Shown here: positions 1 through 64,000 of the stretch, piece after piece | Position numbering within the stretch: position 1 is the first letter of the stretch | How the letters are laid out: every line of letters starts with the position of its first letter | DNA from: a virus | Virus record (IMG/VR): IMGVR_UViG_3300023202_000205 | Location: 32,001-96,000 of that record | Direction: 5' to 3' (one strand) | Length of the DNA: 64,000 bases | The notes under the pieces: model-generated | What the model saw: only the letters and a program-made list of their open reading frames with translations | The model's database searches: none | What the model was told of the DNA's origin: nothing | Made by a program: the position numbers and the translations under genes

Positions 1-569
1 AGTAGGTTACTAAAGGGCGCTCCATCATTTTGGTTGTCGACGTCAAGCATCGCCAACCGGATCTCTGGAATCAACAAGGGCCCACGGGTATTGGTATTCA
101 GTAAGCCTAAGGAAGTAGGTTCGACAGCCAACAGAACAGGCCACGTATCAATACGCCACCCGTCATTCTGAGAAGGCTGTTCCCCGTTCGGGATATACCG
201 CTCGACGTAAACCTCGTAGATGCCTGCCATAGGGACATCTTCCGTTCGCAGCTGAAACTCGGCAAAGCCACGATGCTCGATTTGATCGAGAATTTTGCCG
301 TCCACGTTCAGGTTAACGGGTCCTCCAAAGTCGGAGGCCGTCTGCTGGGTTCGCAAGCGCACCTGTACGTTAGATCCCTCAGCCTGCCGTTGAGGACTCC
401 AATCGGGGATCTCTGCGGGCGGGTTGGGTACCTCGTTCAACAAGTCGACGGGGGTACCACGATCGTCCGTCAATTTGAAGACAACAAGCTTGCGCGCCCC
501 CTGCGTTATGCGGACCAGTTTGATCATGCCGGGGTCGAATGCTGGGGATACCTCGATGGGGGAGATCAT
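1..569 (-). CDS. Probable neck / head-tail adaptor protein, partial (runs off left edge; absent from ORF track)
   Basis: Manual translation from ATG at 569 (ATGA overlap with the stop at 566-568) is open to base 1: MISPIEVSPAFDPGMIKLVRITQGARKLVVFKLTDD...GPLLIPEIRLAMLDVDNQNDGAPFSNL. The function call rests on position and on recalled similarity of the 'P..EIRL.M.D...N.L' segment to phage neck proteins. Confidence 0.55.
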   Translation of the reverse strand, partial: MISPIEVSPAFDPGMIKLVRITQGARKLVVFKLTDDRGTPVDLLNEVPNPPAEIPDWSPQRQAEGSNVQVRLRTQQTASDFGGPVNLNVDGKILDQIEHRGFAEFQLRTEDVPMAGIYEVYVERYIPNGEQPSQNDGWRIDTWPVLLAVEPTSLGLLNTNTRGPLLIPEIRLAMLDVDNQNDGAPFSNL

Positions 570-2425
570 ATCTGGCCCCCTCCGATTGCCCGAGAACCAA
601 GCGTACGCGCCCGGGGGCGGTACTGTTGGGAACCCTGCAACTGACGCGTGTTACGGCGTCCCATCGCCCGCCCCTGTGCCTTACGGATAAGGCCTTGTAG
701 ATCTTTTGGGCTAATCGGGCGAGAGTGCTGCCCACTACTATAGTCGCGCCCAGGTTGGAACACCGCTGGCGTACCCAGATAAGGTTTCCTACGTAAGTGA
801 GGGGGGAGCGCTCCATACCTGTTTTGTGGGAAGCGACTGGTCACTTGGCGGAGGTGTTTATCGCGAAGACCACCGCGATGCCCAGTCACGTTGAAGAACT
901 GAGCTCCTAACTTGTTTTGAGGCTGAGTAACTGTTGTCTTCGTTTTCGGCTGCTTCGGAGGCACCTTCGCAGCTGGCGAAGTACCTGGCGCGGTTGTGGG
1001 AGCCGATTGCGACTGAGGAGGCCTCACCGCTTCTTCAGTCGTCGGTGGCACATCACGAACCTGCTCAGGGGCTATCGGAGATGGGGGCGTCTTCGCAGCT
1101 GGCTGTTGTGCGCCCCCTATCTGTTGACGTGCCTGATTGTAAAGGTCCGTATAGTTGATTCCCTTTTGGAATCCACGGTCCTGCAACATCTGGCCAGCGA
1201 CCACATGTGCGTCCATCTTCTCACGGAAGTTGGGGTCCTGCTGCTCCATCTGAGCTACCCGGTTCTGAAACCATTCTGGGGGCTCCTCCCCCGTAGTTTG
1301 ATAGGAGCGGCGTAGTGAGGCCAGGTAACGGGGATCGTTGAGCCTCCGCTCTCTGCGAGCATCTCGTGCGTCGTAAGCAGCGGCCCGCTCTGGGTTGGCT
1401 TGTCGCCACAGGTCGATGCTCGACATTCGCTGCAACCCCTGCTCAGAGAGCGCGTGAGGCCGGCCTTGTCGGTCAAAGTACACCGGCCCCCCAGCTGCTG
1501 CCATAGCATCGTCAAGCCGAGTTAAGCCCAGACGCTGAGCGGCCTCCGAAGGACCTCCTAACTCCGCAGCCAACTGCTGTCGCCGGTTCTGCGCCCACTG
1601 AGCACGCCCCTCAGGATCCCTCGGAACTCCCGTTCCCGCACTCATCTCACGAATTAGTTGGCGCTCAATGTCCTGTTGCGCCTCAGCAGAGGCCTCCAAG
1701 TGAGGGACTCGAGTCAGACGCTTACCAGGCTCTCCAGTTTGAGACCATTTGAAGGTACGCCCCTCGGGGTCGATGTAGTAGTAGTTCCCAAAACGGTCGC
1801 GAGCGTTCAGGTTTTGATTGGGAATTGCGTCATACCCCGTGAACTGCGGCAACTCCTGCAGTGGAGCTGTTTCCAGGACCTCTCGGGCCATGTCCCGTGT
1901 TGCTTCCCTTTCTGGCCCCAGCACATCGTCGTCGACTGGAGGGGGTCTACGTACAGTGCGTTCCTGAACCCTCTTCATAGAGTCTTCAGCCGTAGAGGCA
2001 CTCGCCTCCTCGGGGGGAGGTTGTCCCACACTAGCTGCAGCCGCCTCCTCGGTAGCCGAAGGAGGAGTGGCCCCAGGGGACTCACTTTGCTCGGGGTCCT
2101 CAGCAGCCTCTTGTGTCACAGCTCCCATGGCTCCAGGGAGTGCCTGCGTAAGCTCGTCTGCTACTGGTAACTGCTGAATGCGCTCAGACATCCGAGACCG
2201 GATAGCGGGGTCCATAGCCGTAAAGCGACGCTTGGCCAACTCATCTATCCGAGGAGCCAGCTCAGGGTCCATCTGCCCAATCATATTGGGCAGACTACCT
2301 GCGAACTGCTGAAACTGCTTAGCAAGATCCTCATCTGGAGTGAGCGGAGCACCCTGGGCGTCAAAACCAATCAGATTGTTGACGAGCCAGGGTACTTCCG
2401 CAGCCAGCTTACCGAGTCGTCCCAT
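566..2425 (-). CDS. Putative internal head / ejected protein (Q/P/R-rich, K-x-A motif)
   Basis: 619-aa ORF starting MGRLGKLAAEV, nearly the same N-terminus as 21237-22358 (MMSRLGKLAAT). Low complexity, no enzyme motif. Confidence 0.6.
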   Translation of the reverse strand: MGRLGKLAAEVPWLVNNLIGFDAQGAPLTPDEDLAKQFQQFAGSLPNMIGQMDPELAPRIDELAKRRFTAMDPAIRSRMSERIQQLPVADELTQALPGAMGAVTQEAAEDPEQSESPGATPPSATEEAAAASVGQPPPEEASASTAEDSMKRVQERTVRRPPPVDDDVLGPEREATRDMAREVLETAPLQELPQFTGYDAIPNQNLNARDRFGNYYYIDPEGRTFKWSQTGEPGKRLTRVPHLEASAEAQQDIERQLIREMSAGTGVPRDPEGRAQWAQNRRQQLAAELGGPSEAAQRLGLTRLDDAMAAAGGPVYFDRQGRPHALSEQGLQRMSSIDLWRQANPERAAAYDARDARRERRLNDPRYLASLRRSYQTTGEEPPEWFQNRVAQMEQQDPNFREKMDAHVVAGQMLQDRGFQKGINYTDLYNQARQQIGGAQQPAAKTPPSPIAPEQVRDVPPTTEEAVRPPQSQSAPTTAPGTSPAAKVPPKQPKTKTTVTQPQNKLGAQFFNVTGHRGGLRDKHLRQVTSRFPQNRYGALPPHLRRKPYLGTPAVFQPGRDYSSGQHSRPISPKDLQGLIRKAQGRAMGRRNTRQLQGSQQYRPRARTLGSRAIGGGQI

Positions 2426-2426
2426 A

Positions 2427-3467
2427 TTACACCGAGGTGATTGTGTCGTCAGCGAAGGTGATCGACTGTTCGGTAGCGCGGGCGGCTCCTAGGGCGTTTC
2501 CTATAGTAGTTGTGATGACGTCTTGCCAGTCAGCACCGGCGTCAGTGGCGAACTTGGTATCGACGGTACTCGTAAAGGTTACACAGATCGTCGCCCCATC
2601 GACAATGGTCTCAGTAGCCCCTGTAATGGTCAATCCGTCTGGGTTGCCAACCGTTACCCCGTAGGTGCCCCCAGTAAAGACCGTTAGAGGACCATACTTC
2701 TTGGCCAACTCCTGGTCGACTGGGTTGAGGGATACCTCCAAGCACGCCTCCACAGCATTCCCACAGACCACCAACTCCTTTTCAGTTACAAAACTGAGGG
2801 GGAAGGAGCTGGTGGGGAGGCCATCAGTCGAGTTGTTATCGATATCGTTGAGCGTGAAGTCGCCAACAAGGCCACTTGGCCAGCTGTGTAGGTTGCCCGT
2901 CGCTGAGTCGTAGATGACATCCACCGTGTCGCTGAAAAGCGCATTGGTGCCCGTATCAAGCGTCAGCTCGGTCTGATCATCGTTAAGCGAGGCAGTAGCA
3001 GACGATAGGTCGATAGCTACGTCATTGATCTCAACGGTGAACCCCGCCACCAGGTCCCCGTCGGTCGAACCAACCGGCTCTCCGAAGAAGATCGTAACGG
3101 TATCGTTGTTACCGTCGTTAGCCCACTCTGCACGCCGGACCAGAGATACCGAGAAATACTCGACGGCTACCTCTCCAGTAAAGCTGTTCGCCGCATCTCC
3201 AGACCCGGCTTCCTGGACCTGACTGGGATCTGCACCCGGATCAGTGTAATCGACCGTCAGAGTCTCTGCAGCCCCAACGGGGGAAACCAGCGTACCTATG
3301 ACAGCATTATCGTCGATTGAGCTGAACGAGGGCGTGATAACCGAGGGACCAGGAGTGATGGTGAAGGTGAACGCGTCCAAATCCGCTACATTCTGGACCG
3401 CCCTATCAAAAATGATGTAGAGCGTCGTACCATCATGCTGGACCGACTGAATGGTGGGCGCAGTCAT
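2427..3467 (-). CDS. Virion protein with two SwmB-like Ig/beta-sandwich repeats
   Basis: Two repeats of the pattern 'L.I.F...V....F.....V......LTV.Y.....Q..G...SF'. Acidic, T/D-rich. SD GGAG upstream. Confidence 0.6.
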   Translation of the reverse strand: MTAPTIQSVQHDGTTLYIIFDRAVQNVADLDAFTFTITPGPSVITPSFSSIDDNAVIGTLVSPVGAAETLTVDYTDPGADPSQVQEAGSGDAANSFTGEVAVEYFSVSLVRRAEWANDGNNDTVTIFFGEPVGSTDGDLVAGFTVEINDVAIDLSSATASLNDDQTELTLDTGTNALFSDTVDVIYDSATGNLHSWPSGLVGDFTLNDIDNNSTDGLPTSSFPLSFVTEKELVVCGNAVEACLEVSLNPVDQELAKKYGPLTVFTGGTYGVTVGNPDGLTITGATETIVDGATICVTFTSTVDTKFATDAGADWQDVITTTIGNALGAARATEQSITFADDTITSV

Positions 3468-3476
3468 TGACGGCTC

Positions 3477-3647
3477 CTACTTGTTGCTCTTGCGAGAGTG
3501 CTTTTGGAACAGCTTGCACAGCTTGATCAGGTCGGAATCTTCCAACCAACGGCGGACGGCAACCTTACGAAAGGCGGCGGTCTTTGAGAGCTGATGATCA
3601 GCGTGCTTGGCTAATCCGCGAGCGATTGCCGCATGGGTGACTTTCAT
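3477..3647 (-). CDS. Small basic 56-aa protein with three K-x-A motifs (not in ORF track)
   Basis: ATG at 3647 gives MKVTHAAIARGLAKHADHQLSKTAAFRKVAVRRWLEDSDLIKLCKLFQKHSRKSNK-stop. It fills the gap between 3684 and 3467. Confidence 0.7.
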   Translation of the reverse strand: MKVTHAAIARGLAKHADHQLSKTAAFRKVAVRRWLEDSDLIKLCKLFQKHSRKSNK

Positions 3648-3683
3648 AGCCACCAGCTTACTGGGGGCGCCCTCTACCGCAAT

Positions 3684-4508
3684 CTACTTGAGGTCAGCCC
3701 GGACCCTTACTCGCTTACGCCGACGAGGTTTCTCGTCCGATACCTCTTCCTTTTCCTCTTTCGGCTCGGTAGACGACGGCTCAAGAGCGCCCAAATCACC
3801 GAGGTCAGCCTCGATCGTCTCCTCCAGCTCATCCCCGTCACCTAAGTTACCAAGATCGACTACCTGCTCCCCCTCGTCTTCATCTACCAGGCTGCCAAGA
3901 TTGGCGGAAATATCCTCTGTCTCCGGCTCTTCGATAGAGTTCCTCTCCAGAGCAGAGAGTCGAGTCTCGACTGTCGCAGGGGTCATCTCGGCAGCCAACT
4001 GCTCATCTAGCGTGAGCTCCTTCTCAGCAGCTGGAGCCTTTCCCTGCTCCATAGAGGCGTATTCTGACGACTCCACGGTGATGTCTGGGTAGATAGCCTC
4101 CGGCTCTTCGATCGTTGCCTTCTCAGGCTCCTTCGGCTTCGGAGCCTCCTTCTTGGTCGTGACCTCTTCCTTCTTGGTACGCCCGAGCTGGCTCTCCACA
4201 CCAGGGAGCGTTTTCTCAGGGGTAGTCTGGGCATCAGGGACTGATGGCGTGGGAGCAATAGTCGCCTGCTCTGTTTGTGTCCGCGCAGACACTTTTTGAC
4301 GGCTCTTAGATCCCTTTACGAACTCGACGTCAAAAACCCCTGCCTGCATGAGGCGGCGTACGCGGATACTTCCTAGTTTGCTCCGTATATCACCCTGGAT
4401 CGCGTAAGTACCCTTGGGGAGCACTGCCCGACGGAGTGGCATGATCTTAACGGGCTGGTTGACCGTGATTACAGAGTGATCAAAGCGTTTATCGACTTTA
4501 CCGAACAT
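3684..4508 (-). CDS. Hypothetical protein: basic N-domain, long acidic E/P-rich linker, Arg-rich C-terminus
   Basis: 274-aa ORF with SD GGGAG upstream, ending KPRRRKRVRVRADLK. Confidence 0.6.
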   Translation of the reverse strand: MFGKVDKRFDHSVITVNQPVKIMPLRRAVLPKGTYAIQGDIRSKLGSIRVRRLMQAGVFDVEFVKGSKSRQKVSARTQTEQATIAPTPSVPDAQTTPEKTLPGVESQLGRTKKEEVTTKKEAPKPKEPEKATIEEPEAIYPDITVESSEYASMEQGKAPAAEKELTLDEQLAAEMTPATVETRLSALERNSIEEPETEDISANLGSLVDEDEGEQVVDLGNLGDGDELEETIEADLGDLGALEPSSTEPKEEKEEVSDEKPRRRKRVRVRADLK

Positions 4509-4554
4509 ACGTGCTCCCTACTGTCACAGATACCAAGCCTCTGAGCGGGCATAT

Positions 4555-4585
4555 AAGAACGCCAGCTACGGTAGCTGGCGTTCTT
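4555..4585. terminator. Perfect 15-bp inverted repeat (hairpin, probable terminator)
   Basis: aagaacgccagctac-g-gtagctggcgttctt in the intergenic gap after the 4661 stop. The U-tract is weak. Confidence 0.55.
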
Positions 4586-4660
4586 GCAGATTCAAGCAAT
4601 ATGCATAGTGGAGGCGTCGAAAACTACCTGTCTGAGCTGCCGTAAGACGGCCGAGGTGTA

Positions 4661-5569
4661 TCAGGCAACTACCACGTCTGTTACGGCTGTAGGAGCACCA
4701 GCCTGGACGTTTGCGCCGTCGTTGGCGACGAAGTAGACGTCGAAAGTACCGGCCCCACCAGGGTCGATGCCACTCACGCCAGCAGCAACACCGGAATCCA
4801 CCACTTCGGTAGCGGAGGCTACGCTACCCGTCGAGGAGCCAGCCTCCACCTCGTCGACCGTCGGAACCGGGTTACCGTCAGCCACCACCAGGATGAAGAC
4901 AGTAGCGTTGTCATCGACCGTGTAGGTCGTATCGATGAGCGAGCCGCCGCCGTCAGTTGCAGTCGGGCCAGCACTAAAGCTGGGGGCTACCGCGTCAGCG
5001 GTGACGGTTACCTCACCCGTCGACGCATCGATCCGCGACGAACGGCTGAGCTGGTCAGTTACACTGACCCGTGGCTGGAACGTCCCTGCTGTGAAGTAAC
5101 GAACGTCTGTAGTACCTCCAAAGGAGGCTGCTTGCGGACCAGAACCATCGCCGGGTTCGACAACCACATCGACAGTTGGGTTGATGGCGGCGCCGTTGTT
5201 CACCCTGGGGTAGGCACCGGGACTGATATTCTGGGCGGGAAAGCCACTCACCTGCTCAGTGTTCACTGCGGCCGTATGGGAAACAGCGATTCCGCCTTCC
5301 GGGCGACGACGACTCATGCCGGCTGCGGCGCCAGGAGTAGTGTCAGCGGGGAAACTTCCCCGACCACTCAGAGCGACGTCCCCATCCGCTGCGGGAAGAG
5401 TATAGGTGACATCTACCCCGCTATCGCCAGAAGTCGGAGCGAACGTCGTCTCGGCCCCAGCAGCGCCAGCCCCACGAGTCACCTCTGCAAGGCGGTAATT
5501 GAGGAAGGCGCCATAGCCGTACCGCATAACCGGGTTGCGGCGAAAGTGTCCAATGGGTGTACGAGGCAT
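4661..5569 (-). CDS. PKD/Ig-like virion decoration protein (Hoc-like)
   Basis: Likely start ATG 5569 (MPRTPIGH) with SD AAGGAG. PKD-like 'PGDGSG.......YFTAGTFQPRVSVTD' followed by a T/V/D-rich beta-sandwich domain. Confidence 0.6.
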   Translation of the reverse strand: MPRTPIGHFRRNPVMRYGYGAFLNYRLAEVTRGAGAAGAETTFAPTSGDSGVDVTYTLPAADGDVALSGRGSFPADTTPGAAAGMSRRRPEGGIAVSHTAAVNTEQVSGFPAQNISPGAYPRVNNGAAINPTVDVVVEPGDGSGPQAASFGGTTDVRYFTAGTFQPRVSVTDQLSRSSRIDASTGEVTVTADAVAPSFSAGPTATDGGGSLIDTTYTVDDNATVFILVVADGNPVPTVDEVEAGSSTGSVASATEVVDSGVAAGVSGIDPGGAGTFDVYFVANDGANVQAGAPTAVTDVVVA

Positions 5570-5627
5570 ACGAGTCTCCTTACCAGACAAGCCTAGTTTA
5601 GCGAGACAGCTCCCGTTTCTCAAGCCA

Positions 5628-7562
5628 TTAGACGTAGAGCGCCAGCCGCTCAAGAGGTTTACGGCTCTCACACCAATCTACCCAAATAGCCTCAAACCCC
5701 CTCACAAGCCCTTCTGCGATAGCTTCAGGGTTGCGAACCAGCGCCATATCCATCTGTTCACGAAGTGTATTGCGAATCTCCCTAAGACGCTTACGGTTTG
5801 TAGCCAATGCTTTCGTTCGCTCCACAAACTGCTCTGGGTCTTCCGCACCCAACTCCTCATGCCAGCCTAGCTGGCTGATCAGTGTCCACGTCTGCCTGTG
5901 TAAAAAGGTACCTCCCACCAAGGTCATGACAGGTACCCCCATCCACATCGCCTCTGCCGAAGTCAGACAACCTGCACAGGGAAACGTGTCCAGAACTATA
6001 TCGATGTTGTTGGTGTAAAACCGCATCACGTCTTCATTACTTGGAAGCTGGTAGATAAAGTCTACGCGATCCTTGGCAATACCGAGGCTCATCATATCCC
6101 TCAGAATAGTGCGCTCGTGGTCGATGCCGTAAACTTTAATCGAGATCTTAGACCTCGGTACTGCCTTCATCGTGGCTGCCCACAGCTCCAATACTGGCCG
6201 GCTTATCTTACAAGGGTTGTTCAAAGAGCCGAAGGTAATGTGGCCCTTCTTGTCAGCAGGGAGCGGTTTAATGTCAGGTGGGGTAGTCATCGGGAAGTAA
6301 GAGTACGCTGCCGGTAATTCGATCAGCTTTTCCATACAAACATCATCGGCTACCGGAGGCTTCATCCACTGATCGGTAAAGAAGTAATTGATCGTCTCAA
6401 TAGCAGGAGGAGTCATCATCCCCGAGATCCACCCAGCTTGAACCGGGGCGGGCTTATAACCGAACACAGGAAGCCTGTTGTAGGCGGTATGCCCGGCCAA
6501 ATCGACTAGGATATCTATCTGTTCTTCATTGATCAGCTCGGCCACTTCCTGATCTGAGAGACCGTGTACATTGTGCCAGAAGTCTACCGACTCCTTGTAT
6601 TTCTCAGACCAGGAGTCCTCCCGCTCCTTCTCTCGAGAGCTATAACAGGTAAAAATATGCTGAGGGCCTAAAGCCTTGAGACGGCGAATAGGCTCTAGCA
6701 TCAGATTGGACAGGCTGTGCGCTACAAAATCACCAGATACGAATCCAATCCTCAGTCCTGACTGAGCTTTGTTCGCATCAAGCCGTTTAAGTGGGTGTTG
6801 GAAACGTCTCTTGGCTCTCAAGAACCTGGCTGAATATTCCCGACACTGGTCATAGAACTCTTTGAGCGTCACCCCGTGCATATACTGCATGTGCATGATC
6901 AGGTTAGACCCCGTAGACGAGGAGGGTGTCTTCTCGTACGCAGTCCTGAAATGGGTATAGCCCGCTGCCTGCATGCCGAGATCTTTATAAATCCCAGCCA
7001 GAGCACTGTGAATAGCGGCCACCTGCTTCTCATCCTCGATCAGCTCCATAGACTTGAGGTAGTAAGTCAGCGCCTCCTTGTAAGCCTTCAACTCAGAGCA
7101 GACGCGTGCTAGCGTGTAGCTGGTGTTGAAGTCATCACTATTGATCTCAAAAAGAATACGGAACGCTTTGCGCGCTACGAGCCAGCTCTCCTTGTCGTTG
7201 GCCCAGTCCGCGATGCGACGGTAAGATGACTCGTAGCCTGGGCTGACTGGATGCGCTAAGAGTTTTGTGAGAGCCTCCCACTCCTTCTCTTCCTCACCAG
7301 CATGTTGAAAAGCGCTGGCTGCGTTCACATAAAACTCAGGTCTATCACTTCCCGGGCACTGTGCCTGTGACATAAAGAATTCACCTGCTTTGAGGGGCTC
7401 ACCACCCTTTAGATAGGTGAGCCCCTTACAAAGCGTTGCGTTCCCGTCTTCTGGCTTGTCCTCAAGCAGCTCATTGCAGAGCTTCTCCGCCTCCGCCGGG
7501 TAGGCGTCCAGCAGACCATGGATCTGCTTCAGCTTATGCTGGTAGTCCGCTTCGTTTATCAC
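5628..7562 (-). CDS. TPR-containing GT41 glycosyltransferase (OGT/SPINDLY-like), copy 1
   Basis: N-terminal TPRs, then LRIGFVSGDF..HS, IDILVDLAGHT..NRL.VF..KPAPVQ..W, ITFGSLNN..K and DIVLDTFP..G..T..EAMWMGVPV.TL. Confidence 0.9.
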   Translation of the reverse strand: MINEADYQHKLKQIHGLLDAYPAEAEKLCNELLEDKPEDGNATLCKGLTYLKGGEPLKAGEFFMSQAQCPGSDRPEFYVNAASAFQHAGEEEKEWEALTKLLAHPVSPGYESSYRRIADWANDKESWLVARKAFRILFEINSDDFNTSYTLARVCSELKAYKEALTYYLKSMELIEDEKQVAAIHSALAGIYKDLGMQAAGYTHFRTAYEKTPSSSTGSNLIMHMQYMHGVTLKEFYDQCREYSARFLRAKRRFQHPLKRLDANKAQSGLRIGFVSGDFVAHSLSNLMLEPIRRLKALGPQHIFTCYSSREKEREDSWSEKYKESVDFWHNVHGLSDQEVAELINEEQIDILVDLAGHTAYNRLPVFGYKPAPVQAGWISGMMTPPAIETINYFFTDQWMKPPVADDVCMEKLIELPAAYSYFPMTTPPDIKPLPADKKGHITFGSLNNPCKISRPVLELWAATMKAVPRSKISIKVYGIDHERTILRDMMSLGIAKDRVDFIYQLPSNEDVMRFYTNNIDIVLDTFPCAGCLTSAEAMWMGVPVMTLVGGTFLHRQTWTLISQLGWHEELGAEDPEQFVERTKALATNRKRLREIRNTLREQMDMALVRNPEAIAEGLVRGFEAIWVDWCESRKPLERLALYV

Positions 7563-9318
7563 ACCAGGCCCTCCAGGCTGTTCGGATCATGTCACCTAAG
7601 TATTGCCCGCAGGACTCCACATCGCATGCGGGTGATTTAAGGAAGTCCTCTCGAAGAGTACTCCGTAGATGTACTCGCCGCGCCTCATTACGTGCCAGTG
7701 AGACGGCTATCTCGCAGTAGTTTGTCTCATCCCGAGCAATGCCGTCCACCATGCCTAACGCGTTAAGGAAGCTCGCTGAATGGCGGCTAGCCTCAGTCTG
7801 TTTAGGCCAAGTCACTATAGGCAGCCCCATCCAAAGCGCCTCACAGGCTGTGGTACACCCACTGAAAGGCCAGGGATCGAGTACGACATCAATCTTGTTG
7901 TACGTGCTCAAAGACTCTGGAGGTGGGGTAAACCCCTCAAACATCAGCCGATCAGGGTCTATACCGAAGTCTCCCATTCGAGTAGTAATTCGATTACGCG
8001 TAAACTCCGACGCAAATGCAGCACTCTTCATCAATAGCCTGGATTCAGGTACATCTCTCAGAATAGCGGCCCATACCAACAGTACCCCGTCATTGAGTTT
8101 CGCACTATTTGAGAAGGTACCAAAGGTTACGTACCCATTCTCCTTGCTAGGGGCAGGCCCTACGGGTACATCGCCGAAGCCTGGCTGGAAACACTGGTGA
8201 GCGAAAGGCTCGGGAAATCGCAAGACCTGTTCGGAATACCACTGCTCGGTACCTTCTGGGATACTCATTGAACTACCGATTTTATAGTCGATTGCCTCAA
8301 GACCCGTGGTGCCCACGTACCCCAGCCACGTCATCTGAATAGGGGCTGGTTTCTGGGCAAACACCAGTAGGCGGTTACCCGACGTATGTCCGCTCAGATC
8401 AAAGAGCACATCGATTTTGTCCATGCGAACACAATCAAAGAGATCCTCCCCATGCAGCGAGCGAGCATCACGAAATTCTTCGGACACAGCCTCAAAGCGT
8501 TCGGTAACCTCGTCTTGCGCCCAATTGAGAGAATAGCAGTAGATAGCTAAGTCCTCCGGGAAGTGCTCAAGTACCCCCACGAGGAAATGCCCTACTGTGT
8601 GGTGCCGAAAGTCCTCAGAGACAAACCCCACTCGTAGCATCTTATCTGGGGCAGGGTCGTTGTCGTGAGCTGGCCAGCTACTCTTACGAGGCGCCCCGAA
8701 TCGTCGATCCCAGTCAATATGGAGGTCGTAGAGCCGAGACAGCGTGATACCGGGTACGAACTGATGGATGTAGCAGAGATTAGAGACGACCCCCTCGAGA
8801 TTTGGCTGAAGCTTGAGGGTCCGCTGATACATCTCGATGGCTGGCCCGATCAGGCCAGCCTCTTTGAGTGAGTTAGCAAAGCTATTACAGCCTGCTACGT
8901 TGGTTGGGTCGATCGTCAAGGCTCTTCGAAAAGCGGCGATAGCGTGTTCAAAGTAACCTGCCCTACTCAGGTAAAGGCCCGCGTTGATTAGCGCCTCTAC
9001 GTGGTCGGGGTTACATTTGATAGCTTCCTGGTGTGCTCGAAGCGCCTCCGTTAGCTGTCCAGCAGCCCCATAGAACATCCCCAGAGAGTACCACCCTCGG
9101 TCATCTTCCGGGTACAAACTGGTATAGCGTTCCGCTAGTTTGGTTGCCTCGGTGTTACGCCCCCATTTATGCTGGCTCAGTGCTAGTAGGTAAAGTGCCT
9201 TCTGGTGGTTGTGGTCTTTCCTCAGAACTTCCTGGAGCGTCTCGACACACTGTGCGAACTGACCCGCCTGGTACTGCTTGGCTGCAGCAGCGAGTTGGTT
9301 TTCCACGATTGTCGGCAT
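7534..9318 (-). CDS. TPR-containing GT41 glycosyltransferase (OGT/SPINDLY-like), copy 2
   Basis: TPRs, then LRVGFVSEDFRHHTVG, IDVLFDLSGHTSGNRLLVFAQKPAPIQMTWLGYVGTTG, VTFGTFSNSAKLN and IDVVLDPWPFSGCTTACEALWMGLP. Confidence 0.92.
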   Translation of the reverse strand: MPTIVENQLAAAAKQYQAGQFAQCVETLQEVLRKDHNHQKALYLLALSQHKWGRNTEATKLAERYTSLYPEDDRGWYSLGMFYGAAGQLTEALRAHQEAIKCNPDHVEALINAGLYLSRAGYFEHAIAAFRRALTIDPTNVAGCNSFANSLKEAGLIGPAIEMYQRTLKLQPNLEGVVSNLCYIHQFVPGITLSRLYDLHIDWDRRFGAPRKSSWPAHDNDPAPDKMLRVGFVSEDFRHHTVGHFLVGVLEHFPEDLAIYCYSLNWAQDEVTERFEAVSEEFRDARSLHGEDLFDCVRMDKIDVLFDLSGHTSGNRLLVFAQKPAPIQMTWLGYVGTTGLEAIDYKIGSSMSIPEGTEQWYSEQVLRFPEPFAHQCFQPGFGDVPVGPAPSKENGYVTFGTFSNSAKLNDGVLLVWAAILRDVPESRLLMKSAAFASEFTRNRITTRMGDFGIDPDRLMFEGFTPPPESLSTYNKIDVVLDPWPFSGCTTACEALWMGLPIVTWPKQTEASRHSASFLNALGMVDGIARDETNYCEIAVSLARNEARRVHLRSTLREDFLKSPACDVESCGQYLGDMIRTAWRAWCDKRSGLPA

Positions 9319-9336
9319 TCCCGGGTCTCCGCGAAA

Positions 9337-9365
9337 AACGTATACCCGAGCTTGCTCATTGTCAA
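9337..9365 (-). promoter_or_regulatory. sigma70-type promoter upstream of the GT41 pair
   Basis: Minus strand TTGACA-17 nt-TACGTT; the -10 box ends 18 nt before the ATG at 9318. Confidence 0.6.
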
Positions 9366-9374
9366 TAGTGGTGC

Positions 9375-10103
9375 CTAATCACGTAAGCCAGCTTGTGTAG
9401 CCGCCTGCGCCACTTCTGGCCAGATACGCTCGCACAACTCCCACATGATTGGATGCTCGTTAATCAGGCTTCGATAGAAGTCGTCTTCCAAACACCTGTG
9501 AAAGCGTTCATGAGCAACCGCTCTCAAGTCTTTACCTGGCTTATCCAGACCATCCCAGGTAGACCCGCCGCCATCCCTAGGAACTCCTTCCAGGCCGTCC
9601 TTACTGTACTCTAGCCCCAGCTTCTCCGCGATAGCCCGCCTATACTCCTCCGAGGCGCACCAGCTATTGTAATCGACACAGATCTTACGAGGGAGAAAGC
9701 TGGTAAGGTCAAGATACTCCATGGCATGGCTGATCCAGCAAAGCTGGAACGCTGTTCGATCCCGCTGAAGCTTTGGCCTCTGGTCCTTTGTCATGGAAGC
9801 TTTACTGGCGAACAAGTTGATTGGGTCGCGCAAGAGTAGGATATGTTTGGCTGCAGGGTTTGGGCACTTATGCCTGGACTCATGGGCCGGGATATCCTGC
9901 CTGCCATAAATCAACGGCGCCTCGATATGATCGGGGGCGTCCCTGGAATGGGTGAATACCCCTTCTGGAGAGATGTAGCCATTCGCCGAAGCTGAGTTCT
10001 CATTCGCGTAGAACGCTCCCTCGGGAAGCATAGCACCTATCCACTGCGCCATGACGTGAGAGCCACTGCGGCGAACGGTATGTATTGCGTAAGTCTCTGA
10101 CAT
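9375..10103 (-). CDS. Sulfotransferase-family protein
   Basis: 5'-PSB-like motif IHTVRRSGSHVM, 3'-PB-like motif LLLRDPINLFAS, and 'VDYNSW......R..I...LGL'. Confidence 0.75.
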   Translation of the reverse strand: MSETYAIHTVRRSGSHVMAQWIGAMLPEGAFYANENSASANGYISPEGVFTHSRDAPDHIEAPLIYGRQDIPAHESRHKCPNPAAKHILLLRDPINLFASKASMTKDQRPKLQRDRTAFQLCWISHAMEYLDLTSFLPRKICVDYNSWCASEEYRRAIAEKLGLEYSKDGLEGVPRDGGGSTWDGLDKPGKDLRAVAHERFHRCLEDDFYRSLINEHPIMWELCERIWPEVAQAATQAGLRD

Positions 10104-10149
10104 AGCTTATTCCTATCGTGGTTCGTAAATCTCTGGGTGGCTTACGCCG

Positions 10150-10929
10150 CTAACGCTGGTGGCACAGATATTCTCTTGCTCGGCTAAACAGTTCAGCATC
10201 GTCCGAGAAATAGGAAAGTCCCATATTGCAAGTATGGCACAAAAGCCCTCGCACACGCTGTGAGTGGTGATCGTGGTCAACACAGAGTTGTTGCTTGCCG
10301 TGGTTCCGCGCATGCTGAGCCGCTGCTCCACAGATAGCACAAACCCTGCCCTGTTTTTCCATGAGAGCCTCAAAGTCATCTATCGTAATCCCATAAATAC
10401 GTCTCAGTTTCGTATCAGCACGCTCACGCTCCGGCTTTGGTTGAGGCCCCAATCCCCGCAAGGTAACCCCGTTACTAAGCAACCTGGTACGCACGGTACT
10501 TGAGGACACGCGAAAATGAGCGGCAAGAGCCTCCAGGGTCTCCCCAGCCTCGTAGCGTGACGTCAATTCCGGGAGGTCTATAGAATACACTGCTTTAGAA
10601 CGAGCGTTGCGATTCCACTTCGTTCGAAGCTCTACTCCATTACTACGGAGAACACCTTTGATGGTTGCTACGTCATGGCCGTAGTCTCGTTTAAGAGACA
10701 CCAAGGATTCCCCTGCTTGATAACGGGATACCATATCCTCGAGTTGATCTTTGGAGAAATGAACCCGACGGGGCAGAGGTGTCGTTGGCAAACCTCTCTT
10801 ACGAAGAAACCGACGTAAAGTCGTGTGAGTGACGTCTAGTTCCTGGGCGATTTTCTTGAAGGGCCATCCCTGTTCTCTCAAATCTCGTATAATCTCTAAG
10901 TGATCGTCATTCAACTTTTCTTTGGCCAT
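10150..10929 (-). CDS. Endonuclease VII-type (HNH/Zn) homing-like endonuclease with tandem N-terminal HTH domains
   Basis: YGIT.DDFEAL...Q...CAICG...LCVDHDH....VRGLLCHTCNMGL..F.D is the EndoVII signature, preceded by three HTH-like repeats. Confidence 0.85.
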   Translation of the reverse strand: MAKEKLNDDHLEIIRDLREQGWPFKKIAQELDVTHTTLRRFLRKRGLPTTPLPRRVHFSKDQLEDMVSRYQAGESLVSLKRDYGHDVATIKGVLRSNGVELRTKWNRNARSKAVYSIDLPELTSRYEAGETLEALAAHFRVSSSTVRTRLLSNGVTLRGLGPQPKPERERADTKLRRIYGITIDDFEALMEKQGRVCAICGAAAQHARNHGKQQLCVDHDHHSQRVRGLLCHTCNMGLSYFSDDAELFSRAREYLCHQR

Positions 10930-10964
10930 GTACGTGGTTTTACAGCTACCTGGAGTAAGGCAAC

Positions 10965-10993
10965 AAAAACCCCTGGCTTACAGCCAGGGGTTT
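10965..10993 (-). terminator. Rho-independent terminator
   Basis: Minus strand aaacccctggct-gta-agccaggggttt followed by ttg, downstream of the 11048 stop. Confidence 0.7.
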
Positions 10994-11047
10994 CGCCGAG
11001 AGACAACCCTTACCATTCAGGGTCGGCTACGTTCAGCATAGAAGATG

Positions 11048-12064
11048 CTACGTTAAAAGCCAGGTGATCTTGCCCAGATCGTAACAGCGTTTGTACCCCA
11101 GGATTCTCGCCAACTCAAATTCCGTATGCTCATCGTTAAAAGCGATTCCTGCCTCTTCCGCCTCCCTATGTAGGTACTTCTTTTGCTTGGAATTCTTGGC
11201 GTACCAACGGCCATCCCGCCAGTAACGGTAATCAGGCCTGTTGAGACCCTGCTGGGTGAAGCCCAGGATTTCATAGAGGTTGCCGGAGGGCGCGTAACGC
11301 TCGTCAGAGTAACTCACTACGGGGCCTGGGTTCACTGAACGGAAGGCTGCCAGGAGTTTGGAAGCGCCACCAGGTATGACGTATTTCGTAGCGTATCGCT
11401 GGAGAAGACGATCACCGCTATCACCCCGACAAGCGCTGCCTTTGTTGAAGCTCATACAGGCAACTAGTTCCCGCTCATACACCAGCGCGAGATGGTCGGT
11501 GCCCGTGCAAGTCCCCTGCAGATGATACCTCTTGTAGAAGTCGTTAGCTTGCTCTCTGTCGATGACTTCAATAGAGCACTTACGTGCGTGTATCTTGTCT
11601 TCTCGAGCAGAGATGCGGTGATCGACCATGTTCTTAAGAGCCGGGCTATCCAGTTCGTCCTTCCACAGCAGAAGATGGTCATAGCCCAGCAAGTTGATGT
11701 GCCTACGGAACTGGACCAGCCAATTCACAGCTTGGGCGTGTGATTGGTTATAACGAGACATGATAGCCTCAACATGCCACTTCTCCGGATCTACCGCGAT
11801 GACTACCAAGCGGTCTTTTACGCCGAGTACCTCCGGCATATAAGGAAGCGGGATATCCCGAGGTGTCTTTGTAAGGCCAAGCCTTCTTGGAATGTTCTTC
11901 GGTCTCGCAGTCCGTACACGGTTACGCTTGAGCAGTTTGTAGATACCCATATTCGTCATACCGGCTTCTTCGGCCAAGACGCGTACGGGGGTTCCGTTTT
12001 CGTAGCGCGCGCAAACGCGCATTTCTTCTTTCGAGGCAAGCTTACGGGGTCTTGTTTGAAGCAT
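11048..12064 (-). CDS. Hef-like homing endonuclease with N-terminal HTH
   Basis: KIHARKCSI..I....ANDFY..YHLQG...LALVY..ELVACMSF...RYATK..IPGGASKLL.AF......VSYSD.RY..GNLY..LGF matches the Hef-like family as I recall it. Likely start ATG 12064. Confidence 0.75.
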   Translation of the reverse strand: MLQTRPRKLASKEEMRVCARYENGTPVRVLAEEAGMTNMGIYKLLKRNRVRTARPKNIPRRLGLTKTPRDIPLPYMPEVLGVKDRLVVIAVDPEKWHVEAIMSRYNQSHAQAVNWLVQFRRHINLLGYDHLLLWKDELDSPALKNMVDHRISAREDKIHARKCSIEVIDREQANDFYKRYHLQGTCTGTDHLALVYERELVACMSFNKGSACRGDSGDRLLQRYATKYVIPGGASKLLAAFRSVNPGPVVSYSDERYAPSGNLYEILGFTQQGLNRPDYRYWRDGRWYAKNSKQKKYLHREAEEAGIAFNDEHTEFELARILGYKRCYDLGKITWLLT

Positions 12065-12077
12065 GGGCTCTGCTTTC

Positions 12078-12458
12078 CTAAATGTGGCAACTCGTAGACG
12101 TTGCCAGTGATTGGGTTCCTGTTTCACCCAGGCCGGTATCGTCTTGGCATAAGCCAGGACCAGAGCCCGCCTGTCCACAGGCGTCGATTCCCCTGAAGCC
12201 CAAGGTACGAAGGTTTTGAGCGGCGTTGACATCGCGATCTTCGGTATGTCCGCAGTCACACTTGAAGGCTCGATCTGACCTGGAAAGTTTACCTCTTGGT
12301 ATTCTGTAGGTTTCTAAGAGTTTACTCTTCTTCAAATGATAAACTATAGCGCCCTCTGTTACCTGGTGTTTTTCAGCCAACTCCGCCCTGCTAACTCCCT
12401 CCTTATACAGCTTGCAGCTGTCTGCTATCTGATTTTTAGAAAGTTTATGTGACGTCAT
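12078..12458 (-). pseudogene. tnpB: HTH domain fused to the C-terminal fragment of an IS200/IS605 TnpB
   Basis: L...DRAFKCDCGHTEDRDVNAAQNL..LG.RG..ACG is the TnpB Zn-ribbon/RuvC-III tail. RuvC-I/II are absent and replaced by an HTH (MTSHKLS...GVSRAELAEKHQVTEGAIVYHLKK). Confidence 0.75.
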
Positions 12459-12491
12459 ACCACAACTATACAAAACAAAGCAGATGCACAA

Positions 12492-12529
12492 TTAAAAGAT
12501 CCCCCAACCCTTTCAGGATGGGGGATCTT
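12492..12529 (-). terminator. Rho-independent terminator after the major capsid gene
   Basis: Minus strand aagatccccca-tcctgaaagggt-tgggggatctt followed by ttaa, about 25 nt after the MCP stop. Confidence 0.75.
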
Positions 12530-12553
12530 CGTAAACCGCTTATCTAGCTAGGT

Positions 12554-13492
12554 TTAGCTGGTACTGATACGAGCCTTCGCGATCGAAGCGGGGTTGCCGA
12601 TGGTGGCACCACGCTCAGTGTAAGCGAAGAACTCCAGGTTGTACGCTCTCTTATCCATGAAGAGGGTCACATCTTCCAGGATGAACGACTTGCCGATGAA
12701 CTCGGGCGAGGAGAACAACCAGAAGGTGTCATTCTCGACAAGCTCGGTCTTGCTGGTCACGACCCAATTCATTCCCAACAGCCGTTTCTGCTGGAAACCC
12801 TCGACGAACATGCTCTCGGAGAGGTCGCCACCAACCTCGTCGCGGCCGAACTTGGCCACGTCGTGGATGGTGATGTTGTTGACCAGGATGGTCACGCTCT
12901 CCAGATGAGCAAAGGTCTCGGGCAGGATCTTACGCATCTCGAAGAGCGAGTTGCGAGTGATACCGAGCGAGTCGATGATGTTCCGGTTCTGGATGACACC
13001 AGTCTCGGCCACGGTCGAACCTTCCGCACCAACGATCGTCTGCGCTGCAGCGATCATCTTGCGGTCGAACTCGAAGTCCATGTCGAGAATAGCGTTATCC
13101 GAGATCACCTGGCGGATGTCCATCCCGTAGGTTCGGAGCTCAGACACATCCTTGGTGAACTTCGGAGTGACGATCCGGTCGAAGAAGACCGGATAGCGAT
13201 CACCACGGAAGTAGTACTGGATGGGCTGAGTACCGAGCGGAATAGTGATAGCCGCCGGGCTAGCCGCTTCACGCTCGACGAGCTTGACGTTCTTGTCGGT
13301 GCCGAGCTGAGGTGTCAGCTCGTCATCGGCGAGCTTCACGCCAGGCAGCACCTTCTCGAACACCGAAGACTCGCGAATGCGAATTCGGGTGAAGTCGGTC
13401 ACCATGTCCTGGGCTTCCTTGACCTGCCCGGCATCGAGCAAGCCAAAGAAGGCCTTATTGGACTGGGCCGCACTGAGCTTCTGTTGAGTCAT
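12554..13492 (-). CDS. Major capsid protein (HK97 fold)
   Basis: About 312 aa from ATG 13492 (SD GAGG). It follows protease, scaffold and decoration genes and is followed by a terminator. Segments 'RIRESSVFEKVLP', 'IVTPKFTKDVSELRTY.MDIRQ' and 'FFAYTERGATIGN' fit an HK97-type MCP. Confidence 0.85.
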   Translation of the reverse strand: MTQQKLSAAQSNKAFFGLLDAGQVKEAQDMVTDFTRIRIRESSVFEKVLPGVKLADDELTPQLGTDKNVKLVEREAASPAAITIPLGTQPIQYYFRGDRYPVFFDRIVTPKFTKDVSELRTYGMDIRQVISDNAILDMDFEFDRKMIAAAQTIVGAEGSTVAETGVIQNRNIIDSLGITRNSLFEMRKILPETFAHLESVTILVNNITIHDVAKFGRDEVGGDLSESMFVEGFQQKRLLGMNWVVTSKTELVENDTFWLFSSPEFIGKSFILEDVTLFMDKRAYNLEFFAYTERGATIGNPASIAKARISTS

Positions 13493-13519
13493 TTTATTGG
13501 TTCCTCTCAAATCTCAGAA

Positions 13520-14299
13520 TCAGGACAGCGGCGCGACGTCACGAGCGTCGCTCACCAGAGCGCCGCCATCGAGACGAACAGCGGTAGTGCCGGCCGTGAA
13601 GGTCGGGGTGAAAGCCAGGGTCAGGAATCCCTCAGGACCCATGAAGACCGCAGCCGGAGAGACGATGCCAACCACCGTATCGGTAGCGGCCTGCTGGGGC
13701 ACCAGAAGGCCAACAGCCGCCGGAGTATCGGTGGAAGTAGCACCCGAACCCGTAGCGACCGCAGTCAGCAAAGTGCCTGGGGTGTAGTCACCAATGGCGA
13801 CACCAGTGGTTCCCACGCCCGCGTTGAAGCTGTTCTGAGTGTTGTCCATCGCGAAAGCGGTGGTGCTCAGCTCAGCAGCGGCGATGTGTTGGATGGTCGC
13901 GAAACCACCAGCAACGTTGTCACCGATACCACGGTTGGCGATGCCCGGCCAGCCCGGCGAACCAGGACCACCGATACCCTCGATGGAGTCACCGTCGACG
14001 GTCTCGTCGGCAGGCTTATCGAGGAAACCTGGCATGCCGCGATCACGCTGCACGTCAGGAGCGTTGTTCACGTCGAGGCCGGACCACCCGTAGTAGGGGA
14101 CCTGACCTTGGTTGGTGATACCAACCGTCAGAGAGCCGTTGGTGGCAATGGTGTAAACCTTACCAGCGGTGGCTTCATCGGCGACATTGACTCGGCCGAT
14201 GAGACCGCTGTCAAGAGCGCCATTGTAGTAGGGGAGGGTGTTCCGGTCGCCATAGCGGACGTCCAGCTTGAACTGCCCCATTGAGGACTGCAGGACCAT
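13520..14299 (-). CDS. Head decoration / cement protein
   Basis: G/T/A-rich beta protein directly upstream of MCP, with 'YTPGTLLTA...G.L' and 'VVGIVS'. Call is positional. Confidence 0.6.
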   Translation of the reverse strand: MVLQSSMGQFKLDVRYGDRNTLPYYNGALDSGLIGRVNVADEATAGKVYTIATNGSLTVGITNQGQVPYYGWSGLDVNNAPDVQRDRGMPGFLDKPADETVDGDSIEGIGGPGSPGWPGIANRGIGDNVAGGFATIQHIAAAELSTTAFAMDNTQNSFNAGVGTTGVAIGDYTPGTLLTAVATGSGATSTDTPAAVGLLVPQQAATDTVVGIVSPAAVFMGPEGFLTLAFTPTFTAGTTAVRLDGGALVSDARDVAPLS

Positions 14300-14351
14300 A
14301 ATTTACTTCCTTTCGTAATTCGGGTCTGCGAACGAAGAGGCTGAACGTCGA

Positions 14352-14792
14352 TCAGCCAAGGTGGAGACGCTGGAGAGCCGCACGAGCGTGCTTCTCCCAG
14401 GCGCCATCCGAGGTTTCCTGTTCAGGAGTTTGGCTGTCGTGAACGACCTGAGCCCGCTTCGGAGCCCCAGAATGCTTAGCAAGCTGGGCCATCTTGGCGA
14501 GAGCCACTTTGTGATCTCCCAGGATCTGAGAGGCGAAGACGTCCGCCTGCTCCTGAGTACTGAGAAGGTTGGATTCCAGGAGCGCGGCAGCTGCGGTTTT
14601 CGCCATAGGCGCCAACTCAGCCTTCACAGACTCCTGAGCCGCAGCGGTCTTGGTATGCTCTGCAGCAGCCTTCTGAGCCTGGGCCAGCTTCTTCTGGGTG
14701 TCTTCCAGGACGCCCGCTGCTGACTCCAGGGCATCAGCCTGTTTGTCCAGGTTGTCTGCCGCCTGCTTGAGCTGCTTGTAGGTAGTGGTCAT
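14352..14792 (-). CDS. Scaffold-like coiled-coil protein (K-x-A rich)
   Basis: 146-aa helical A/K/Q-rich ORF with nine K-x-A motifs (KQAA, KQAD, KLAQ, KAAA, KTAA x2, KMAQ, KRAQ, KHAR). Confidence 0.6.
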   Translation of the reverse strand: MTTTYKQLKQAADNLDKQADALESAAGVLEDTQKKLAQAQKAAAEHTKTAAAQESVKAELAPMAKTAAAALLESNLLSTQEQADVFASQILGDHKVALAKMAQLAKHSGAPKRAQVVHDSQTPEQETSDGAWEKHARAALQRLHLG

Positions 14793-14822
14793 GTTGACTT
14801 CCTCTATTGCAACAAGTTACGG

Positions 14823-16253
14823 TCACCGCCGAAGGGCTGCAACCTTCTCTAGGATGAGGGTACGATAGCGACGCTCAGGGGCCACACCGGCCGTCTTCAG
14901 CGCTTTGGCGACCTTGCCGATTTCGGCACCAGCCTCCGGGGGAAGTGGGGCAGACATCAGCTGGGCCAGGGCCGCTTCATCGAGCCCAAGCTCACCACCG
15001 ACGGCGCCAAGGGCAGCCTCCTCTTCCGGGCTAGCGGGGGTCAGTTCGTCTTCGAGCGAGCCCTCGGCCTGGGCCTCTTCAGAGACTTCTCCGCCGTTCT
15101 CGTCGTCGTAGGAGCCTTCCCCCATCACGCCTTCGTCCTCTTCGTAGGACATATCGCCTTTTTCGTCACCCTCACCGCTGGCTTCTGCGGGCGGCATTCC
15201 GCCCTCTTCACCATTTTCGTAGGACATTTCCTTATGTTTGGCTTCTTCCTCATAGGACTCTTCACCCTCGGGCATGGCCTTCTTGGTGTTGGAGTCGTTG
15301 AGCTTGCCATCATCCTTCAGATCTTCTTTGTTCTGCTCGAACTTGCTGGACTGGCCTTTATCGTCCTTGCCTTCACCCTCGTCACCCTTGTCCTCGTCCT
15401 TGTCGGACATCTCCTCAGCGAGCTTCATAGCGAACTGGTAGCCCGCCTGGATCTCCGCCGGATAAAAGGACGCGAGCTTCTTGAGGTACTCAGGATGATC
15501 CGGGTCGATATCGGCAGCAGCCAGCTTGGCTTCCATCATATCGTTCTGAGGGACCGCATTGACCGCTTCAGCAGCAGCATCGATCTCCCCAGGCTGGACG
15601 GCGCCGGCCGAAGAAGCCTCTTGCAGAATAGCGTTGGCCTCCTCATCACCGATCGCGCCGCTCTCGATCTGCTCCATCAGGGAGCTAGCAGCGGCGTCCG
15701 CCAGGTCCGCGTCATCCATCGCCTGGGCGTGCTTGCGTAGCTCTTCGTTGTCGGTCGCACGAGCACACTTGGCCAAGAAACGGTCCAGGGGGCTCAGGGA
15801 CGCCTCCGCCAGTTTGCGGAGCTCAGCGGCCTGCTTGCGAAGCTCGGCGGCAGCGCCCTTGAAGGCACCGCTATCCCAGCCGTCATTCTTGGGCATCTGG
15901 CTGGTCTCTTCGCCGTTGTCGGCCTTGCCAACCCCACCCGAGGCCATCTCAGAGCCCTTGGTACCCTCCTGGCCATCAGCATCGACCGCTGTCGCCTCGT
16001 CGCTCGACATATCCACCGATTCCCCAGTGGGGTTTTCGGAAGCATTCGTGTCGACCGAGGGATCGGCGTACTGCTCCTTCTGGGCCTTGATCTGAGCGGC
16101 GGCCTGCTCACCAGTGGTGGCTGGCGACTCACCGTCATCAGCATTGTCGAGCTTCGAACTGACATCGCCCGCCTCCTTCACGGCAGCCGTCTTGCTGGCG
16201 GAAGCCTTTTTGATGAGGGCATCGAGGTCATCGAGAATGCGCTTGGTTGTCAT
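14823..16253 (-). CDS. Acidic scaffold / internal core protein (K-x-A rich)
   Basis: 476-aa highly acidic ORF between protease and MCP with about 15 K-x-A motifs. Confidence 0.65.
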   Translation of the reverse strand: MTTKRILDDLDALIKKASASKTAAVKEAGDVSSKLDNADDGESPATTGEQAAAQIKAQKEQYADPSVDTNASENPTGESVDMSSDEATAVDADGQEGTKGSEMASGGVGKADNGEETSQMPKNDGWDSGAFKGAAAELRKQAAELRKLAEASLSPLDRFLAKCARATDNEELRKHAQAMDDADLADAAASSLMEQIESGAIGDEEANAILQEASSAGAVQPGEIDAAAEAVNAVPQNDMMEAKLAAADIDPDHPEYLKKLASFYPAEIQAGYQFAMKLAEEMSDKDEDKGDEGEGKDDKGQSSKFEQNKEDLKDDGKLNDSNTKKAMPEGEESYEEEAKHKEMSYENGEEGGMPPAEASGEGDEKGDMSYEEDEGVMGEGSYDDENGGEVSEEAQAEGSLEDELTPASPEEEAALGAVGGELGLDEAALAQLMSAPLPPEAGAEIGKVAKALKTAGVAPERRYRTLILEKVAALRR

Positions 16254-16301
16254 AACTGTGTCCTTGACTCAAAAAGTTACGCAACAGCGAGCAACCAGCA
16301 A

Positions 16302-17600
16302 CTAGAACGTTGCTGCAACCGTCTTCAGGACGGCATGTTCCGTCTGGTGCTGTGCTGCGAAAGCCAGCTTGTAGTGGCCATAGAGAGCCGCAAAGCCACG
16401 CGCTTCGTGCTCGTCCAGGGCCTGCTTGGCAAGTTTAGGCGTTTTCATGATGGTCATCCGGATAACGCGAGCGTTAGCGGAATCGGGCTTCATAGACGTA
16501 CGAGTATCCAAATCAGCTCTTGCAGACTCGGACAAAGGGATGTAGTCACTGACTGCTGGGACCTCAAGAGCCTTGACCTCGCTGTGGTCGTCCACCAAGT
16601 CGTCAAGCGCTCCGTGCTCCTCCACCGCCTGTCCACAGCCTCCTGGCGACGGGTGTCCGATCACGCTCCCAAAGTCCTCTGGGCTGAGGAGCCAGTCATT
16701 GGCGTGAAGGAACGCCAGGAGGTGATCCATCCCGTGGATTTTGGCCTGCTTCTGCAGTTCAGTGGTGGTCTCCTCAGAGAGCTCCTCTGGGCCAGTTGCC
16801 TTGCGGAGTGTAGCAGGGACCTCTTTGTACATGGCCGCCAATGCTCTGAGGGTGGCGTACTTCGGGTCCCCAACTGCCCGGAGACCATAGATCTCAGCCA
16901 GTTCGTGACCTCCAATGACCCCGCCCCCGGCCGCAGCCACCTTCTTCAGGGTATAAGCGATGCGGTCAGCTGGTTTGAATACCAAACTGATGTCGAAGTA
17001 CTTGGGGTTCGGGTTCTGCATGTAGACCTTGCGGCCGTCAGACAGAAGCTGTCCCAGCATATTCTTGATGTGATGACAATGATCTGCTGCCGTGGGTGCT
17101 TTGTGCTGGCACACAGAGCAGACGTCGAAGTCCTGCATCGACCCCATCGAAACCGGCACGTCTTCACCCTTATCCAGGGCATCAACCTCTCGCCGGCACT
17201 TATCGTTATCCAGACCAAGGAGGAGCTGGACACGGGACATGTTTTGGTGGTGAGCCGTAGCGATCACATCACCAGCCGCCTTGAGCGGATCGTTGTTCTG
17301 GTGGTTCTTGAAGACGTTACCAAGCTCTTTGAAGGTCTTATGTGCAGTAACGTTATCCTTGCGGCTAAAACCGTCTCCATTGCGGTTTGGGCCGTAAATC
17401 TCCTCATCACCCAACGCGATTACGTGAATGACCGTCTTACCAGGGATCGGCTTGAGATCCTGAAGTACGTCATGAAACACGCCTTGGTAACTCGCGTGCT
17501 TACACAACCAGTCACCGTCCACTCCACGGCTGTAGAGAGGGACCAGCTGAGCAGCGGTTTCGCCAAAGTCGAAAGAGTTCGTGACAACCTTGGTAATCAT
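16302..17600 (-). CDS. Prohead maturation protease (HK97/herpes-type serine protease) with Zn finger
   Basis: N.NGDGF, FKNHQN (His), VSMG (Ser), CSVC...C.H insertion and DISLVFKPADRIA. It lies upstream of scaffold and MCP. Confidence 0.85.
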   Translation of the reverse strand: MITKVVTNSFDFGETAAQLVPLYSRGVDGDWLCKHASYQGVFHDVLQDLKPIPGKTVIHVIALGDEEIYGPNRNGDGFSRKDNVTAHKTFKELGNVFKNHQNNDPLKAAGDVIATAHHQNMSRVQLLLGLDNDKCRREVDALDKGEDVPVSMGSMQDFDVCSVCQHKAPTAADHCHHIKNMLGQLLSDGRKVYMQNPNPKYFDISLVFKPADRIAYTLKKVAAAGGGVIGGHELAEIYGLRAVGDPKYATLRALAAMYKEVPATLRKATGPEELSEETTTELQKQAKIHGMDHLLAFLHANDWLLSPEDFGSVIGHPSPGGCGQAVEEHGALDDLVDDHSEVKALEVPAVSDYIPLSESARADLDTRTSMKPDSANARVIRMTIMKTPKLAKQALDEHEARGFAALYGHYKLAFAAQHQTEHAVLKTVAATF

Positions 17601-18793
17601 TCGTTGCCTTCCGCTTCCTGCGCTGCCTGCATGAGGGCGACATCCTGAGGATCCGTCGACATGGTATCAACCCCACCATAGGGCCACGCTTCCGCAGCTG
17701 CCGACGCCCCCCACACCCCTAAAGGTGCGGCAAGGCTGCGCCGGAAAAGACGACCTATGTCGGTACTCCCGCCACCACGGAGCGGATTACGCGTACCGTA
17801 CTGCTTAAGAGCACCCGCGAGTTGATGGGGGTCAGCTCCTGTAGCTCGCTCAAGACTGGTGAGCAGCCTCCCAGCGTCAGGACGCTGCCGCATCCTGCCC
17901 GTAGTACGTAGTTTCTGAGCAGCCTCCAACTGCTGTGCCAGTCTTTTTGGAGTAAGCGTCCGTTCAGAGAACGGTCTCATCTGAGTATCTCCAGAACGGG
18001 AACGGCCCCAGTCCTCCCCAGCAACACGGCTGACCAACCTATGCAAATCACTACCGGTAAGCTTAGCCCCGCGAGAAGCGGTTGACTCCAAGGCATCAGC
18101 AAGATTGGCTGCTCGCTGTGCAGTCACAGCAGGGTCTGGGTCCGCGAGAGCGTTCATCAACGCCCCCAAACGACGATCTGCGCGACCCCCCGTACCTGGT
18201 GCTGGTGCCTTTACGGTAGTGCCAAGCCCGCTTCTGGCATCAGTCACTTCTCCTAGCGAGCGAGCCCGTGCTGTCTCGGGCGACCGCTGCATAACCCGCA
18301 GGTCATCGATGACGCCACGCAGATTAGGGTTCTCAGCAGCATAGGGCAGCCACTTATTAAGTGCCTCAGCCGCACGTGGAGAAATTCGATGGAGCGCCTG
18401 CTGCCCAGCCCGACTACCGAGGAAGGTGTGCGCTGCTCCCGCAGCAACACCCGCTCCACCTTCTGCGCTCGCGACATCTTCTGCAAAATCGGCAAGAGGA
18501 GTGGTGCTCAGCTCATCCGACTCTACCGGCCGCTTACCGCCGACATCCATACCGGCGGCACGGGCCTTCCCCATCGCCCAATCCCGGATCTGGGGATAGA
18601 AGTAAGCACCCGTACCAAGCGCGCCAAGGCCGCCTAAGGTACCCAGTACCGCCCACATACGACGCCGCTTTCGACGCTCCTCATCCTCCTTCTGCTCGGG
18701 AGTGAGGTACTGTTCGTCCTCGACATCCTCAGCGAACTTCCGCATCTCATACGAATCTGTGAGGAGCTTGGCTGCGTCATCGGCAAACGTCAC
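17597..18793 (-). CDS. Putative ejected protein with glycine-zipper membrane segments
   Basis: KFAE motif near the N-terminus, then WAVLGTLGGLGALGTGAYFY; further GAGVAAGAA and LAAPLGVWGASAAA segments. Confidence 0.6.
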   Translation of the reverse strand: MTFADDAAKLLTDSYEMRKFAEDVEDEQYLTPEQKEDEERRKRRRMWAVLGTLGGLGALGTGAYFYPQIRDWAMGKARAAGMDVGGKRPVESDELSTTPLADFAEDVASAEGGAGVAAGAAHTFLGSRAGQQALHRISPRAAEALNKWLPYAAENPNLRGVIDDLRVMQRSPETARARSLGEVTDARSGLGTTVKAPAPGTGGRADRRLGALMNALADPDPAVTAQRAANLADALESTASRGAKLTGSDLHRLVSRVAGEDWGRSRSGDTQMRPFSERTLTPKRLAQQLEAAQKLRTTGRMRQRPDAGRLLTSLERATGADPHQLAGALKQYGTRNPLRGGGSTDIGRLFRRSLAAPLGVWGASAAAEAWPYGGVDTMSTDPQDVALMQAAQEAEGNE

Positions 18794-18795
18794 GG

Positions 18796-20181
18796 TTACT
18801 CTTCCTTCGCCTCACGCCCCTTGGAGCGGGCCCGAATTTGGAGGTCCAGAGGAACACTACCCTCCGTCGCGAGATGCTGGCGCACGTAACTGATCATTTC
18901 AGCGCGACCAAAATCCGGATTTACCGACATGGCCGCGTTGTAGGCATCGATGACCTCTGGGGTGCTGTGCCCACTGATGTAGTCGTCCTGCATCAGGTTC
19001 TCGATCGAGCTACGGGCGTCGATGTTCCTCATCTCTTGGCGAAAATCATAGCCTGGTGCCTGAGGGCCACCCTCGCCTTCAGGGGCACCGCCACCAATGG
19101 CGTGCTGGAGCACATCTGGGGTAAGGCCGGTAAACTCCTCAGGAGCCTTTTCGATAGGCTCAGCGAACTCTCCCAGGCTCGCAGACACGTTGGTCTGGAC
19201 GCCAAGAGGACTATTAGAGTAAGGAGAACCGGCTGCTTCTTTTGGGAACAAGGCATTCTCCGCCGCTGACTGCTGCTCTTGCAAAATGCCCCGAGCAGTG
19301 TGAACGTCGGCCGCCTCCTTCCAAAGAGTGTCCGCGCGAACACAATGTTCTGCTAGCTCATACACCTTGGGCAGGGCGTAAATCCTAGACGCTGTCTTCA
19401 CGCTCAAGTCTGCCCGCTGCTCACCGAACTTCTCGATATCGCAGGTAGCGAAGATCATATCAAGCGTCGCCTTCTCAGCACCCATCGCCGCAGCAGTTTT
19501 CTCTACCTCAGCCCACTTGGGGGCATCGAGCCGCCGCATCCCATTAGCTACCTTCTGCATCTCACCCATGCAGTCATCGACTCGCTTGAGGTACCTGAGG
19601 TTCGCTTCTTCAATACCAATGCGGTAATGACTCAGCTTGGCGAACGGGGTTGGATTGACGTATTCAGCTACCTTCTGCTGAGGCTCCGAAAGCCCCCAGC
19701 CCTCGCGCAACTGACCAGCATAATCTGGCTGCTCTTCGCGTAGCCGATAATCTCCCTGCTCTAAGTAGCTATTTGAAGCCGACTTACGAAGATCCTCCTG
19801 GATCTCGTCGGCATCTGGTGCGTCCATCTTCGCCTCGGTATCCTCACCAGGCGTCTCTTGGACCCCATAGCGATACCCGGTGTTCTGGTCTGCATTAGTT
19901 GCAGGCTGCGTATCCCCATGTGGCCGCACCTTCTCCGGGTCGATCAGAGGAAACTCCTTCTCCCGGTCATCTTCAGGGCTGTTTTGAATGTGAGCAAGCT
20001 GCCGCCCGTTATTCACCGCGTGGGCCACGACTTCGACCTCGTGGTCGTTCATGTCGTTGTCCTTGGCGATCTTGGAAAGCGCCGCATTAGGCTCGACTCC
20101 GACATTCATGAGACCAACGGTCTCCTCAGCCGCTTTCATCAGCTGATCCTGCCGAGCACTGCTCATGAGCTGTTCAGTCAT
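18796..20181 (-). CDS. Conserved-looking internal head protein (K-x-A motifs)
   Basis: 461-aa ORF with KAAE, KSAS, KVAE, KVAN, KTAA, KTAS and KEAA. Confidence 0.6.
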   Translation of the reverse strand: MTEQLMSSARQDQLMKAAEETVGLMNVGVEPNAALSKIAKDNDMNDHEVEVVAHAVNNGRQLAHIQNSPEDDREKEFPLIDPEKVRPHGDTQPATNADQNTGYRYGVQETPGEDTEAKMDAPDADEIQEDLRKSASNSYLEQGDYRLREEQPDYAGQLREGWGLSEPQQKVAEYVNPTPFAKLSHYRIGIEEANLRYLKRVDDCMGEMQKVANGMRRLDAPKWAEVEKTAAAMGAEKATLDMIFATCDIEKFGEQRADLSVKTASRIYALPKVYELAEHCVRADTLWKEAADVHTARGILQEQQSAAENALFPKEAAGSPYSNSPLGVQTNVSASLGEFAEPIEKAPEEFTGLTPDVLQHAIGGGAPEGEGGPQAPGYDFRQEMRNIDARSSIENLMQDDYISGHSTPEVIDAYNAAMSVNPDFGRAEMISYVRQHLATEGSVPLDLQIRARSKGREAKEE

Positions 20182-20962
20182 GGGTAATCACCTCGTAACT
20201 GCCTGCTCGCTCTTCGCGGGCCGGTAGGTTCAAGTTACGCTCATCCGTAGGATCAGCAACGGAGATAGAGAGGTCTTCAAAGAAGACATCGATGGCTCGG
20301 TCCATATCGTTGTTACCACTGCTCGCGCCCGAGTCTTTCTGGTCCATCAGGCGGCCCACCCACTCAGGCAGCTCCCGATGGGTGCCGGCCGAGAAGGACA
20401 TCATAGCTACCTGGGTCATCAGAACCTCGTGAACCATGGACTTCATCTGCTGCACCGTCGTTTCCGAGGACAAACCGGCACCCAACATCTCTCGAAAAGC
20501 AACCGGCCCGAGTTTGTAAGCCATCCTCAAAGCCGTCCCACGGGTATCCCCTAGGTGCGTGTTGGTATGTGGGAGGCCCCCGAAAACGGCTGAATTCAAC
20601 CAGATAGGCCTATCAAGCCCAGACCGCACCCAGAAGAAGAGATCATGGTAGAGTTCTACCACTTCTGGGGTGCTATAGATGTCGTACGCGATTGGATCGT
20701 CCTTCTCCCCAGCGATCAGAAACCCCTCCAACTGAAGTCTCATCTCAGGGCGGTTCATAAACAGCTCGTAAGCTGCTTCATGCTTTTTGAACTCACCGGG
20801 CATCAACCCACGGTCAAGCGCCCTTCGAAACTCGAAAGCACGCCTCGTTACCTCATCCTCCTGCTGGAGGCGAGCCAGCGCCGCAGTCGTTGAATACTGA
20901 GACAGCTCGGCCACTCGCGCCCAGCGCCAGTCAGGCCGATCAGGAGCTAGCAGCCGATCCAC
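20174..20962 (-). CDS. Hypothetical protein (head module)
   Basis: 262-aa globular-looking ORF overlapping the next gene by 8 nt. Confidence 0.65.
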   Translation of the reverse strand: MDRLLAPDRPDWRWARVAELSQYSTTAALARLQQEDEVTRRAFEFRRALDRGLMPGEFKKHEAAYELFMNRPEMRLQLEGFLIAGEKDDPIAYDIYSTPEVVELYHDLFFWVRSGLDRPIWLNSAVFGGLPHTNTHLGDTRGTALRMAYKLGPVAFREMLGAGLSSETTVQQMKSMVHEVLMTQVAMMSFSAGTHRELPEWVGRLMDQKDSGASSGNNDMDRAIDVFFEDLSISVADPTDERNLNLPAREERAGSYEVITHD

Positions 20963-20970
20963 TCAGGGCC

Positions 20971-21165
20971 TCAGCTCTTGGGCTGAGCGACGGACAGCTT
21001 CTCGCAGCCGACCTCGTAGAACTGGTTGAACTCATCCTCGCTCAAGCCCAGGTCACGGGCACACTTGGCGAAGCCGAGCTCAAAGGCCTGCTCCCGGTCG
21101 AACCGATCCACTGCGGCCAGCTTACGCTGCTGGTCTTCGCTCAGCTTGATCTGCTTCTTAGACAT
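20971..21165 (-). CDS. Small protein with KLAA and AF.LGF.K.ARDLGL motif
   Basis: Likely start ATG 21165 (MSKKQ). The motif is shared with 35722-36435. Confidence 0.6.
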   Translation of the reverse strand: MSKKQIKLSEDQQRKLAAVDRFDREQAFELGFAKCARDLGLSEDEFNQFYEVGCEKLSVAQPKS

Positions 21166-21236
21166 GCGACTAACCCTCACAAGGTTTCATGTGTAACTGA
21201 ATACGCAGGTTACGTGAAGAACACCCTCAGAGCAAC

Positions 21237-22358
21237 CTACTTGCGCTCCTCGGGGCGTAGATTCTTCAACGCCTTTTGGAGCATGGACTTAGGAGTCGTT
21301 TTCCGCTTCTGAAAGAGCACCTCACCCAGAGCTTGGGCCGTTTTCTCAACACCATGGGCGACGCCGCTAGACGACAGAGGTGGAGTACTATTGGTGCTCG
21401 CCCGGGTGAGTCCTTTACCAACCGCGTTTACCGCCGCTGATTGGTTCTCCGGCTTTTCCTGCTGAACCGGGTAACCCGTGCCGGGGGTGTGCTCTCCTAC
21501 ATTCCGCGTAATCCCCTGCGAGGTATAACCGTCGGAAGAACTGCTGTTCGCGTCCGCCGCCCGTTTCAAAACAGCTACTGTGGTCTTCATAGCTATTCCT
21601 TGTTTGATGTTGCCGGCTGAAGGCAGGTTCGCGCCTACAGCCTGCCCCTGATACCCACCTGCAGCGTGGCCACCACTAGGCTGAAAAGCCATCTGCGGTT
21701 GAGCTGGTTGGGGCTGCTGAGCTGATTGATTTTGACTGAAGGCATCCCTAACAGGCGTAACGACATTCTGGTCAAACCAGCCCGCCGCCTGATTGAGGAA
21801 TCCAGGACCTGTGTCCTTGGTCTGCTGTTCTTGCTGGGCTTGTGTCGGAACAGAGTTCGAAGCTGTATCCTGGGTAGCCCCCTGCTGGGCCTGAGTAGGC
21901 TGCTGAGTTTGAGCATACCAGCCAGGAAAGTTCTGCTTGTAATAGTTGATACGCTCTTGTCTTTTCGCCTCAGCTTGTTGCTGACGCTCCGCACGAGCAG
22001 ACCGCATATTGGCGCTCTGGGAACGAGCTTTGGCCTCGTACTGTGCGAGTTGCTCGGGTGTGGTCGACTCCGTCACCGGCATACCACCGGATGCTTGCCC
22101 CACCACGTAGCGCTTCTCACCTGTCTCCGGGTCAGTAAAGACACCTCTCGGCTCCCGAGCACCGGGTAGCTCTCTCCCCATAAGCCGCTCATCCAGCGAT
22201 TGCTCAGGCTGAGCTTGTTCAAGGTCAGCCTGTGTGAGCCCATACCACTGTCCGGTCTCCGGGTCGGCGTAGCTCATACCACTCGGAGAAGGCTCCACTG
22301 GCTGGCCTCGCTCAGAGCGCAGTCGCGTAGCAGCAAGCTTTCCTAGTCGGGACATCAA
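21237..22358 (-). CDS. Q-rich putative internal/ejected protein
   Basis: Starts MMSRLGKLAA; contains KRAA and KTAQ; Q/P low complexity. Confidence 0.6.
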   Translation of the reverse strand: MMSRLGKLAATRLRSERGQPVEPSPSGMSYADPETGQWYGLTQADLEQAQPEQSLDERLMGRELPGAREPRGVFTDPETGEKRYVVGQASGGMPVTESTTPEQLAQYEAKARSQSANMRSARAERQQQAEAKRQERINYYKQNFPGWYAQTQQPTQAQQGATQDTASNSVPTQAQQEQQTKDTGPGFLNQAAGWFDQNVVTPVRDAFSQNQSAQQPQPAQPQMAFQPSGGHAAGGYQGQAVGANLPSAGNIKQGIAMKTTVAVLKRAADANSSSSDGYTSQGITRNVGEHTPGTGYPVQQEKPENQSAAVNAVGKGLTRASTNSTPPLSSSGVAHGVEKTAQALGEVLFQKRKTTPKSMLQKALKNLRPEERK

Positions 22359-24619
22359 CCAGCCTCATCCATGATGGGGGCAGCCCCCATACCGAAGTGT
22401 TCCGGGTCCCCGGCAAGGCTTCGCTTCTTGGAAAAGACAATGATGTCGCCGAGCTGCTCGAACACCGCCTTGAGGTTATCGACGAACTCAGCGAGATCGT
22501 TCTCCCCATAGCGCTCCTCGAAATCCTCGTAATGCCAATAGATCAGAAATAGCATCCGACCAATGCGGTCCATACCAGAAGTGATCGTAGGCAGGAACTT
22601 GTCGACCAGGTCCGTGGGAGTGTGATTCTTGATCAAGCTACCCAGCGCCGATGCGTCGAACACATCCTTCTGCCCCGTCTCGCCTGCTGTCTCGATAGCA
22701 GAGAACGTATTTGGCTCGCCCTCTGCGTCTCCACCACCGGCCCCAAACGGGGAGTAATATTGATAGAACTCCCTATTCTGAGGGGAACGAGCCTGGTTCA
22801 CCGTCTGAAACGGCACTGCTTGTTGGTGGAAGCTGGTTAAGAAGCCCCCCAAGTCGGTATCCTCGACTTCCGGGAAAGTCAACATCTCAGCAGCTTCTTT
22901 GGTAGTCGGACGATACTTGTACAACGAGATCGTCGGGGACGCTTCCTTGATGACTGTACGCGCGTCTTCCTCACTCAATCCCAGGTCCCGCATCATAAAC
23001 CGAATACCGTCAGCCTCTTTGCGGAAGTTGGCAGAAGTACCAGCAGTCTTGACCGTCACTTCCGTACCAGACCGCCACGCCCGCAGGTCCTCGGCAACCT
23101 TATCGAGTGCTTGGCGGATCGTGTTGTAGTTGCCGAAGTCCGCGCAATCCAAGATAGCGTCGTAGCGAGGCTCCTGATATCGCTCCACCTCATAAGGGCT
23201 TAGATCCCCCGTCTCGTCTACCTCTCGCATACGGAACTGATTGATCTTCAGCGCCCAGAAACGCTTACTGTTCACAATCAGGTAGTCCTTGGTATAGCTC
23301 GGAGCAGCGTCACCGGTCTCAGCCACGATCACCGAGTCGACCCGACAATTCGGGTCTCGCGGACGGCTACCAAAGTTGGGGACACCTGAGGCAGCCCCGC
23401 CGTTACCACCAACCCAGAGGTCCTTAAAGAGGTTATGAGGCGGGTTTCCATTGTTCCCCCGGGCTAGCCCCTCAACAGGGGCGCCTGCAGTCATGCAGTG
23501 TCGGTCATGGATGCGCAGAGTGGTAATGCCATCAACGCCCTTGTTGTTCTCTTTGATGCAGAAGCCAGCAGTAGACTCGCCGCTCTCAGAGATGAAGACC
23601 ACTACATCTTGGGGGCGAACATCGGCCGGATTACCTGCGTTCTCACTGAGCCAGTCGACCAACTCCTGGCGGCTATACTTACGCAGACACCACACCTCCG
23701 TACGGTCGATCTCACAGTATTTGCTGTTCTCTGGGTCGTAAACGAAGACGCAGTTGGTCAGCGTGTTTGATGGCGTAACTACCGCCAAACGAACAGAGCC
23801 GTCCTTCCAGAGGACATCGTACAACCCGCCTTCGGTGGGGTTCTCCAGACATTCTTCGGTCTCAGTGCGGTAGAGACGTGACTTGGAGACTTCCGGTCGG
23901 TTGTCGATGACCACCGTCCCACCTTCCAGGACGTCCTGCTTTTGCTCGTCAGTTAGTTCCTTGGCGCCCTCGTCAGTGACCGAATTGATGATCACCACCG
24001 CCTCTTCCTGGGCTTGCTTCTGTTGAGGAGCCGCGTCGGCCAGGTCGAGGTAATTGTAGCCAAACCTCTCGAAGTGATCGCGCAAACGAGGGTTAGCATC
24101 CAAAGCTTGCTTGAAGTAACCAGCCGCACCAATCTTACTCAGCTCCTCGGTCAGGCTGATGGATTCGACCTCGTCTTCACGATCACCCATCATGGCCTCG
24201 GCCAGCTTGAGATTGACCGAACCGCCACCGCCGGGAATGACCTTCATGCGGGTATAGTTTGGCACGTGGATACCACGCTCGTTACGAGAACGGGTATCAG
24301 GATCCCCAAGTCGGACCTGCCGACGGTCAATGATCGAACTCACCCACCCGTCCGTGAGTGGGACGAACAGATCAGACTTGACCGAGTACAGGCTATCTAG
24401 ACCTCTGATCTCTCCGTTCATGAAGAAAACAGGGGCGTAGTAGTAATCCTCGTCGATCTCGAAACCGAAGATACCAACTGCCCGCTGCCCGTCGTCCTCC
24501 TGCTTGAGCATCTGAAACCCGACCAGATAGTCGAGCAGGCTCTGACTCTTGTCACGCAGGTGAGAGTAGGCCAGATCGGAAAAAGTCTTCTCCAGCGCGG
24601 TTTCATTGGTCTGTGGCAT
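22355..24619 (-). CDS. Large multidomain head-module protein
   Basis: 754-aa ORF with a folded N-domain (GFQML..EDDGQRAVGIFGF...YAPVFF..GEI) and KQAQ, KVAE, KTAG, KEAA between segments. Confidence 0.65.
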   Translation of the reverse strand: MPQTNETALEKTFSDLAYSHLRDKSQSLLDYLVGFQMLKQEDDGQRAVGIFGFEIDEDYYYAPVFFMNGEIRGLDSLYSVKSDLFVPLTDGWVSSIIDRRQVRLGDPDTRSRNERGIHVPNYTRMKVIPGGGGSVNLKLAEAMMGDREDEVESISLTEELSKIGAAGYFKQALDANPRLRDHFERFGYNYLDLADAAPQQKQAQEEAVVIINSVTDEGAKELTDEQKQDVLEGGTVVIDNRPEVSKSRLYRTETEECLENPTEGGLYDVLWKDGSVRLAVVTPSNTLTNCVFVYDPENSKYCEIDRTEVWCLRKYSRQELVDWLSENAGNPADVRPQDVVVFISESGESTAGFCIKENNKGVDGITTLRIHDRHCMTAGAPVEGLARGNNGNPPHNLFKDLWVGGNGGAASGVPNFGSRPRDPNCRVDSVIVAETGDAAPSYTKDYLIVNSKRFWALKINQFRMREVDETGDLSPYEVERYQEPRYDAILDCADFGNYNTIRQALDKVAEDLRAWRSGTEVTVKTAGTSANFRKEADGIRFMMRDLGLSEEDARTVIKEASPTISLYKYRPTTKEAAEMLTFPEVEDTDLGGFLTSFHQQAVPFQTVNQARSPQNREFYQYYSPFGAGGGDAEGEPNTFSAIETAGETGQKDVFDASALGSLIKNHTPTDLVDKFLPTITSGMDRIGRMLFLIYWHYEDFEERYGENDLAEFVDNLKAVFEQLGDIIVFSKKRSLAGDPEHFGMGAAPIMDEAG

Positions 24620-24680
24620 AGTTTCGTTCCATTACCTGAGTTGGAAAAGTCTACCTGGCCTGGGCTCGCGAGACAAGCGA

Positions 24681-26579
24681 TCAGCCTTCTTCGCCGTATT
24701 TACCGAGTTCCCCCAGCTGGGCTCCCAACCGCTCTGGTTGGCTAAAGGCTGGTACGAAGCTCGTGCTCTTGGTGTCTGACTCCGCCCCGCGATGGAGCGA
24801 CTTCTGAAACGCCCTGGCAGTGTAGAAGCCGGCCTGCCGTGTCTTCCAGTCAGGGTCGTTATAAACGCTGAGGACCCCCCGAACCATGTGTGGCTCGAAG
24901 TCAGGTTCATCATCGTGTGCGTACACACTGCGGATGTTGTACTTTTTCAGCTTATCGATGACCTTCGAGTTCACTCGAGTACCAGGTGTGTAGTGGAGTA
25001 CCGGCTCTTCCAGGTACTTGTCTTTAAGCTTGTTAACAGGTAGTTCCTGAGCGTTTCTACGCGGTTTGTACTTCGCCATGAGGCGTCCGTAGGGTACCAC
25101 ATCTCCGTAGATGTTGTCTTCGATACCATCGGGAGACGTTATCTGAGCCCAGTTCAGCAGCCCTGCAACCACCGACTCCACATTCCGACGGTGTGCTTTC
25201 ACACCCGAATTCTCCAGCGCCTCACGAAGATGTTGGGTGTAAATCCGCCTGGCCTCGCCCATACCCCGCAGCCTCACAAGATCGCCAGGGTGGGGTACGC
25301 CATCTGTCAGATCGTCTCCCTGCTCTACCTGGTCCCCTACTTTAACTGATACCTTCAAATCTGGGCCAGCGTAGTACTCCCTGTCCCCAACGGTGACGTA
25401 GTGACCACCTTGGGAAGCTTCCTTGATATCGTTGACCGCCCCCTCCTCTTCAACAAGAGGTCCGGATTCCGGAAAGTTCTGAGGTGCTTGGATCAATCGG
25501 TTGATGTACTCGAAACCACCACGAGTAGCTCTACCGCCTACCCCAGCAGTATGTTTGCTGGAAAGGGCCCCCTGGCTCAGCCGCTCTCCAATCGCCTGAG
25601 CTGCTGGAATACCGATGTTATCTCCCACCAAATGAAGCCCTCGACGAATACGTCGACCAGCGGCCTTGGCGCTAATACCCCCATCCTCGCTGATCTCCGT
25701 CAACGGACTATAGATGAGAATCTCATCACTCCCATCCTGTAGATCCTCAAGAATTTCGTCAGTCAAGATAGTACCGGCCGTATACTCCCCCGTGTCGTAA
25801 GCCAAGACGGCTCCGATGTTATCTTTATCTGACGGGTCCACCGGGAGCCCCGTTGGAAGACGGGACTGAACAGGTTCATCATGGGTGACCACCTGGCGAT
25901 GTGCTGCATTCACCAGTTGCTTGCTGAGATAACCGCTATCCGCCGTAGCGAGCTTGACGTCCAATTGGCCTTTTCGCTGTCCGTAAGAGGCTGCAAAGTA
26001 CTCAGCTGGGGTGAACCCTTCTGCGTAGCTATGGAGCAACGGCAGAGGAATGAAATCATCCTCCTGATCAGTCGCTAACAGATCAGCGCCTCGCAGACTG
26101 GCAAAAGACCCGGGATTCCCACGAGCTCCCGACTCAATTTGAACCGCAAACGGGGACCCCTCTTCCCGCGCCTCAGCCATGAGCGCCTCCTGCATGGGGC
26201 CACTGATTGGAAGCAGGGTCTCAACGATGGCGTTTTTACGCTCCTCATCAGTCAAGCTGTCGTCATCAATGATCGCTCGTACCTTTTTCCGAGCGGGCTC
26301 CAGGATCTCTTCCCGAGCCTTGGAACGGCGTAGCCCAGCGAGGTTCACCGAAAGACCTTCCGTCCAAACAGTCGTCTTACCGACCTCAGACAACTCCTGG
26401 AGGACCTCTTTGTACTGTTCCGGGTACTTATCGGCCAGCTCCATGAACAGCTTGTGAGTGCCCTTCTTATCGAGACGATGCTGCCCCTTACGCAACTCCT
26501 CGGGGAGCGCGTCATTGATCATGATCGTACCGATCGTGGTAATGCCTTTGCCGTCAGCCACTTGTCGACTGCTCCACAT
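24681..26579 (-). CDS. rpoC: RNA polymerase beta' subunit, C-terminal half
   Basis: ESGARG; bridge helix EGFTPAEYFAASYGQRKGQLDVKLATADSGYLSKQLV; trigger loop AAQAIGERLSQGALSSKHTAG; N-terminal TTIG motif. Confidence 0.93.
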   Translation of the reverse strand: MWSSRQVADGKGITTIGTIMINDALPEELRKGQHRLDKKGTHKLFMELADKYPEQYKEVLQELSEVGKTTVWTEGLSVNLAGLRRSKAREEILEPARKKVRAIIDDDSLTDEERKNAIVETLLPISGPMQEALMAEAREEGSPFAVQIESGARGNPGSFASLRGADLLATDQEDDFIPLPLLHSYAEGFTPAEYFAASYGQRKGQLDVKLATADSGYLSKQLVNAAHRQVVTHDEPVQSRLPTGLPVDPSDKDNIGAVLAYDTGEYTAGTILTDEILEDLQDGSDEILIYSPLTEISEDGGISAKAAGRRIRRGLHLVGDNIGIPAAQAIGERLSQGALSSKHTAGVGGRATRGGFEYINRLIQAPQNFPESGPLVEEEGAVNDIKEASQGGHYVTVGDREYYAGPDLKVSVKVGDQVEQGDDLTDGVPHPGDLVRLRGMGEARRIYTQHLREALENSGVKAHRRNVESVVAGLLNWAQITSPDGIEDNIYGDVVPYGRLMAKYKPRRNAQELPVNKLKDKYLEEPVLHYTPGTRVNSKVIDKLKKYNIRSVYAHDDEPDFEPHMVRGVLSVYNDPDWKTRQAGFYTARAFQKSLHRGAESDTKSTSFVPAFSQPERLGAQLGELGKYGEEG

Positions 26580-26769
26580 TGATTCGCTTTACCTTTAGCT
26601 GCTCACAGCTACTGACAAAGTCTCGGTGCTCTAGATCAGAGTGGATGAGAATCCCTGCGTGTTCGTAAGTCAGCGCCACAGGCTCCCCAGTATCCGCAAA
26701 TACGGTCACCTGCGATACCGGCATTCGGTACCGCTTACCGTTCTCGTGGACTACTTCGACGTAGAACAT
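26554..26769 (-). CDS. 71-aa protein overlapping the start of beta'-C
   Basis: SD GGAG, directly downstream of the 24-bp palindrome, overlapping the rpoC-C start. Confidence 0.6.
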   Translation of the reverse strand: MFYVEVVHENGKRYRMPVSQVTVFADTGEPVALTYEHAGILIHSDLEHRDFVSSCEQLKVKRINVEQSTSG

Positions 26770-26780
26770 GCATCAGCTCC

Positions 26781-26804
26781 AATAGTGTTCACGTGAACAC
26801 TATT
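26781..26804. promoter_or_regulatory. Palindromic junction motif (perfect 24 bp)
   Basis: aatagtgttcacgtgaacactatt overlaps the TAG at 26800 and ends 11 nt before ATG 26769. Confidence 0.75.
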
Positions 26805-28557
26805 TCTGCTCAGGTAGGGCAGGTCTCTTACCCCCACCAAACTGGGGAACCCCTGTGCCCAGCCGCCTGATAGGTTCACTTCCCACTGCCGGTTTGATAT
26901 CAGGCTTCTTGATGCGCTGTCGAGGCCTCAAGGTCCCACTATAGGTGACAGACGGATCAAGTGTCAGCGCACTGGCCACTAGATGTGGATTCTTCGCAAA
27001 AAGAGCCCCCATACGCCTTCCCCGGGACCCTCGTCCCAGATCGCTGAAATCGCCTGTGCTCATTGCCTGAGCTACTTCCTCACGGTTTCGGGCGATGAAG
27101 CGTTGGGCACTCCTCCCAAGATCGCCTCGTCGACGGAAACCATGGTGAACCTCCTGGGCCATCATAGCTGGGACCAACTGAGGATTGGTACTCGCCAAGT
27201 CACCCAACAAGCGGGCGCCACTACCCTCTATGCCCTCCAGCTCCCTCATCAAGCCACGGTCCTTCATGGCCCGCTCTCCCAAGCGCTGAATAGCAGTGGT
27301 GTCCCCACGCTCCTTGGCGCTCTCGAGCCGGCGGCGGTAGCGACTGTCGAATCGAACAGCCTTATCCAGGGCCTCTGCCCACGGTTGCTTCTGTAACTGG
27401 GCATAGGACTGCGCAGCTGGCTCAAGCAGCTTCTCAGCATCGGCTCCGAGCTGAGTACGGAGAACACCTGACTGACCTACCAGCTGCATAGCGGTCATTG
27501 GGTCAATGCCTTGCTGGTCAGCGATGTCGGCCGCCTTGGCCATTTGACGCGCGTCGATCATGCCACGCCGGGCAAGATCTCCCAGGTAGTTAGCTGACTG
27601 GATCAATTGTGAAGGATCCTCAGCGTAGCCCTGTCCGAGGCGGCTAGCCAACGACATCGCTCCACCAAAGGTCTGAGCAAGGCCCTGCTTGTGAAGTGCA
27701 TCAGCCGATTTGGCGATGTTGGCGGCATGCGCCATGTTCGCCCGATTACCCAGCCGCTCTCTGGCAAAGCCCATCGCGCTTGCCGCTAGCTGAGCAGGGA
27801 TCGGACGCCCCTCTTGGTTGAACCACCCTTGGTTATACGCTTGGCGAAAGTTTTGAATGTTCTGAGCGAAAAGACCCTCGTCGAAACGGCCTTCATTTTG
27901 GGCCATCGTCATCTTCACAAACGGGGAAAAATCGGCAATGAAGTTAGGGTCCATCGCGCTCAGAGTAGACGCAAGCTCGGGCACCGCAGGAGCTAACTGC
28001 CCATACATCATCCCTAGCTGCTGGGGCGGCATACTCTTGACCCAGCTAGTGGCCGCTTCGCCACTCAGCCCACCGAGCCAGTCCTGCCGGATATTCTTGG
28101 GGATCTTGTTGATCCACTCCCCCGCCATGTCCGCAATCCGACCGACGAGACGGCCACTCTCCTGGAACTGTCTGCCCATCATCTCACGATTAACACGAGC
28201 TGCTTCGCGGGTCGCCGCTGGATCGCCGCCGTACCCGACCTGGATAGGCTCCATCAGATCAAGGCCGGTTTTCTCCTTCACCCACGGAGCTACGAAGGGA
28301 AGCAATAGCGCTGGCGCCGTTCCCATCTCCCCCATCACGTTCTGCAAAAGGCTGATACCTATGCCAGCAGGACTGGTTGTATTGCCTTCCCGCCCTGCAA
28401 ACCCAGGTACTTGCTGACTCTCATATTGAGCGTGCTGAGCTCGACGTTGATTGACGTCAGGAAAAAATCCCCTGAAGCCACCCGGAGGCGGACCACCTGG
28501 TCTACCTGGTTGCTGCACCTGGGCGAACTTAGTAAGAGCTTTCTTACCTAACGTCAT
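26800..28557 (-). CDS. Putative ejected protein (G/Q/M-rich, helical)
   Basis: 585 aa; N-terminal KKALTKFAQ; hydrophobic segment GIGISLLQ...ALLLPFVAPW. Confidence 0.6.
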   Translation of the reverse strand: MTLGKKALTKFAQVQQPGRPGGPPPGGFRGFFPDVNQRRAQHAQYESQQVPGFAGREGNTTSPAGIGISLLQNVMGEMGTAPALLLPFVAPWVKEKTGLDLMEPIQVGYGGDPAATREAARVNREMMGRQFQESGRLVGRIADMAGEWINKIPKNIRQDWLGGLSGEAATSWVKSMPPQQLGMMYGQLAPAVPELASTLSAMDPNFIADFSPFVKMTMAQNEGRFDEGLFAQNIQNFRQAYNQGWFNQEGRPIPAQLAASAMGFARERLGNRANMAHAANIAKSADALHKQGLAQTFGGAMSLASRLGQGYAEDPSQLIQSANYLGDLARRGMIDARQMAKAADIADQQGIDPMTAMQLVGQSGVLRTQLGADAEKLLEPAAQSYAQLQKQPWAEALDKAVRFDSRYRRRLESAKERGDTTAIQRLGERAMKDRGLMRELEGIEGSGARLLGDLASTNPQLVPAMMAQEVHHGFRRRGDLGRSAQRFIARNREEVAQAMSTGDFSDLGRGSRGRRMGALFAKNPHLVASALTLDPSVTYSGTLRPRQRIKKPDIKPAVGSEPIRRLGTGVPQFGGGKRPALPEQK

Positions 28558-28576
28558 AACTGTGTTATCGCCTCAG

Positions 28577-29455
28577 TTAGGGTTTGTTCTTCTGAACAGT
28601 TTGTCTCGAGACACCCTTAGTAGTCCCACCAGTAACCTTGCGTCCACTCACCATGTTCTTCTGCCGTTCCTCGGCCTGCTCCCTGGCTTTACGACGGTTA
28701 CGTTCTGAGCGGTCCGTATGTCCCAGGCCCGACAAACGGCGGTTCCTCAAAGCCAAGTCGCTGGCCATCTGAGCGGCGCTCTGACTCTGTGCCAGCTTTG
28801 CTTTAACAGCCTCCCCAAGCTTGAGAGGGCCCCCCACCATATCCGGGCTGAACCCAGGCTGGCCAGTCACAGGCCCTGGTTGAGCTTCCGGAGGGGGCGG
28901 TTCTGCTTGTTCAGCAGCCTTCCCATCTCCCTCAGCAGCCTCTTGAGGCTTGGCCTTCCCAACCATCTCCAGCGCTTGTCTGACGATATCCATCGTGTTC
29001 TGCTGGATACCCTTCAAGGCTTCGACGTCTCCACCGGAAATAGAGGTGTCGCCCTCACCGCCCTCTTCCATGCCTTCCTCACCAGGAAGCGGGGGGAGTT
29101 CTTCTCCCCCAGGAAGTGGGGGAAGACCGGCCATAGGGTCTCCGCCACCGGCCGCCATAGGATCCAAAGGAGGAGCCCCACCGCCAGCAGCTGGATCCAT
29201 GGGCGGGGGAGGCATTCCACCACCCCCGGGAGGTGGTGCCCCGCCCATCATCGCAGGATCCATGGGAGCTCCGCCCATCATCGCCGGATCCATGGGAGCT
29301 CCGCCCCCACCCCCGCCGGGCGCGACAGGCATACCACCTGGCCCAGCGGCCTGCTGTCCTTGCTTGGCAGTCATCGGCACAAACGCCTGTTTCTGACGGT
29401 ATTCTTCCAACCGCTCTTGAAGCGCTCTTTTGAAGAATCGTGCGTGATTGGTCAT
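28577..29455 (-). CDS. G/P/M-rich low-complexity internal protein
   Basis: KQAF followed by GGAPMDPAMM repeats; KLAQ before a basic C-terminal segment. Confidence 0.6.
   Translation of the reverse strand: MTNHARFFKRALQERLEEYRQKQAFVPMTAKQGQQAAGPGGMPVAPGGGGGGAPMDPAMMGGAPMDPAMMGGAPPPGGGGMPPPPMDPAAGGGAPPLDPMAAGGGDPMAGLPPLPGGEELPPLPGEEGMEEGGEGDTSISGGDVEALKGIQQNTMDIVRQALEMVGKAKPQEAAEGDGKAAEQAEPPPPEAQPGPVTGQPGFSPDMVGGPLKLGEAVKAKLAQSQSAAQMASDLALRNRRLSGLGHTDRSERNRRKAREQAEERQKNMVSGRKVTGGTTKGVSRQTVQKNKP
29241..29306 (+). repeat. 30-bp tandem repeat (2.2 copies) encoding GGAPMDPAMM
   Basis: ccgcccatcatcgc(a/c)ggatccatgggagct twice, plus a partial third copy. Confidence 0.9.
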
Positions 29456-29496
29456 CGTTCCATCCTAACCAGTGTTGTAGTGTTGCCTGAGAGCCG

Positions 29497-29916
29497 TTAT
29501 TTTCGTCGGGAAAGAAGATAGGCCAGGATACCGCCTGCGCCTGAGCCACCCAAAGCCCCAAGCCCAGATACACCCAAATCACCCGCGAGGATTCCTGGGG
29601 CTGCACCCAAGGCACCCCCTAAACCGACTCCGGCGCCCGTGGCTCCCCCGGTAAGGGCTGACCGAAGGATAGCGTCACCACGATCCTCGTCCTCGTCCTT
29701 CTCGCGGAGAGCACCCACGAGCCCCCCAATGCCGGTTCCTATGATGCCGGGCAAAACAGGGGACAGAGCCATTCCCGTAGGGTTGAGCTTACCAGGACTC
29801 TTGAGGCGTATGGTAGGCTCATATGACGAAGGATCGAGATCCTCCCTCGAGATGTCGTACCCCGGGTGTGTGGCACCTAGTTTAGAGAGTCTGTGATACA
29901 TGTCCGTCGGGCTCAT
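29497..29916 (-). CDS. Small glycine-zipper membrane protein
   Basis: PGIIGTGIGGLVGAL and ALTGGATGAGVGLGGALGAAPGILAG...GGILAYLL. Confidence 0.7.
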   Translation of the reverse strand: MSPTDMYHRLSKLGATHPGYDISREDLDPSSYEPTIRLKSPGKLNPTGMALSPVLPGIIGTGIGGLVGALREKDEDEDRGDAILRSALTGGATGAGVGLGGALGAAPGILAGDLGVSGLGALGGSGAGGILAYLLSRRK

Positions 29917-32900
29917 TGTTCTAGAATCCTTATAGGGGTTCTGGCATTGATCTTTCCGCGAGCAAATGCTCTACGGGCCTCTTCCTCCGTAGCGAAGACC
30001 TGTACAGGTTCCTCCTTATCGGGGGTGCTGGCAAGATACAATCCAGCCAGGTAGTCCTGCATCGGCTCCAGGTGGGTCTCGAAGGTACCTGTGAAAAACA
30101 GGTTCTTGGAGGGCATCAGCTTCGTTTTAGCGTCTTGAATGGCCTCGGAGGAGGCTGGTACGTGGATATTGATCTGGTCACCATCGTAGTCACCACCGAT
30201 ACCCTTGAGAGTATGGTAAGGCATGCCAATGGCGTCGTCATCCCGCAGCTTGCCCCACGCGCCCACATAGGCATAGCGATGAAGCGCGGGCGCGCGGTTA
30301 TAGACCACGGGCCTTTCCTTCATCTCTTCTTCCAAAGCCTTTTGAGCAACTGGCTTACGTTCTTTAACTGCCTTCAGGGCGTCCGTCGCCTCCATCCCCA
30401 ACCGTCGTAACCGACGGATAACGTAGGGTTTGAAAATCGTGAAAGCCATATCCTTGGGGACACCCACCTCATCCATGTCGAGTGACTTATCGGCTGTGAT
30501 AACCCCACGTCCCACAGAATCGACAGCGGTCCCGATGACCTTACGCTGGTAAAAAGCACCCTTGGGACTCTGGCCGACACCGATAGCGTGTCGCAGAACG
30601 CCTTTCACACCCTGCTCCGCAGACTTCTGGCTGACCGGATCCCTTGTACCCGAGATAGCCCCCACCGCTTGCATCATCGTCAGATACTCGTCACCAGCCT
30701 CCCCGAATTGCTCCTTCGCACCCTTGTAGTTTTCCCGGGATTCGAGCAACTCGTGATACAAGTAGTTCAGGTCGTGAACCACATCGATACCACGAGCACT
30801 TGTGATCGGCCGATACTTCGGGGGAACAACTGGGACCTTCGTGACCATTAGCTGTTCTGGGCTGAGCTCCATATTCTTAAGCCCAGCCAGGTAGTTCAGG
30901 CGCTTGACCGCCTGGTCTCGCTTCGTCTTCCGCCCAGAGCGTATGGTCTCCTTGGCAAGTCCCATTTCCCGATCGATATTGATCGACTTCAATGCAGTCT
31001 GCACTGCCTGAGGGCCGGTTTCCCCATTGAGCTCTTCCTTGCCGGCTAGAACAGAGTCGAGCTTCTTACCCGTCACACCAAGCAACTTCTGGATGGGATC
31101 CAGGAATAGTGGGTGCGGTATCGGGGCGGGGAGCGTGATCTTGGCAAAACGAGACCCCTCTGCACCTCCTGTAGCTTTGATATCGAAGAGCCCACCCGGT
31201 ACAGGTTTCATTGTTTCGAAATTGAACGTACCAGGATTCTCAACCTCATGATCTGCCAAGGTATCCACTTGGTCGTCCGTCAGAGGTGTTAGTTGAGAAC
31301 GTGTGCCTTTCTCCCGGACATTAACCCCGGCTCCGCGAAGCAGATCCTTGAAGCGCTGGTTGGCAAAGCTCTCTGAGGGAGCTATCGGTTCCTCACCCGC
31401 GCGAATGGCTCGCCAGTAGTCATCATTGCGCTGCCCACGGACTAGTTTGGCGTCACGTAAGAAGTTGGTAGCCCCCGCCGCAAGCAGCGCGTGAGCATCA
31501 AGCATGCTAATCCGCTTACTACCTTCTTTGCCACCCTTGGCCGGGATGCCCTCAGTCGTATACGTACCAACATCTCGAGCGCCAAGTTTGCTTTCAGCCA
31601 TGTGATGGAGCTTCATGAAGTAGCTCTCGCCAGTAAACACATTCGGGATCTTGGATCCATCCCTCGGGTCCGTAAGCGTCTCGGTATCGCGAATCTTCCC
31701 GGTTACCGGGTCCTGCTCGATAACGCCATACTTGAGCGCCTCTTGAAGAGCGAACTCCGTCACGTCTTCCGTGTCAAAACCCTTCACCGCGTAAGGTTTG
31801 CCGCGCTTACGGGCAGCTTTGCCCAGTAGCGACTCGGCTAAGGCGCCCGGATTGGTACGACTAACGATACCCAGGGCGTTGGCGATTACCTCAATGGGGC
31901 GCCCCTCTGAGTCGAGTGGCATTTGATCATCCGGCCGGATCTCCGAGATAACGCCTTTGTTGCCAAAACGACCTGACAGCTTATCTGCACCACGCATGGC
32001 GTCATACGACTTCACGGTAACCTTGATTCCCTTGGGTGTACGATTTACGTCCGTCACCACCCCAGGGGCGTGGTGGTCCCACCGCTGGGCATGGTCGGTC
32101 GTAGTCGATCGAGGGCTGCTCATCAGCGCGCCAACAGCCTTCTTGCCCTTCTTACCAAACCCCAGAATAATCGGATCCCCTGGCTGCAACTCAGCCCCTA
32201 CCTTTATGACACCGTCATCCCCGATCTTTTTGTACTGATCGGCATCAAACTTGTCACTGTAGATCGCCTGATACGACTTCTTATCTGTCGAGTCCACATC
32301 AGAAAGGTCCAAGTCGCTCTTGTAGAGGGCCTCGCTAGTCAACTTCTTAGCAGCACTTTCGCTGATGACGAAAGCGTCTTCAATGGTATCCCCCTCAGCA
32401 GCCATGAAAGCTACCCGCAAGTTGCGGCCAATAGCTGCAGTACCCTTGTCGTCAGTGAAGTTCGACTTGGCAAGCAACTGACCAGGCGTGACAAAGTCGC
32501 CCTTCTTCACCAATGGGGTGTTATGGATCATCGTTTTACGCGCTGACGGGTAATTGTTGTACAGGTCGACAACCTTGTTTTTACCATCAGCTGTACGGAT
32601 CTTGACCTCATCAGGGGTCACGGCGATTACCGTACCCTGCACAGGCGTATAGGCCGCACCCACATAACGCCCCATGGCCTCATGGGTATTCTCTCCGCCA
32701 GGTCCCTTGGTCTGTACTAGAGGTGCCTCCGGCTCTCGCAGTGGCATTGCCTGCTGCGTCATTCGAGCCCCCATCAACAGACGCTGGCCCTTGATGGACT
32801 GCGGGAAAGGAATCATCGCCGTAGCCCGAGACATCATATTCCCAGGGTCTGGGATGGCGTAGTCCACCTCCTCTTTGGGGACATACTGGATTTTGTCGTC

Positions 32901-34379
32901 CTTGATGGCTGGGACCCGTTTGGCGTCCTTTTCCATCTCACCAGGGAATGAGATCACTTTGGTAGAAAGTGTTCGCGCGGACACAACTTCTTCTTCGCCC
33001 GTCTTGATATTCCTTACCGGGGTGTATAGCTGGTTATCGCTCCCCTTCAGGGCTGCATCTGTCGCTCGAAGATCCAAGCCCAACTTGCTGGACTCCGGAC
33101 CTCGGACAGGGTCGATAACGCCAATGTAGCTCGCCTGTACTCCACGAGCACCTCGGCTGACAGCCTGCTCGCTTGAGATGCCACCCTCCCCCATGCGTGT
33201 AATGGCTTGTCGCTGATCATGCACTTCGAACGGGTTGATGTCCTCAACGGAAAGCGCAAGGCCTGAGCCCTCGAAAAGGGATCCAATGTTCTTATCCATA
33301 ACGCCAGTAGGGATCTTCATCTTACCTTGCCTAGCTGACCGCCAGAGCAACTTACGTAGCGTGCCCGCAGGATCTCGCTGCAAACGCTCCCGGATGTAAT
33401 CCTCAGCACCATGGATCGACTGGAAGGCAGGAGAGTCCCGGTTGTCGCTCTTCTCCTCGTTCCTGGCTACGCGGATCACTTTACCCGTGGCGTCCAACAA
33501 CGTGCCGGTTGATAACTGGTCGATCGCCTTGCCAAGTGTCAACTCGGTAGTCTCAGGGTCTACCTGGGCTTTATCTAGAATATCACGGAAAGCTTCGGGA
33601 AGCAGGTCTTCGTCGACGTCGGTCTTCTGCGACCCCAACTTTCCCACCACCTTCTTGAGATCCTTGATGTCGTTGGCCGAAGGCGCTCGGTAGTTCTTGT
33701 TGTAAAGCTCCTCTCCCCAGCGCTTCTTGATGTCCTCATCCGAAACGCCTAGCTGACGAAGAAGTGGATAGAGCCTCGTCGTCGACTGACCGATCTGCAT
33801 CTTGAAAAGACCGGTCTTCGGTTCGAGCAAGATACGGAAGGCTCGCCCGGTACCGGGCTTGATGTTGAAGTGACTCTCAGTGCCCCCATCTGCGCGGGGA
33901 CGAGTGTAGACCCCCGGTCGAAGGCGTGCCTGGTTCCGCAAAGACCAGACCACCCCTTTACGAATGAAGACACCACGGCTATTCAAATGTGGGATGCGAG
34001 CCAACGTAACACGCTGCTCGTCAATTGGGGTCTCGGTAGCCTTGTCTACAAGACGTACCGTACCTCTCAGTGGACGATGCAGGGAAGTTCCCTGCATGAT
34101 CATCTCTTTCTCGTCACGCTTAGCTGGCGTGAAAGGTCCCTCGTAGCCAACATCCGTCACTTCCAGACGGTGTGTCGCATTTTCAACAGGTTTCATTCCC
34201 TGCAAGGCTTCGACGGCAGAGTTATAGATGTCCTCCCGTTGGGTATCCGAGTCATCAAAACGCCGCAACCGAACTGGGCGCGGAGCAGCCACAGGGCTCT
34301 GACTGGCTAGATTACCTGGCTGTACCGGATCCAGTGGAGCTGGAGGGTTTATAGGATCCAGCGGAGAAGCTAGAGCCAT
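29913..34379 (-). CDS. rpoB: RNA polymerase beta subunit fused to the N-terminal half of beta'
   Basis: Beta motifs IPHL..RGVF, GEGGIS...R.V..SYIG.IDPV..PE...GL, QRLLMGARM.QQAMPL, DKLSGRFGNKGVIS and YFMKLHH. Then beta' motifs GGLFD, VDSVGRGVI, NRAPALHR and catalytic GGDYDGDQINIHVP (30177-30191). Confidence 0.95.
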   Translation of the reverse strand: MALASPLDPINPPAPLDPVQPGNLASQSPVAAPRPVRLRRFDDSDTQREDIYNSAVEALQGMKPVENATHRLEVTDVGYEGPFTPAKRDEKEMIMQGTSLHRPLRGTVRLVDKATETPIDEQRVTLARIPHLNSRGVFIRKGVVWSLRNQARLRPGVYTRPRADGGTESHFNIKPGTGRAFRILLEPKTGLFKMQIGQSTTRLYPLLRQLGVSDEDIKKRWGEELYNKNYRAPSANDIKDLKKVVGKLGSQKTDVDEDLLPEAFRDILDKAQVDPETTELTLGKAIDQLSTGTLLDATGKVIRVARNEEKSDNRDSPAFQSIHGAEDYIRERLQRDPAGTLRKLLWRSARQGKMKIPTGVMDKNIGSLFEGSGLALSVEDINPFEVHDQRQAITRMGEGGISSEQAVSRGARGVQASYIGVIDPVRGPESSKLGLDLRATDAALKGSDNQLYTPVRNIKTGEEEVVSARTLSTKVISFPGEMEKDAKRVPAIKDDKIQYVPKEEVDYAIPDPGNMMSRATAMIPFPQSIKGQRLLMGARMTQQAMPLREPEAPLVQTKGPGGENTHEAMGRYVGAAYTPVQGTVIAVTPDEVKIRTADGKNKVVDLYNNYPSARKTMIHNTPLVKKGDFVTPGQLLAKSNFTDDKGTAAIGRNLRVAFMAAEGDTIEDAFVISESAAKKLTSEALYKSDLDLSDVDSTDKKSYQAIYSDKFDADQYKKIGDDGVIKVGAELQPGDPIILGFGKKGKKAVGALMSSPRSTTTDHAQRWDHHAPGVVTDVNRTPKGIKVTVKSYDAMRGADKLSGRFGNKGVISEIRPDDQMPLDSEGRPIEVIANALGIVSRTNPGALAESLLGKAARKRGKPYAVKGFDTEDVTEFALQEALKYGVIEQDPVTGKIRDTETLTDPRDGSKIPNVFTGESYFMKLHHMAESKLGARDVGTYTTEGIPAKGGKEGSKRISMLDAHALLAAGATNFLRDAKLVRGQRNDDYWRAIRAGEEPIAPSESFANQRFKDLLRGAGVNVREKGTRSQLTPLTDDQVDTLADHEVENPGTFNFETMKPVPGGLFDIKATGGAEGSRFAKITLPAPIPHPLFLDPIQKLLGVTGKKLDSVLAGKEELNGETGPQAVQTALKSINIDREMGLAKETIRSGRKTKRDQAVKRLNYLAGLKNMELSPEQLMVTKVPVVPPKYRPITSARGIDVVHDLNYLYHELLESRENYKGAKEQFGEAGDEYLTMMQAVGAISGTRDPVSQKSAEQGVKGVLRHAIGVGQSPKGAFYQRKVIGTAVDSVGRGVITADKSLDMDEVGVPKDMAFTIFKPYVIRRLRRLGMEATDALKAVKERKPVAQKALEEEMKERPVVYNRAPALHRYAYVGAWGKLRDDDAIGMPYHTLKGIGGDYDGDQINIHVPASSEAIQDAKTKLMPSKNLFFTGTFETHLEPMQDYLAGLYLASTPDKEEPVQVFATEEEARRAFARGKINARTPIRILEQ

Positions 34380-34384
34380 GGCCG

Positions 34385-35341
34385 TTAAAACCAGTTAGGG
34401 GCTGGTTGACGAGAAGCCGTATTGTCCTTCGCCTGCTGCGCAGGGCTACCTGGTTGGTCGACCACTTGTACAGGCACCGGCATAGCCACCGGAGCAGCTG
34501 GGGCCTCTGGCACCGGAACTGCTTGCCTAGCCTCCTCTTCCTCCTCGTCCTCTTCCCGAAGAGCCTCACGAAGGACAGGTACCATAGACAGTTGAGGAGT
34601 AGTAGCTTTCCTGCTGGAAAGGTACTGCTTGATCCGCTGGGCCTTGGTAGCCGAAGGGCTACTACGACGGGCCTGCTGATACCCCGACAAAGCTCCAAAG
34701 GTCAGACCACCACCTACCAGAGACGCCAGGATCCAAGGGAGATCAGACAACCCGACGGCCGCCTGCTTCTGCTGGCCAGCTGGCTGACTGAAGTAAGCGT
34801 CCTCGGCGGCCTTCATCGTGCCGTAGACTTTTTCGTCTTCATCTCGTGGGCGGTCGTTGAGCAGTCCACTAATGCGCTCACGAACCCTGTTGATGTCACT
34901 ACTTGCAGCCTGCTGCCGCATCTTGTCAACCAACAGGTCGGTGAGATACCACCCAAGAAGGCCTCCCCCAGTAGCCGCTGCGCCAAGACCAAGTCCGCCG
35001 AGCATAGTCGGGGACGTCTGGTGCACCGGTACCGCCGCAGGCGTTTTGGCAGCGGCTGCCTTAGAAAGCAACTTACGGACTTTCATTCCCCGCCTACGCA
35101 GCTGTTCCGCCTCCTCCGGGGTCACCTCTACAGGGATCTCCGTAACAGTCGACTTGGGCCGTTTAATCCTGGCAGCCCCCTCAGTCGGCTCATCCCGCGA
35201 CAAGTCGAACAGGTTACGAATAAGACGAGCACCACCGCCAAGTGCCGCCCCTCCCAGCAAGGCTGTAGGGAGACTCCCCCACATGTAACCGGGGTCTGTC
35301 GTGTCAGCCATGTGAGGCTTTTTAAGGACCAGGTCCGACAT
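34385..35341 (-). CDS. Putative ejected protein with three glycine-zipper segments
   Basis: ALLGGAALGGGA, LGGLGLGAAATGGGLLGW and ILASLVGGGLTFGAL, separated by KAAA, KAAE and KQAA. Confidence 0.65.
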   Translation of the reverse strand: MSDLVLKKPHMADTTDPGYMWGSLPTALLGGAALGGGARLIRNLFDLSRDEPTEGAARIKRPKSTVTEIPVEVTPEEAEQLRRRGMKVRKLLSKAAAAKTPAAVPVHQTSPTMLGGLGLGAAATGGGLLGWYLTDLLVDKMRQQAASSDINRVRERISGLLNDRPRDEDEKVYGTMKAAEDAYFSQPAGQQKQAAVGLSDLPWILASLVGGGLTFGALSGYQQARRSSPSATKAQRIKQYLSSRKATTPQLSMVPVLREALREEDEEEEEARQAVPVPEAPAAPVAMPVPVQVVDQPGSPAQQAKDNTASRQPAPNWF

Positions 35342-35346
35342 GAGCG

Positions 35347-35706
35347 CTACCTCTTCTCAGAGGGTACTTTATACTTCCTGTCCGCCCAGCGCAACAGAGC
35401 CACAAACTTGCCTGAAGATTCCTGAAACTCCGTACGGTGCTCACAAAGCACTGCGTGACCGTCCGCAATTTGCTGCCAGATACGCTCGTACTTCTCGAGA
35501 TCTCCGCCCTCACCAGAGTCTGAAAGGTCGAAAACCCGCACGCGGGCAACCCAGTGCTCCTGGATCTGCTTTTCCGAAGGGGTTTGCTTGTCAACCAGCG
35601 GTAGCTCGTCGACCCCAGCAGGCACTTCAACCAGTGGAGGTGGTTGGTAGCGGCTAGTGGGTATCCCCTTGGGGAGCTTCAAAGATTGTGCCATGCCGTT
35701 ATGCAT
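35347..35706 (-). CDS. Hypothetical protein
   Basis: 119-aa ORF in operon context. Confidence 0.6.
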   Translation of the reverse strand: MHNGMAQSLKLPKGIPTSRYQPPPLVEVPAGVDELPLVDKQTPSEKQIQEHWVARVRVFDLSDSGEGGDLEKYERIWQQIADGHAVLCEHRTEFQESSGKFVALLRWADRKYKVPSEKR

Positions 35707-35721
35707 GTGGGAAGACTAACT

Positions 35722-36435
35722 CTAGCGCTTACGCTTAGCAAGAACCTTGCGCAGCTGGACATTGCGGTTGTCAGCCCTCAACCGATCAAGCTGCTCCTCC
35801 AGAAGCATCCGCTTGACCTTGAGCCGAGTGAGCTCCTCATCACCTTCATCCGGGGCATCCGCGAAGCCAGCCATCGTACCAGCTGTCTGACCCATCCCTG
35901 TCAAAGCCTTCGCTGCTGAGCGGGGCAGCGAAAGCAGGTCCGCCGGATTGAGAGCCAGTACGGGCACAAAGGCGTCCTTCTCCAGCTTCCCCCGGTCTTC
36001 CAAAAGCCCAAGATCCCTGGCCGCCTTGAGAAAGCCTAGACGGAAAGCGTGCTTTCGCTGTTCGGCCACCTTAGGAAGCAGCCGTTCCCTGCGCTCGAGA
36101 TCTGCTTTCTCCTGGTCTTCCGCCCACTTGATGGCGCCTGTATTCATCGCTGCACCCGCTCCCATAGCTGCTGTCTCCAGCTTATCCGCAAAACTGCTGG
36201 GTAATCCGAAAGCCTTGCTCGCCCCACGAGCTACCCCGGCACCCAGCCCAGCCCCGAAAACACCGTGAATTACGTCCTTGAAAGTCCACCTTCGAGGCTT
36301 TGGTTTTTCTTGTGAAGCCAGGTCGTCCCACCTCATCAGCTCGCGAGACTTGTCGGCAAGGTTGCCTGGTCCAGAAACGATATCGTCTCGGGACTCCATG
36401 GCGTCGTAATAGCGAGCAGCGTCCGCGTAAGTCAT
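35722..36435 (-). CDS. Glycine-zipper protein with AF.LGF.K.ARDLGL motif
   Basis: GVFGAGLGAGVA, AAMGAGAA, KWAE, KHAF and KDAF. Confidence 0.65.
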   Translation of the reverse strand: MTYADAARYYDAMESRDDIVSGPGNLADKSRELMRWDDLASQEKPKPRRWTFKDVIHGVFGAGLGAGVARGASKAFGLPSSFADKLETAAMGAGAAMNTGAIKWAEDQEKADLERRERLLPKVAEQRKHAFRLGFLKAARDLGLLEDRGKLEKDAFVPVLALNPADLLSLPRSAAKALTGMGQTAGTMAGFADAPDEGDEELTRLKVKRMLLEEQLDRLRADNRNVQLRKVLAKRKR

Positions 36436-37715
36436 CCTCTACCACCTGGAACAAGGAAACGGTCAGTCGCCCCTACGGAACGGCGGGCCATATCCTTTGC
36501 CTGTTGCCAGGCGCTTTCAGCAGCATTCTGCGGCTGAGCGGCCTGTTGTGGCTGTTGTGCCTGTTGACCAGGTCCAAAAAGCGAGGAAGTCAGATTCGCA
36601 GGGGCTTGCGCCATGGACTTTCTGATCTGATCCATGAAACCATGCCCTGCCAGGAATGTGTAATCATGGAGCGTCGAGCGAAGGGCTGGGGCAAGATCCT
36701 CGTCCCCACGGCGCTCAGCGATCTGTTCAGCCGCTGCTTCGAGGTCTGAGAACGGAGCAGGGTTACCCTGCTCATCAGTCTGGTTGGCGGCTGTCTGGAT
36801 AGCTTCCAAGGTAGGGGCGTGGTATTTGTTCTTTGGGTTCGTCAACCGGTTATATCGCTCGTAGAGGTTATAGCCGCCTGCTCCCACCGCCAACGCTCCA
36901 AGTACCTTGCCGATATTACCGCCAAAGGTCATGGCGATAAGTCCAGCTGGGATCAGCGCCGTCTGCCAGTTCTCTTTGATCCAATCCGTAAACCCAGTAG
37001 CGTTCGGATTTTCCACCACACCTTCGACGGTCTTCCGCTCAATATCCTTAGCAACCTCGCTAGTACCCTCTCCAACACCTTTCCTGGCTTCCTCGATTAC
37101 GTCAACGCCAGCCAGATCCAACGCCTTCAGCGTAGCCGGATCGGCGATCGACTGACGTACCTTGGTATTATAGCTTTCCCACTGCTCAGGGGACCACGCG
37201 CTCGTCAGCGGGTCCATCGTCTCCGGTAGCCGCGATAGAGCTTGCTGAGCCTGTTGCTGATAGGGACCTCCCCGTGACATACGGAGCAGCTGCGCCTGCC
37301 GAGCAGCTAGATCGTCGAGCGCGCGAGGGGATTGCTGAAAATACGACTGCATGGCCTCTTGGGCAATCTGTTCATCAGTCGCCCCTTCCCCCAACTGCCG
37401 GGCGTAGTGCTTTTTCAGCTCCTGGTTCTGAAGAAGCCTATCTCGAAGACCACCATAGCCCGTCAAGAAGGTCCCTGGGGCAGTCGTGTACTCAGAGACC
37501 GCTCCGGACACCACTTGTGATGGGTCAAACTCTGGTGTCTCTGAAGCTGCCGAAGGAGTAGCTACAGGAGCAGGGGCTGCCTCAGTACTTGATGACATCG
37601 TGTTCTTAGGCGTCGGGGTAGCCGGCGCCGCTACAGCAAGGGGGTCTGCTATTTGAGCCTGTTTACGCAGCGCTCCGTGAACCTGCTCAAGAATGTGCTG
37701 CAGAGTCTTATCCAC
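36432..37715 (-). CDS. Putative ejected membrane protein
   Basis: LRKQAQ near the N-terminus; helical hairpin ALIPAGLIAMTFGG...VLGALAVGAGGY. Confidence 0.65.
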   Translation of the reverse strand: MDKTLQHILEQVHGALRKQAQIADPLAVAAPATPTPKNTMSSSTEAAPAPVATPSAASETPEFDPSQVVSGAVSEYTTAPGTFLTGYGGLRDRLLQNQELKKHYARQLGEGATDEQIAQEAMQSYFQQSPRALDDLAARQAQLLRMSRGGPYQQQAQQALSRLPETMDPLTSAWSPEQWESYNTKVRQSIADPATLKALDLAGVDVIEEARKGVGEGTSEVAKDIERKTVEGVVENPNATGFTDWIKENWQTALIPAGLIAMTFGGNIGKVLGALAVGAGGYNLYERYNRLTNPKNKYHAPTLEAIQTAANQTDEQGNPAPFSDLEAAAEQIAERRGDEDLAPALRSTLHDYTFLAGHGFMDQIRKSMAQAPANLTSSLFGPGQQAQQPQQAAQPQNAAESAWQQAKDMARRSVGATDRFLVPGGRG

Positions 37716-40700
37716 CGATCACCCCTTGTGACTTCAGGCGGGAAAGGGTCTGAGCCACCTCGTCCGCGCCTACCGTCGTGGGTACATTTTGCGGGGCGGT
37801 AGCAGGCTGGTCAACGGAAGTAGCGGGGGCACCTGAGATACCCTGCTGACCCAAGAACTGTTCATAATCGTCAGTCAGAGCCGCCCCCAAAGAAGCCGGT
37901 TGCTGAGGCACCTTCCGAGAAGGCTGTAAAGGCTCCCTAGCGGGAAGCCCCATGCTCCGCCTCTTCTGGGCTTCCAACGTCGCCAAACGACGGTCCCGTG
38001 CCTCTGGAGAGACAATACGCTCCCAGACCTGCTGGCCTCGGTCCTGGGCGAGCTGACGCTGCTCCCTGATACCTCTCAACTCCTGCTTGGCCGTCTGATA
38101 ACGCTGTTCAGATTCTTGGGAACCCCTCCGAATATCCTCTTGCTGCTGACGAATACGCTTCATCTCCTGGACGTGTTCCGCCTGTCGCTGCTGTACCGCC
38201 TCCTCATGCTCCGCCTTCCACTGCTCCTTCTGGAACTCCTTGCCTGCTTCGGAAATCTCCCGTTTCTCCCGACGGAAAGGATTGCGCCAAGAACCTGGAG
38301 CAGACGGGATGGGAGCCTCAGCCCCCTCCGTCAGAGACTCCATCATGACAGGGTTCAAGCGTGGTTGCCCTTCCGCATCATGCGCGATGAACGTCTGGAC
38401 GAACGTCTCATCGCCTACCAACCGCATCAACTCCTGTGCCCGGGAAGCGGCCTGAGGACCGTGCTGACCCTCTATGTGTTCCACAAGGTCGTGCTGTAAC
38501 TGGCTGACTTCACGATCTTTGGGCGCTTCCCCGTGACGGGTCTGCACGCGACTGTATGCGGCGTTATTGGCAAGCACCGCCAGTGTCTGAGGCCCCACGT
38601 TGGGCAGCGCTTCTGCCAACTGCGTATAGGTATCGGAGTACTCCTGGGTCATCTCACGAGCACGCTTGTACTTGCTCAGAAACTGTTGCTTGGCCAGATC
38701 GCGGGCCTCAGAGGGATCCATGGAATACCCAGAGTTGTCGAGCGCCCTGGTAAGGCCCCCAGAAGCAGAAGACGTGATAGCGTTCGTCAGCCCTGGATTA
38801 TCTGCCAGCATAGCTTGAAAATGTGTAGGGTCCCAGAAGGCAGCCTCAGGGAGACTCGCGATGTCACGAAGGGCATTCTGTCCCAAGCCGACCATGCCAC
38901 CCGAGTGGTACTCGTCCAGCCAACGCTTCTCCAGTGCCTGCTCAATACGGCGCTGGCCAGCAGGGCTCAGCCCTTCGTACACGTCCCAAGCACCGGCCCC
39001 AAGGCCGGCAAGAGGACCTAGTACCTTACTCGTTGCGCGTAACCCCCGGAGAGCCTTGAGCGTACTTGGTGATTGGGCCATACGGGATAGACGGCCAGCC
39101 GCGACTGAAGTAAGTGGACCTAGGCGAGAAGCACGGCCCCCACGAGCAACCAACTGAAGCGCTTTGTTCATCGCTTTTGCAGCCCGACCAGTACGGGCAC
39201 TCTCTACCACCGACTTGGTCAGCTCGCTGGCTCGCCGAGGAAGACGTCCAGCCTGCCCTTTCATCGCCCCACCCAGGGACTTCGCCCCCTGCATAGCCTT
39301 TGGAATGCCCGTCGCACGTGAAACCGCTCCACCTGCTTCCTGAATACCCTTTAACGCCTTCTGAACACCAGGTAGTTGCTTAATACGACTACCAACTTCT
39401 CGCCCAAGGCGGTTGGCCTTTTGAGCCATCACCGACTCGGCAAACGCCGTAACAGCAGTATCACCATAACGAGCGGCAAGCTGCCCCCACGTCGGAGAGT
39501 GCGCCGCCATAACCTTATCGATCCCAGCCGCCTTGAGGTCCTCGGTAATCTCTGGGGTCAACTCGGTACCTGGATCGTAGGTCTTTCCAGACCTGCCAGA
39601 AATGGGTTCCATCAGCGTACGGTCACCGACCTCTCCGATCAAAGATGTCGGCTCGCTATTTATGTTGAGTAGCTGCCAGTCCTTCTGACCACGGATAGCT
39701 ACCTCCTGGCCAGTAGTGGCATCCATTCCCGCCTGCATAAGACCCAAGTCGTTCAATACGCTGACAGCTGGCATTACCCTAGGAGCGAGAGCCCAGTTGG
39801 AGCCTTGTGACAACATGCGCTTGACCAACTCCTCTGACTCTTGCGCCTGTCTCTGGGAGATAGCCTTTTGAACAGCGGTACGGTCAGGGAGCGTTTCGAC
39901 AGCCTGGTTAATAGCCCCTATGCTTTCCTGGATTTGCTGCTCCGTCTCCTGCCGAGCATCATCCATCGCTACAAGGCGCTGGTCCTTGTACAACTGAGCT
40001 GTCCCTTCCGGACCACCATATCCGCCCTCCGCAAGACGAGTCCTGGCACGGGTAACCTCCTCTGGGTCGTACCCCTGTTCCCGCTGTGTTTGGTCCAACT
40101 CATCCAGGAGAGCGTTGGATTTGACATACTTGGCCTGCGCGCGAGCGAGGTCTACGTAGGGGGCTAGCCCAGGCCGTCGATTATGCGGGGTTTTCTGTTC
40201 TTCCTTCACATCCCCCATAAATGCTACAGATCCAGCGGGAACGCCGAAATTGGCGAGGAATGACAGAAAAGGACTTCTGGCCAATCCAACCGCTGCGACA
40301 TTGCCCGCAGCATCCAACTCGCTCAGTGTAGAACTAAACTCACGGCTCTTCTCAGCAAGTACTGAGTCGGGGGTAATGTCGTGAGACTGGGCCAAAGGGT
40401 CGAACATCATCGCACTTCCGAGAGTTTCGAAAGCAGATTGCCCCGTACGCTGTCCAAAAGATCGAATGACATCCCCAGCGTACATGGGTCTCTTGGACGC
40501 AGCCTCTATCCAGGACTCCTTGTCGAGCCCCACACCACCCTCTTCCCTGGGCCCAAAATAGTTGGGGTTCTGAATCTCGTAGATATCAGCAATATCGTTA
40601 AGGACCGACTTGATCGACTCGTCGATGTGCGCCCGAGGACCAAGCCGTTCCTCTACCTGCTCTTCTGAGATATCCTGAGCAAGTTTAGCCAGAGCCTTCT

Positions 40701-40848
40701 TATAGTACTTGTCCCAGCCATTGCCCTCGAGAGTGGCTGTACGGTAACCACTCCCAGTCAGATTAACCGCTGGGTACGTAGAAGGGCGCCCTTTACGACC
40801 CTTCTTGACCTCCATCTTTTTCCGCTTCTCAATTCGGGCCTTCCCCAC
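37708..40848 (-). CDS. Large (1046 aa) helical internal/ejection protein
   Basis: KKALAKLAQ near the N-terminus, tape-measure-like A/G/R-rich helices and LGPLAGLGAGAW. It lies directly downstream of the portal. Confidence 0.65.
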   Translation of the reverse strand: MGKARIEKRKKMEVKKGRKGRPSTYPAVNLTGSGYRTATLEGNGWDKYYKKALAKLAQDISEEQVEERLGPRAHIDESIKSVLNDIADIYEIQNPNYFGPREEGGVGLDKESWIEAASKRPMYAGDVIRSFGQRTGQSAFETLGSAMMFDPLAQSHDITPDSVLAEKSREFSSTLSELDAAGNVAAVGLARSPFLSFLANFGVPAGSVAFMGDVKEEQKTPHNRRPGLAPYVDLARAQAKYVKSNALLDELDQTQREQGYDPEEVTRARTRLAEGGYGGPEGTAQLYKDQRLVAMDDARQETEQQIQESIGAINQAVETLPDRTAVQKAISQRQAQESEELVKRMLSQGSNWALAPRVMPAVSVLNDLGLMQAGMDATTGQEVAIRGQKDWQLLNINSEPTSLIGEVGDRTLMEPISGRSGKTYDPGTELTPEITEDLKAAGIDKVMAAHSPTWGQLAARYGDTAVTAFAESVMAQKANRLGREVGSRIKQLPGVQKALKGIQEAGGAVSRATGIPKAMQGAKSLGGAMKGQAGRLPRRASELTKSVVESARTGRAAKAMNKALQLVARGGRASRLGPLTSVAAGRLSRMAQSPSTLKALRGLRATSKVLGPLAGLGAGAWDVYEGLSPAGQRRIEQALEKRWLDEYHSGGMVGLGQNALRDIASLPEAAFWDPTHFQAMLADNPGLTNAITSSASGGLTRALDNSGYSMDPSEARDLAKQQFLSKYKRAREMTQEYSDTYTQLAEALPNVGPQTLAVLANNAAYSRVQTRHGEAPKDREVSQLQHDLVEHIEGQHGPQAASRAQELMRLVGDETFVQTFIAHDAEGQPRLNPVMMESLTEGAEAPIPSAPGSWRNPFRREKREISEAGKEFQKEQWKAEHEEAVQQRQAEHVQEMKRIRQQQEDIRRGSQESEQRYQTAKQELRGIREQRQLAQDRGQQVWERIVSPEARDRRLATLEAQKRRSMGLPAREPLQPSRKVPQQPASLGAALTDDYEQFLGQQGISGAPATSVDQPATAPQNVPTTVGADEVAQTLSRLKSQGVIGG

Positions 40849-40857
40849 GGGCTACCC

Positions 40858-42747
40858 TCACATACCACCTTGGAGTAGCATCTGGCCGCCCTGGCTACGG
40901 GCTGACGATCGGATGTCCTCCATCCGCTGCATAACCAAGTCATGAAGGTCCTTATTACCCTCCCGAAGCGCCTTGAGCTCCTGCTTACGACTGAAATCGT
41001 CCATCGTCACAAGCTGCTGGGCAATCTGGTCAGCCTGGTCGGAGATAGCCGACAAAGACTGCGGAGTCTGGCTCTGCGGACCAGGCATACCCCCCATAGG
41101 AGCCCCACCCATACCTGCAGCCGCCGCTCCACCGGCAGCCATGGGATCCATCGGAGCCCCACCTCCAGCCCCGGCCATCATCTGTTGCTGCTGCATAGCT
41201 GACGGAGTTGGGTGCTGAGTCATCCCCTTGAGGACGCCCATCTCCTGCTGCTTCATAGCACGCTCGTCGTATTCCGATTGAATACGGGCCACATAGTCCT
41301 GATGGGACATGACCTTTTTGACCTCTTCGTGAGCGTCGATGCCGAACGGCTGCAGAGCGGTCTGAGGCGACAACTGGTTGGCCGACATGAGCTGCAAGAG
41401 CACTGCCTTACGTTCCATATCATCGGCAATAGTGGTCTTCTGCATCTGAACCTTGGTCCGGTCCAGGCCATACGCCCGCGACACCACATTGACGATCCAC
41501 TCGAGAACCCTGTTATAGAAGGCAGGAATAGCCTGCCAGTAAGCCTCAAACAGACGGAGCGACATAGGAGCTGCCTGGGTAGATAGGTTCATCTGATGGT
41601 ACTCAAGCGGGACACCCAGCTGGTTCAGGTATTCCTGGTGACGGAACTTCAGTTTTTCAGGTGGCAACAGTTTATCGCCTTCCCCTCCCAGGAACTGATA
41701 TTGCAGCGGGTAAGGACTCACGTGGTAGCTCGCCGGATTGTTCCGATGCTCATTCACGATGTTACGAACACGGCCGGAGAAGTTCTCCATACCAGTTGTC
41801 ACCATCGGGTCCTGTCCACCAGGGGTAGGTGTGGGACTTATGATCCTCATACCCAAGGTATAATCGATCGTAATCGCCTGATCCTGTTTGTTAGTTAGCT
41901 GCTGTAGCCACGCAGTACGGAAATTGGCGATGCTGCGAGGAATACCCCACCCTCGCGTACGCAGGCCTGAAATCTGCACCTCTGATTGATGAAGAATCAT
42001 GTCCTCATCGAACCGCAGACGCCCGTTGACGGCGACCGCTTCGAGCACCTCTAGCGGGGTGTCGTCAATGTGAATGCGGGACCTCCCCAGGATGTCCCGC
42101 CGCTCCTCCTCCGGAATCTTCCAGTAGAACTCTTTACGAAGACTAAAGCGATTCTGACTGATCTCGATGTCAGATGGGTCATACCTGTTTAGTTTGACCT
42201 TCGACAAATCGGGGTCCCGGCGATCGAAGACTTCGTAATTCGAACGGTCTCCACAGCGCGGGCATGCCGACTTACGATGCCACCTCAGATAAGGTGCTGC
42301 CGTGTGGAACTCCAGATTATAGCCGACCTCCGAAAGTGGCTGCTCCAGTTGACACCCTTCGCAACGAACAAAACGCTTGAATGGTAAGTAGATACTGACG
42401 AAGGAGTTACCATAACATAGGTAGTCGTAAGCGGGGCCAAGCAGCTCCCGGCGGTAGTCCATATGGTTACTAAACAGATCTTTGAAAGCCGATTCTTCAT
42501 CAGCCTGAAGATCAGGGAACTCCAACACCGTCATGAAATGACAGGCCACTCGCTCCATCGCAGTACGGTAGTTACCGTCTGAGATCCACATGTACTGGGA
42601 CCACCACATCACCAATTCGTGGTTGTCTGGTACCGCCACCGTAGAGTAATCCAGCCACGGAGTCATAAATGGTCGCTGGTTTGGCGACAAAGAGGTGCTA
42701 TTGGTTAGCGCTCGATTATCGGGAGTGGGGATAATTGAGTTAGGCAT
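40858..42747 (-). CDS. Portal protein with Zn-ribbon insertion
   Basis: DYLCYGNSFVS portal-type motif, RGWGIP, LGVP, CEGC...CPRC insertion and an M/G/P/Q-rich C-terminal tail; 629 aa at the head of the head-gene block. Confidence 0.8.
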   Translation of the reverse strand: MPNSIIPTPDNRALTNSTSLSPNQRPFMTPWLDYSTVAVPDNHELVMWWSQYMWISDGNYRTAMERVACHFMTVLEFPDLQADEESAFKDLFSNHMDYRRELLGPAYDYLCYGNSFVSIYLPFKRFVRCEGCQLEQPLSEVGYNLEFHTAAPYLRWHRKSACPRCGDRSNYEVFDRRDPDLSKVKLNRYDPSDIEISQNRFSLRKEFYWKIPEEERRDILGRSRIHIDDTPLEVLEAVAVNGRLRFDEDMILHQSEVQISGLRTRGWGIPRSIANFRTAWLQQLTNKQDQAITIDYTLGMRIISPTPTPGGQDPMVTTGMENFSGRVRNIVNEHRNNPASYHVSPYPLQYQFLGGEGDKLLPPEKLKFRHQEYLNQLGVPLEYHQMNLSTQAAPMSLRLFEAYWQAIPAFYNRVLEWIVNVVSRAYGLDRTKVQMQKTTIADDMERKAVLLQLMSANQLSPQTALQPFGIDAHEEVKKVMSHQDYVARIQSEYDERAMKQQEMGVLKGMTQHPTPSAMQQQQMMAGAGGGAPMDPMAAGGAAAAGMGGAPMGGMPGPQSQTPQSLSAISDQADQIAQQLVTMDDFSRKQELKALREGNKDLHDLVMQRMEDIRSSARSQGGQMLLQGGM

Positions 42748-42756
42748 AGAGTCTCT

Positions 42757-42772
42757 GTGTTCGCGCGAACAC
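42757..42772. promoter_or_regulatory. Palindromic junction motif (perfect 16 bp)
   Basis: gtgttcgcgcgaacac ends 9 nt before the portal ATG at 42747. Confidence 0.75.
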
Positions 42773-42802
42773 TTTTTCCACTGGGGGAGCTGTCATAAGC
42801 TA

Positions 42803-43705
42803 TCAGTCGACCCGGACGAGAACAACTAACAACATCTCGTGACCATCGACTCGCATCTCAAAGGTAAACCCGTAGTATACACAGGGATACGTATTACCTT
42901 CGTGACTGACCGTCAAGCAGTCAGAGGGCTCCTGCGATATAGGGGGCTCAACAATCACCGCATCGTCGTCATCGACGTATCCCAGGACAACGAGCTGGTC
43001 CGAGATAGCAAGCTTGTTCACTCGTAGCCGGTGGCGGCCCATCCGCTCCGACTCCATGATAATCTTGATACGCTCAGCAGACGGGGACGTGGAACTTGCC
43101 ACCCGCAGCCCATTGAGTGCTGCCATACCAGATCCACCAGTAGTCGCCGCAACCGTTTGTGCCATCTCCGGCCCCGGCATAGCTGGTGTAACGTCTGTAG
43201 GAGGCGCCTTCTCCGGCTCTGGGGCAACCTCCTCGTGAGCGGTCTTGGCTTCCTGTCCCTGGACGTTGACAGGGGTTTCCGCGTCGAGATGAGCCGATGA
43301 ACGGCGAACAGGCTGCACCCCCACCCCGTGCTCTGCGGCAGTCTTCGGCGCTGGGGGGCGAACTGTAATGCCCATCGCCTCGACCCCCATTTCCAAAGAA
43401 GCGTCCTTGTGAAGCACGCCCTGAGGGGCCTGAGCAGCATTCTCCGGGTTGACTATGGAGCTCATAGCACAATTGCGGACACCCTCTTCGCGAGATACCG
43501 TCCCATCATCGTTGACAGTCACTTGGTCCACCCGGATATCGGACAGATCACCCTCCCGCGAGGCTACGGAGGCCCCAGAAGGGAGCCGCAGCTCCGTCTG
43601 ATCTTCTCCGGGGGATACGTGTTCCGCCCGGGCCAGGCCGCTAAGTCGGTTAGGGTGGTCCTTGCAGTAATGAATCCCTGCAAAACCTAGATTGCCTTCA
43701 TCCAT
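42803..43705 (-). CDS. Hypothetical protein with P/A-rich linker and small C-terminal beta domain
   Basis: 300-aa ORF directly upstream of the portal, with its own promoter. Confidence 0.6.
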   Translation of the reverse strand: MDEGNLGFAGIHYCKDHPNRLSGLARAEHVSPGEDQTELRLPSGASVASREGDLSDIRVDQVTVNDDGTVSREEGVRNCAMSSIVNPENAAQAPQGVLHKDASLEMGVEAMGITVRPPAPKTAAEHGVGVQPVRRSSAHLDAETPVNVQGQEAKTAHEEVAPEPEKAPPTDVTPAMPGPEMAQTVAATTGGSGMAALNGLRVASSTSPSAERIKIIMESERMGRHRLRVNKLAISDQLVVLGYVDDDDAVIVEPPISQEPSDCLTVSHEGNTYPCVYYGFTFEMRVDGHEMLLVVLVRVD

Positions 43706-43710
43706 TCCGA

Positions 43711-43739
43711 ATGGTACCCTTCCTTCGGATATTTTGCAA
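43711..43739 (-). promoter_or_regulatory. sigma70-type promoter, probably giving a leaderless mRNA
   Basis: Minus strand TTGCAA-17 nt-TACCAT, then 5 nt to ATG 43705. Confidence 0.6.
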
Positions 43740-43742
43740 GGG

Positions 43743-44540
43743 CTAGGAGATCGTAGACAACGCAGACGCTAACAGGTTGTCCCAGTTGACTTGGGCGTCG
43801 ACTGCATGGACGTCATCAATATCCAAAAACGGTGTAAAATCGGCAGCTTTCTCCATGTCAGGCACCTCTGACGTTAGAATCCAGTTGGCGCGACTCTGAT
43901 AAGGGATGCCCATGTGAAGCGGCGCTGCTTTGAGAATCTCAGCTACCTGCCTTCCTTTACGCTCGAGTGTATCCGCTACTGACCTCATGGATGGTCCGTG
44001 AAACCGATCGATGACGTTGACGTACATATGCCGGCAGCGCTCACACATCGTACCAAGGTAGCCCTCAAGGATCTCATTCCCCCCGTCATAAGCATCGGCA
44101 CACCCGAAGTCCCACTCATCAAAATGATCCTCGTAGAACCGTGCGGCGTCCTCTATAACGATGTTGAGTCTTCCCTCATCCATGTAGTGGACCAGGAGGG
44201 GGTAGTTATCCAACGCCACTTGGACCATTACCGGGTCAATCTCGATAATCGTCAGATCCACCCGAGGAAAGTTGTAAAGCAGCTGCACAGCGCCGGACCC
44301 GCTCCCGAGACCCACCATGGAGGCTGTAGCGCTTGGGTTCATAACGGCACCCAACATCCACCCGAGTGGGTAGATGGAGCTGGATATCGGCCCAGGAGCT
44401 CCGTATGGAAGTGACTCGTGAACGATGGCTGCTGAAGGCCTTAGGTAAGAAGCCCCCTGCTGTTGTCCATTCAGGAGCAGGATCCGTTGCTGGCCATGGT
44501 CTACGACCTCGATAACACCGAAACGTCCTTTACGCTGCAT
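43743..44540 (-). CDS. Spermidine-synthase-like SAM-dependent transferase
   Basis: Motif I MVGLGSGSG, motif II IIEIDPVMV.VA, IEDA, DAYDG, and N-terminal 'I.VVD....R.L.LNG..QG'. Confidence 0.75.
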   Translation of the reverse strand: MQRKGRFGVIEVVDHGQQRILLLNGQQQGASYLRPSAAIVHESLPYGAPGPISSSIYPLGWMLGAVMNPSATASMVGLGSGSGAVQLLYNFPRVDLTIIEIDPVMVQVALDNYPLLVHYMDEGRLNIVIEDAARFYEDHFDEWDFGCADAYDGGNEILEGYLGTMCERCRHMYVNVIDRFHGPSMRSVADTLERKGRQVAEILKAAPLHMGIPYQSRANWILTSEVPDMEKAADFTPFLDIDDVHAVDAQVNWDNLLASALSTIS

Positions 44541-47538
44541 CGACCGGAGCCCTCACCGCGTCCTCTTGCTCCTTCTTCTTACGCTTGAGATAACGAACAA
44601 GTGCCCTGGCCCGCGCACGATCCAACTGCCGGTAAGGCTTATTAGTCGCAAGCCCCATACTGGCATAGAAGTCCGTCAAAGCCTCCGTCGGGTCTACTGC
44701 CTCAAACCCCTCAGGTACCTGAGGAGTTTCCCCAACACGAAGACCAACACGGTATCCATGGAAACCCTCATCTGGAATACCCGATTCAGGCACAAAAGGT
44801 ATCTCCGACTCATAAGGAGCAGGCTTACCTGGTCCTTCCGTAGGCAGTGCAAAACGCCGCTGCGGCAACCTCCGAACAACCACCTTCCCCTCTGGCGTCA
44901 GAAGTATGTGCTGCTGCAGCGGTTTGAACTGCGCGACATCAGCAGTCTTATGTTGATCCACGCCCCCCGTACTCGCCCGATCCTTTTGGTCGAGCGTAGC
45001 CTGGACAGGTTGTTGCTGGGCAAACTCGATCTGCTCAGTGGCTTCTGGAGTATCGTCGAAGACTTCCGACTGTACGTCCTGAGAAGAATCCCTGCTCCGC
45101 AGGTGCGTATTCCCACCAAGATCAGGGTCAAGCTGCCCGGGAGACGGAATAAGCGCTGCCCTCTTTAGAATAGCCGAATAGTCGAGCCCCGTCTTCGTAG
45201 CAGCACCGGCGTTTGCCGCCAGTTGTTGCTGCTCATTCTCCGTAGGGCCAATCACGCCAGGGGCTGGCTGATTCATAGCTGTACCGGGGGCCTCCGTCTT
45301 TACCGGGAGTGCTGGGTTTTGCGCCCCATTGTCCAGCTCAGCAAGAATCTCTTCCTCATCCTCCGTATCGGGAATGGTCGCGATCTCGTCGTCATCCGCA
45401 GCTCCCGTACCAATCGTCTGGTCAGGGATCTCAGCGGCGGTCACCTGCATACCTGGTTGGGGTTGCTGCAAAGGCTGGGAAGGCATCTGAGGAGGAGCCG
45501 CATGCTGGGCCATGGGAGGTTGGCCGGTAGCCTGCTGACCCTGCTGTCCCTGCATCAACTGCCTGACAAAATTCTGAGCAACGAATTCAGGATCACCTTC
45601 CTCCAATCGCTGCTGAGAAGGGAGGGGCACCTGCTGACCACCTTGAGCAGGTGGTTGCTGGGCTGGCATACCCGCTTGGTCAGCAGGCGGCTGGTCTGCG
45701 CCCTCCGGAGGAGGAGGCGGAGGGGCAAAAGCCGCACTCTGCGCCTGCTTGGCTGCTGCATATTTGTTGTATGCCAACTCAACCCTCTGAAGCACCTCGA
45801 TAGGGGGCTCCATCGCGTGCTCAGTATAGGTGTCCGCCAGCTTGACTGCTCGGGAAAGCTCAGACAGGAGCTCCTCCGAGGCATGTTTGAACTTGCCTGC
45901 ATCCTCAATATCCCCGACCTGCGTATGCTTCTGCTCTACCTTATGAGCTGAAGTAAGACCATCGGCAGTACGAGCACTACCTGGAGCAGTCTTAGGCTTC
46001 TCGGTAGCAACGGCGTGTATATCGGTGTTAATCTGATCCGTCCAGGTCCCTCTCTGACCGCTACTATAGTCCGTTTCATAATCGTCATGACGCACCTGCT
46101 CCCCATAAGCAGAACCAGCTTGTTTAACCGGTTTGAGAGAAGACTTCACTTTGGCTAGCCGCTTAGCGTTGGCTACGAGCTGGCGGCGCTCCTCGTTATT
46201 GCGCTTTGCCCACCCCTGATCCTCTCGGTCGATCAACTCCTTTAAGCGGGAGAGGACCTTATCGAACGGCATCAACTCGAAGTCTTCCTGGTCGTCGTGA
46301 GTGATGCCTGCCTCACCAGCATCTACCCCGAAAAAGAAGTACGTGCGCTCTCCATCGAAATCTGAGTTATCCCAGAACTCGTTGCCACTATCCTTTGGCC
46401 ACACGGCCTCAACTGTACCAGCGTTGTAAACATTGATAGGGTGGCGGTTCGACTCTTCGATCGTCTCACGAATGGCGGCGTCTCGAGGCTGCTCGCCATC
46501 ATCGACACCCCCACCTGGAAACAGGAGATAGTCGCCTTTATCAATTGCGTAAACCCCACCCGTGTTGAATAGAATCATCTCCGACCGAGGCCGTAGCTTG
46601 TTCTCAGGAGCGGAATCGTGGTGATCAACGAGAGGCTCCCGCTCTTCACCAGCTGTTTTCCCCTGCTCAGAACCTCGCCAAAGACGGCACCAGTGCTCCG
46701 GCTGGATCTCGCCCCGTACCTGTGAGCAGATGTACTTGCCACTCACCACTTTCTGAAAGGCGAACTTGCAACTACCGCACTTCTGCTCCCCTCGGGGCTC
46801 CTTTTTGTAGGTTGCCAGCTCTTTGGACATCTTGTAATTAGGCGTTCCCGACCCGAGCAGGTAGTAGAGCAGTGGAGTCTCCCGCTGCTCCTCTTCCGGC
46901 AATTTGTGGAACCGCTCGATAGCCTGCTGTACCCCTGGAGGGGCATCTTTACCTGCTCCTGGGTAGTGGGTCAGGTTACCGTGCTCATCCTCACCTCTAC
47001 GCTCCAAAAGCCTCTGATACATCCCCTTGATGTCTGCAGACTCCGCCGCCAACTTACCATTCTCGATCAATTGGTCCTGCTCAATCTGGCGAAGCGCCAG
47101 CTTGATCTGCGCCTCTTCAATCCACTCACTAATTTTGTGGAAGCCAACAGGCATACCCGAAGAGTAGCGGTCCACCTTTTCAATGTACTTCATGAGATTA
47201 GCGTTACTCGGACGGGCTGGGTTACCACCAGTAGGGGTCGTATAGAAAGGTTCGTTTCTCTTGGGGGAAAGATCCTGCTCGTCTTTCACACCAGCCTCCT
47301 TGGTCACAGCCTCCAGCGCCTCTATAGCTGCTTCTACATCTCGTCGTGTCCGGGCTTTGGTAGCCTCGACTACTTCAGAGATCGCGCTTACAGGTAGGTC
47401 TGCTACCCGCTGAGCAAGCGTTTTGTTCTTTTTGCGAGTAGGGCGCTTGGCATCAGGTACGCGTTTATACGACTTCCGTGAGCCGATGACGTCACGCAGT
47501 CTCTTACCCAAGCTCGAGGTAAACTGTGGCTGATTCAA
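44530..47538 (-). CDS. Multidomain internal polyprotein: HiPIP-like Cys4 domain, Nudix hydrolase and degenerate second Nudix
   Basis: CGSC...C..VRGEIQPEHWCRLW (about 46680-46810) and Nudix box GGGVDDGEQPRDAAIRETIEES (about 46446-46516), with about 15 K-x-A motifs. Confidence 0.75.
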   Translation of the reverse strand: MNQPQFTSSLGKRLRDVIGSRKSYKRVPDAKRPTRKKNKTLAQRVADLPVSAISEVVEATKARTRRDVEAAIEALEAVTKEAGVKDEQDLSPKRNEPFYTTPTGGNPARPSNANLMKYIEKVDRYSSGMPVGFHKISEWIEEAQIKLALRQIEQDQLIENGKLAAESADIKGMYQRLLERRGEDEHGNLTHYPGAGKDAPPGVQQAIERFHKLPEEEQRETPLLYYLLGSGTPNYKMSKELATYKKEPRGEQKCGSCKFAFQKVVSGKYICSQVRGEIQPEHWCRLWRGSEQGKTAGEEREPLVDHHDSAPENKLRPRSEMILFNTGGVYAIDKGDYLLFPGGGVDDGEQPRDAAIRETIEESNRHPINVYNAGTVEAVWPKDSGNEFWDNSDFDGERTYFFFGVDAGEAGITHDDQEDFELMPFDKVLSRLKELIDREDQGWAKRNNEERRQLVANAKRLAKVKSSLKPVKQAGSAYGEQVRHDDYETDYSSGQRGTWTDQINTDIHAVATEKPKTAPGSARTADGLTSAHKVEQKHTQVGDIEDAGKFKHASEELLSELSRAVKLADTYTEHAMEPPIEVLQRVELAYNKYAAAKQAQSAAFAPPPPPPEGADQPPADQAGMPAQQPPAQGGQQVPLPSQQRLEEGDPEFVAQNFVRQLMQGQQGQQATGQPPMAQHAAPPQMPSQPLQQPQPGMQVTAAEIPDQTIGTGAADDDEIATIPDTEDEEEILAELDNGAQNPALPVKTEAPGTAMNQPAPGVIGPTENEQQQLAANAGAATKTGLDYSAILKRAALIPSPGQLDPDLGGNTHLRSRDSSQDVQSEVFDDTPEATEQIEFAQQQPVQATLDQKDRASTGGVDQHKTADVAQFKPLQQHILLTPEGKVVVRRLPQRRFALPTEGPGKPAPYESEIPFVPESGIPDEGFHGYRVGLRVGETPQVPEGFEAVDPTEALTDFYASMGLATNKPYRQLDRARARALVRYLKRKKKEQEDAVRAPVDAA

Positions 47539-48998
47539 ACCACGTACCTTTCTTCCGGTTCATCACTCGTAAGCAGATTTTTGAGTAGTGCAGCACCCAG
47601 GCCCACTCCCCCACCGATGAGGGCTCCCTTACCAAAGCGCGGTTTGAACTCCCGCCACATAGACGGGCTACTCCCAGGGAGATAGGCGTCCTGTGCTTCC
47701 TGCATCCGTCGAGCAGCGGTGGAAGGTTCCATTTCGGTCGCCTGGAAGTTACGCCCCAGCTGTCCCAGAAGAGCACGCCTGTCTGGCTCAACCGCCTGGT
47801 AGGACTGGTTACCCTGATAAGCCCCGTAACCACCATACCCTAAGCCACCCGCCCCAGCACCACCTAGGGTGTACAGCAGGATGTCAGCCATACTGCCACG
47901 CTTCTCTTCTGAGGCCGTCTTCTTCATGTCCTCAGGCAGGAAAAGCTCTGCGGGGTTGAGTGCGGAGGCGAACTTGGGGCGGTAGACCTCTTGGTCGTCT
48001 TGCTCAGGACGGCCCTTTTCACGAGCCCGATTGAGCAGCCGGTAAAGTGCATATAACCCGACTCCGCCCAAAGCAGCACCGCCGCCCCACTTGGCTACGT
48101 CTCCCCACGGAACGGAACTTCCAAAGTCTACGCCACCACGGACGTTAATAGGAAGCCCCTTCTCGGAGATGTTTTTAAGAGCTTGAGCTCCTGCCCCCGT
48201 CCCTTCTCGAACGTTCTTGATGGCTCCCTTCGCCTCCGAAGTAACGTCACCAAGGCCCTTGGTGCCCTCCTCCAAATTGCTGAGAACCTTGTTCAGATTC
48301 TCTGCCGTGCGGTCAGCTTCGCTTACACCAAGCGCAAGACCACCCAACCCGACTTTGGACCCAAGACCACCAGTCATAGCCCAGGTAGCACGGTTCGAGG
48401 CTCTCGGTCCGAGAATCGCCTCGATGCGGGAAAGATCGTCCATACTGGAGATCTCGATGGGAGGGCCGCCCTTTTGCGGAAGAGTATATGTCCCCGGTGC
48501 CTCTCCCATGTTCCACACGGGGTCGTCGAACTTCCCCTTGCGAGCGGTACGTAGAGCCTTGCCAGGATCACCACCCATGTACTGGTGACGAAGCCCACGC
48601 GTGCCCGAGAGCGCACCAAGCAGGCCAAGTGTCGCCGCACTCTCTGGGCTCTCTGGATCAAGTGCATAGCCAGTACCGGCACCCGCAGCTCCACCACCGG
48701 CTACCCAAGGTACGTCACGTACCATGCCTCGGAGAGCTGGGCCGACAGCCGCCCGCTTCTTGAGGCTCTTTTTGACCGCCTGCCCATTCTTCACATCCAT
48801 CAAACCGGCTCCCTCGAGTTTCTCGTAATAGTTGGGGTCTTCCTGGAGGTGCTCTTCAGCGATCTGCTCCGCCTCTGCTGAATCAGATGTGTGCTCAAGT
48901 TCCTCTTCGGAACCGAGCTCGCGCTCCTTCTCGATCGGCCATTTTCCCTCTCGAGCGGCCTTAGAAAGGATGCGTTCCACCGTTTCAGCAGGGGTCAT
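47535..48998 (-). CDS. Internal protein with N-terminal DUF5661-like domain and glycine zippers
   Basis: ELEHTSDSAEAEQIAEEHLQEDPNYYEKL matches the DUF5661 pattern as I recall it; several GGAA.GA zippers follow KRAA, KFAS and KTAS. Confidence 0.7.
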   Translation of the reverse strand: MTPAETVERILSKAAREGKWPIEKERELGSEEELEHTSDSAEAEQIAEEHLQEDPNYYEKLEGAGLMDVKNGQAVKKSLKKRAAVGPALRGMVRDVPWVAGGGAAGAGTGYALDPESPESAATLGLLGALSGTRGLRHQYMGGDPGKALRTARKGKFDDPVWNMGEAPGTYTLPQKGGPPIEISSMDDLSRIEAILGPRASNRATWAMTGGLGSKVGLGGLALGVSEADRTAENLNKVLSNLEEGTKGLGDVTSEAKGAIKNVREGTGAGAQALKNISEKGLPINVRGGVDFGSSVPWGDVAKWGGGAALGGVGLYALYRLLNRAREKGRPEQDDQEVYRPKFASALNPAELFLPEDMKKTASEEKRGSMADILLYTLGGAGAGGLGYGGYGAYQGNQSYQAVEPDRRALLGQLGRNFQATEMEPSTAARRMQEAQDAYLPGSSPSMWREFKPRFGKGALIGGGVGLGAALLKNLLTSDEPEERYVV

Positions 48999-49006
48999 GG
49001 CACACC

Positions 49007-49195
49007 TCAGGAACGAGACTTGAGAAGTCGGTATAGCTGGTCTACAGGGCTTGCGGACCCTTTCTTCTCCCAGGTTTCAGGGACCCGGTTTTCCTTATTA
49101 GCCGTTGAGTAGAACACTTCTTTAGCCTTCTTGTCAGACTTGTACGTGTCCTTCATCGACTCCATGACTTTTTTGGCCTTGCCCTTGAGCGGCAT
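49007..49195 (-). CDS. Small basic phage protein
   Basis: MPLKGKAKKVMESMKDTY...KEVFYSTANK; SD GGGGG upstream. Confidence 0.65.
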   Translation of the reverse strand: MPLKGKAKKVMESMKDTYKSDKKAKEVFYSTANKENRVPETWEKKGSASPVDQLYRLLKSRS

Positions 49196-49292
49196 AGATC
49201 ACCCCCAGCAGTAGGTACTGTAGTATCCTACGCGAGGACCTGTATAGGGCCACCCTTCTACCTAGGCGGCACCCGTACAGACCCCAGGAGAA

Positions 49293-49310
49293 AGTGTTCG
49301 CGAGAACACT
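49293..49310. promoter_or_regulatory. Palindromic junction motif (7-bp arms)
   Basis: agtgttc-gcga-gaacact overlaps the TAG of 49309-49896. Confidence 0.7.
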
Positions 49311-49896
49311 ATCCGTCGATCAGCTCTTTCCCCTTATCGACCGCGAAAGTCGTAGCGAAGTCGGTCAGCTTATCGATCACCGCCTTGGGCAGGAAGGCCC
49401 GAACGCTTTCAGGTAGTTTACCAATCAGCTTGACCAGCACCCTATCCAGCAGATCGTCCAGCTCATCCTCCCCCAGACGTTCAATCAGGTCGATGTTCTC
49501 CTTGGCGAACTTACGCAACACCCTGTCCTTAACGTAGTTACGCAACTTGGTCCAGTGATGGCTCCACCGGAACCCGCCCCCGTCTGAGACATCCTTGAGG
49601 ATTGGGGGGATATTGGTAATCAGCCAATGTTCGGCAGTCGAGATGGCAAACGGAGTCACGCGAGTGTCGATCAGGTGATTCCGCTGCTCCCAGAGAGACT
49701 TTTCCTTGTCGATCTCAGCCTTCTCGGAGTCGACTTTGACCTTCTTACGGACCATCGTCGCGATCCACGTCACGAGGGCCACCAGAGCGGCTCCAGCCAC
49801 GGCCACCCAGGTCGTGGTCTCAGGCATGCCTGAGTCAGCCTCCTCAGCGACAAGCAGAGCTGGCAGCAACAAGAGAACGAGGGGATGATAACGCAT
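49309..49896 (-). CDS. Membrane protein with signal-like N-terminus and one TM helix (possible lysis accessory)
   Basis: MRYHPLVLLLLPALLVAEEA then WVAVAGAALVALVTWIATMV; SD AAGGAG. Confidence 0.6.
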   Translation of the reverse strand: MRYHPLVLLLLPALLVAEEADSGMPETTTWVAVAGAALVALVTWIATMVRKKVKVDSEKAEIDKEKSLWEQRNHLIDTRVTPFAISTAEHWLITNIPPILKDVSDGGGFRWSHHWTKLRNYVKDRVLRKFAKENIDLIERLGEDELDDLLDRVLVKLIGKLPESVRAFLPKAVIDKLTDFATTFAVDKGKELIDG

Positions 49897-49919
49897 AGAA
49901 GGGTCTCCTTTGTAGGAGT

Positions 49920-49948
49920 AGAATACCCTTGATAAACCGTATTAGCAA
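49920..49948 (-). promoter_or_regulatory. sigma70-type promoter
   Basis: Minus strand TTGCTA-17 nt-TATTCT upstream of the SD and ATG at 49896. Confidence 0.6.
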
Positions 49949-49957
49949 GAGACTAGG

Positions 49958-50869
49958 TCAGCCCGTGGAGTCACACTCGCGACGGTGTCGTTCTCGTACC
50001 GCCTCCTTTGTCTCCACGGTACTGTAACCGCCAGATCCGCCATCATCAGAACCGTGCTTCTCGTAGTTCTTGAGCTTCTTCCCCATTTTCTTGACGAGTT
50101 GCTCGTACCCTTCGCTGCCAACAGGGTAGCCCTCCTTGATCAGCACGGAAGAATCGGTAGCAGCGTACAGGGTGCCTTCATCAATATCCTCAACAGCCTT
50201 GTAATACCCATCCAGGACGTCCTCGCACAGGAGTCTCGCGCGGCCTCTCAAATCCTCTATGGCTACATCCCGCTCTTGGAAATCGCCGTGGTAAAGAGGT
50301 ATAGCCCACCCCCAGAGGGTCTCCCAAACAAGCTGGATATGGTTATCAAAAAGCGATTTGTAGGGATACCGGATCCCGCTGAATTTATCAACCGACGCCT
50401 TTGCGTTCTGAGATGCTTGCTTCCAAGCCCGGAAAATACGGCGAGTAGTAATAGACTCGTTCCCAATAAAGTGATTGTTGTCGATAGAGTTGACAAGCAA
50501 TCGAACGGTCTCCTCACGACACCAATTCCACTGATAACCAATAATCAGCTTCGCGTTCTCCATGGTAATTACGACACCAGAAGCGGCATTGAGGTTGACT
50601 AGCTCCTGCGCAATCTTCTCGAGCAGAGACCTAGTCTGACCACCGTCTTGTAAAGAGAGCATCTCCCGAGTCTCGTCACAAATAGCCCTGACACCAGCCG
50701 CATCTCTACTCATCTTGTCAAGCTGCTCAATCAATGCCTGTAACTCAGACCGCCCACGCAAACGCTCCCTATGGGAGAGCACTCTGTAAATCACTGCTAT
50801 AACAGTAATAGCGAGGACCACCCAGGGGGACGCGTCTTGAAGAAGATCAGCTAGCCGTGCTAAGTCCAC
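49958..50869 (-). CDS. N-terminally membrane-anchored coiled-coil protein (holin-like topology)
   Basis: PWVVLAITVIAVIY TM helix followed by a coiled coil; GTG start with SD GGAG. Confidence 0.55.
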   Translation of the reverse strand: MDLARLADLLQDASPWVVLAITVIAVIYRVLSHRERLRGRSELQALIEQLDKMSRDAAGVRAICDETREMLSLQDGGQTRSLLEKIAQELVNLNAASGVVITMENAKLIIGYQWNWCREETVRLLVNSIDNNHFIGNESITTRRIFRAWKQASQNAKASVDKFSGIRYPYKSLFDNHIQLVWETLWGWAIPLYHGDFQERDVAIEDLRGRARLLCEDVLDGYYKAVEDIDEGTLYAATDSSVLIKEGYPVGSEGYEQLVKKMGKKLKNYEKHGSDDGGSGGYSTVETKEAVRERHRRECDSTG

Positions 50870-50873
50870 AGAG

Positions 50874-50895
50874 TACGCTCCTGCTGCTGAGCGTA
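50874..50895 (-). promoter_or_regulatory. RBS-occluding hairpin
   Basis: Minus strand TACGCTC-agcagcag-GAGCGTA; most of the GGAG of the 50869 gene is in the 3' arm. Confidence 0.45.
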
Positions 50896-51085
50896 TTATG
50901 CTTAAAAAGCCGTCAATTTGAAGATAGAAGACATCTCAGCACACCGCCCCGATCCCCGCGCGCTATTTATATACCCTTACGCGCTAGTAGCTTATTGCGA
51001 TTTAGGGTCTTGAGCATTACAGCCGCACCTCTAGTGGGCGATGCCTAGTTGTGCTGATTTACGGATAAAGAGAATTTTTCCCAAT

Positions 51086-52015
51086 CTATGAACCAGTTAA
51101 TGCTAGCCCCCACTTGTCTACCAGATAACTGATGATGTCGTCATGCTCTTGGTCACCGACCGTCCAGTCTAGTCCGGTGTCAGTCGAGTACTCGAACATT
51201 TCACCAAGCGCTACTGACGGCCCCAGAGAATCGATAGTGATTAGTTCGCCCCCATTAGACGGCCATCTGGTAGAGGTGCCGGTAAACGTAGTGGCGAGGA
51301 CATCATCGACATACCAAGTGGAATCTAGTCCATTGTTGCTGATCTCCACCGTTATCACATAAGGGCCTTCTAATTTACCATATATGAAGGTTGTATTATC
51401 GGCCAGTCTAATTCGATTGATGTTACCCTGTTGGAATATCGAGTGTGATGATCCTCTTCTTGGTATGTGAGAACCGCCCGCAGGGGAGGTGTCGTCAAGC
51501 CTTTGGGCCACTACGTACATGATACGCCGCGACGTATCGGACGCCGGCGGCGACGATCCAGGATAGGACAGATTGGTATTGGAGCCCAGTTCGTCGCTGA
51601 TTGTATTCAACCCGTTAATCGTATGGACGCCATAATCCATCTGAGCGTTAGTATCGCTCGCAGGGTCCCCCCACACACCAGACTTATCGGTGACTTCTCT
51701 ATCCGAGCCTACTATATTGACTGAGGACGCGTCACTCAAGTCATACCAGTAATAGAGACCATTGAAGGAATCCGGCCCGCCTCCAGAGGGCTCGGCATCG
51801 TCTGACACCTGCTTGGCCGTTTCAAAGGCTGCCTTGTCGAACTCCACAGGAGGGATTATGTCATCATAAAACTCGGGATCCTCTTGGGCAGACATCCTCA
51901 CTAAAACCTTGCTGGGGTCCCCCGGCTTTTCATGCCACGTTTTGACCTTACGAAGATCGTAAGCAGGACTGTCGCCCCCTGCTGGGTACCAAATGTGGTC
52001 AGATGTAACGGTCAT
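51086..52015 (-). CDS. Fibre/receptor-binding-type protein with C-terminal LamG/ConA-like domain
   Basis: N-terminal module shared with 62571-62771. 'YYWYDLSDASSV', 'G.HTINGLN' and the C-terminal '....ISYLVDKWGL' are typical of phage lectin-like tips. Confidence 0.6.
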   Translation of the reverse strand: MTVTSDHIWYPAGGDSPAYDLRKVKTWHEKPGDPSKVLVRMSAQEDPEFYDDIIPPVEFDKAAFETAKQVSDDAEPSGGGPDSFNGLYYWYDLSDASSVNIVGSDREVTDKSGVWGDPASDTNAQMDYGVHTINGLNTISDELGSNTNLSYPGSSPPASDTSRRIMYVVAQRLDDTSPAGGSHIPRRGSSHSIFQQGNINRIRLADNTTFIYGKLEGPYVITVEISNNGLDSTWYVDDVLATTFTGTSTRWPSNGGELITIDSLGPSVALGEMFEYSTDTGLDWTVGDQEHDDIISYLVDKWGLALTGS

Positions 52016-52027
52016 AAGTGGGTCCTA

Positions 52028-52459
52028 TCAGGAAGCGTCCGCTACAGCCTGGTTGACCACAGCCACCCGCCGCTGCTCAGTTCGGTCGGCGATCATAGCA
52101 TCGAGAAGCTGATCCAAAAGCTGGAGCACCTCCATGGGAGTCACACCCACGTGGAGGCCTTGAGTGAAGGTGTCGGGAAGAGCTGCCACAGCGGCCACCG
52201 TCATATCCACTAGCTGGGGCATTCCACCATCAGAGTCTGGATAGTTGCTAGGGTCGGTGGGATCTCCGACCGCAGCACCGGCCTCGGCCGGGATGTCAGT
52301 ACGGGTGTGACCCCGTAGTTCGCCGTCGACGGTCGACTCCCGTTCGGAATGTACCCTAATGCGGTTAGCCTTACCCGACTCTCGAAGCGCCTCCATACGC
52401 CAAGCGCGTTGAATAACGGTCAAGTTGGTAGGGTCGGTGTTAATGATAGTCGTTGACAT
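52028..52459 (-). CDS. Hypothetical protein (tail-fibre associated)
   Basis: Likely start ATG 52459 with SD GGAG, immediately after the long fibre gene. Confidence 0.55.
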   Translation of the reverse strand: MSTTIINTDPTNLTVIQRAWRMEALRESGKANRIRVHSERESTVDGELRGHTRTDIPAEAGAAVGDPTDPSNYPDSDGGMPQLVDMTVAAVAALPDTFTQGLHVGVTPMEVLQLLDQLLDAMIADRTEQRRVAVVNQAVADAS

Positions 52460-52467
52460 TACTGCTC

Positions 52468-55400
52468 CTAAAGGATGCGCCATCCGTGCGTTGTAGTAAA
52501 GTGCAAGGTGGCTGACTCATTGGTGGCCAATGTGATGTCGGAGGCCGCGCCATCGATGTTATTCCCGTTCCGACCTATAGTCACCGTGTTAGTGCTATCC
52601 ACCGATTTGACGTAGTATGTCTGTCCCTCGGTAGGTGCTGCATCGAGGTCGAGTGTGGCCGTGTTGCTCGAACCGTCGAGGTAAAAGACCGTATCGGTGC
52701 CGTCTGCGGTCGCATCGGGCGTGCCACCAGCCCCGGTAACGGTCTGCACACCGGCGTAGATGACCCCCTGGTCCAGCTGCGCATTAGTGGCAACGGTAGC
52801 CAGGGTCTCGGTAAAGGTCATTCGAGTAACAAGCGAGCTCGGCGAGGTCCCACTCCCACCGACCGAGCCGGTTTGAATGCGTACCTCACCCGGTGTGCCA
52901 GCCCCCGTGTTCAGACCACCGGCAATGGTAACATGGGCTCCACGGTCATCGGTACCGCTACCACCTGTACCATGATACGTCACATCGTTGGGGTTGCTCG
53001 TAACAACACCCCCTCCAATATAGACGTCACGCACGTCTCGCCCGTTGTTGTCGTCACCTACAACAAACTGTTGCCCACCCGTGGCATGCGCCGCTCGACC
53101 GATAACGTAAGACTGGTGTTGACAATCGGCTCCCGTGCCGATCGCGATACCATCGTTACCGGAACCATTGGCGTCGGCGCCAATCACCACTGAGTCTGCG
53201 CTCGAGCTAGCGTCACGGCCGATAGCCACACCATTTTTAAATGTGGCACTTGCGTCACTACCAATGGCCACAGCTTCGTTCCCAGTGGCCGTCACACCGT
53301 GCCCAATAGCTACCGCTCCCGTACCTCCAAGCGTAGCGTTCTGGCTGATCACTACCCGTTCGCTGCCATCCTCCAGTCCAAGGATACCGTCGATAAAAGT
53401 ATTAGCCCCGAAGCCGCCGCCACCGCCGACAATCAGCGCACCGTTGGTCGAAGCAGTCGAGGCGGTAGTGCTAGAGAACGTCGTGTCCCCACTATCAGCA
53501 TCGACAGTGATCCGGGTGGTGAGCGAATTAGGAGACGAGCCACTGACACCGGAAGGGGTCGTCTGGATTAGTACATCCCCACCGAGTCCCGCACCCGTAC
53601 TCTTACCACCAGCAATGACGAAATCGGTACCTCCCACATCCGTACCGCTACCCCCTGATGTGTTCAACCTCACCTGGGAAGTTGGGGTGGTTGCAGTCAC
53701 CGGTCCGAAGAAAGTCTCAATAGGGGGGCTGCCAGCTGAACCGATAACAAATTGATTAGAAGCCGTGGAGACGGCATTTCTGCCAAGGCAAATGGAGCTG
53801 CTATCAGCAGCGTTGGCACCCCCACCAACCGCTACCGAATCCGCCACGGCAAAGGCAGAACGCCCAATAGCGATGCTCCAGTTACCTGAAGCATCAGACC
53901 CAACGCCGACTGCTACGGCAGCGAACCCAGTACCGGCTATGGCACCAGAGCCTACAGCCGTCGATACATTGCCTATAGCTTGAGCGTTTTCCCCGATCGC
54001 CGTGCAATCGTCCGTTCCTGCAGCACCGTCAGAACGGTTGCCGACAAAAGTGTGTCGAGTACCCGTGGCTGTACGGCCTGCAGAACGACCAACACCTGTA
54101 TTACCAATTTCAGTAGTGATATTTTCTAGACTCAATTGGCCGATGGCGGTATTGTTAACACCGCTCGTCATGTTACCAAGAGCATCGGTCCCTATTGCGA
54201 TGTTCGAGTCGGCGGCTGCATCATTAGCAGCGTTCAGAGCGTCCCGACCGATGGCGATGTTGTTGGCCATACCGGTCACAACGGCGGACATGGCGCCCAG
54301 ATTGGAGGTAGCCAGGTTATCCGTGCCTGTGCCCAGAAGCCTTAGCTGGCCCAGCCCCTCCCCTATTACCAGGTCCGTGCCCGAATCGTTGGTAAAGACT
54401 AGAACACTCGGAGAATCATTACGGACCCAAATAGTACCAGTACCAGCCGGTGTACCTACTGGGTCAGCTGCCTGTTCAGCCATATTCAGCGCAATAGCGC
54501 TCAAATTACCCGACATCGATATGTCGCCGGCTGTGTCGAGTACCAACTGTCCCGAGTTACCCTCAGTGAACAAACTGATTGGTCTCGTAAGACCGCTCCC
54601 AAGCGTCTGATTACGAATCTCGTACTGCAGGTTGCCAGAATCCCAGCCGACAAAGAGCGCCTCGGTATCAGGCGAACCTGACGTACCTGTGTTATCGATC
54701 AGCAACGCAACATCGTCAGTGTTGTTATTATCCTGAGAGGCTAACTCTACCAGGAAGTCTGTCGTTGTCGTACCACCCTGGACCAGGAGATCGTTGCTCT
54801 GAGCAGTAAAAATAACATCCTGTACGCCCGATGCCACAACGGACAAAGTCCCGAGTACCAGCTCGGCGGGAGTATACCCAGTAGCGCCTGTGTTAACCGT
54901 CGTAGTAGGCTCTGTCTCACTATCTACGAAGAGCTTGAACCGTCCACCGTCATCCGCATCTCGGAAAAGACCCGCATACTTGGCAGTAGTACCTGTGTCA
55001 TATTCTGCATAGAGGCCGACATCTAGCGTGTCAGAAGTATTGCCGTTAGCCAACTTGATCAGCGGGTCCTCAACAACGAGGTTGTCTGTATTGTGAGTCA
55101 CCACTGTGCCATTAACAGTCAGATCTCCATTAACCGTGGCGTCGGTCACTGTCAAATTACGAGAAGCATCGAGAACAACGTTGCTATCGTGTTGGAGAGT
55201 TGTACCACTCGACAAGTTGACGGAAGTCGAAGTAATACCAACAATACTGTTATTGCCTACCTGAAGTAGCAAGCTTTGTCCACTAGCCGCGTTCAGAATC
55301 GTTTGGCCCGAGGCTAGCTGCAGAAGCGCGAATTCGTCACTTGCGGACATATCCACATGACTGATATAGGAACGGTCACTCACCCGGCTATCGATCAGTG

Positions 55401-56568
55401 TACGCCCTAGAATGGTCGTACGGTCGGTATCGTTACCAACTGTCAGATCATCTGTAGTATCCAGCGTTCCTGTGATGTCCGTATTACCAGTCAGGCTAGT
55501 CGTACCCGTGACCGACGTATCACCTTGTATATCAAAGATACCATCACGGCCAGCGCCGCCAGATCCGGCTGCTCCGGGGATGGCAACAATGTCACCACCT
55601 CTTGGGTCATTTGCCGAATGCGCACTACCTCCCTGGGCCCTCAGGTAAGTGTCCACCCCGTCCGTATCGGCCGTCGGATGAACAAAAGCACCTGGGTCTG
55701 ACACTGGTTGAAACTTGAACTGAGCGTCTGCCAGCCCGGCGTCCTGCTCCACAAACCAGAATGAAAGAGAGGACCTGTGGGCGGTAGCGTCAGTACGTGT
55801 GAGTGGAGTACCCCCTGTAGTACCCTGCCAGACAGATATGCCTGCTTGGGCGTGGTGCCCTACGGAATAAGTGGTTGACCCCTGGATGAACTCCACCCAG
55901 CCACCACTGCCATCAACCTGTAGGATCGTATCCTCTGTGGCACTGTCCGCAGCTGAGATGGTGCCTCCCGCTGCCCGAATAACGCCACCCACACCAAGGC
56001 CGCCGCCTGTTACCAATGCGCCCGTAGTAGCGTCGGTCGAAACGGTTGTGTCACCAACAGTCAGTCCAGTACCGGCTACATAAGTCAGATTTGCATCACC
56101 TTCGAGTGTGTCTGAGTCTACCCAGACGGCAACCTGGTCGGTTGCCCCGCTACCGTCGATTGAAATACCGCCACCTGGCGAGGCTGCCACAATATCGTTG
56201 TCATCTTCATCTCGATAGACGAGCGCCTTGTCACTATCACGAACCCACAGGAACCCAAAACCAGATCCAGGACCGGAAGGGAGGTCGGTAAGAGCGGTCA
56301 GATCCGCTCTGCTCGCAATGAGCAACCCACCATCAAGAATGTTCGCCCCAACCGTACTCGCCTTGAACCGATCAGTTCCGAGAATCGTATTAACGATCCC
56401 CTCTTCTCCAGCTGTACGATCAAACCAGTACCCGAGACGCCCAGCGTCAGTGTGAGCAGCAGGATCCGTATCGCCATCCGCTAACGCTGCCGCGATAGCC
56501 AAGTCCCCGTTGGAACCCAGTACCCGGCTACGGAGGCCTTTCTTTGCTTCAAAGCTTTGTTCCGCCAT
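52468..56568 (-). CDS. Long mosaic tail fibre / adhesin (1366 aa)
   Basis: G/T/D-rich; YadA/Hep_Hag-like repeats (A.A.G..A.A...AVAIG); 'DLTVNGT....NT.NL.VEDPLI.L' fibre motif; duplicated GGSGTD..G....IAGG..TGAG..G.V.IQT; C-terminal 'TVTIGRNGNNIDG...DITL..NES.TL......GW'. Confidence 0.8.
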   Translation of the reverse strand: MAEQSFEAKKGLRSRVLGSNGDLAIAAALADGDTDPAAHTDAGRLGYWFDRTAGEEGIVNTILGTDRFKASTVGANILDGGLLIASRADLTALTDLPSGPGSGFGFLWVRDSDKALVYRDEDDNDIVAASPGGGISIDGSGATDQVAVWVDSDTLEGDANLTYVAGTGLTVGDTTVSTDATTGALVTGGGLGVGGVIRAAGGTISAADSATEDTILQVDGSGGWVEFIQGSTTYSVGHHAQAGISVWQGTTGGTPLTRTDATAHRSSLSFWFVEQDAGLADAQFKFQPVSDPGAFVHPTADTDGVDTYLRAQGGSAHSANDPRGGDIVAIPGAAGSGGAGRDGIFDIQGDTSVTGTTSLTGNTDITGTLDTTDDLTVGNDTDRTTILGRTLIDSRVSDRSYISHVDMSASDEFALLQLASGQTILNAASGQSLLLQVGNNSIVGITSTSVNLSSGTTLQHDSNVVLDASRNLTVTDATVNGDLTVNGTVVTHNTDNLVVEDPLIKLANGNTSDTLDVGLYAEYDTGTTAKYAGLFRDADDGGRFKLFVDSETEPTTTVNTGATGYTPAELVLGTLSVVASGVQDVIFTAQSNDLLVQGGTTTTDFLVELASQDNNNTDDVALLIDNTGTSGSPDTEALFVGWDSGNLQYEIRNQTLGSGLTRPISLFTEGNSGQLVLDTAGDISMSGNLSAIALNMAEQAADPVGTPAGTGTIWVRNDSPSVLVFTNDSGTDLVIGEGLGQLRLLGTGTDNLATSNLGAMSAVVTGMANNIAIGRDALNAANDAAADSNIAIGTDALGNMTSGVNNTAIGQLSLENITTEIGNTGVGRSAGRTATGTRHTFVGNRSDGAAGTDDCTAIGENAQAIGNVSTAVGSGAIAGTGFAAVAVGVGSDASGNWSIAIGRSAFAVADSVAVGGGANAADSSSICLGRNAVSTASNQFVIGSAGSPPIETFFGPVTATTPTSQVRLNTSGGSGTDVGGTDFVIAGGKSTGAGLGGDVLIQTTPSGVSGSSPNSLTTRITVDADSGDTTFSSTTASTASTNGALIVGGGGGFGANTFIDGILGLEDGSERVVISQNATLGGTGAVAIGHGVTATGNEAVAIGSDASATFKNGVAIGRDASSSADSVVIGADANGSGNDGIAIGTGADCQHQSYVIGRAAHATGGQQFVVGDDNNGRDVRDVYIGGGVVTSNPNDVTYHGTGGSGTDDRGAHVTIAGGLNTGAGTPGEVRIQTGSVGGSGTSPSSLVTRMTFTETLATVATNAQLDQGVIYAGVQTVTGAGGTPDATADGTDTVFYLDGSSNTATLDLDAAPTEGQTYYVKSVDSTNTVTIGRNGNNIDGAASDITLATNESATLHFTTTHGWRIL

Positions 56569-56600
56569 GACGATACGTCTCCTGAATTAGCCTGAAGTGG

Positions 56601-57008
56601 CTAGTCGACCTCTAGTTCTTTGATCAGATTAGCCACGTGAGCCGTAAGCACCCAGACTCCCTGTCGGAGATGCTCTCGGACACACTTCCGGCAAGCTTTC
56701 CGCTCACCTTCGGTAAGCTCTAGACTGACAGGCTCGTTAGCCATCTCCGCTACACGACCCTCATAGGCTTCCGCAGTCTCCTTGTCTTCTGGAAGAGGGA
56801 GCTGCTTGAGATCCACCAGCTTGCTCTGTGCCACATTCACCGCGTCGAGAGTCACCTCAATAGGCTGCTCTTTATACCAGCCCCGGCCTGGTAAGTGGTC
56901 TTTGAGTAGAAGCGCCGCACCTCGTGTAAGGTTATGCGTGATCGTCTTTTTATCGGCTGTCGCCGTCGATTCGTCTGCCATCAGAGTTCCCTTTCCGTCT
57001 TCTGGCAT
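56601..57008 (-). CDS. Hypothetical protein (possible fibre chaperone)
   Basis: 135-aa ORF directly upstream of the fibre gene; the start could be ATG 56981. Confidence 0.55.
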   Translation of the reverse strand: MPEDGKGTLMADESTATADKKTITHNLTRGAALLLKDHLPGRGWYKEQPIEVTLDAVNVAQSKLVDLKQLPLPEDKETAEAYEGRVAEMANEPVSLELTEGERKACRKCVREHLRQGVWVLTAHVANLIKELEVD

Positions 57009-57027
57009 GTTTTCTATAAATCTACGT

Positions 57028-57672
57028 CTACACAGACATAGAAGAGATCCTATTTACTTTGACATCCCACGTCGATGAGCCCCCTGGCTGTGTTGCCTGC
57101 AGCTCAACGGTCCCCGCATTCCACACGATAGCGAACGAGATTTCACCGGCAGAACCAGGAGTAAGGACTAGTCCGAAACTGGTAGGATAAACGGCTGCTC
57201 CGTCATGCGTAACACGGTGAAGCTCGGTATACCGATCCCCGGCGACATCCGTACGAACCGCAGTCACCTCCCAGGTAACCGAGTCCACGTCGGCAGCGGT
57301 GAAACTGTCCACTACACGGGTCTCATTGGTAATCCCGACAATCGTCGGAAAGTCAGAACCTTCCAAAGCCACCGTCCGCGTGGCCCCAGCAGTATCCACA
57401 TACCGCAAGCGGGTCGTACCGGTGACGTCGGTCAGGAAGATGTCGCCAGAAACAAGAGAGCCAGGGGCTCCCGGGATGATGCGACACCAGAAACGGCCGT
57501 CGCCTTTAGCGCCAAAGCGAGCCACTCCCTGGTTGTCGAACTGATAGATGAAGGCGTCGTCGTCCAGCGACAGAATCGAGCTGAACTCCTCAGAGGGGCC
57601 TGCCGTACTCGTTTCGTCGCCGATACGAAGGCGGCCCGCGCTCTGAATATCACTTACAGGATTCACCGGCAT
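57028..57672 (-). CDS. Virion structural beta-sandwich protein
   Basis: 'VDSFTAADVDSVTWEV......D.Y.....VTHDG..VY.T.FG' resembles baseplate/fibre-associated domains. Confidence 0.55.
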   Translation of the reverse strand: MPVNPVSDIQSAGRLRIGDETSTAGPSEEFSSILSLDDDAFIYQFDNQGVARFGAKGDGRFWCRIIPGAPGSLVSGDIFLTDVTGTTRLRYVDTAGATRTVALEGSDFPTIVGITNETRVVDSFTAADVDSVTWEVTAVRTDVAGDRYTELHRVTHDGAAVYPTSFGLVLTPGSAGEISFAIVWNAGTVELQATQPGGSSTWDVKVNRISSMSV

Positions 57673-57727
57673 AGACTGCTCCCACCAACCTCAACGACAT
57701 TCTAGGCGAGAGCAGCCTGACGGCAAT

Positions 57728-58375
57728 CTAACTGTTCTTACCAAGCACCTTGGCCAACTCGTCCAGCTGGCCTTGGATCTTGGCTTTCCTCGTCTTCGGG
57801 AGTACCTCTCCAAGTGCCAGCAGAGCCTCGCCCATTTGGTAGACCGCTTCCGGAATCTCCAAAGTCAGCTTCCCCCGCTCCGTGGACGGCTCTGGCTCAG
57901 AGGTACTCTCCTCTGCCACCGACTTCTCAGAGACCGCCTCATCCCCCTTTAGCTGAGCTCCCTCCGCCAGGGCTTTCTGATTCTGACGAACCAGGTCTGC
58001 CGACGTCAGATCATTGCTGGCTTGGCCGAAGGCATCTGGGCCCTTCTCTTTCGGGTCTGTTTCCCGCACCCCAGGGGCATGCTTTGGGGCATCCTCCATC
58101 TGTGCATCATGGTAGCCTTGCGCCTTCTTGTGCGCGTCAGGATCGCCATCATAGTCTGGCGCCCACTGCATCGTATTGGCTCCGTCGAATTCAGCGCCCA
58201 CGTCGATAATGCCCAGATTAGCCTTCTTGCCCTCCCCGGAAGGGATCCAACGCCCTGTGTTGTGGTAAATAGGCGGTGTCGTGAATGCACACTGCATCCC
58301 CGAGCGGTCGATTGCGTAGGCAATGGCGTCCGGAAGTACCTTCCGAATACGAGCCCAGCCGTGAGCGTTAGGCAT
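57728..58375 (-). CDS. Hypothetical protein
   Basis: 215-aa ORF with coupled overlap to the upstream gene. Confidence 0.55.
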   Translation of the reverse strand: MPNAHGWARIRKVLPDAIAYAIDRSGMQCAFTTPPIYHNTGRWIPSGEGKKANLGIIDVGAEFDGANTMQWAPDYDGDPDAHKKAQGYHDAQMEDAPKHAPGVRETDPKEKGPDAFGQASNDLTSADLVRQNQKALAEGAQLKGDEAVSEKSVAEESTSEPEPSTERGKLTLEIPEAVYQMGEALLALGEVLPKTRKAKIQGQLDELAKVLGKNS

Positions 58376-59210
58376 CGGTCTTCTCCTGGTGTGAGTTAAG
58401 TAGTTGGTCTAGGTGGATTTCAGAATAGCTGGCGCCTGTGTAAGCCGGGTCCCCATAAAAGCGGAACACATCCTCCACCTCCATGGGAATGACGTGGCAG
58501 CCAAACAACTGGGAAGTGTCTGGACTCAGAGCATACCTTGAAAAGGCCGCAAGGAACCTGTCGAGTGTCTTGTGAGCAACATGGACCTCCTTCGGCCCAG
58601 CCTTTCGATTTCCGCTAGCATCGTAAATAGCTTTCATAGCCTTCTTTAGAGAGCCGGCTAGTTGAATCGACCGTACTGGGTACCCCACATAAAGCAGTCC
58701 TCGTGCCCCCATCTGAGCGTCCTGTACCCCGGGAACGTGGGTCTCTCCAGCTGCTGATCGGACGGTGTCTTCGTCGATGTCAGCACGGATATCGAACTCC
58801 CTAGGACGCACCACGCGGGGATTGGGTCTGTTTCGCTCAGCACTCAAACCAATGCGTTCAGGCTCGATGTGTTCGTCAAATGGGGAAGAGGCTCCCTCAT
58901 CTCCCATGACCACATAGGTTTGCCCAGTCGGCTTTCCGTGCTCATCGAACATCGGTTGTACGCCCGCCTGCTCCATCAACTGACGGCGCCTCTCGGGAGT
59001 CAGTTCTTGGCCATCTTCTCCAACAACTACGGGGACGTACTCCTGATGCCGGTCAGCTACGTGTACGTCGGGGAGTGCTATGTTGTGTCTATAAGCAGAG
59101 ATAGCACGCTCCGATGCTTCTCGAGAGGGGCTCACGGTGTGGATGAGTGGTACTTCCTCGCTATTTCCAAAGGAACTCCCACCGGTGTTACTAAACGGAT
59201 CGGACATCAC
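58368..59210 (-). CDS. Hypothetical protein
   Basis: 280-aa ORF with ATGA-type overlap to its neighbour. Confidence 0.6.
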   Translation of the reverse strand: MMSDPFSNTGGSSFGNSEEVPLIHTVSPSREASERAISAYRHNIALPDVHVADRHQEYVPVVVGEDGQELTPERRRQLMEQAGVQPMFDEHGKPTGQTYVVMGDEGASSPFDEHIEPERIGLSAERNRPNPRVVRPREFDIRADIDEDTVRSAAGETHVPGVQDAQMGARGLLYVGYPVRSIQLAGSLKKAMKAIYDASGNRKAGPKEVHVAHKTLDRFLAAFSRYALSPDTSQLFGCHVIPMEVEDVFRFYGDPAYTGASYSEIHLDQLLNSHQEKTDA

Positions 59211-59605
59211 ACTGCCTGTAGTCGGTTTGACGTAACCTTGTAGGACCAGAGAGGAAGCCGGGAGAGGTGGTCGATGACCTCCTTTGAGCTCCCGAACGCC
59301 GTCACATTAACCATACTCCCTTCTACGTCAATTTGCAAGGACGGTGCCTCACGGGACAGGAGTTCCTCGATCAGAAGGGCGTCTGCGTTCTGGTAGATCG
59401 TCAACCGATTCCCAGCTATAGATAGGCTGCCTAAGGATTTTTCGAAACGTCTATAACCCTCCGGGTCATCGCTATCGACCGCCAAGGCATTTGGCCAGAA
59501 CTCGATGATTCGGCTAAAAACGTACATTAGGATCTCTTGAGGCTGAGCCTCCATAGGTACTTCAAACTGCATAGGCTTCCCCGGGAACGGTGACGAGTAG
59601 GACAA
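59207..59605 (-). CDS. Hypothetical protein
   Basis: 132-aa ORF; start is either TTG 59605 or ATG 59572. Confidence 0.55.
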   Translation of the reverse strand: MSYSSPFPGKPMQFEVPMEAQPQEILMYVFSRIIEFWPNALAVDSDDPEGYRRFEKSLGSLSIAGNRLTIYQNADALLIEELLSREAPSLQIDVEGSMVNVTAFGSSKEVIDHLSRLPLWSYKVTSNRLQAV

Positions 59606-59623
59606 AGTGTTCGCGTGAACACT
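59606..59623. promoter_or_regulatory. Palindromic junction motif (7-bp arms)
   Basis: agtgttc-gcgt-gaacact in the 27-nt gap between two genes. Confidence 0.72.
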
Positions 59624-59632
59624 CTTGAAGAC

Positions 59633-60127
59633 TCAGAAAAAGTACAGTCGTACCATCTGTGATTCAAGTGCCCTTACCGCAAGACCCATGTACCTCGCCC
59701 CCTGCCTACGCTGGGTCTCCATGAACTGCTCATAGGCCTCTGGGGTGTCTGGTATATCGAAACTCTTACCAACCAAGGAGTTGGGCTTAGCCGGCACTGG
59801 CATGGGTGGGCGAGCCGTACTAACCGCCCTATTGGCTGTCGGATCAACTGACCAGTCCTCGTCTGGGTTGATCTGCCTCAGTAGCTTGCCGACCTTGGCC
59901 GGCTCCTCTGAAAGGACGTCCAGCATTGAGTGCCGACAGCTACCACAGCCCGGCTTATCCCGGAACTTGTTCAACGTCTCCCCATGCTGAGGCCAGAGCT
60001 TCACGAACTCACGACCAATCCTGCGCTCCTCATCCGACTGATTGTTTACGTCGGGGGTGCGAAGAAAGTCGAGTACCGTATTGAGATTAACCCGTTTACC
60101 CACGTTACTCCTTACACGGATTTCCAA
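59633..60127 (-). CDS. Hypothetical protein with a CxxC motif
   Basis: KPGCGSCRHSM; 164 aa. Confidence 0.55.
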   Translation of the reverse strand: MEIRVRSNVGKRVNLNTVLDFLRTPDVNNQSDEERRIGREFVKLWPQHGETLNKFRDKPGCGSCRHSMLDVLSEEPAKVGKLLRQINPDEDWSVDPTANRAVSTARPPMPVPAKPNSLVGKSFDIPDTPEAYEQFMETQRRQGARYMGLAVRALESQMVRLYFF

Positions 60128-62522
60128 TACACCAGCGCCTATTCAACCGACGTACGTTGATTGTACAGGGCTCCGGCCCCTGATTGAGCCCAGGCTGCTC
60201 GAACGGACCACCCCCTCCGTTTTCACAATCTTCTGACGTGCAATCATAGCACGGACACGTGTCTCTGGTTGGGGGAGCTGGGGCATCTACATAGTTGGCT
60301 CTGAGGAGCAGGAACTGCTCACAGTTGGCCTCGTCCGGATGGTCAACAATCATCGTCGTACACTCCGCTGCGCTAATACAGCAGTCAGCTGTCTTGGTTG
60401 ACCGTTGAGTATACGGGATTGGTCCATCATGGTTGAGAAACTTGAAGGGTACCGCACACCCAGGTGAGTCGGTAGTCGTGAGGAGCATGATACCATCCTC
60501 TTCCGTCTCAGAGAGGATGGTCTCCTCAATACACTCCTCGATGAACCACCTTTCTCTTACTTCACTCTCACACTCGGTGACTACTTCAATCGACGTAGTT
60601 GGGAATGCGGTGGGTATAACGACGTCCGACACACCCGCCGTCACCGTTTCCAAATTGGTAATCAGACCGATAGCAGATGTCTCAAGTGATGCCACCAGAT
60701 CGATCGTTGAAATATCGATAGCAGTAGCCACCTCCGCGCTGTCGGCTACCACATTTATCGTATTGATATTTGAGATAACGTCGACCCCACCGGGCACTAT
60801 GCCAAGAGACGTGATCAAATCGATAACCGTCGTACCAGCGGCTACCGTGGTGACATCCGTTACTACAGTAAGCGTGGAGGTAACGGTACCATCACAGACC
60901 ACCAGTTCCGCCGTCCCTAGCGCACTCACCAACCCGCCATTTCCAACTGGCAAAGTGACTCCCACGTCTTGCCCAATTGCTGTAACCGCCTCGATGTTCT
61001 GGACGTCGACGCTATCAACTAAACCACCTGGCTGTACGGAAGAGGCAAACGTGACAAGCCCGGTCTCGACGTTGGTCGCAACATCGACCGGAATAGTCGA
61101 GAACCCCGTTACGAGGTCGACAAGCCCACTCTCCAAAACCGAAACGAGTGCACCGTCTCCAACGGGTACCTGTATTGTCGCCGTCTCCAGATCAGTGACG
61201 AACTCCACCAAGTCCGTCTTGCAACTGGTCATCAGAGTCAGGTCAGTCGTAAAGCAGCTCGAAGGGATCGTAATCTCAGTCGTCGTAACAAACCAGCTAT
61301 CGAAGAAACTGACAGGTACCGACCGCTGAACCGGTTTGATAATATCCTCGGGAACAAAGCAGTCAGCCTGATCAGGCGTGACCGTTGCCTTACAATCCTC
61401 TGTGCAGAACTCCTCACACTCCGGTTTATAGATAACCGCCTGGCCTTCATAACCAGGGTTGGGGTGGTTCCAGTTGCCTGTCTTAGGAACGGTACGCCCA
61501 AACCTGCCGATAATCTCCACCTGAGCCATCGGGCAGTCAGGAATACCAGCACAGCTGACGTCACTAAGTAGTGACGCCCCGTACCCATTGGAGAAGTTGA
61601 CCACCCCTACATTGCAGGGATCAAGCTGGCGTAGCTGGTCGAGTGGGTAGACCTGGCCAGGCTCTGTTGCTCCGTAGAGCTCCATGGCCGCTTCCCACAA
61701 CTCTGAGTTCCGTGTACACTTCACACAACCACAGGTCTTGAGAAGTGCTAAGTAGAATGGGTGGGTGCATCTGACGGGAACGTTGAGGCCATTATTGACA
61801 ATGAATTGGCTTTTGTTCCCTTCAAAGTCTCCGCACTGGGCCGTGGGGTTACAGAGTGTTGAGAACAGTAACGCGTCTACGTTGGCCCCAGCCGCGCCTC
61901 CCGCACCTCCACCGCCGTCACCAGCAATAGCGCTTGTACACGCGCACGGGTCTGGGGGTGCTGGCGGGTCTGCAATACCCCCGCCAGCAGGGCCTTGCGT
62001 TTGAGGGACCGGGTTGTCCGGGCAGTCGTCAGGAGCTCCGTCGGACTTATAGAAGCCAACTGCCCCCGGCTCAAAAGTCATGAGCCGTTGCTCCAGCCCG
62101 TTGATGGCGATGGGCGACCCCATGTTGATCACCATCAGCCGTCCCGTCACGCTAACGACATCGCCGCCCCCGATCTTGGACTTGTTGAGCAAGACGATGT
62201 TCGTGTTCCACACGACCAGCGCCTCGGAGAGCGACATAGGGTTAACGCCAGCCCAGACGATATACGGACGCGCCGCCTGTGCAGCAGGGGCGCCTGACAA
62301 CAAACCGCCAGGCTCGGTGAACTTGATCTTGGGGCCTTCGGAAACGTTCCCTTCACCATCTACCCGGGTACCGGCTATCGGGGCACTAGGGTGCTCCAAG
62401 CGGGCGTAAACGGGGGATGTCAGGGGGAAGCTGACGGTGCCCGTACCTGTACCGGTGTTGGACCGTAACCACGGACCACTCGGTGAAGGATCGTCAGTTA
62501 AGTAGCCATCGGCCTGAGCCAT
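60105..62522 (-). CDS. Cys-rich, V/T-repeat fibre- or spike-like protein
   Basis: Likely start ATG 62522 (MAQADG). About 33 Cys clustered at both ends flank a V/T/D/S-rich repeat core (DLV..LET..I). Confidence 0.65.
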   Translation of the reverse strand: MAQADGYLTDDPSPSGPWLRSNTGTGTGTVSFPLTSPVYARLEHPSAPIAGTRVDGEGNVSEGPKIKFTEPGGLLSGAPAAQAARPYIVWAGVNPMSLSEALVVWNTNIVLLNKSKIGGGDVVSVTGRLMVINMGSPIAINGLEQRLMTFEPGAVGFYKSDGAPDDCPDNPVPQTQGPAGGGIADPPAPPDPCACTSAIAGDGGGGAGGAAGANVDALLFSTLCNPTAQCGDFEGNKSQFIVNNGLNVPVRCTHPFYLALLKTCGCVKCTRNSELWEAAMELYGATEPGQVYPLDQLRQLDPCNVGVVNFSNGYGASLLSDVSCAGIPDCPMAQVEIIGRFGRTVPKTGNWNHPNPGYEGQAVIYKPECEEFCTEDCKATVTPDQADCFVPEDIIKPVQRSVPVSFFDSWFVTTTEITIPSSCFTTDLTLMTSCKTDLVEFVTDLETATIQVPVGDGALVSVLESGLVDLVTGFSTIPVDVATNVETGLVTFASSVQPGGLVDSVDVQNIEAVTAIGQDVGVTLPVGNGGLVSALGTAELVVCDGTVTSTLTVVTDVTTVAAGTTVIDLITSLGIVPGGVDVISNINTINVVADSAEVATAIDISTIDLVASLETSAIGLITNLETVTAGVSDVVIPTAFPTTSIEVVTECESEVRERWFIEECIEETILSETEEDGIMLLTTTDSPGCAVPFKFLNHDGPIPYTQRSTKTADCCISAAECTTMIVDHPDEANCEQFLLLRANYVDAPAPPTRDTCPCYDCTSEDCENGGGGPFEQPGLNQGPEPCTINVRRLNRRWCIGNPCKE

Positions 62523-62536
62523 GAGTCCCCACACAC

Positions 62537-62558
62537 ATAGTGTTCGCGCGAACACTAT
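62537..62558. promoter_or_regulatory. Palindromic junction motif (perfect 22 bp)
   Basis: atagtgttcgcgcgaacactat ends 14 nt before ATG 62522. Confidence 0.75.
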
Positions 62559-62570
62559 AATCAGTTGGAT

Positions 62571-62771
62571 TCAGCCACCTGCATCGAGTGATGTCTGCTT
62601 GGCCGTCTCGAAAGCTGAAAGGCTTGCGAAGCGTACGGAGGCTGGCATCCCCTGAAACCGGACATCCACAGCAGTTCCGTCTGGCGACGACCACATCACC
62701 GCTTTGCGCAAATCGTAAGCAGGGCTATCACCTCCTGCTGGGTACCAGATATGGTCGCTCGTAACTGCCAT
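62571..62771 (-). CDS. 66-aa stand-alone copy of the N-terminal module of 51086-52015
   Basis: VTSDHIWYPAGGDSPAYDLRK and AFETAKQ are identical in both proteins; SD AAGGAG. Confidence 0.8.
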   Translation of the reverse strand: MAVTSDHIWYPAGGDSPAYDLRKAVMWSSPDGTAVDVRFQGMPASVRFASLSAFETAKQTSLDAGG

Positions 62772-62783
62772 CGTCTAAACTCC

Positions 62784-63173
62784 TTAAGTGGTAGCGGCCG
62801 GCTTGGCGTAAGCACCTATCTCGAGCTGCCTACAAACCTCATGCCGCTTTCGCCACTGATCTTGGGCTTCGGGGGTATTCTCAATACCGCAGTAGGAGAT
62901 ACCATACATTTCCAGCGCCAGTTCTGGTATAGGTAAATCCACAGATGGCTGGGACCTCTTCGCAGGAACGGTTTCTTCCCTCCTCTTGAAAATGCGGGGA
63001 AGGAACACCCTGAGGAACAAACCCGACGTGCAGCGACGCTCTTCCCGCTTGAGAGCCCTGTGCAGCCTCTTTCGCCAGAGCGTGTGGCGCTTACTGATGC
63101 CGATGAATGTATCCCTGCAAAGAATACGGCGATACCACCACAGAAGAACAAGACGGGAAAGCTTTCTAAGCAT
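62784..63173 (-). CDS. Arg-rich hypothetical protein
   Basis: 129-aa ORF with an 8-nt overlap to the upstream gene. Confidence 0.5.
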   Translation of the reverse strand: MLRKLSRLVLLWWYRRILCRDTFIGISKRHTLWRKRLHRALKREERRCTSGLFLRVFLPRIFKRREETVPAKRSQPSVDLPIPELALEMYGISYCGIENTPEAQDQWRKRHEVCRQLEIGAYAKPAATT

Positions 63174-63759
63174 GTCTACTATTCCTTTTGGGGAACCAAG
63201 TAGGATGCTTCTTGCGGAGATTGACGACCCTCACTGATACCGAGCCAGGATTCAGCCCCAGCTTCTTGGCCATTTGCGGCACCGTATAGCCTTTCCGCCA
63301 CAACTCACGCCACTTCTTGTAACGCTCCTCTTTCTCGAGTTCACGGATTCTCTGCCGTTCCGCCTTCTCGGCTTCCTTCTTCCTGATCCGCTCCGCTCTC
63401 CTCAGGAGCTGGAGCTCCCTCCCGCTCGGAGCCCCGATCGCTTCCGCTATCTGACGAACCCGCTCCCGAGAGAGATTGTAAGCCTTCGCCAGCGGACCAT
63501 GTGAACGGCCCGCCAGAAGCTCGTTTTCCAGATCCTGCCTCCCTGTATGGGATAGCTTGGAAGATGGGTGATCGGCTCCCCGCAGAGTGTAAGTCCCACG
63601 ACCCAATATCTTTACGTCGTTCTTTTTGAGGATCTTCGTGACCTGGGCGTAGCTCTCCCCCGTCACCTGGCATACCTGGTTGATCGGCTGGCCCTGTTTG
63701 ACGTACAGATCCACGATCTGCTGTTCTAACCCATGCGTGTTTGGCTGCCCGTTGTCCAT
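63166..63759 (-). CDS. Multi-HTH DNA-binding protein (includes a sigma70 region-4-like HTH)
   Basis: GQPINQVCQVTGESYAQVTKILKK, LAKAYNLSRERVRQI and GYTVPQMAKKLGLNPGSVSVRV. Confidence 0.75.
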   Translation of the reverse strand: MDNGQPNTHGLEQQIVDLYVKQGQPINQVCQVTGESYAQVTKILKKNDVKILGRGTYTLRGADHPSSKLSHTGRQDLENELLAGRSHGPLAKAYNLSRERVRQIAEAIGAPSGRELQLLRRAERIRKKEAEKAERQRIRELEKEERYKKWRELWRKGYTVPQMAKKLGLNPGSVSVRVVNLRKKHPTWFPKRNSRHA

Positions 63760-64000
63760 CTACCTCATCCCATGGCATCGTTGGTAGTACTGGCTGCGGC
63801 CACCCCGCCTCCCTCAGCTTGGTCAACCTATCTACCAGTACCTTGCGGGCTTCCTTGATCAGAGAACGGCGGTCGTTCTTGGCCGCCGTTCTGAGCCGCT
63901 TGAGCCAACCTTTCCTGAATCCACGCTTAGGGTACTCGCTTTTCGGCAATTCCGCAAGTTGGTTGTCCAACTCGGACAACTTCTTGCCTAGAAAGCCAAT
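63341..64000 (-). CDS. Partial ORF entering from the right edge (basic, helical)
   Basis: Frame is open from base 64000 (IGFLGKKLSELDNQ...). The 3' 419 nt overlap the HTH gene, so the true end is uncertain. Confidence 0.4.
   Translation of the reverse strand: MGFLGKKLSELDNQLAELPKSEYPKRGFRKGWLKRLRTAAKNDRRSLIKEARKVLVDRLTKLREAGWPQPVLPTMPWDEVDGQRAAKHAWVRTADRGSVRQTGPADQPGMPGDGGELRPGHEDPQKERRKDIGSWDLHSAGSRSPIFQAIPYREAGSGKRASGGPFTWSAGEGLQSLSGAGSSDSGSDRGSEREGAPAPEESGADQEEGSREGGTAENP

Follow-up and report, generated by a model that had tools for sequence, protein, structure and literature searches.

The head-module proteins of an uncultured 179-kb phage carry a short gapped motif, Lys-x-Ala (K-x-A), which is enriched, specific in form, conserved, distributed across the clade, and placed at protein N-termini and module boundaries. 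The motif is real and not an effect of amino acid composition. We propose, with a probability of roughly 0.75 and on the strength of sequence comparison and analogy, that K-x-A is what the phage's prohead serine protease, the product of 16302-17600, recognises and cuts. If this is true, the capsid-maturation proteases, a familiar class of enzyme, would gain Lys-x-Ala as a new specificity, and the system would be a further version of the scheme used by T4, phiKZ, and herpesviruses. The analysis was conducted on a 64,000-nucleotide stretch of the phage genome (the window, to which coordinates refer unless genome positions are given), with a comparison set of about 80 relatives.

In the window, 146 K-x-A occurrences were found versus about 96 expected from composition-matched shuffles (global and in 30-aa blocks); the local 30-aa shuffles, which preserve composition, gave p ≤0.003. 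The enrichment suspected in an earlier note on this DNA therefore survives correction for Lys and Ala content. An unbiased scan of ca. 1,600 gapped residue pairs revealed K-x-A as the top pair in the 14-49 kb part of the window (z=6.0), while in window proteins outside the head module it was not among the top 15. It was likewise the highest-ranked pair for the head modules of Salmonella phage Arash (z=5.4) and Vibrio phage D69 (z=6.3), and was not within the top 10 in all-protein scans of either phage. Among related metagenomic loci with a GC content of 31-69%, K-x-A ranked first of the ca. 1,600 pairs in 57 of 80, although loci within a clade share phylogeny and these are not 57 independent observations. 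As a positive control, an identical scan of T4 gp67, gp68, gp21, and gp22 returned I-x-E first and L-x-E second, i.e., recovered the established P3-x-P1 motif (I/L-x-E) of gp21. The phiKZ-like S80 pairs A-x-E, S-x-E, and G-x-E were missing from the top 15 of the head region.

The signal is narrowly defined. In a spacing test, K.A was observed 96 times versus 32 expected; KA, K..A to K......A, and every A-K spacing matched expectation. The residue-substitution controls R.A, K.S, and K.G were not enriched, and L.K.A was found 27 times versus 2.8 expected. A DNA pattern for K-x-A occurred 93 times in the coding frame versus 3-14 times in other frames, and Lys codon usage was unchanged, as expected of a protein-level and not a DNA-level signal. 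Across 1,993 unique sites, information was limited to positions -2 to +4, Pro and Gly were depleted around the core, and position +3 favoured Ser or Ala. The motif can be written more fully as [F/L/M/I]-x-K-x-A-[S/A/G/E] and, at its fullest, as [F/L/M/I]-[E/T/V]-K-x-A-[S/A/G/E]. The surrounding contexts are not repeats, and the profile has the look of a protease substrate profile.

The excess is carried by about ten proteins: two scaffold-like proteins, the protease, two neighbouring and two cargo proteins, and three encoded outside the window. They are given below with observed versus expected counts from shuffles (each p≤0.005), followed by two RNA polymerase (RNAP) proteins, recognised by Pfam RNAP domains, that served as within-module negative controls.

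14352-14792, minus strand: scaffold-like Ala/Lys/Gln-rich protein (by enrichment and position), 146 aa, 10 sites versus 3.2 (p<0.0005)
14823-16253, minus strand: second scaffold/core-like protein (by enrichment and conservation), 476 aa, 15 sites versus 6.1
16302-17600, minus strand: predicted prohead (head maturation) serine protease (by phrog_18299 match and enrichment), 432 aa, 9 sites versus 3.3
18796-20181, minus strand: head protein upstream of the protease (by enrichment and conservation), 461 aa, 10 sites versus 2.6
22355-24619, minus strand: virion protein (by a weak C-terminal match to Arash gp218), 754 aa, 8 sites in two clusters versus 2.5
42803-43705, minus strand: 300-aa protein, 4 sites in its low-complexity middle versus 0.7 (p=0.004)
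44530-47538, minus strand: modular cargo protein (by enrichment, NUDIX domain PF00293, and homology blocks), 1002 aa, 15 sites versus 6.4
Genome 8146-9096, outside the window: 13 sites versus 2.3
Genome 177740-178714, outside the window: 9 sites versus 3.2
Genome 122290-122691, outside the window: 3 sites versus 0.35
24681-26579, minus strand: RNAP beta'-C, 4 sites versus 2.9, not enriched
29913-34379, minus strand: RNAP beta::beta'-N, 6 sites versus 10.1, not enriched

The hand counts of the earlier note agree with ours (44530-47538 has 61 Lys and 15 K-x-A, the RNAP fusion about 112 Lys and 6 K-x-A). All of the sites it cited are present in the genes named: GKLAA in 566-2425 and 21237-22358, KQAA in 14352, KKASASKTAA in 14823, KHAS in 16302, KFAE in 17597, KAAE in 18796, RKLAA in the small ORF at 20971-21180, KFAQ in 26800, KQAF in 28577, KQAQ in 36432, KLAQ in 37708 (at residue 55 of the longest ORF), and KAAR in 47535. 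Its figure of about 20 marked proteins is too high. Some 10-12 have statistical or comparative support, while 566, 26800, 28577, 36432, 37708, and 47535 have no more than one or two sites, all N-terminal, for which comparative support is slight or lacking. A site lies in the first 40 aa of 10 of 23 head-module proteins versus 4.7 expected (p=0.0075), and the rest of the genome has no such excess; N-terminal recurrence is thus borne out, though its extension to most head-module ORFs was an overstatement. N-terminal sites were also in excess in D69 and across the 80 loci (532 versus 241 expected), and in Arash the difference was not significant (8 versus 4.9, p=0.10).

Site positions are conserved in homologues, a check that the earlier note had proposed. 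Lys and Ala were jointly kept at 66% of sites, versus 22% expected from other Lys and Ala residues in the same proteins, and three sites are invariant in orthologues of just 20-25% identity. Where the Ala of a conserved site is substituted, it is mostly by Gly or Ser. Orthologues of 14352 with 45-47% identity retain 9-10 sites, and 13 of the 15 sites of 14823 are kept in the relative L018 (48% identity); the syntenic proteins directly downstream of the protease in Arash and D69 are likewise enriched, without a BLAST match to 14823. The sites of 18796 are confined to residues 16-316, leaving the C-terminal 145 aa free of them; 7 or 8 of the 10 are kept in L018 and in a second relative, L019, and enrichment is also seen in the proteins at the syntenic position upstream of the protease, gp220 in Arash and its counterpart in D69. 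Members of the 22355 family have a mean of 11 sites, which in 27 members occupy the same two segments; the AF2 model of 22355 gave no fold match. Arash gp218 is abundant in virions, according to a virion mass spectrometry study that reports coverage and counts (PMC10585845). No homologues of 42803 were found within the fetched set. Conserved sites were also seen, mostly as single N-terminal copies, in further head-module proteins:

12554-13510, minus strand: major capsid protein (MCP; by match to the annotated Arash MCP, gp226), 318 aa
13409-13426, minus strand: near-N-terminal MCP site Q-V-K31-E-A33-Q (MCP homologue alignment), present in 57 of 58 homologues (98%)
17597-18793, minus strand: 398-aa protein, one N-terminal site M-R-K19-F-A-E (18728-18745), with K-x-A at residues 19-22 retained in the L018 and L019 counterparts (26% identity to L019; the L018 counterpart is syntenic without a BLAST match)
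20971-21180, minus strand: small ORF, 69 aa, site Q-R-K-L-A-A, ORF and site both conserved in L018
21237-22358, minus strand: 373-aa protein, site L-G-K7-L-A-A, with K-x-A in the first 16 residues of its positional counterparts in L018 and L019
47535-48998, minus strand: 487-aa protein, five Gly-rich 'zipper' segments, 6 sites versus 3.4 expected (p=0.11, not enriched), a candidate substrate in which 4 of 5 alignable sites are kept in a single homologue (61% identity) whose homology begins at the K81 site

The product of 16302-17600 matches phrog_18299, 'head maturation protease' (E=2.7e-11), and a tblastn search returned annotated capsid or head maturation proteases of Gordonia and Erwinia phages. 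Its catalytic core spans about residues 44-222. Four residues, H100, S151, D203, and D212, are invariant in 65 homologues, among them (S151 and H100) the Ser and His expected of a gp21-, gp175-, or assemblin-type protease. A Pfam search gave no match even at E≤10, nor did a sequence search of the PDB. The hhalign alignment with T4 gp21 is non-significant (E=0.33); in it, S151 falls on gp21 position 140 and H100 within three residues of gp21 His85, which we take to be the gp21 catalytic residues. The nearest named Atlas clusters by language-model neighbourhood are Peptidase_S77 (S77/S80 score 0.91-0.92, S78 0.90-0.91), and the Atlas model itself is of low confidence (pLDDT 0.54). A tentative link to gp21 is drawn from the PHROG name, the non-significant hhalign match, and the language-model neighbours. 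The genes lie in the order protease, 14823-16253 and 14352-14792 (scaffold-like), 13520-14299, and MCP, all on the minus strand, and an identical protease - scaffold - MCP order is found in Arash and D69. Conserved K-x-A sites occupy both flanks of the catalytic core:

17490-17507, minus strand: N-terminal site L-C-K34-H-A36-S (homologue alignment), Lys in 65/65 and Ala in 64/65 homologues, in all subclades
16932-16949, minus strand: site directly past the core, L218-K-K220-V-A222-A (homologue alignment); nearly all homologues have hydrophobic-x-K-x-A-[S/A/G] a few residues past the PADR motif, in one of two registers

K-x-A thus takes the form of a short P3-x-P1 motif enriched both in scaffold/core proteins and at the termini of the protease itself.

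The cargo protein 44530-47538 has sites placed at domain boundaries, which the earlier note had described and which our mapping upholds. Four of its sites mark boundaries:

47290-47307, minus strand: K80
46648-46665, minus strand: K294
46114-46131, minus strand: K472
44938-44955, minus strand: K864

The NUDIX domain (PF00293) covers about residues 298-475, and K294 and K864 are the first residues, and A474 the last, of homology blocks common to 25 relatives. The Nudix cassette starts with K-x-A-G and ends with K-Q-A in 21 of 26 homologues with unrelated flanks, and relatives pair it with other enzyme modules. BLAST blocks start within 5 aa of a K-x-A site in 54% of cases versus 16% at random, and for 5 of the 15 sites an AF2 domain/linker edge is no more than 2 aa away (p=0.008). 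Sites 146, 566, 592, 597, and 905 fall inside confidently folded helices or domains, and chance accounts for about a third of K-x-A occurrences; not every K-x-A, therefore, can be cut.

Could the motif have no function, and reflect no more than chance, internal repeats, or helices rich in Ala and Lys? The densest proteins are indeed rich in both residues (14352 contains 22.6% Ala and 9.6% Lys), yet the excess persists in local shuffles that keep composition, is limited to the i,i+2 spacing in the K-to-A direction, arises in non-repeated contexts, recurs in relatives of widely differing GC content, and falls at conserved positions; we consider this reading barely tenable. A modification directed at Lys (attachment of a ubiquitin-like protein, acylation, methylation, or a capsid cross-link) would suit a Lys-centred motif with a hydrophobic residue upstream, loosely resembling a SUMO consensus. 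It is very improbable, since Arash and D69, both of which keep the motif, lack counterparts of the Ubl/E1/E2 genes, and since the strict Ala at +2, replaced by Gly or Ser, the small residue at +3, and the placement at domain junctions fit a protease better.

A non-proteolytic role in binding or targeting, as a contact with the capsid interior or scaffold or as a procapsid packaging signal, appears unlikely, though conservation and enrichment alone do not separate binding from cutting. The motif is confined to head-module proteins and often N-terminal, like the capsid-targeting sequence that T4 has at the N-terminus, and because the T4 targeting leader ends in a cleavage motif, the two roles need not exclude each other. 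On the other hand, 10-15 copies along scaffold-like proteins are hard to explain as a targeting signal, a packaging signal fits the internal multi-copy distribution less well, sites coincide exactly with the junctions of shuffled modules and lie to either side of the protease core, and the T4 control demonstrates that such scans pick out a cleavage motif. Cleavage by a host enzyme has a precedent in staphylococcal phage 80alpha, where capsid and scaffold proteins alike undergo processing by a protease of the host, and here the motif is tied to the phage protease by co-occurrence only. However, the motif is common to Salmonella and Vibrio phages and to contigs of 31-69% GC, and probably reaches gp95 of actinobacteriophage Bxz1, so that a single host protease conserved across phyla would be needed; the motif also goes along with the phage protease family and flanks the catalytic core of its members on both sides, and we regard a host enzyme as highly unlikely. 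A protease site is the best explanation: copies of the motif lie on either side of the protease's own core, and applied to T4 the scan finds the gp21 motif.

From these observations we infer proteolysis, the bond that is cut, and what becomes of the products. The cut would probably fall after Ala (P3 = Lys, P1 = Ala, P1' = a small residue) and less probably after Lys: the T4 control yields an enriched pair of the P3-x-P1 type, the +3 preference for Ser or Ala resembles the P1' Ser of SPN3US gp245 and herpesvirus assemblin, and the Ala of conserved sites is swapped mostly for Gly or Ser. In a scheme modelled on T4 gp21 and phiKZ gp175/SPN3US gp245, the protease would be built into the procapsid core with scaffold-like and cargo proteins and, once the shell is closed, would trim itself at the conserved sites on either side of its catalytic core. 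It would then chop 14352, 14823, the N-terminal two-thirds of 18796, and the product of genome 8146-9096 into peptides of ca. 5-100 aa able to exit the shell (computed fragments of 14352 cut at all sites are 5-30 aa). About 33 residues would be removed from the MCP N-terminus, short N-terminal leaders would be taken off several other head proteins, and the cargo protein would be cut at module boundaries, so that products including an RppH-like Nudix enzyme would be set free within the head. The earlier note's protease-processed polyprotein is supported as to the protease site; most dense sites, however, belong to scaffold-like proteins, whose expected fate is degradation and not conversion into effectors, and the injection of products and the membrane segments we can only infer.

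T4 gp21 (MEROPS S77) cuts L/I-x-E sites in gp22, gp67, gp68, gp23, gp24, IPI-III, and Alt, and is itself trimmed on both flanks of its catalytic core. The proposed system resembles it in the protease gene that adjoins scaffold/core genes just upstream of the MCP gene, in a short gapped P3-x-P1 motif with many copies in scaffold/core proteins, in the proposed removal of N-terminal leaders from the MCP and internal proteins and self-trimming of the protease, in the recovery of both motifs by one scan, and in S77 as the nearest named Atlas clusters. It differs in the motif residues (Lys and Ala versus Leu/Ile and Glu), in having no significant sequence match to gp21 or PF03420, in a protease twice as long with a C-terminal extension of ca. 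200 aa, and in having among its candidate substrates a 1002-aa multi-enzyme protein whose sites fall at module junctions. Herpesvirus assemblin (MEROPS S21) recognises (V/L/I)-x-A followed by Ser, with a P1' Ser preference. At the level of consensus motifs, the likeness, if the cut falls after Ala, lies in P1 = Ala and P1' = Ser/Ala and in a release site directly at the end of the protease domain, while P3 here is Lys, not hydrophobic, and the hydrophobic preference is at P5. Viral polyproteins cut themselves at short linker motifs, e.g., picornavirus 3C sites; here, too, a common short motif delimits enzyme modules, so that one ORF could yield several products, although the proposed cutter is a capsid-maturation protease that would act within the closed capsid of a DNA phage.

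For the proteases of phiKZ (gp175) and SPN3US (gp245; both MEROPS S80), whose targets are head, inner-body, and ejection proteins, the cut follows S/A/G-x-E; SPN3US gp245 trims itself on both flanks of its core, with C-terminal self-cleavage, and prefers Ser at P1' (PMC10052503). Their substrates are reported to lose N-terminal propeptides, and not to be cut internally between enzyme cassettes (PMC10052503), and the A-x-E, S-x-E, and G-x-E pairs are outside the top enriched pairs here. Shared with these phages are several motif copies inside long propeptides, a C-terminal self-cleavage of the protease (here proposed) with a small residue after the cut, a large genome, and a virion-packaged multisubunit RNAP, which, unlike that of phiKZ, consists of a beta::beta'-N fusion and beta'-C.

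The window spans bases 32001-96000 of the 179,364-bp genome of an uncultured phage. The genes of the window are nearly all on the minus strand. Those to which the argument refers are:

12554-13510, minus strand: major capsid protein (MCP), matching the annotated MCP of phage Arash
16302-17600, minus strand: head maturation protease (phrog_18299, E=2.7e-11, residues 71-217)
24681-26579, minus strand: multisubunit RNA polymerase (RNAP), beta'-C; one gene of a two-gene arrangement
29913-34379, minus strand: multisubunit RNAP, beta::beta'-N fusion; the other gene of the arrangement

The gene at 40858-42747 probably encodes the portal, judging by homology to Arash gp204. Among cultured phages, the closest are Vibrio phages D69, D148, and D181 and Salmonella phage Arash; their proteases share 37-38% identity with that of 16302-17600. 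In the Arash virion, the RNAP beta subunit was the protein detected most (PMC10585845).

An earlier note had proposed that the tripeptide K-x-A marks head proteins of this phage. All sites it cited were found in the sequence, and its hand counts were correct. Comparison with composition-matched shuffles (2,000 per protein, either global or inside 30-aa blocks) confirmed the enrichment, with 146 K-x-A in the window versus about 96 expected. The excess was confined to seven window proteins: scaffold-like proteins 14352 (146 aa) and 14823 (476 aa), the protease (16302), head protein 18796, the 754-aa protein 22355, the 300-aa protein 42803, and the 1002-aa Nudix cargo protein 44530. Genome-wide (212 ORFs), three further enriched proteins, all outside the window, and almost none besides were observed; the RNAP subunits showed no enrichment in the shuffle test. 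When all residue pairs at gaps 0-3 were scanned in the 14-49 kb region, K-x-A was the top pair (z=6.0) and L-x-K was second; both were missing from the same scan outside this region. In the enriched set, K-x-A occurred 96 times (32 expected), all other spacings and orders of K and A were as expected, R-x-A, K-x-S, and K-x-G were not enriched, and L-x-K-x-A was found 27 times against 2.8 expected.

A DNA-level cause, i.e., a nucleotide motif AARNNNGCN, was rejected, since the pattern is enriched in the coding frame alone; Lys codon choice is unaltered. Helix periodicity or composition was likewise rejected by the spacing test and the local shuffles. Since the spacing, pair, shuffle, and frame tests agree, we conclude that K-x-A is a protein-level, spacing-specific motif. 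A role as a target of Ubl conjugation was also considered and rejected, as Arash and D69 are without Ubl, E1, or E2 genes.

A pair scan of the genes around the protease placed K-x-A at the top in both Arash (z=5.4) and D69 (z=6.3). The enriched proteins of these phages are positional counterparts of those in the window, including the protease neighbours on both sides and, in D69, the protease itself; a distal protein of about 290 aa, the counterpart of a 316-aa protein at genome positions 8146-9096, is also enriched. The scaffold-like proteins of Arash include gp223 and gp225. A search for relatives with a single protease sequence gave no matches; an alignment that also contained the proteases of Arash and D69 led to 286 relatives in IMG/VR, from which 80 loci were retrieved. 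Genes in these loci were called on the protease strand only, which gave the same motif ranking as six-frame calling. Of about 1,600 pairs, K-x-A was the leading one at 57 of the 80 loci and one of the three leading ones at 67, across a GC content of 31-69%. When T4 gp67, gp68, gp21, and gp22 were scanned as a positive control, I-x-E came first and L-x-E second. I/L-x-E is the experimentally established gp21 motif, and its recovery indicates that the scan method works. Overall enrichment is weak in subclades L035/36, L053/56, L088/92/95, and L089, yet their proteases keep the N-terminal K-x-A, and we therefore do not claim a specificity switch there.

Mycobacteriophage Bxz1 gp95 (1370 aa; L101 8911-13023) has an N-terminal domain that is a distant homologue of the protease, and K-x-A is its top pair (19 versus 8.3 expected). 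Residues 42-47 of the Bxz1 MCP read K-Q-A-K-L-A. The domain homology and site count of gp95 suggest a protease-scaffold-cargo fusion, which may process itself at the same motif.

A site profile was built from 1,993 unique sites of 259 enriched proteins. Information is restricted to positions -2 to +4, the outer flanks being flat. Position -2 is [F/L/M/I] and position -1 is [E/T/V/I]; Lys at position 0 is followed by [Q/T/V/L] at +1 (G/P/D depleted), Ala at +2, [S/A/E/G] at +3 (I/P/V depleted), and [F/D/A/E] at +4 (R/K/N depleted).

Conservation of motif positions in homologues, which the earlier note had proposed as a test, was also observed. Both K and A were retained at 66% of sites; the retention rates of the remaining Lys (39%) and Ala (56%) in these proteins predict 22%. 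The enriched proteins are fast-evolving (41-62% identity to those of related metagenomic loci L018 and L019, versus 90% to L018 for the MCP), and the distal 316-aa protein has three invariant K-x-A despite 20-25% identity to its Arash and D69 orthologues. A search with the MCP gave 72 matches in the relatives' proteins; K31-E-A33 is present in 57 of the 58 distinct homologues left after filtering. In the Arash MCP (gp226), the site reads L-V-K27-E-A29, with G-A-A-M-S-A-F-V-R directly behind it. A site falls within the first 40 aa in 10 of 23 head-module proteins (4.7 expected, p=0.0075), with no excess of such sites in the rest of the genome. The corresponding numbers are 12 versus 5.3 in D69, 532 versus 241 in the 80 loci, and 8 versus 4.9 in Arash, the last not significant. 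N-terminal sites are retained in counterparts of head-module proteins 17597, 21237, 18796, and 14823, and of the small ORF 20971-21180. Two otherwise unrelated minus-strand genes, 566-2425 and 21237-22358, encode a near-identical leader, M-x-R-L-G-K-L-A-A, which could be a common N-terminal targeting-plus-cleavage leader.

In the protease, K34-x-A36 is found in 64 of 65 homologues, and nearly all homologues carry a second site, hydrophobic-x-K-x-A-[S/A/G], after the last conserved core motif (PADR). The SPN3US protease gp245 cuts off its own C-terminal propeptide (PMC10052503). Searches of Pfam and PDB with the protease sequence gave no match, and no significant similarity to T4 gp21 emerged with hhalign; membership in the prohead protease family is supported by the PHROG match, invariant Ser and His residues, gene order, and Atlas neighbours. 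The Atlas structural neighbours include clusters with LAGLIDADG/Hint domains. The protease of one close relative (L019:10001-11905) is 634 aa long owing to an intein in the catalytic domain (PF14890 Intein_splicing, E=7e-11, best stretch residues 254-355).

The T4 gp21 scheme comprises self-trimming, leader removal, and sites in scaffold/core proteins. Because the pattern described here agrees point for point with T4 gp21 and with phiKZ gp175/SPN3US gp245 (a motif of the P3-x-P1 type, its frequent repetition in scaffold/core proteins and propeptides and, as we propose for this phage, removal of N-terminal leaders and self-trimming of the protease), K-x-A is read as the predicted cleavage motif of protease 16302-17600, with a probability of roughly 75%. 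Were all sites cut, scaffold-like protein 14352 would be reduced to pieces of 5-30 aa and 14823 to pieces of 4-123 aa, while 18796 (461 aa) would leave a 145-aa C-terminal piece. A subset of the sites falls within folded elements and probably goes uncut.

As to the scissile bond, cleavage after Lys would, as in T4, make the P3 residue hydrophobic; we consider this the less probable arrangement. Cleavage after Ala is favoured because the pair that came up in the T4 control is P3-x-P1, because the small residue behind Ala resembles Ser at P1' in SPN3US and assemblin, because substitutions of Ala are mostly Gly or Ser, and because a strict P2' Ala beside an unspecific P1' would be unusual. For SPN3US, the P1' Ser is that of protease gp245 (PMC10052503).

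The 25 homologues of the 1002-aa cargo protein 44530-47538 have a common Nudix core (40-70% identity), similar to RppH and Ap4A hydrolases, and differing neighbours: LigD_N, DNA/RNA ligase, HAD, DUF5661, and a weak HiPIP match. The boundaries of the common block coincide exactly with K-x-A-G-E-E-R-E-P at its start and K-P-x-K-Q-A at its end; in one homologue, an adjoining module (residues about 476-553, with K-H-A at its end) is found upstream of Nudix. BLAST blocks started at K294 seven times and at K864 five times and ended at A474 nine times, and 54% of block starts were within 5 aa of a site, compared to 16% at random. In the AF2 model (mean pLDDT 62), the Nudix and C-terminal domains exceed 90 and the linker is low-confidence. 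The earlier note's placement of sites at domain boundaries held in this model, with K80, K197, K294, K472, and K864 no more than 2 residues from a domain/linker transition (5 of 15 sites, p=0.008). The most unusual feature of the system is that the cargo is built of cassettes joined at the motif. The motif suggests exchange of enzyme cassettes at protease sites in the cargo proteins. More tentatively, the protease may also be a polyprotein processor: K-x-A-delimited cassettes (RppH-like Nudix, DNA/RNA ligase, LigD 3'-phosphoesterase, HAD/PNK-type phosphatase, HiPIP-like domain, and DUF5661), shuffled in evolution at their junctions, would be freed in the head and enter the host with the virion RNAP as an RNA-end-modifying toolkit.

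Homologues P0002, P0003, P0016, and P0019 contain LigD 3'-phosphoesterase, ATP-dependent DNA/RNA ligase, HAD/PNK-type phosphatase, and weak HiPIP (E=5e-4, below the cut-off) matches; together, these enzymes resemble a set for repairing or modifying RNA/DNA ends, placed in head-module proteins. DUF5661 (PF18905) matches residues 29-62 of glycine-zipper protein 47535-48998, at its N-terminus, and in relatives lies inside Nudix cargo proteins (P0009, P0011, P0014, P0017, and P0018); on these sequence matches, it appears to be another module moving between head proteins.

To our knowledge, prohead-protease motifs are known by experiment for few phages only (T4, the phiKZ/SPN3US group, and HK97-like phages). 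The papers searched did not describe a prohead-protease motif of the K-x-A type, and contained nothing usable on Arash processing data or Bxz1 capsid N-termini. Such motifs make a head proteome readable in terms of scaffolds, mature protein starts, and packed and ejected proteins; here, one was derived purely from sequence, for a large lineage of 150-230-kb phages that carry a virion RNAP and are nearly all uncultured. About a dozen "hypothetical" window proteins are thereby annotated as candidate protease substrates, testable predictions follow for two cultured relatives (Arash and Vibrio phage D69), and other phage groups could be examined in the same way, by looking for the highest-ranking gapped residue pair in the genes that surround a prohead protease.

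Among other candidate substrates, the AF2 model of the 754-aa protein (22355-24619) gave no fold match. K-x-A is not significantly enriched in 47535-48998 (p=0.11); relative to its single homologue, 4 of 5 alignable sites are kept, and homology begins at the K81 site. Gly-rich, "glycine-zipper"-like segments (G/A/L runs, e.g., GGGAAGAGTGY) are present in 47535-48998, 34385-35341, and 35722-36435 (all minus strand), and a Kyte-Doolittle scan revealed no classical hydrophobic transmembrane stretch in these three proteins, which are possibly membrane-active ejection proteins. The products of processing may be injected or insert into membranes.

The MCP (12554-13510) is 90% identical to L018:14059-14997, while identity falls to 47-60% for the adjoining protease, scaffold-like, and other head proteins, which reflects either very uneven constraints or recent exchange of the capsid gene. 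Shortly downstream of the MCP gene, with the small ORF 12078-12491 between, lies an HNH/homing-endonuclease-like gene (11048-12259, minus strand; phrog_3339, E=8e-46) with an N-terminal HTH; most relatives are without a counterpart.

Follow-up and report, generated by a model that had tools for sequence, protein, structure and literature searches.

The window analysed here, 64 kb from the 179-kb genome (96% complete) of an uncultured phage (IMG/VR record IMGVR_UViG_3300023202_000205), carries two genes whose products jointly make up the full catalytic core of a re-cut bacterial-type RNA polymerase (RNAP; Table 1). Both double-psi beta-barrels and the Mg loop lie on the first chain; bridge helix, trigger loop and C-terminal clamp elements come from the second.

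Table 1 Features of the RNAP locus (positions in the window)
Feature	Position	Strand	Details
beta::beta'-N fusion gene	29913..34379	-	1488 aa; Pfam, PDB phmmer, Salmonella RpoB+RpoC alignment
beta part of fusion chain	~31302-34379	-	residues 1 to ~1026
beta'-N part of fusion chain	29916-31301	-	residues ~1027-1488; E. coli ~17-553
Zinc-ribbon deletion site	31149..31169	-	E. coli C70/C72/C85/C88 replaced by short Gly-rich loop TGGAEGS
Catalytic Mg loop	30177..30197	-	GGDYDGD (canonical NADFDGD); fusion residues 1395-1401
139-aa ORF	29497..29916	-	start overlaps fusion stop; Gly-rich hydrophobic segment; no Cys
292-aa disordered protein	28577..29455	-	PMDPxxMGGAP-type repeats
585-aa Cys-free protein	26800..28557	-	function unassigned; limited to closest relatives
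71-aa ORF	26554..26769	-	overlaps beta'-C start
beta'-C gene	24681..26579	-	632 aa; TTIG, bridge helix, trigger loop, C-terminal clamp part; Pfam Rpb1_5
Near-Cys-free co-oriented gene block	24681..40848	-	2 Cys, in two small ORFs, in ~5,350 residues
Portal protein	40858..42747	-	Arash gp204 portal homologue, E 2e-52
Head maturation (prohead) protease	16302..17600	-	phrog_18299, E 2.7e-11; downstream end of head module

Two chains of a bacterial-type core

The first-pass annotation of this DNA had described the longer chain as beta running through its C terminus into beta', and Pfam, PDB searches and alignment bear this out, showing a complete beta joined end to end to beta'. Pfam detects Rpb2_6 (residues 582-941, E 9e-50), Rpb1_1 and Rpb1_2, and phmmer against PDB chains pairs residues 55-1056 with nearly all of cyanobacterial beta and residues 1107-1487 with E. 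coli beta' 166-554. When the chain is aligned to Salmonella RpoB+RpoC with MAFFT, the beta C terminus falls at residue 1026 (~nt 31302), within the interval of 31290-31330 claimed for the junction. The beta' N terminus is retained from about E. coli residue 17-22, with excision limited to the zinc ribbon (E. coli 64-95). The chain stops at E. coli/Salmonella beta' residue ~553, and this split point occupies an identical column in 7/7 split members aligned. An AF2 model of residues 860-1488 (pLDDT 77.7) has cyanobacterial gamma (9dvs_D) as its top PDB match.

The rest of beta' is indeed a separate gene, with four ORFs lying between, as the annotation had read it. Residues 13-482 of this chain match M. 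tuberculosis beta' 665-1169 (PDB phmmer), and in Foldseek its AF2 model (pLDDT 82.2) matches T. thermophilus beta' along its entire length (TMq ~0.62). Bridge helix and trigger loop both reside here, with T790 and H936 unchanged, M932 replaced by Leu and R933 by Ser.

All catalytic residues are retained in beta (K1065, K1073, E813, D814, R678 and R1106) and in beta' (R425, D460/462/464 and H936), including the hallmarks of two-barrel RNAPs, the beta lysines K1065/K1073 and the beta' DxDGD triad, which do not vary across 46 relatives. The departure of the Mg loop from NADFDGD is real: D1397, D1399 and D1401 are invariant among 46 relatives, and the two residues ahead of the Asp triad vary (NAD in ~35 relatives, GAD in 24 and GGD in 21), the equivalent of Asn458 being Gly in the fusion chain. 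The rifampicin pocket is changed as well (Q513L, D516E, H526Q, R529A and S531T).

Neither of the two beta' zinc sites is present in this phage. The zinc ribbon (Zn-I) is deleted family-wide, its four Cys columns appearing as gaps in each of the 13 family members that were aligned alongside Salmonella and Staphylococcus. Zn-II is lost only in the subclade of the source phage, where the ligands in beta'-C read P/I/S/A, leaving a Cys-free enzyme; both RNAP chains and the sigma factor described below contain zero Cys. Avoidance of Cys is family-wide, and the four Zn-II ligands are the only Cys in many relatives. At the proteome rate of 1.3%, ~70 Cys would be expected in the co-oriented block that contains the RNAP genes.

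Relatives and the origin of the split

The fusion is no assembly artefact, since it is common to at least 553 IMG/VR stretches (>120 protein clusters), the cultured Salmonella phage Arash and Vibrio phages D69, D148 and D181. The relatives include single-chain beta::beta' forms, 13 ORFs of 1992-2207 aa and one of 2570 aa. Compared with the source phage, single-chain relatives such as IMGVR_UViG_3300033485_000001 and 3300027896_000001 are 29-32% identical and share the junction, the zinc-ribbon deletion, the sigma homologue and the adjacent portal, but have one unsplit ORF of about 2,000-2,200 aa; most keep Zn-II, and three are Cys-free. Inteins and homing endonucleases are frequent in the RNAP genes of relatives.

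In a quick LG+G4 tree search rooted on four bacterial RpoB+RpoC from two phyla, 28/28 split forms make up one clade (SH-aLRT 99) nested among the single-chain forms; support at the basal nodes is 91-92, which is not strong. Because the split forms are one clade and the deep-branching relatives are unbroken, the tree, with moderately supported rooting, shows the split as one derived event after the beta' barrel of an ancestral single-chain enzyme. Variable cargo subsequently came to occupy the gap, including the conserved disordered repeat protein, whose family sits between both RNAP genes in 33 split relatives. This gap spans 0.64-8.4 kb among relatives and contains conserved genes; Arash has nine genes there, D69 two small ORFs and the source phage four ORFs. 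The annotation had supposed that fusion and split together may be lineage-specific; this holds for the split, which marks one clade, but not for the fusion, which basal relatives also carry, in a complete single-chain beta::beta'.

Comparison with known polymerases

Helicobacter and Wolbachia likewise carry an end-to-end beta-beta' fusion. In these cellular fusions beta' is whole, and alpha, omega and both zinc sites are kept. The cut in beta' sets the source phage apart from this RpoBC type, which its basal relatives do match. In cyanobacteria and plastids beta' is likewise cut after the catalytic barrel, into rpoC1/rpoC2, and beta is separate. The phage cut had been placed near this point, and near it is, but it is not identical: alignment offsets put it roughly 50-65 residues upstream of the gamma end (gamma 551 pairs with fusion residue 1479 and gamma ends at 624 in the PDB phmmer alignment). 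The upstream cut and the fused beta rule out the cyanobacterial/plastid type.

The phiKZ/AR9 enzymes are also two-barrel phage RNAPs without alpha or omega, with beta' cut after the barrel and one version packaged in the virion, where it serves early transcription (PMC7598289; PMC7824862). In contrast to the source phage, with its intact fused beta, one enzyme set and sigma-70-family factor, they have beta in two or three pieces, never fused to beta', and come as two enzyme sets with no recognisable sigma-70 homologue (PMC7598289). Only the beta' cut is shared, and a phiKZ/AR9-type RNAP is ruled out. The metagenomic Caudovirales lineage mentioned by the annotation, mReC, comprises uncultured tailed phages whose RNAP is alignable to bacterial beta and beta'; the contigs covered here encode separate beta (~890-1390 aa) and beta' (~1000-1490 aa), and the screen demanded NADxDGD (Weinheimer & Aylward 2020; PMC7481178). 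On that account mReC was not the right match: its genes show neither fusion nor split, whereas those of the source phage are fused, split and carry GGDYDGD.

The correspondence lies instead with Arash (Gp206, Gp216 and sigma Gp10; OQ632216; PMC10585845) and phages D69, D148 and D181, which have the same fusion, the same separate beta'-C from the same cut column, the same portal-linked order and a homologous sigma, in genomes of 180-187 kb. Their chains align with ours over 96% of the length at 26-30% identity. Arash and D69, which branch basally among the split forms, retain the four Zn-II cysteines that the source phage does not. Arash also carries a second sigma. The Arash paper labels the chains simply beta and beta' and leaves their architecture undescribed (PMC10585845), and our literature search found no paper describing the fused-and-split architecture. 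New here are the origin of the split, the loss of zinc sites and Cys, and a sigma gene outside the window without alpha or omega.

Sigma factor, gene neighbourhood and probable packaging

The 64-kb window lacks alpha, omega and sigma, as first noted. In the rest of the genome, part of this picture changes: a sigma-70-family protein of 283 aa is encoded 12 kb beyond the window (genome 19338-20189, minus strand), within the baseplate module, whereas alpha and omega were not found. The protein contains Sigma70_r3 (E 2.4e-10) and r4_2 (E 1.5e-6), both above Pfam cut-offs, and residues 94-272 match M. tuberculosis SigA 322-510 (regions 2-4). It is homologous to Arash gp10 and found in 3/3 complete relatives, two of them single-chain. 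Profiles for alpha and omega (PF01000, PF01193 and PF01192) found nothing at E<=1 in this genome (96% complete), a search whose reach stops short of very divergent analogues and whose controls matched in 14/14 genomes; PF01000 is also absent from five relatives. The genome has one RNAP gene set and a sigma-70-family initiation factor, predicted to bind the core, and shows no alpha-dimer platform or omega. Conservation of the sigma across the family and its detection among Arash virion proteins make sigma dependence of the enzyme probable. In place of the alpha-dimer assembly platform, the covalent beta-beta' link probably serves.

The RNAP genes are enclosed in the head module, with the portal on one side and the prohead protease on the other. 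Relatives keep the order portal, RNAP, beta'-C, structural protein, protease, and the portal lies upstream of the fusion gene in 45/80 related loci. The first-pass annotation set the RNAP genes among injected proteins, a placement that found no support: the neighbours have no detectable family, no ejection-protein identity was found for them, and the shared lack of Cys is their sole link to the RNAP. The 139-aa ORF has no match in Pfam or PHROG, the 292-aa protein has none in Pfam, and ESM Atlas matches to the 585-aa protein are unnamed viral clusters only. No promoter motif was found.

Mass spectrometry of Arash virions ranked both chains among the most abundant proteins: Gp206 topped the list with 3516 spectra, Gp216 had 1210 and sigma Gp10 had 467 (PMC10585845). 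Per residue this corresponds to 2.3, 2.0 and 2.0 spectra, respectively, compared with 1.5 for the portal. The preparation was made on a sucrose gradient, and 116/272 proteins were detected (PMC10585845). The source-phage chains are only 26-30% identical to those of Arash, which limits the transfer of these virion data. From the Arash proteomics and from gene order, which keeps the RNAP between portal and prohead protease, we infer that virions of this phage probably contain the enzyme, ready to initiate phage transcription.

The reading we favour, with somewhat better than even confidence, is a two-chain, Cys-free core of single-chain origin, paired with a sigma-70-family factor and probably packaged. 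The core would work without alpha and omega and pair with the phage sigma. The holoenzyme, probably made late in infection, would be packed into the head and delivered along with the DNA, where it would transcribe early phage genes independently of the host polymerase and insensitive to its inhibitors. It is an evenly balanced proposition that a whole clade of tailed phages with genomes of roughly 130-235 kb shares this strategy, its capsids holding a minimal holoenzyme of one- or two-chain beta-beta' and a sigma-70-family factor, without alpha, omega or zinc ribbon and with almost no Cys, at no less than portal copy number and injected with the DNA. If true, this would be the first sigma-70-dependent virion RNAP and, among natural bacterial-type RNAPs lacking alpha, the smallest, and the clade would preserve a natural fusion and its later splitting.

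The same sigma-dependent two-chain enzyme could instead be unpackaged, expressed by host RNAP for a middle or late role, with the Arash signal a carry-over of a very abundant protein. We consider this unlikely, though it fares best among the alternatives. Many clearly non-structural enzymes, including ribonucleotide reductase and primase, appear in the Arash mass spectrometry, whose authors allow carry-over of abundant non-structural proteins (PMC10585845), and there is a single RNAP set here, against the virion and non-virion pair of phiKZ-type phages (PMC7598289). Carry-over would, however, have to yield near-equal length-normalised counts for both chains and gp10, exceeding the portal, and it would leave out the second Arash sigma, gp196, which is missing from the mass spectrometry table (PMC10585845). 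The RNAP genes adjoin the portal in the head module across the family, and the gene for the sigma detected in virions sits with those of the baseplate. A purely cytoplasmic enzyme is also hard to square with the family-wide loss of Cys and zinc sites.

Considerably less probable is a partial core that recruits host alpha2, omega or host sigma and so is not alpha-independent. It would fit the failure to find a phage alpha or omega, and host subunits would have escaped the phage-only database of the Arash mass spectrometry (PMC10585845). Against it, a conserved sigma is encoded by the phage itself, and binning placed family contigs with MAGs from many phyla, so that compatibility with very different host alphas would be needed. 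The covalent beta-beta' link would make the alpha platform largely dispensable, in line with the reported E. coli tethering result. The phiKZ and AR9 polymerases, moreover, function without alpha and omega (PMC7598289).

That the split is unreal, arising from an assembly or frameshift artefact or undone by an intron, split intein or recoding, is scarcely credible despite the inteins and homing endonucleases in relatives: Rfam gave no intron or other RNA family match in 24000-36000, the chain ends are tight, without an intein-sized extension, the gaps of relatives hold conserved genes, five gap genes of Arash lie on the opposite strand, and the same split column recurs in dozens of independent contigs and three isolate genomes.

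Architecture of the two RNA polymerase chains

The RNA polymerase (RNAP) is encoded in the window, bases 32001–96000 of a 179,364-bp IMG/VR virus record, ~96% complete according to CheckV, in which all convincing genes around the RNAP region lie on the minus strand. Two long plus-strand ORFs were dismissed as shadows of minus-strand genes, because of GC content by codon position and the protease family match. In searches against PDB sequences, residues 55–1056 of the first chain (P0001, the β::β′-N fusion) cover nearly the entire cyanobacterial β subunit, while residues 1107–1487 match E. coli β′ 166–554. A finer search with residues 1000–1488 also pairs 1030–1071 with E. coli β′ 22–63, and on closer alignment the β′ N-terminal part lacks nothing but its zinc ribbon plus one short insert. 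MAFFT alignment with Salmonella RpoB and RpoC places the end of β at residue 1026 (nt ~31302), inside the range 31290–31330 proposed in the first-pass annotation, and β runs straight into β′ with no linker. A model of residues 860–1488 (pLDDT 77.7) best matches cyanobacterial γ/RpoC1. The second chain (P0002, β′-C) aligns over residues 13–482 with M. tuberculosis β′ 665–1169, and its AlphaFold2 model (pLDDT 82.2, pTM 0.70) gives a full-length match to T. thermophilus β′ (TMq ~0.62). Current labels for such genes are just "beta subunit" or "hypothetical". Each of the two ORFs flanking the fusion gene encodes a hydrophobic, Gly-rich stretch that resembles a membrane segment. The fusion gene itself starts 5 nt past the stop of the upstream one, and its own stop overlaps the start of the other.

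Features of the RNAP region and related loci (window positions unless another record is named)
Feature	Position	Strand	Length	Description
P0001, β::β′-N	29913–34379	−	1488 aa	Pfam Rpb2_6 582–941 (E 9e-50), Rpb1_1 1145–1223, Rpb1_2 1346–1419
P0002, β′-C	24681–26579	−	632 aa	Pfam Rpb1_5
Upstream flanking ORF	34385–35341		318 aa	Membrane-like segment
Downstream flanking ORF	29497–29916		139 aa	Membrane-like segment
Gap protein	28577–29455		292 aa	Low-complexity, PMDPxxMGGAP-type repeats between short helices
Portal	40858–42747			Homolog of Arash gp204
Head maturation protease	16302–17600			phrog_18299, E 2.7e-11
Cys-poor block	24681–40848			Eleven contiguous, co-oriented genes
Portal-adjacent protein	37708–40848		1046 aa	Helical, charged, Cys-free
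NUDIX protein	44530–47538		1002 aa	Central NUDIX domain, E 2.5e-10
Glycosyltransferases	5628–7562, 7534–9318			TPR + GT41 (O-GlcNAc-transferase-like)
Multi-HTH protein	10150–10929		259 aa	Three HTH motifs, C-terminal Endonuclease VII
Multi-HTH protein	63166–63759			r4-like match
Cys-rich protein	60105–62555		816 aa	34 Cys
Shadow ORFs	34406–35425, 16335–17648	+		Rejected
Sigma-70-family protein	genome 19338–20189	−	283 aa	Sigma70_r3 E 2.4e-10, r4_2 E 1.5e-6, above Pfam cut-offs
Arash gp217	L001 23097–24515			Helicase
Arash gp196	L001 2492–3529			Second sigma

Rejoining of the chains through an intron or split intein was considered and rejected. That the two chains exist as separate proteins follows from three findings: Rfam gives no match in 24000–36000, neither chain is extended at its ends by anything the size of an intein, and in the Salmonella phage Arash five of the gap genes are encoded on the opposite strand. 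The gap between the RNAP genes ranges from 0.64 to 8.4 kb. A family of ~180–340-aa proteins occupies it in 33 split loci and is its near-sole content where the gap is ~1 kb, although clustering of this family may be partly repeat-driven, so that homology across the whole set is uncertain. The 292-aa member in the window is probably disordered and could be an RNAP partner or packaging adaptor, while the 585-aa and 71-aa gap ORFs are found in the closest relatives only.

Distribution and history of the fusion and split

The spread of the fusion and split over isolates, protein clusters and IMG/VR loci shows that they are real and not an artefact. Among 50,697 phage records, tblastn returned full-length matches (96% coverage, ~30% identity) only in Arash and in the Vibrio phages D69, D181 and D148; no near-identical DNA was found in this collection. 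The Arash pair consists of gp206 (1525 aa) and gp216 (606 aa), and its portal gene is found two genes upstream; in D69, 641 bp separate the two RNAP genes. More than 120 protein-database clusters, 41–74% identical and on contigs of up to 220 kb, share the Pfam architecture. An alignment-based scan confirmed at least 553 IMG/VR stretches carrying the fusion; a query with a single protein recovered no related loci, and a 46-sequence alignment was needed. A β′-C match is present in 65 of 80 fetched loci, downstream and on the same strand in every case, and the portal lies upstream of the fusion gene in 45 of the 80. Related contigs are binned with MAGs of many phyla, Planctomycetota recurring, but such binning is no evidence of the host. 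Many fusion-gene homologs contain interrupting inteins, LAGLIDADG elements or homing endonucleases (P0013, P0021, P0023, P0067, P0073, P0081–P0107; D181, D148), and in one homolog subclade a SET domain (PF00856) or a GNAT acetyltransferase (PF00583) is inserted within the polymerase chain.

In 13 more distant loci (29–33% identity) the enzyme is a single continuous ORF of 1992–2207 aa, and in a 14th it reaches 2570 aa. We built a tree (2054 columns, IQ-TREE quick search, LG+G4) from 41 intein-free members and RpoB+RpoC of Salmonella, Acinetobacter, Staphylococcus and Enterococcus. With these four bacterial outgroups the family is monophyletic (support 100), and all 28 split forms fall into one clade (SH-aLRT 99), with Arash and D69 as its earliest branches. 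At the base of the family, the single-chain forms constitute a paraphyletic group. All seven aligned split members are cut at the identical column, equivalent to Salmonella β′ residue 553, in a loop whose length is variable in bacteria too. The simplest reading is that fusion came first and was followed by one split. The rooting is moderately supported, since the outgroup consists of four bacteria and basal supports are 91–92, while the single grouping of split forms holds regardless of the root. Overall, both the architecture and this history have good support. Fusion and split together had been proposed to be lineage-specific; the split is one derived event, but the fusion extends to the basal single-chain relatives. 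The cut was also likened to the cyanobacterial rpoC1/rpoC2 point, and it is indeed near, but ~50–65 residues upstream of the end of cyanobacterial γ, a distance taken from alignment offsets.

We then compared this layout with known systems. The first-pass annotation had pointed to a described metagenomic Caudovirales lineage (mReC), whose screening criteria include β and β′ matches of ≥800 aa with NADxDGD (PMC7481178). For the mReC contigs compared, the supplementary table of that study gives two different genes each, a different architecture from the fused and re-cut genes of the window, and mReC membership was rejected on this ground. Like the phiKZ/AR9 enzymes, the RNAP lacks α and ω and has β′ cut after the barrel; in contrast, those enzymes have a split β, come in two sets and lack a sigma homolog (PMC7598289), whereas a recognisable sigma-70-family factor accompanies the RNAP here. 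In the Arash paper the chains are named β and β′, with no discussion of how they are fused and split or of the absent α (PMC10585845). Reviews on multisubunit RNAPs of phages, up to 2026, leave the layout unmentioned, and full-text literature searches returned no description. This RNAP variant is a widespread but undescribed phage multisubunit type. Because single-chain and re-cut two-chain versions coexist, the lineage is a natural experiment on enzyme assembly, with cultured members available on Salmonella (Arash) and Vibrio (D69, D148 and D181).

Active site, sigma factor and zinc sites

As far as can be judged from sequence, the enzyme is intact. It retains β residues K1065, K1073, E813, D814, R678 and R1106, and β′ residues R425, D460/462/464, bridge-helix T790 and trigger-loop H936. 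Substitution of Asn458 by Gly gives the catalytic loop GGDYDGD, which is a subclade state rather than a family mark because the pair preceding the Asp triad varies among 120 relatives (NAD ~35, GAD 24, GGD 21, others fewer). Substitutions are numerous in the rifampicin pocket (Q513L, D516E, H526Q, R529A, S531T, L533M, I572D and R687Q); given the established rpoB resistance positions, the enzyme is predicted to be rifampicin-insensitive.

The genome contains one β barrel only. The window had been reported to lack α, omega and sigma; a profile search extends this to the whole genome for α (PF01000, PF01193) and ω (PF01192), with no match at E ≤ 1 and controls matched in 14 of 14 genomes, and reveals one sigma factor outside the window. 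PF01000 is likewise absent from three complete relatives, Arash and D69. The sigma gene lies 12 kb ahead of the window, adjoining a weak baseplate-J-like match. Residues 94–272 of its product align with M. tuberculosis SigA 322–510; Arash gp10 is a homolog (E 3e-16), and further homologs occur in all three complete relatives, two of which are single-chain. Two r4-like matches were rejected as a second sigma, being multi-HTH proteins; the 259-aa one is likely a free-standing homing endonuclease. No promoter consensus emerged from enriched 7-/8-mers in 65 upstream regions, where one long repeated element dominated, and sigma-70 and terminator pattern scans stayed at chance level. The RNAP is likely sigma-dependent and α-independent. 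To our knowledge, all cellular multisubunit RNAPs need an α-type platform; in this natural lineage the covalent β–β′ link would stand in for it. Because a sigma-70-family factor is retained, the system allows study of how a minimal core recognises promoters in the bacterial manner.

The first β′ zinc site (Zn-I) is deleted in each family member examined, and the P0001 segment corresponding to C70, C72, C85 and C88 is a seven-residue Gly-rich loop. The ligands of the second site (Zn-II; C814, C888, C895 and C898) are retained in Arash, D69, the related loci L023 and L060 and six single-chain forms, and in several such members are the sole cysteines in ~2,050 residues. They are replaced in the window and in loci L014 and L017, and Zn-II loss is confined to a subclade. 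P0001, P0002 and the sigma factor contain no cysteine, against ~19, 8 and 4 expected from the proteome average of 1.3%, and cysteine is entirely missing from 11 of the 28 split pairs that are free of inteins. The block comprising the RNAP chains, four gap ORFs and the five genes between portal and fusion gene has two cysteines in ~5,350 residues, while the adjoining portal has six. This near-absence of cysteine links the other proteins of the block to the polymerase. Cysteine loss may be an adaptation to particle storage or to passage across the tail and envelope. At the opposite extreme, an 816-aa protein contains 34 cysteines where ~11 are expected.

Probable virion packaging and neighbouring genes

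The RNAP genes are located between the portal and the head maturation protease. Mass spectrometry of Arash virions recorded 3516 spectra for Gp206, the highest of all proteins, 1210 for Gp216 and 467 for the sigma Gp10, with 877 for the portal and 1333 for the major capsid protein (PMC10585845). As a rough measure, this corresponds to 2.3, 2.0, 2.0, 1.5 and 4.3 spectra per residue, respectively, and is compatible with an equimolar complex whose abundance equals or exceeds that of the portal. A serious caveat is that the particles were purified by sucrose gradient only and yielded 116 of 272 proteins, that carry-over is raised by the authors, and that the search covered phage proteins only (PMC10585845). 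We consider virion delivery of the RNAP plausible and, on balance, probable. If packaged, a holoenzyme with >2,100 core residues must pass through the tail, and loss of the zinc sites and cysteines may be an adaptation allowing this.

Directly after β′-C, Arash encodes the Cys-free helicase gp217, which has 2.4 virion spectra per residue, like the RNAP chains. The other Arash sigma, gp196 (3 Cys), does not appear among the tabulated virion proteins, a hint that one sigma is carried in the virion and another serves later. Pfam and PHROGs assign no family to the four gap genes, the five portal-to-fusion genes and most downstream genes. For the 1046-aa and 585-aa proteins, the ESM Atlas gave only unnamed viral clusters and weak tape-measure-like leads, so the neighbours are not identifiable as ejection proteins. 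No homolog of the portal-adjacent 1046-aa protein could be detected, not even in relatives with 50–70% identical RNAP, where a gene-sized space occupies its position. The gene for the NUDIX protein shares its array with the portal gene and lies ~1.8 kb upstream of it, and two adjacent glycosyltransferases are encoded elsewhere in the window.

Follow-up and report, generated by a model that had tools for sequence, protein, structure and literature searches.

The window analysed here is a stretch of 64,000 nt from the 179,364-bp record of an uncultured phage of ~179 kb. Five matches to the palindrome GTGTTC-N4-GAACAC occur in it, against 0.01 expected (100 dinucleotide shuffles, none of which reached five). 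Their cores lie at 26785-26800, 42757-42772, 49294-49309, 59607-59622 and 62540-62555, in agreement with an earlier note on this DNA, which had also described the central CG as fixed, the two outermost copies as perfect extended palindromes of 24 and 22 bp, two copies as overlapping a TAG stop, and all as lying at gene boundaries. These observations were borne out: all five copies have the central CG and all five sit between two co-directional ORFs, the surrounding genes being on the minus strand throughout.

Palindromes and neighbouring genes

The first site (26781-26804) is the 24-bp perfect palindrome AATAGTGTTC-ACGT-GAACACTATT. Its first G, at 26800, completes the TAG stop of a 585-aa gene (26800-28557, minus strand), and 15 nt downstream is the ATG of a 71-aa gene (26554-26769) that precedes the RNAP beta'-C gene. 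In the related phage G004, the junction ahead of the 71-aa gene has another, equally perfect hairpin, GTGAAT-GCGC-ATTCAC. The second site (42757-42772, GTGTTC-GCGC-GAACAC) lies 30 nt after the stop of a 300-aa gene, and 9 nt before the first ATG of a 629-aa ORF (40858-42747), the portal of the earlier note; it is missing from the orthologous junction in all three relatives. The third (49293-49310, AGTGTTC-GCGA-GAACACT) supplies, at 49309, the G of the TAG stop of a 195-aa gene (49309-49896), with a conserved 62-aa gene (49007-49195) 98 nt downstream, and the corresponding region of G004 has an exact copy. The fourth (59606-59623, AGTGTTC-GCGT-GAACACT) lies 10 nt after the stop of a 156/164-aa gene, and a 121/132-aa gene starts 1-34 nt further on; this junction is conserved, with GTGTCC-GCGC-GAACAC in the relative G126 and a degenerate copy at the same place in G004. 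The fifth (62537-62558) is the 22-bp perfect palindrome ATAGTGTTC-GCGC-GAACACTAT, 15 nt after the stop of a 66-aa gene, with the ATG of an 805-aa Cys-rich gene 17 nt downstream; the orthologous junction has a one-mismatch copy in G004 and a shortened GTGTC-GTG-GACAC in G126.

Besides these five, the window holds two intragenic one-mismatch copies. One (19328-19343, minus-strand GTGTTC-GCGC-GGACAC) lies within a 461-aa gene (18796-20181), at whose orthologous codons G126 and G127:C1 each have their own version of the palindrome (CVRADT versus CLRVET); the complementary non-synonymous changes, V to L and D to E, produce the palindrome type found genome-wide in the relative. The other (32969-32984, minus-strand GTGTCC-GCGC-GAACAC) falls at the conserved peptide VSARTLS within the 1488-aa RNAP beta/beta'-N fusion gene (29913-34379), where the copy in G126 is perfect for that phage's own type and the one in G004 has two mismatches.

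Distribution across the phage genome

A scan of the full genome gave 15 exact copies of GTGTTC-N-CG-N-GAACAC and five near-copies, four with one mismatch (none in shuffles) and one with two (1.2 in shuffles). The family thus numbers about 20 copies genome-wide, far above chance. By our own gene calls, made with a codon model, 9.5% of the genome is non-coding, and this fraction holds 13 of the 15 exact copies (binomial P = 4.5e-12). These 13 lie in short gaps between co-directional genes, 0-30 nt from the preceding stop and with the next start codon 9-98 nt on (mostly 9-40). Two sites, at genome positions 111220 and 111239, form a tandem pair 18 bp apart.

The flanks extend the palindrome to a symmetric 22-mer, A-W-A-GTGTTC-NCGN-GAACAC-T-W-T, with A at -3 in 14/16, A at -1 in 12/16, T at +16 in 10/16 and T at +18 in 13/16. 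The NCGN centre is found in all 15 exact copies, and the CG also in the near-copies of this phage, G004 and G126. No second conserved element was found within 30 nt on either side, nor a recognisable promoter at the palindromes, and among the most enriched intergenic words the only clearly site-like ones were the palindrome's own 7-mers.

REP elements, too, are short palindromes just after stops between co-directional genes and are restricted to particular lineages, and the ACGT-centred copy has a central 10 bp, TTCACGTGAA, which we take to be shared with canonical parS. That the palindromes are a REP-like repeat, selfish or neutral, or else a site for partition or packaging (parS-like), with no part in gene expression, nevertheless seems very improbable. 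A Y1/RAYT transposase was not found in the phage, and the copies are just 16-22 bp long and share no sequence beyond. The orthologous intragenic sites follow the motif of their own genome, which argues for a function in cis; moreover, a parS site need not avoid genes, and the TGTT...AACA spacing differs.

Correspondence with the Verrucomicrobiota SOS box

The LexA-binding box of Verrucomicrobiota is TGTTC-N4-GAACA (Erill et al. 2016, Front Mol Biosci 3:33, as cited in PMC8565304). The earlier note had named this box; we re-derived it from sequence and found that it adjoins lexA and imuA in Verrucomicrobiota. The 20-mer TAGTGTTC-N4-GAACACTA is strongly over-represented in genomes of this phylum, to which 33 of the ~83 genomic matches listed belong, and lexA or imuA starts at the site in 25 of these 33 loci among the matches listed. 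In one Verrucomicrobiota MAG, TATAGTGTTCACGAGAACACTATG overlaps the start of the imuA-imuB operon and TGTTC-N4-GAACA adjoins lexA; the latter motif lies upstream of lexA in 5 of the 30 Verrucomicrobiota sampled.

Comparison with this motif shows the phage palindrome to be the Verrucomicrobiota consensus over 9 bp in each half-site (TAGTGTTC...GAACACTA), with the same spacing, dyad symmetry and occurrence of tandem copies; in sequence, the phage palindromes are identical to host SOS boxes. A tandem arrangement like that of the two phage sites 18 bp apart is also seen for lexA boxes, which counts in favour of a LexA-type operator. The two sets differ in deployment. Host boxes lie at the promoters or starts of a small set of genes that includes lexA and imuA-imuB, whereas the phage sites lie between genes of long co-directional arrays. 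The exact 16-mer occurs 15 times in 0.18 Mb of phage DNA as against 3 times in a 6.7-Mb host-type genome, a ~190-fold difference in density. The centres of host boxes vary and are rich in AT; among the matches listed, only 1 of 33 has NCGN (the imuA box of MAG G005), whereas all the phage sites are CG-centred. As one host box does have such a centre, CG is compatible with LexA binding. No LexA-type protein is known to read the spacer.

The density invites another reading, in which the sites are a sink: a replicating genome would offer thousands of consensus-perfect boxes that soak up LexA and so induce the host SOS response without DNA damage, with repair, nucleotide supply and division arrest as outputs, and the intergenic placement would merely mark where an invariant 22-bp word is tolerated. 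In its favour, the arms and flanks of all 15 copies match the consensus perfectly, unlike the degenerate boxes of host regulons; the sites have no promoter element beside them; and intragenic copies are kept where the protein sequence permits. However, the regular spacing of 9-40 nt before starts, with a similar arrangement in an unrelated siphovirus (below), exceeds mere tolerance, and whatever speaks against LexA binding as such (the CG centre, the relatives' variants, the lack of a host match) applies here too. We regard a sink as improbable.

Variation among related phages

The relatives carry stepwise symmetric variants of the palindrome, TGTCC...GGACA and GTCTCC...GGAGAC. The closest, G126, has TGTCC-GCGC-GGACA ~10 times, with half-sites that vary independently (TGTYC); this type occurs in only 2 of 401 Verrucomicrobiota genomes, no more than chance would give. 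A more distant relative has GTCTCC-N4/5-GGAGAC, in eight copies on the phage contig and only two in the remaining 4.2 Mb of its MAG, in which no LexA was found; at least there, the element looks phage-intrinsic on this distribution. Where checked, the variants bear no likeness to host boxes. Sites turn over quickly between relatives, though some junctions keep theirs.

The related phages suggest that the reader of the palindrome could be phage-specific instead. A dimeric regulator encoded by the phage would then use the palindromes as its operators and co-evolve with them; it would be conserved across the clade, contact the central CG and have drifted in specificity from GTGTTC through GTGTCC to GTCTCC, and the identity to the SOS box would be coincidence or mimicry. 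Three phages keep the CG constant as their arms shift symmetrically by single bases; the paired substitutions in the 461-aa gene yield the relative's own type; the distant relative's motif is confined to the phage contig; the TGTCC type was not found as a host box; and site turnover is rapid with some junctions retained. On the other hand, a match of 9 bp per half-site to a real host operator is improbable by chance, and no candidate protein was found. Searches for LexA, an S24 peptidase or a LexA-like domain found none in the phage, two relatives or the siphovirus. The sole helix-turn-helix (HTH) protein detected, which the earlier note had proposed as a reader, is encoded by a 197-aa minus-strand ORF (63166-63759); the tail of the ORF upstream covers its first 140 codons in a different frame. 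The 197-aa ORF is real and conserved in G004 and G126 (44-47% identity), but nothing tied it to the palindrome. With three weak HTH matches, the second including an 'SRERVRQIA' helix typical of sigma region 4.2, its product looks like a three-HTH, sigma-region-4-like monomer, and its second and third recognition helices are invariant although the palindrome changes.

In the siphovirus, of 66 kb, the same arms precede the ribosome-binding sites of 9-11 early genes by 10-35 nt, and no proteins common to it and the phage were found. This points to a factor that the two phages do not encode in common, and is left unexplained by a phage regulator. We consider such a regulator possible but doubtful.

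Hairpin or operator

The palindromes might instead act as hairpins, in RNA or in DNA extruded from the supercoiled duplex, read by the phage transcription machinery: as an N4-like promoter for a virion-associated polymerase, as a terminator or pause signal to the phage's polymerase, or as an intercistronic processing or stability element. Predicted stems of -7 to -14 kcal/mol, the placement directly after stops and ahead of ribosome-binding sites, the compensatory arm changes that preserve pairing between relatives, and the substitute hairpin of G004 before the 71-aa gene all accord with this. So do the loop of 4 or 5 nt in the distant relative and the site-specific flank complementarity found there (P = 0.015) and in the siphovirus (P = 0.018). 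In the phage itself, however, no such complementarity was detected (P = 0.18 and 0.60), and sense and antisense folds show no clear difference. The arms are invariant in 15/15 copies, more than structure alone requires, while uncompensated C.A mismatches on the sense strand occur in near-copies and the mixed arms of G126 break the hairpin in 3 of 7 intergenic sites. The palindromes have no U-tract, and ordinary GC-hairpin plus T-run terminators are present elsewhere in the genome; no Rfam family was found in the window. A symmetric promoter would fire in both directions, whereas 92% of the genome is coded on one strand, and the jumbo-phage polymerase promoters known are AT-rich and asymmetric (PMC7598289). 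The earlier note's hairpin promoters or processing sites are thus disfavoured here, and we judge them unlikely. An operator is favoured in this phage because the folds do not differ between strands, the flanks are not complementary and the G126 half-sites vary independently.

A proposed LexA-type operator array

Our best explanation, which we advance tentatively, is that the palindromes form a genome-wide array of LexA-type operators gating transcription at gene junctions, much as stoperators do. About 20 double-stranded, two-fold symmetric 22-bp operators would be read by a dimeric DNA-binding protein, which, bound in the tiny co-directional gaps, would gate transcription into the next gene block. 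Host LexA is the leading candidate reader, since the half-site is identical to the Verrucomicrobiota consensus SOS box. Until released by LexA self-cleavage, blocks of morphogenesis, RNA-polymerase and accessory genes would be held back or throttled by it. On sequence grounds, we infer that a protein, specifically LexA, binds the palindromes; the host would accordingly be a verrucomicrobium, and binding would presumably block transcription. The invariant CG would reflect an extra requirement, for example a phage cofactor acting with LexA by analogy with GIL01 gp7. On this reading, expression of the phage genes may be coupled to the repressor of the host's DNA-damage response.

Several observations weaken a simple host-LexA reading: the CG centre as against AT-rich host centres, the symmetric variants of the relatives and their unlikeness to host boxes, the lack of a recognisable promoter, the phage's own multisubunit RNA polymerase and the lack of any lysogeny genes seen. 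Phage-specific alternatives keep some weight because a fixed CG centre does not characterise host boxes and the relatives' variants are no known LexA boxes. Searches for a host by the phage CRISPR repeat and by prophage relatives gave no match. The earlier note's proposal of host-LexA control and a PVC host is thus upheld as far as the palindrome sequence goes, which supports a LexA-type operator and the PVC hint, and is opposed by the CG centre and the variants. Its suggestion of a dormant state found no support, as no S24 repressor, LexA homologue or integrase was found (integrase by weak tblastn only).

Comparison with known systems

With the promoters of the N4 virion RNAP and of the jumbo-phage multisubunit RNAPs, the palindromes share that they are short, nearly invariant, specific to the phage and placed upstream of gene blocks. 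The N4 promoters are oriented DNA hairpins with a 5-7 bp stem and a 3-nt loop, used by a single-subunit polymerase, and those of phiKZ and AR9 are AT-rich and asymmetric (TATG and AACA-N6-TA; PMC7598289). The palindrome fits neither TATG nor AACA-N6-TA and, unlike all of these promoters, is fully symmetric with a GC-rich centre.

The proposed gating resembles that at the stoperators of mycobacteriophage L5 or at the KorB sites of RK2. Stoperators are some two dozen near-identical short sites spread over the genome in short co-directional gene gaps, an arrangement that the palindromes share. Brown et al. are said to have reported in 1997 that in L5 (cluster A) they are read by the gp71 repressor, which blocks transcription through them. 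L5 stoperators are, however, 13-bp, asymmetric, in a single orientation to transcription and read by the phage's own immunity repressor, whereas the palindromes are symmetric 22-mers in a phage with no repressor found and no lysogeny module seen.

Phages controlled by host LexA include GIL01 (LexA plus phage gp7 on dinBox sites), CTXphi and coliphage 186 (tum). If LexA reads the palindromes, this phage would likewise borrow the host SOS repressor and have no cleavable repressor of its own, and the small GIL01 protein that alters LexA binding may be a parallel to the extra CG requirement. In those phages, one to three LexA sites lie at the promoter of the lysis-lysogeny switch, whereas the present phage, with 179 kb and its own RNA polymerase, has ~20 sites across structural, polymerase and accessory blocks.

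Copies of the palindrome in the phage genome

The window spans bases 32001-96000 of an IMG/VR phage record (179,364 bp, 96% complete, 54% G+C) that carries about 92% of its genes on the minus strand; genes were called with a codon model trained on its long ORFs. An earlier note had placed five copies of a palindrome, with GTGTTC and GAACAC arms around a central CG, at window positions 26781-26804, 42757-42772, 49293-49310, 59606-59623 and 62537-62558. All five are present there: the window has five matches to GTGTTC-N4-GAACAC, each CG-centred, where 0.01 would be expected. Two copies are perfect palindromes (24 bp and 22 bp), and in two of the five the upstream TAG stop takes its G from the palindrome.

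Scanning the full genome, as the note had proposed, gave 15 exact copies, all with an NCGN centre. The near-copies, which likewise have NCGN, comprise four with one mismatch (none in shuffled sequences) and one with two mismatches, and a tandem partner site lies 18 bp from the copy at genome position 111220. By these gene calls intergenic enrichment is strong, with 13 of the 15 exact copies in the non-coding 9.5% of the genome (P = 4.5e-12). Sites typically lie 0-30 nt past a stop and 9-40 nt ahead of the next start codon, the full range for exact copies being 9-98 nt. At the junction sites at genome positions 9470 and 91608 the position is kept in two to three phages; some other junction sites, such as one ahead of the portal, are private to this phage. 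An intergenic bias is by itself no proof of a role in expression, since coding sequence leaves little room for a 22-bp word that may not vary.

Anatomy and neighbourhood of the site

Aligned along the direction of transcription, the sites share the symmetric form A-W-A-GTGTTC-N-CG-N-GAACAC-T-W-T, with A at -3 in 14 and at -1 in 12 of 16 sites, and T at +16 in 10 and at +18 in 13. The variable positions of the centre are D and H, again symmetric. No second conserved element was found within 30 nt on either side of the aligned sites, nor any sigma-70-like promoter or enrichment of one at the sites, and an Rfam search of the window returned no family. The most enriched intergenic 7-mers are words of the palindrome, terminator tails, start-codon contexts and CRISPR-leader words.

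Several known kinds of element were considered. As an intrinsic terminator the palindrome lacks a U-tract and has a weak stem (two GC pairs out of six), its tail averaging 3.3 T in 7, interrupted; only one window copy has a terminator-like score, and that on the antisense strand. Canonical terminators with a GC-rich hairpin and a T-run occur elsewhere in the genome, which sets the palindrome apart as another type of signal. Promoters described for jumbo-phage multisubunit RNA polymerases include AT-rich, asymmetric elements near -10 (phiKZ early), TATG at +1 and AACA-N6-TA (AR9 late) (PMC7598289). The AR9/phiKZ type was rejected for a site that is symmetric and has a GC-rich centre, with T-A/G not at the required distance from AACA. 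We consider it very improbable that the sites are REP-like or parS-like elements. A search of the phage for PF01797 (Y1, IS200-like transposase), which would be expected of a REP/RAYT element, gave nothing at E <= 1. The ACGT-centred copy alone, through its central TTCACGTGAA, resembles the 16-bp parS site TGTTNCACGTGNAACA; the spacing of TGTT...AACA is off by 2 bp.

The LexA box of Verrucomicrobiota

A LexA motif of Verrucomicrobia was reported in a 2016 paper cited in PMC8565304; the motif used here was re-derived from genomes. In 596 Gb of prokaryotic genomes, TAGTGTTC-NCGN-GAACACTA has three matches. One belongs to a Verrucomicrobiota MAG and covers the start codon (ATG) of a RecA-like, ImuA-type gene, with an ImuB (IMS family) gene next in line; the lexA gene of the same MAG has TGTTC-CCTT-GAACA two bases ahead of its ATG. 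Exact TGTTC-N4-GAACA lies upstream of lexA in five of 30 Verrucomicrobiota loci, often as ctaGTGTTC...GAACACtat, and other lineages keep the frame at lexA with TGCTC, TATCA or TATAC as arms. Relaxing the centre to TAGTGTTC-N4-GAACACTA gave at least about 83 loci; 33 of the matches listed are in Verrucomicrobiota, and 25 of these 33 mark the start of a homologue of lexA (10) or imuA (15), the box adjoining the ATG directly. Some other listed sites precede an integrase or a relaxase. On the evidence of the loci above, TGTTC-N4-GAACA is a genuine Verrucomicrobiota SOS operator, as the earlier note had suggested.

The phage half-site equals the Verrucomicrobiota consensus over nine bases, and all 15 copies have the form (A-W-A)GTGTTC-N4-GAACAC(T-W-T). 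The two differ at the centre: host boxes have an AT-rich, variable 4-bp centre, whereas CG is present in every phage copy and near-copy. Among the matches listed, an NCGN centre occurs in one of 33 host boxes, an imuA box that was itself found through the NCGN-restricted pattern. The invariant CG is a point in favour of a phage-specific reader. Exact 16-mers number 15 in the 0.18 Mb of the phage against three in a 6.7-Mb host-type genome; that the copies serve as a sink for LexA is a reading to which we give little credence.

In one Verrucomicrobiales MAG (L197, L228), a 60-bp stretch that contains TAGTGTTCCAAAGAACACTA is present in two copies, one ahead of a BlaI/BlaR1 pair and the other at the gene for an IS200-like Y1 transposase; the box in that MAG may be part of a mobile-element end.

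An unrelated siphovirus with the same arms

The arms recur in a siphovirus of 66 kb and 43% G+C (stretches L069 / L102-L103, IMGVR_UViG_3300035698_018668, 48-66 kb, and L022) that has no protein in common with the phage. There 9-11 early genes, among them anti-restriction, methyltransferase and helicase genes, have GTGTTC-AYRT-GAACAC after a terminator, and a conserved ribosome-binding cassette follows 10-35 nt further on. The cassette order is terminator, AT-rich TTAATTAAC-like word, palindrome and conserved leader AGGAATTGACGATATG. The replication protein of this siphovirus was not found in genome_contigs, nor in 201 Verrucomicrobiota genomes. The simplest explanation for common arms in two unrelated phages is a host factor.

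Drift of the site in related phages

In the related phage G004 (180 kb; RNA polymerase 61-68% identical; syntenic, inverted) the palindrome is present once exactly and four times with one mismatch, several of these copies being at orthologous junctions; G004 also has palindromes of the forms GTGAAT-GCGC-ATTCAC and GAACGGTGAAC-GCGC-GTTCACCGTTC. The latter, of 26 bp, is present in two copies at G004 2533-2897 (L083), upstream of a gene X / HTH pair, together with a direct repeat GTGAACAC-GTGAACAC. Its core, GAAC-N4-GTTC, is the classical Gram-positive-type LexA box, and the GAACG/CGTTC sequence on its outside is found again beside GTCTCC palindromes of a more distant relative.

A second related phage, G126 (191.5 kb, 63% G+C; beta'-C 71% identical), has about ten TGTYC-NCGN-GRACA sites, mostly TGTCC-GCGC-GGACA, a type found at chance level among 401 Verrucomicrobiota genomes. 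The distant relative, G127:C1, is a contig of 106 kb assigned to a Thermoanaerobaculaceae (Acidobacteriota) MAG in which LexA was not found; GTCTCC-N4/5-GGAGAC occurs eight times on the contig versus twice in the other 4.2 Mb of the MAG. The same contig has, at 7650-14930 (L387), a 12-bp palindrome CCGGAGCTCCGG that recurs 14 times within coding repeats (...C W S P E L R L F V A V...), which was rejected as a regulatory site and reflects a tandem-repeat protein.

A gene of 461 aa carries the site within its codons, which read TGT GTT CGC GCG GAC ACT in the phage, TGT GTC CGC GCG GAC ACC in G126 and TGT CTC CGC GTG GAG ACG in G127:C1; two complementary residue changes (V to L, D to E) turn it into the distant relative's own type. 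Since these orthologous codons carry each type, the GTGTTC, TGTCC and GTCTCC families represent one evolving element. The RNA polymerase beta gene holds another conserved intragenic copy. Such stepwise drift of the site in relatives, like the invariant CG, favours a phage-specific reader; we nevertheless think it rather unlikely that the reader is encoded by the phage and co-evolves with its site.

Operator or hairpin

Symmetric arm changes are compatible with a dimeric protein and with a stem alike. In the phage, sense and antisense folds show no consistent difference (mean -0.9 kcal/mol; 11 of 16 sites), site-specific flank complementarity was not found in a permutation test (P = 0.18 from the core edge and 0.60 beyond the AWA/TWT flank), and the near-copies have uncompensated changes. 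The fold, flank and near-copy results point to a putative fixed duplex site. Three of the seven intergenic G126 sites pair TGTCC with GAACA, giving a C.A mismatch in the sense transcript, and these mixed arms look like an independent choice of half-sites, as in a protein site. Flank complementarity is site-specific in the distant relative (P = 0.015), which tolerates centres of 4 or 5 nt, and in the siphovirus (P = 0.018), where it includes G.U pairs on the sense strand; the hairpin reading therefore keeps some probability for the family as a whole. We judge it unlikely that the element is a hairpin signal for the phage's transcription or RNA machinery.

Candidate readers

In the phage, in its relatives G004 and G126 and in the siphovirus, Pfam models detected no S24 peptidase and no LexA DNA-binding domain above noise, and a custom HMM trained on 40 LexA sequences of Verrucomicrobiota had no match (best E-value, 0.6). 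A LexA_DNA_bind match of 14 bits in a DnaB-like helicase was not credible.

The HTH ORF at 63166-63759, which the earlier note had offered as a possible reader, is real and conserved at 44-47% identity, with three HTH units, the second having a sigma-4.2-like helix (SRERVRQIA). Nothing links it to the palindrome, and its second and third helices are unchanged while the motif changes. This 197-aa gene (region 63166-64000, genome 95166-96177) starts within a conserved ORF ahead of it (MGEPIRIPLY...) that has no stop in its own frame for 420 nt further across the HTH gene, as is also the case in G004 and G126; the overlap could represent overlapping genes or a programmed frameshift fusion.

The dormant state that the note had considered found no support. 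An integrase search by tblastn, which is a weak test, had no hit in the phage, and RecA had no Pfam match among the candidate replication-operon genes.

Other features of the phage genome

A 36-nt CRISPR repeat, ctcgctatgcccgctcagaggcttggtatctgtgac, makes up three arrays and also stands alone at several places upstream of genes; as a guide to the host it had no match in 596 Gb of genomes. One solitary copy lies at window positions 4509-4660 (genome 36509-36660), and the repeat is further present at genome positions 104531-104942, 165157-165812, 171976-172631, 111384-111479, 129376-129869 and 168346-168536. The palindrome at genome position 105174 is just upstream of a mini-array leader, and that at 168864 is two genes upstream of cas12m. 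A plus-strand gene of 600 aa next to a CRISPR array (genome 170173-171975, L097:14173-15975) was rejected as Cas12m, matching GpA-type large terminase clusters instead in an atlas search (0.99); the G126 orthologue of this terminase has a copy of the palindrome some 100 nt upstream.

The portal-like gene of 629 aa (window 40858-42747) is without insertion. Its G004 orthologue has an insertion of about 1.3 kb (35793-37159, L084) whose ends are intein-like (YLCFRGDTRVV at the start, SFVIENGILTGNC at the end), and one is apparently also present in G127:C1 at about 42950-43260. The RNA polymerase genes, at window positions 24681-34379, have an unusual layout: an ORF of 1488 aa joins beta-like and beta'-N-like parts and a separate ORF of 632 aa is beta'-C; the 71-aa gene ahead of the latter is conserved in all four phages. 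No second (non-virion) RNA polymerase set was found in the phage by tblastn.

Interpretation and comparison with known systems

Chance would hardly produce both a site identical to a verified host operator and its reuse in an unrelated phage; these two points favour LexA, or LexA with a phage cofactor, as the reader. We tentatively read the sites as LexA-type operators that gate transcription at gene junctions in the manner of stoperators. In GIL01 a phage cofactor, gp7, reportedly acts with LexA, and a cofactor of this kind would here bring in the need for CG. The fuller account, in which a huge phage that encodes a multisubunit RNA polymerase wired about 20 junctions to the host SOS repressor through a copied LexA operator, giving LexA stoperators, and its relatives re-tuned the sites stepwise to other readers, is possible and in our view doubtful. 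The junctions so wired would include those ahead of the polymerase, portal and virion-cargo blocks, and cleavage or titration of LexA would release the phage programme genome-wide.

If true, this account would allow the host of an uncultured clade of huge phages to be predicted from sequence, as Verrucomicrobiota. The symmetric, stepwise drift among four related phages is a clean natural experiment on operator-reader co-evolution, and were the reader phage-encoded or the element a hairpin, it would still be the main cis-regulatory signal of the clade. LexA proteins of Verrucomicrobiota have already been used in binding assays.

Like the stoperators of mycobacteriophage L5, the sites occur in many near-identical copies (15 exact and five near, with 13 of the 15 exact copies intergenic). 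Unlike L5 stoperators, which are asymmetric, fixed in orientation and bound by a phage immunity repressor, the site is two-fold symmetric including its flanks, and an S24-type or LexA-like repressor was not found in the phage. To our knowledge, phages use host LexA at one switch promoter only, and the only dispersed stoperator arrays are those of temperate actinophages, bound by repressors that these phages encode. Host-LexA use and dispersed stoperators are each known and their combination would be new, as would about 20 consensus-perfect sites, their presence in a huge phage that has a polymerase of its own, and co-evolution visible across a clade.
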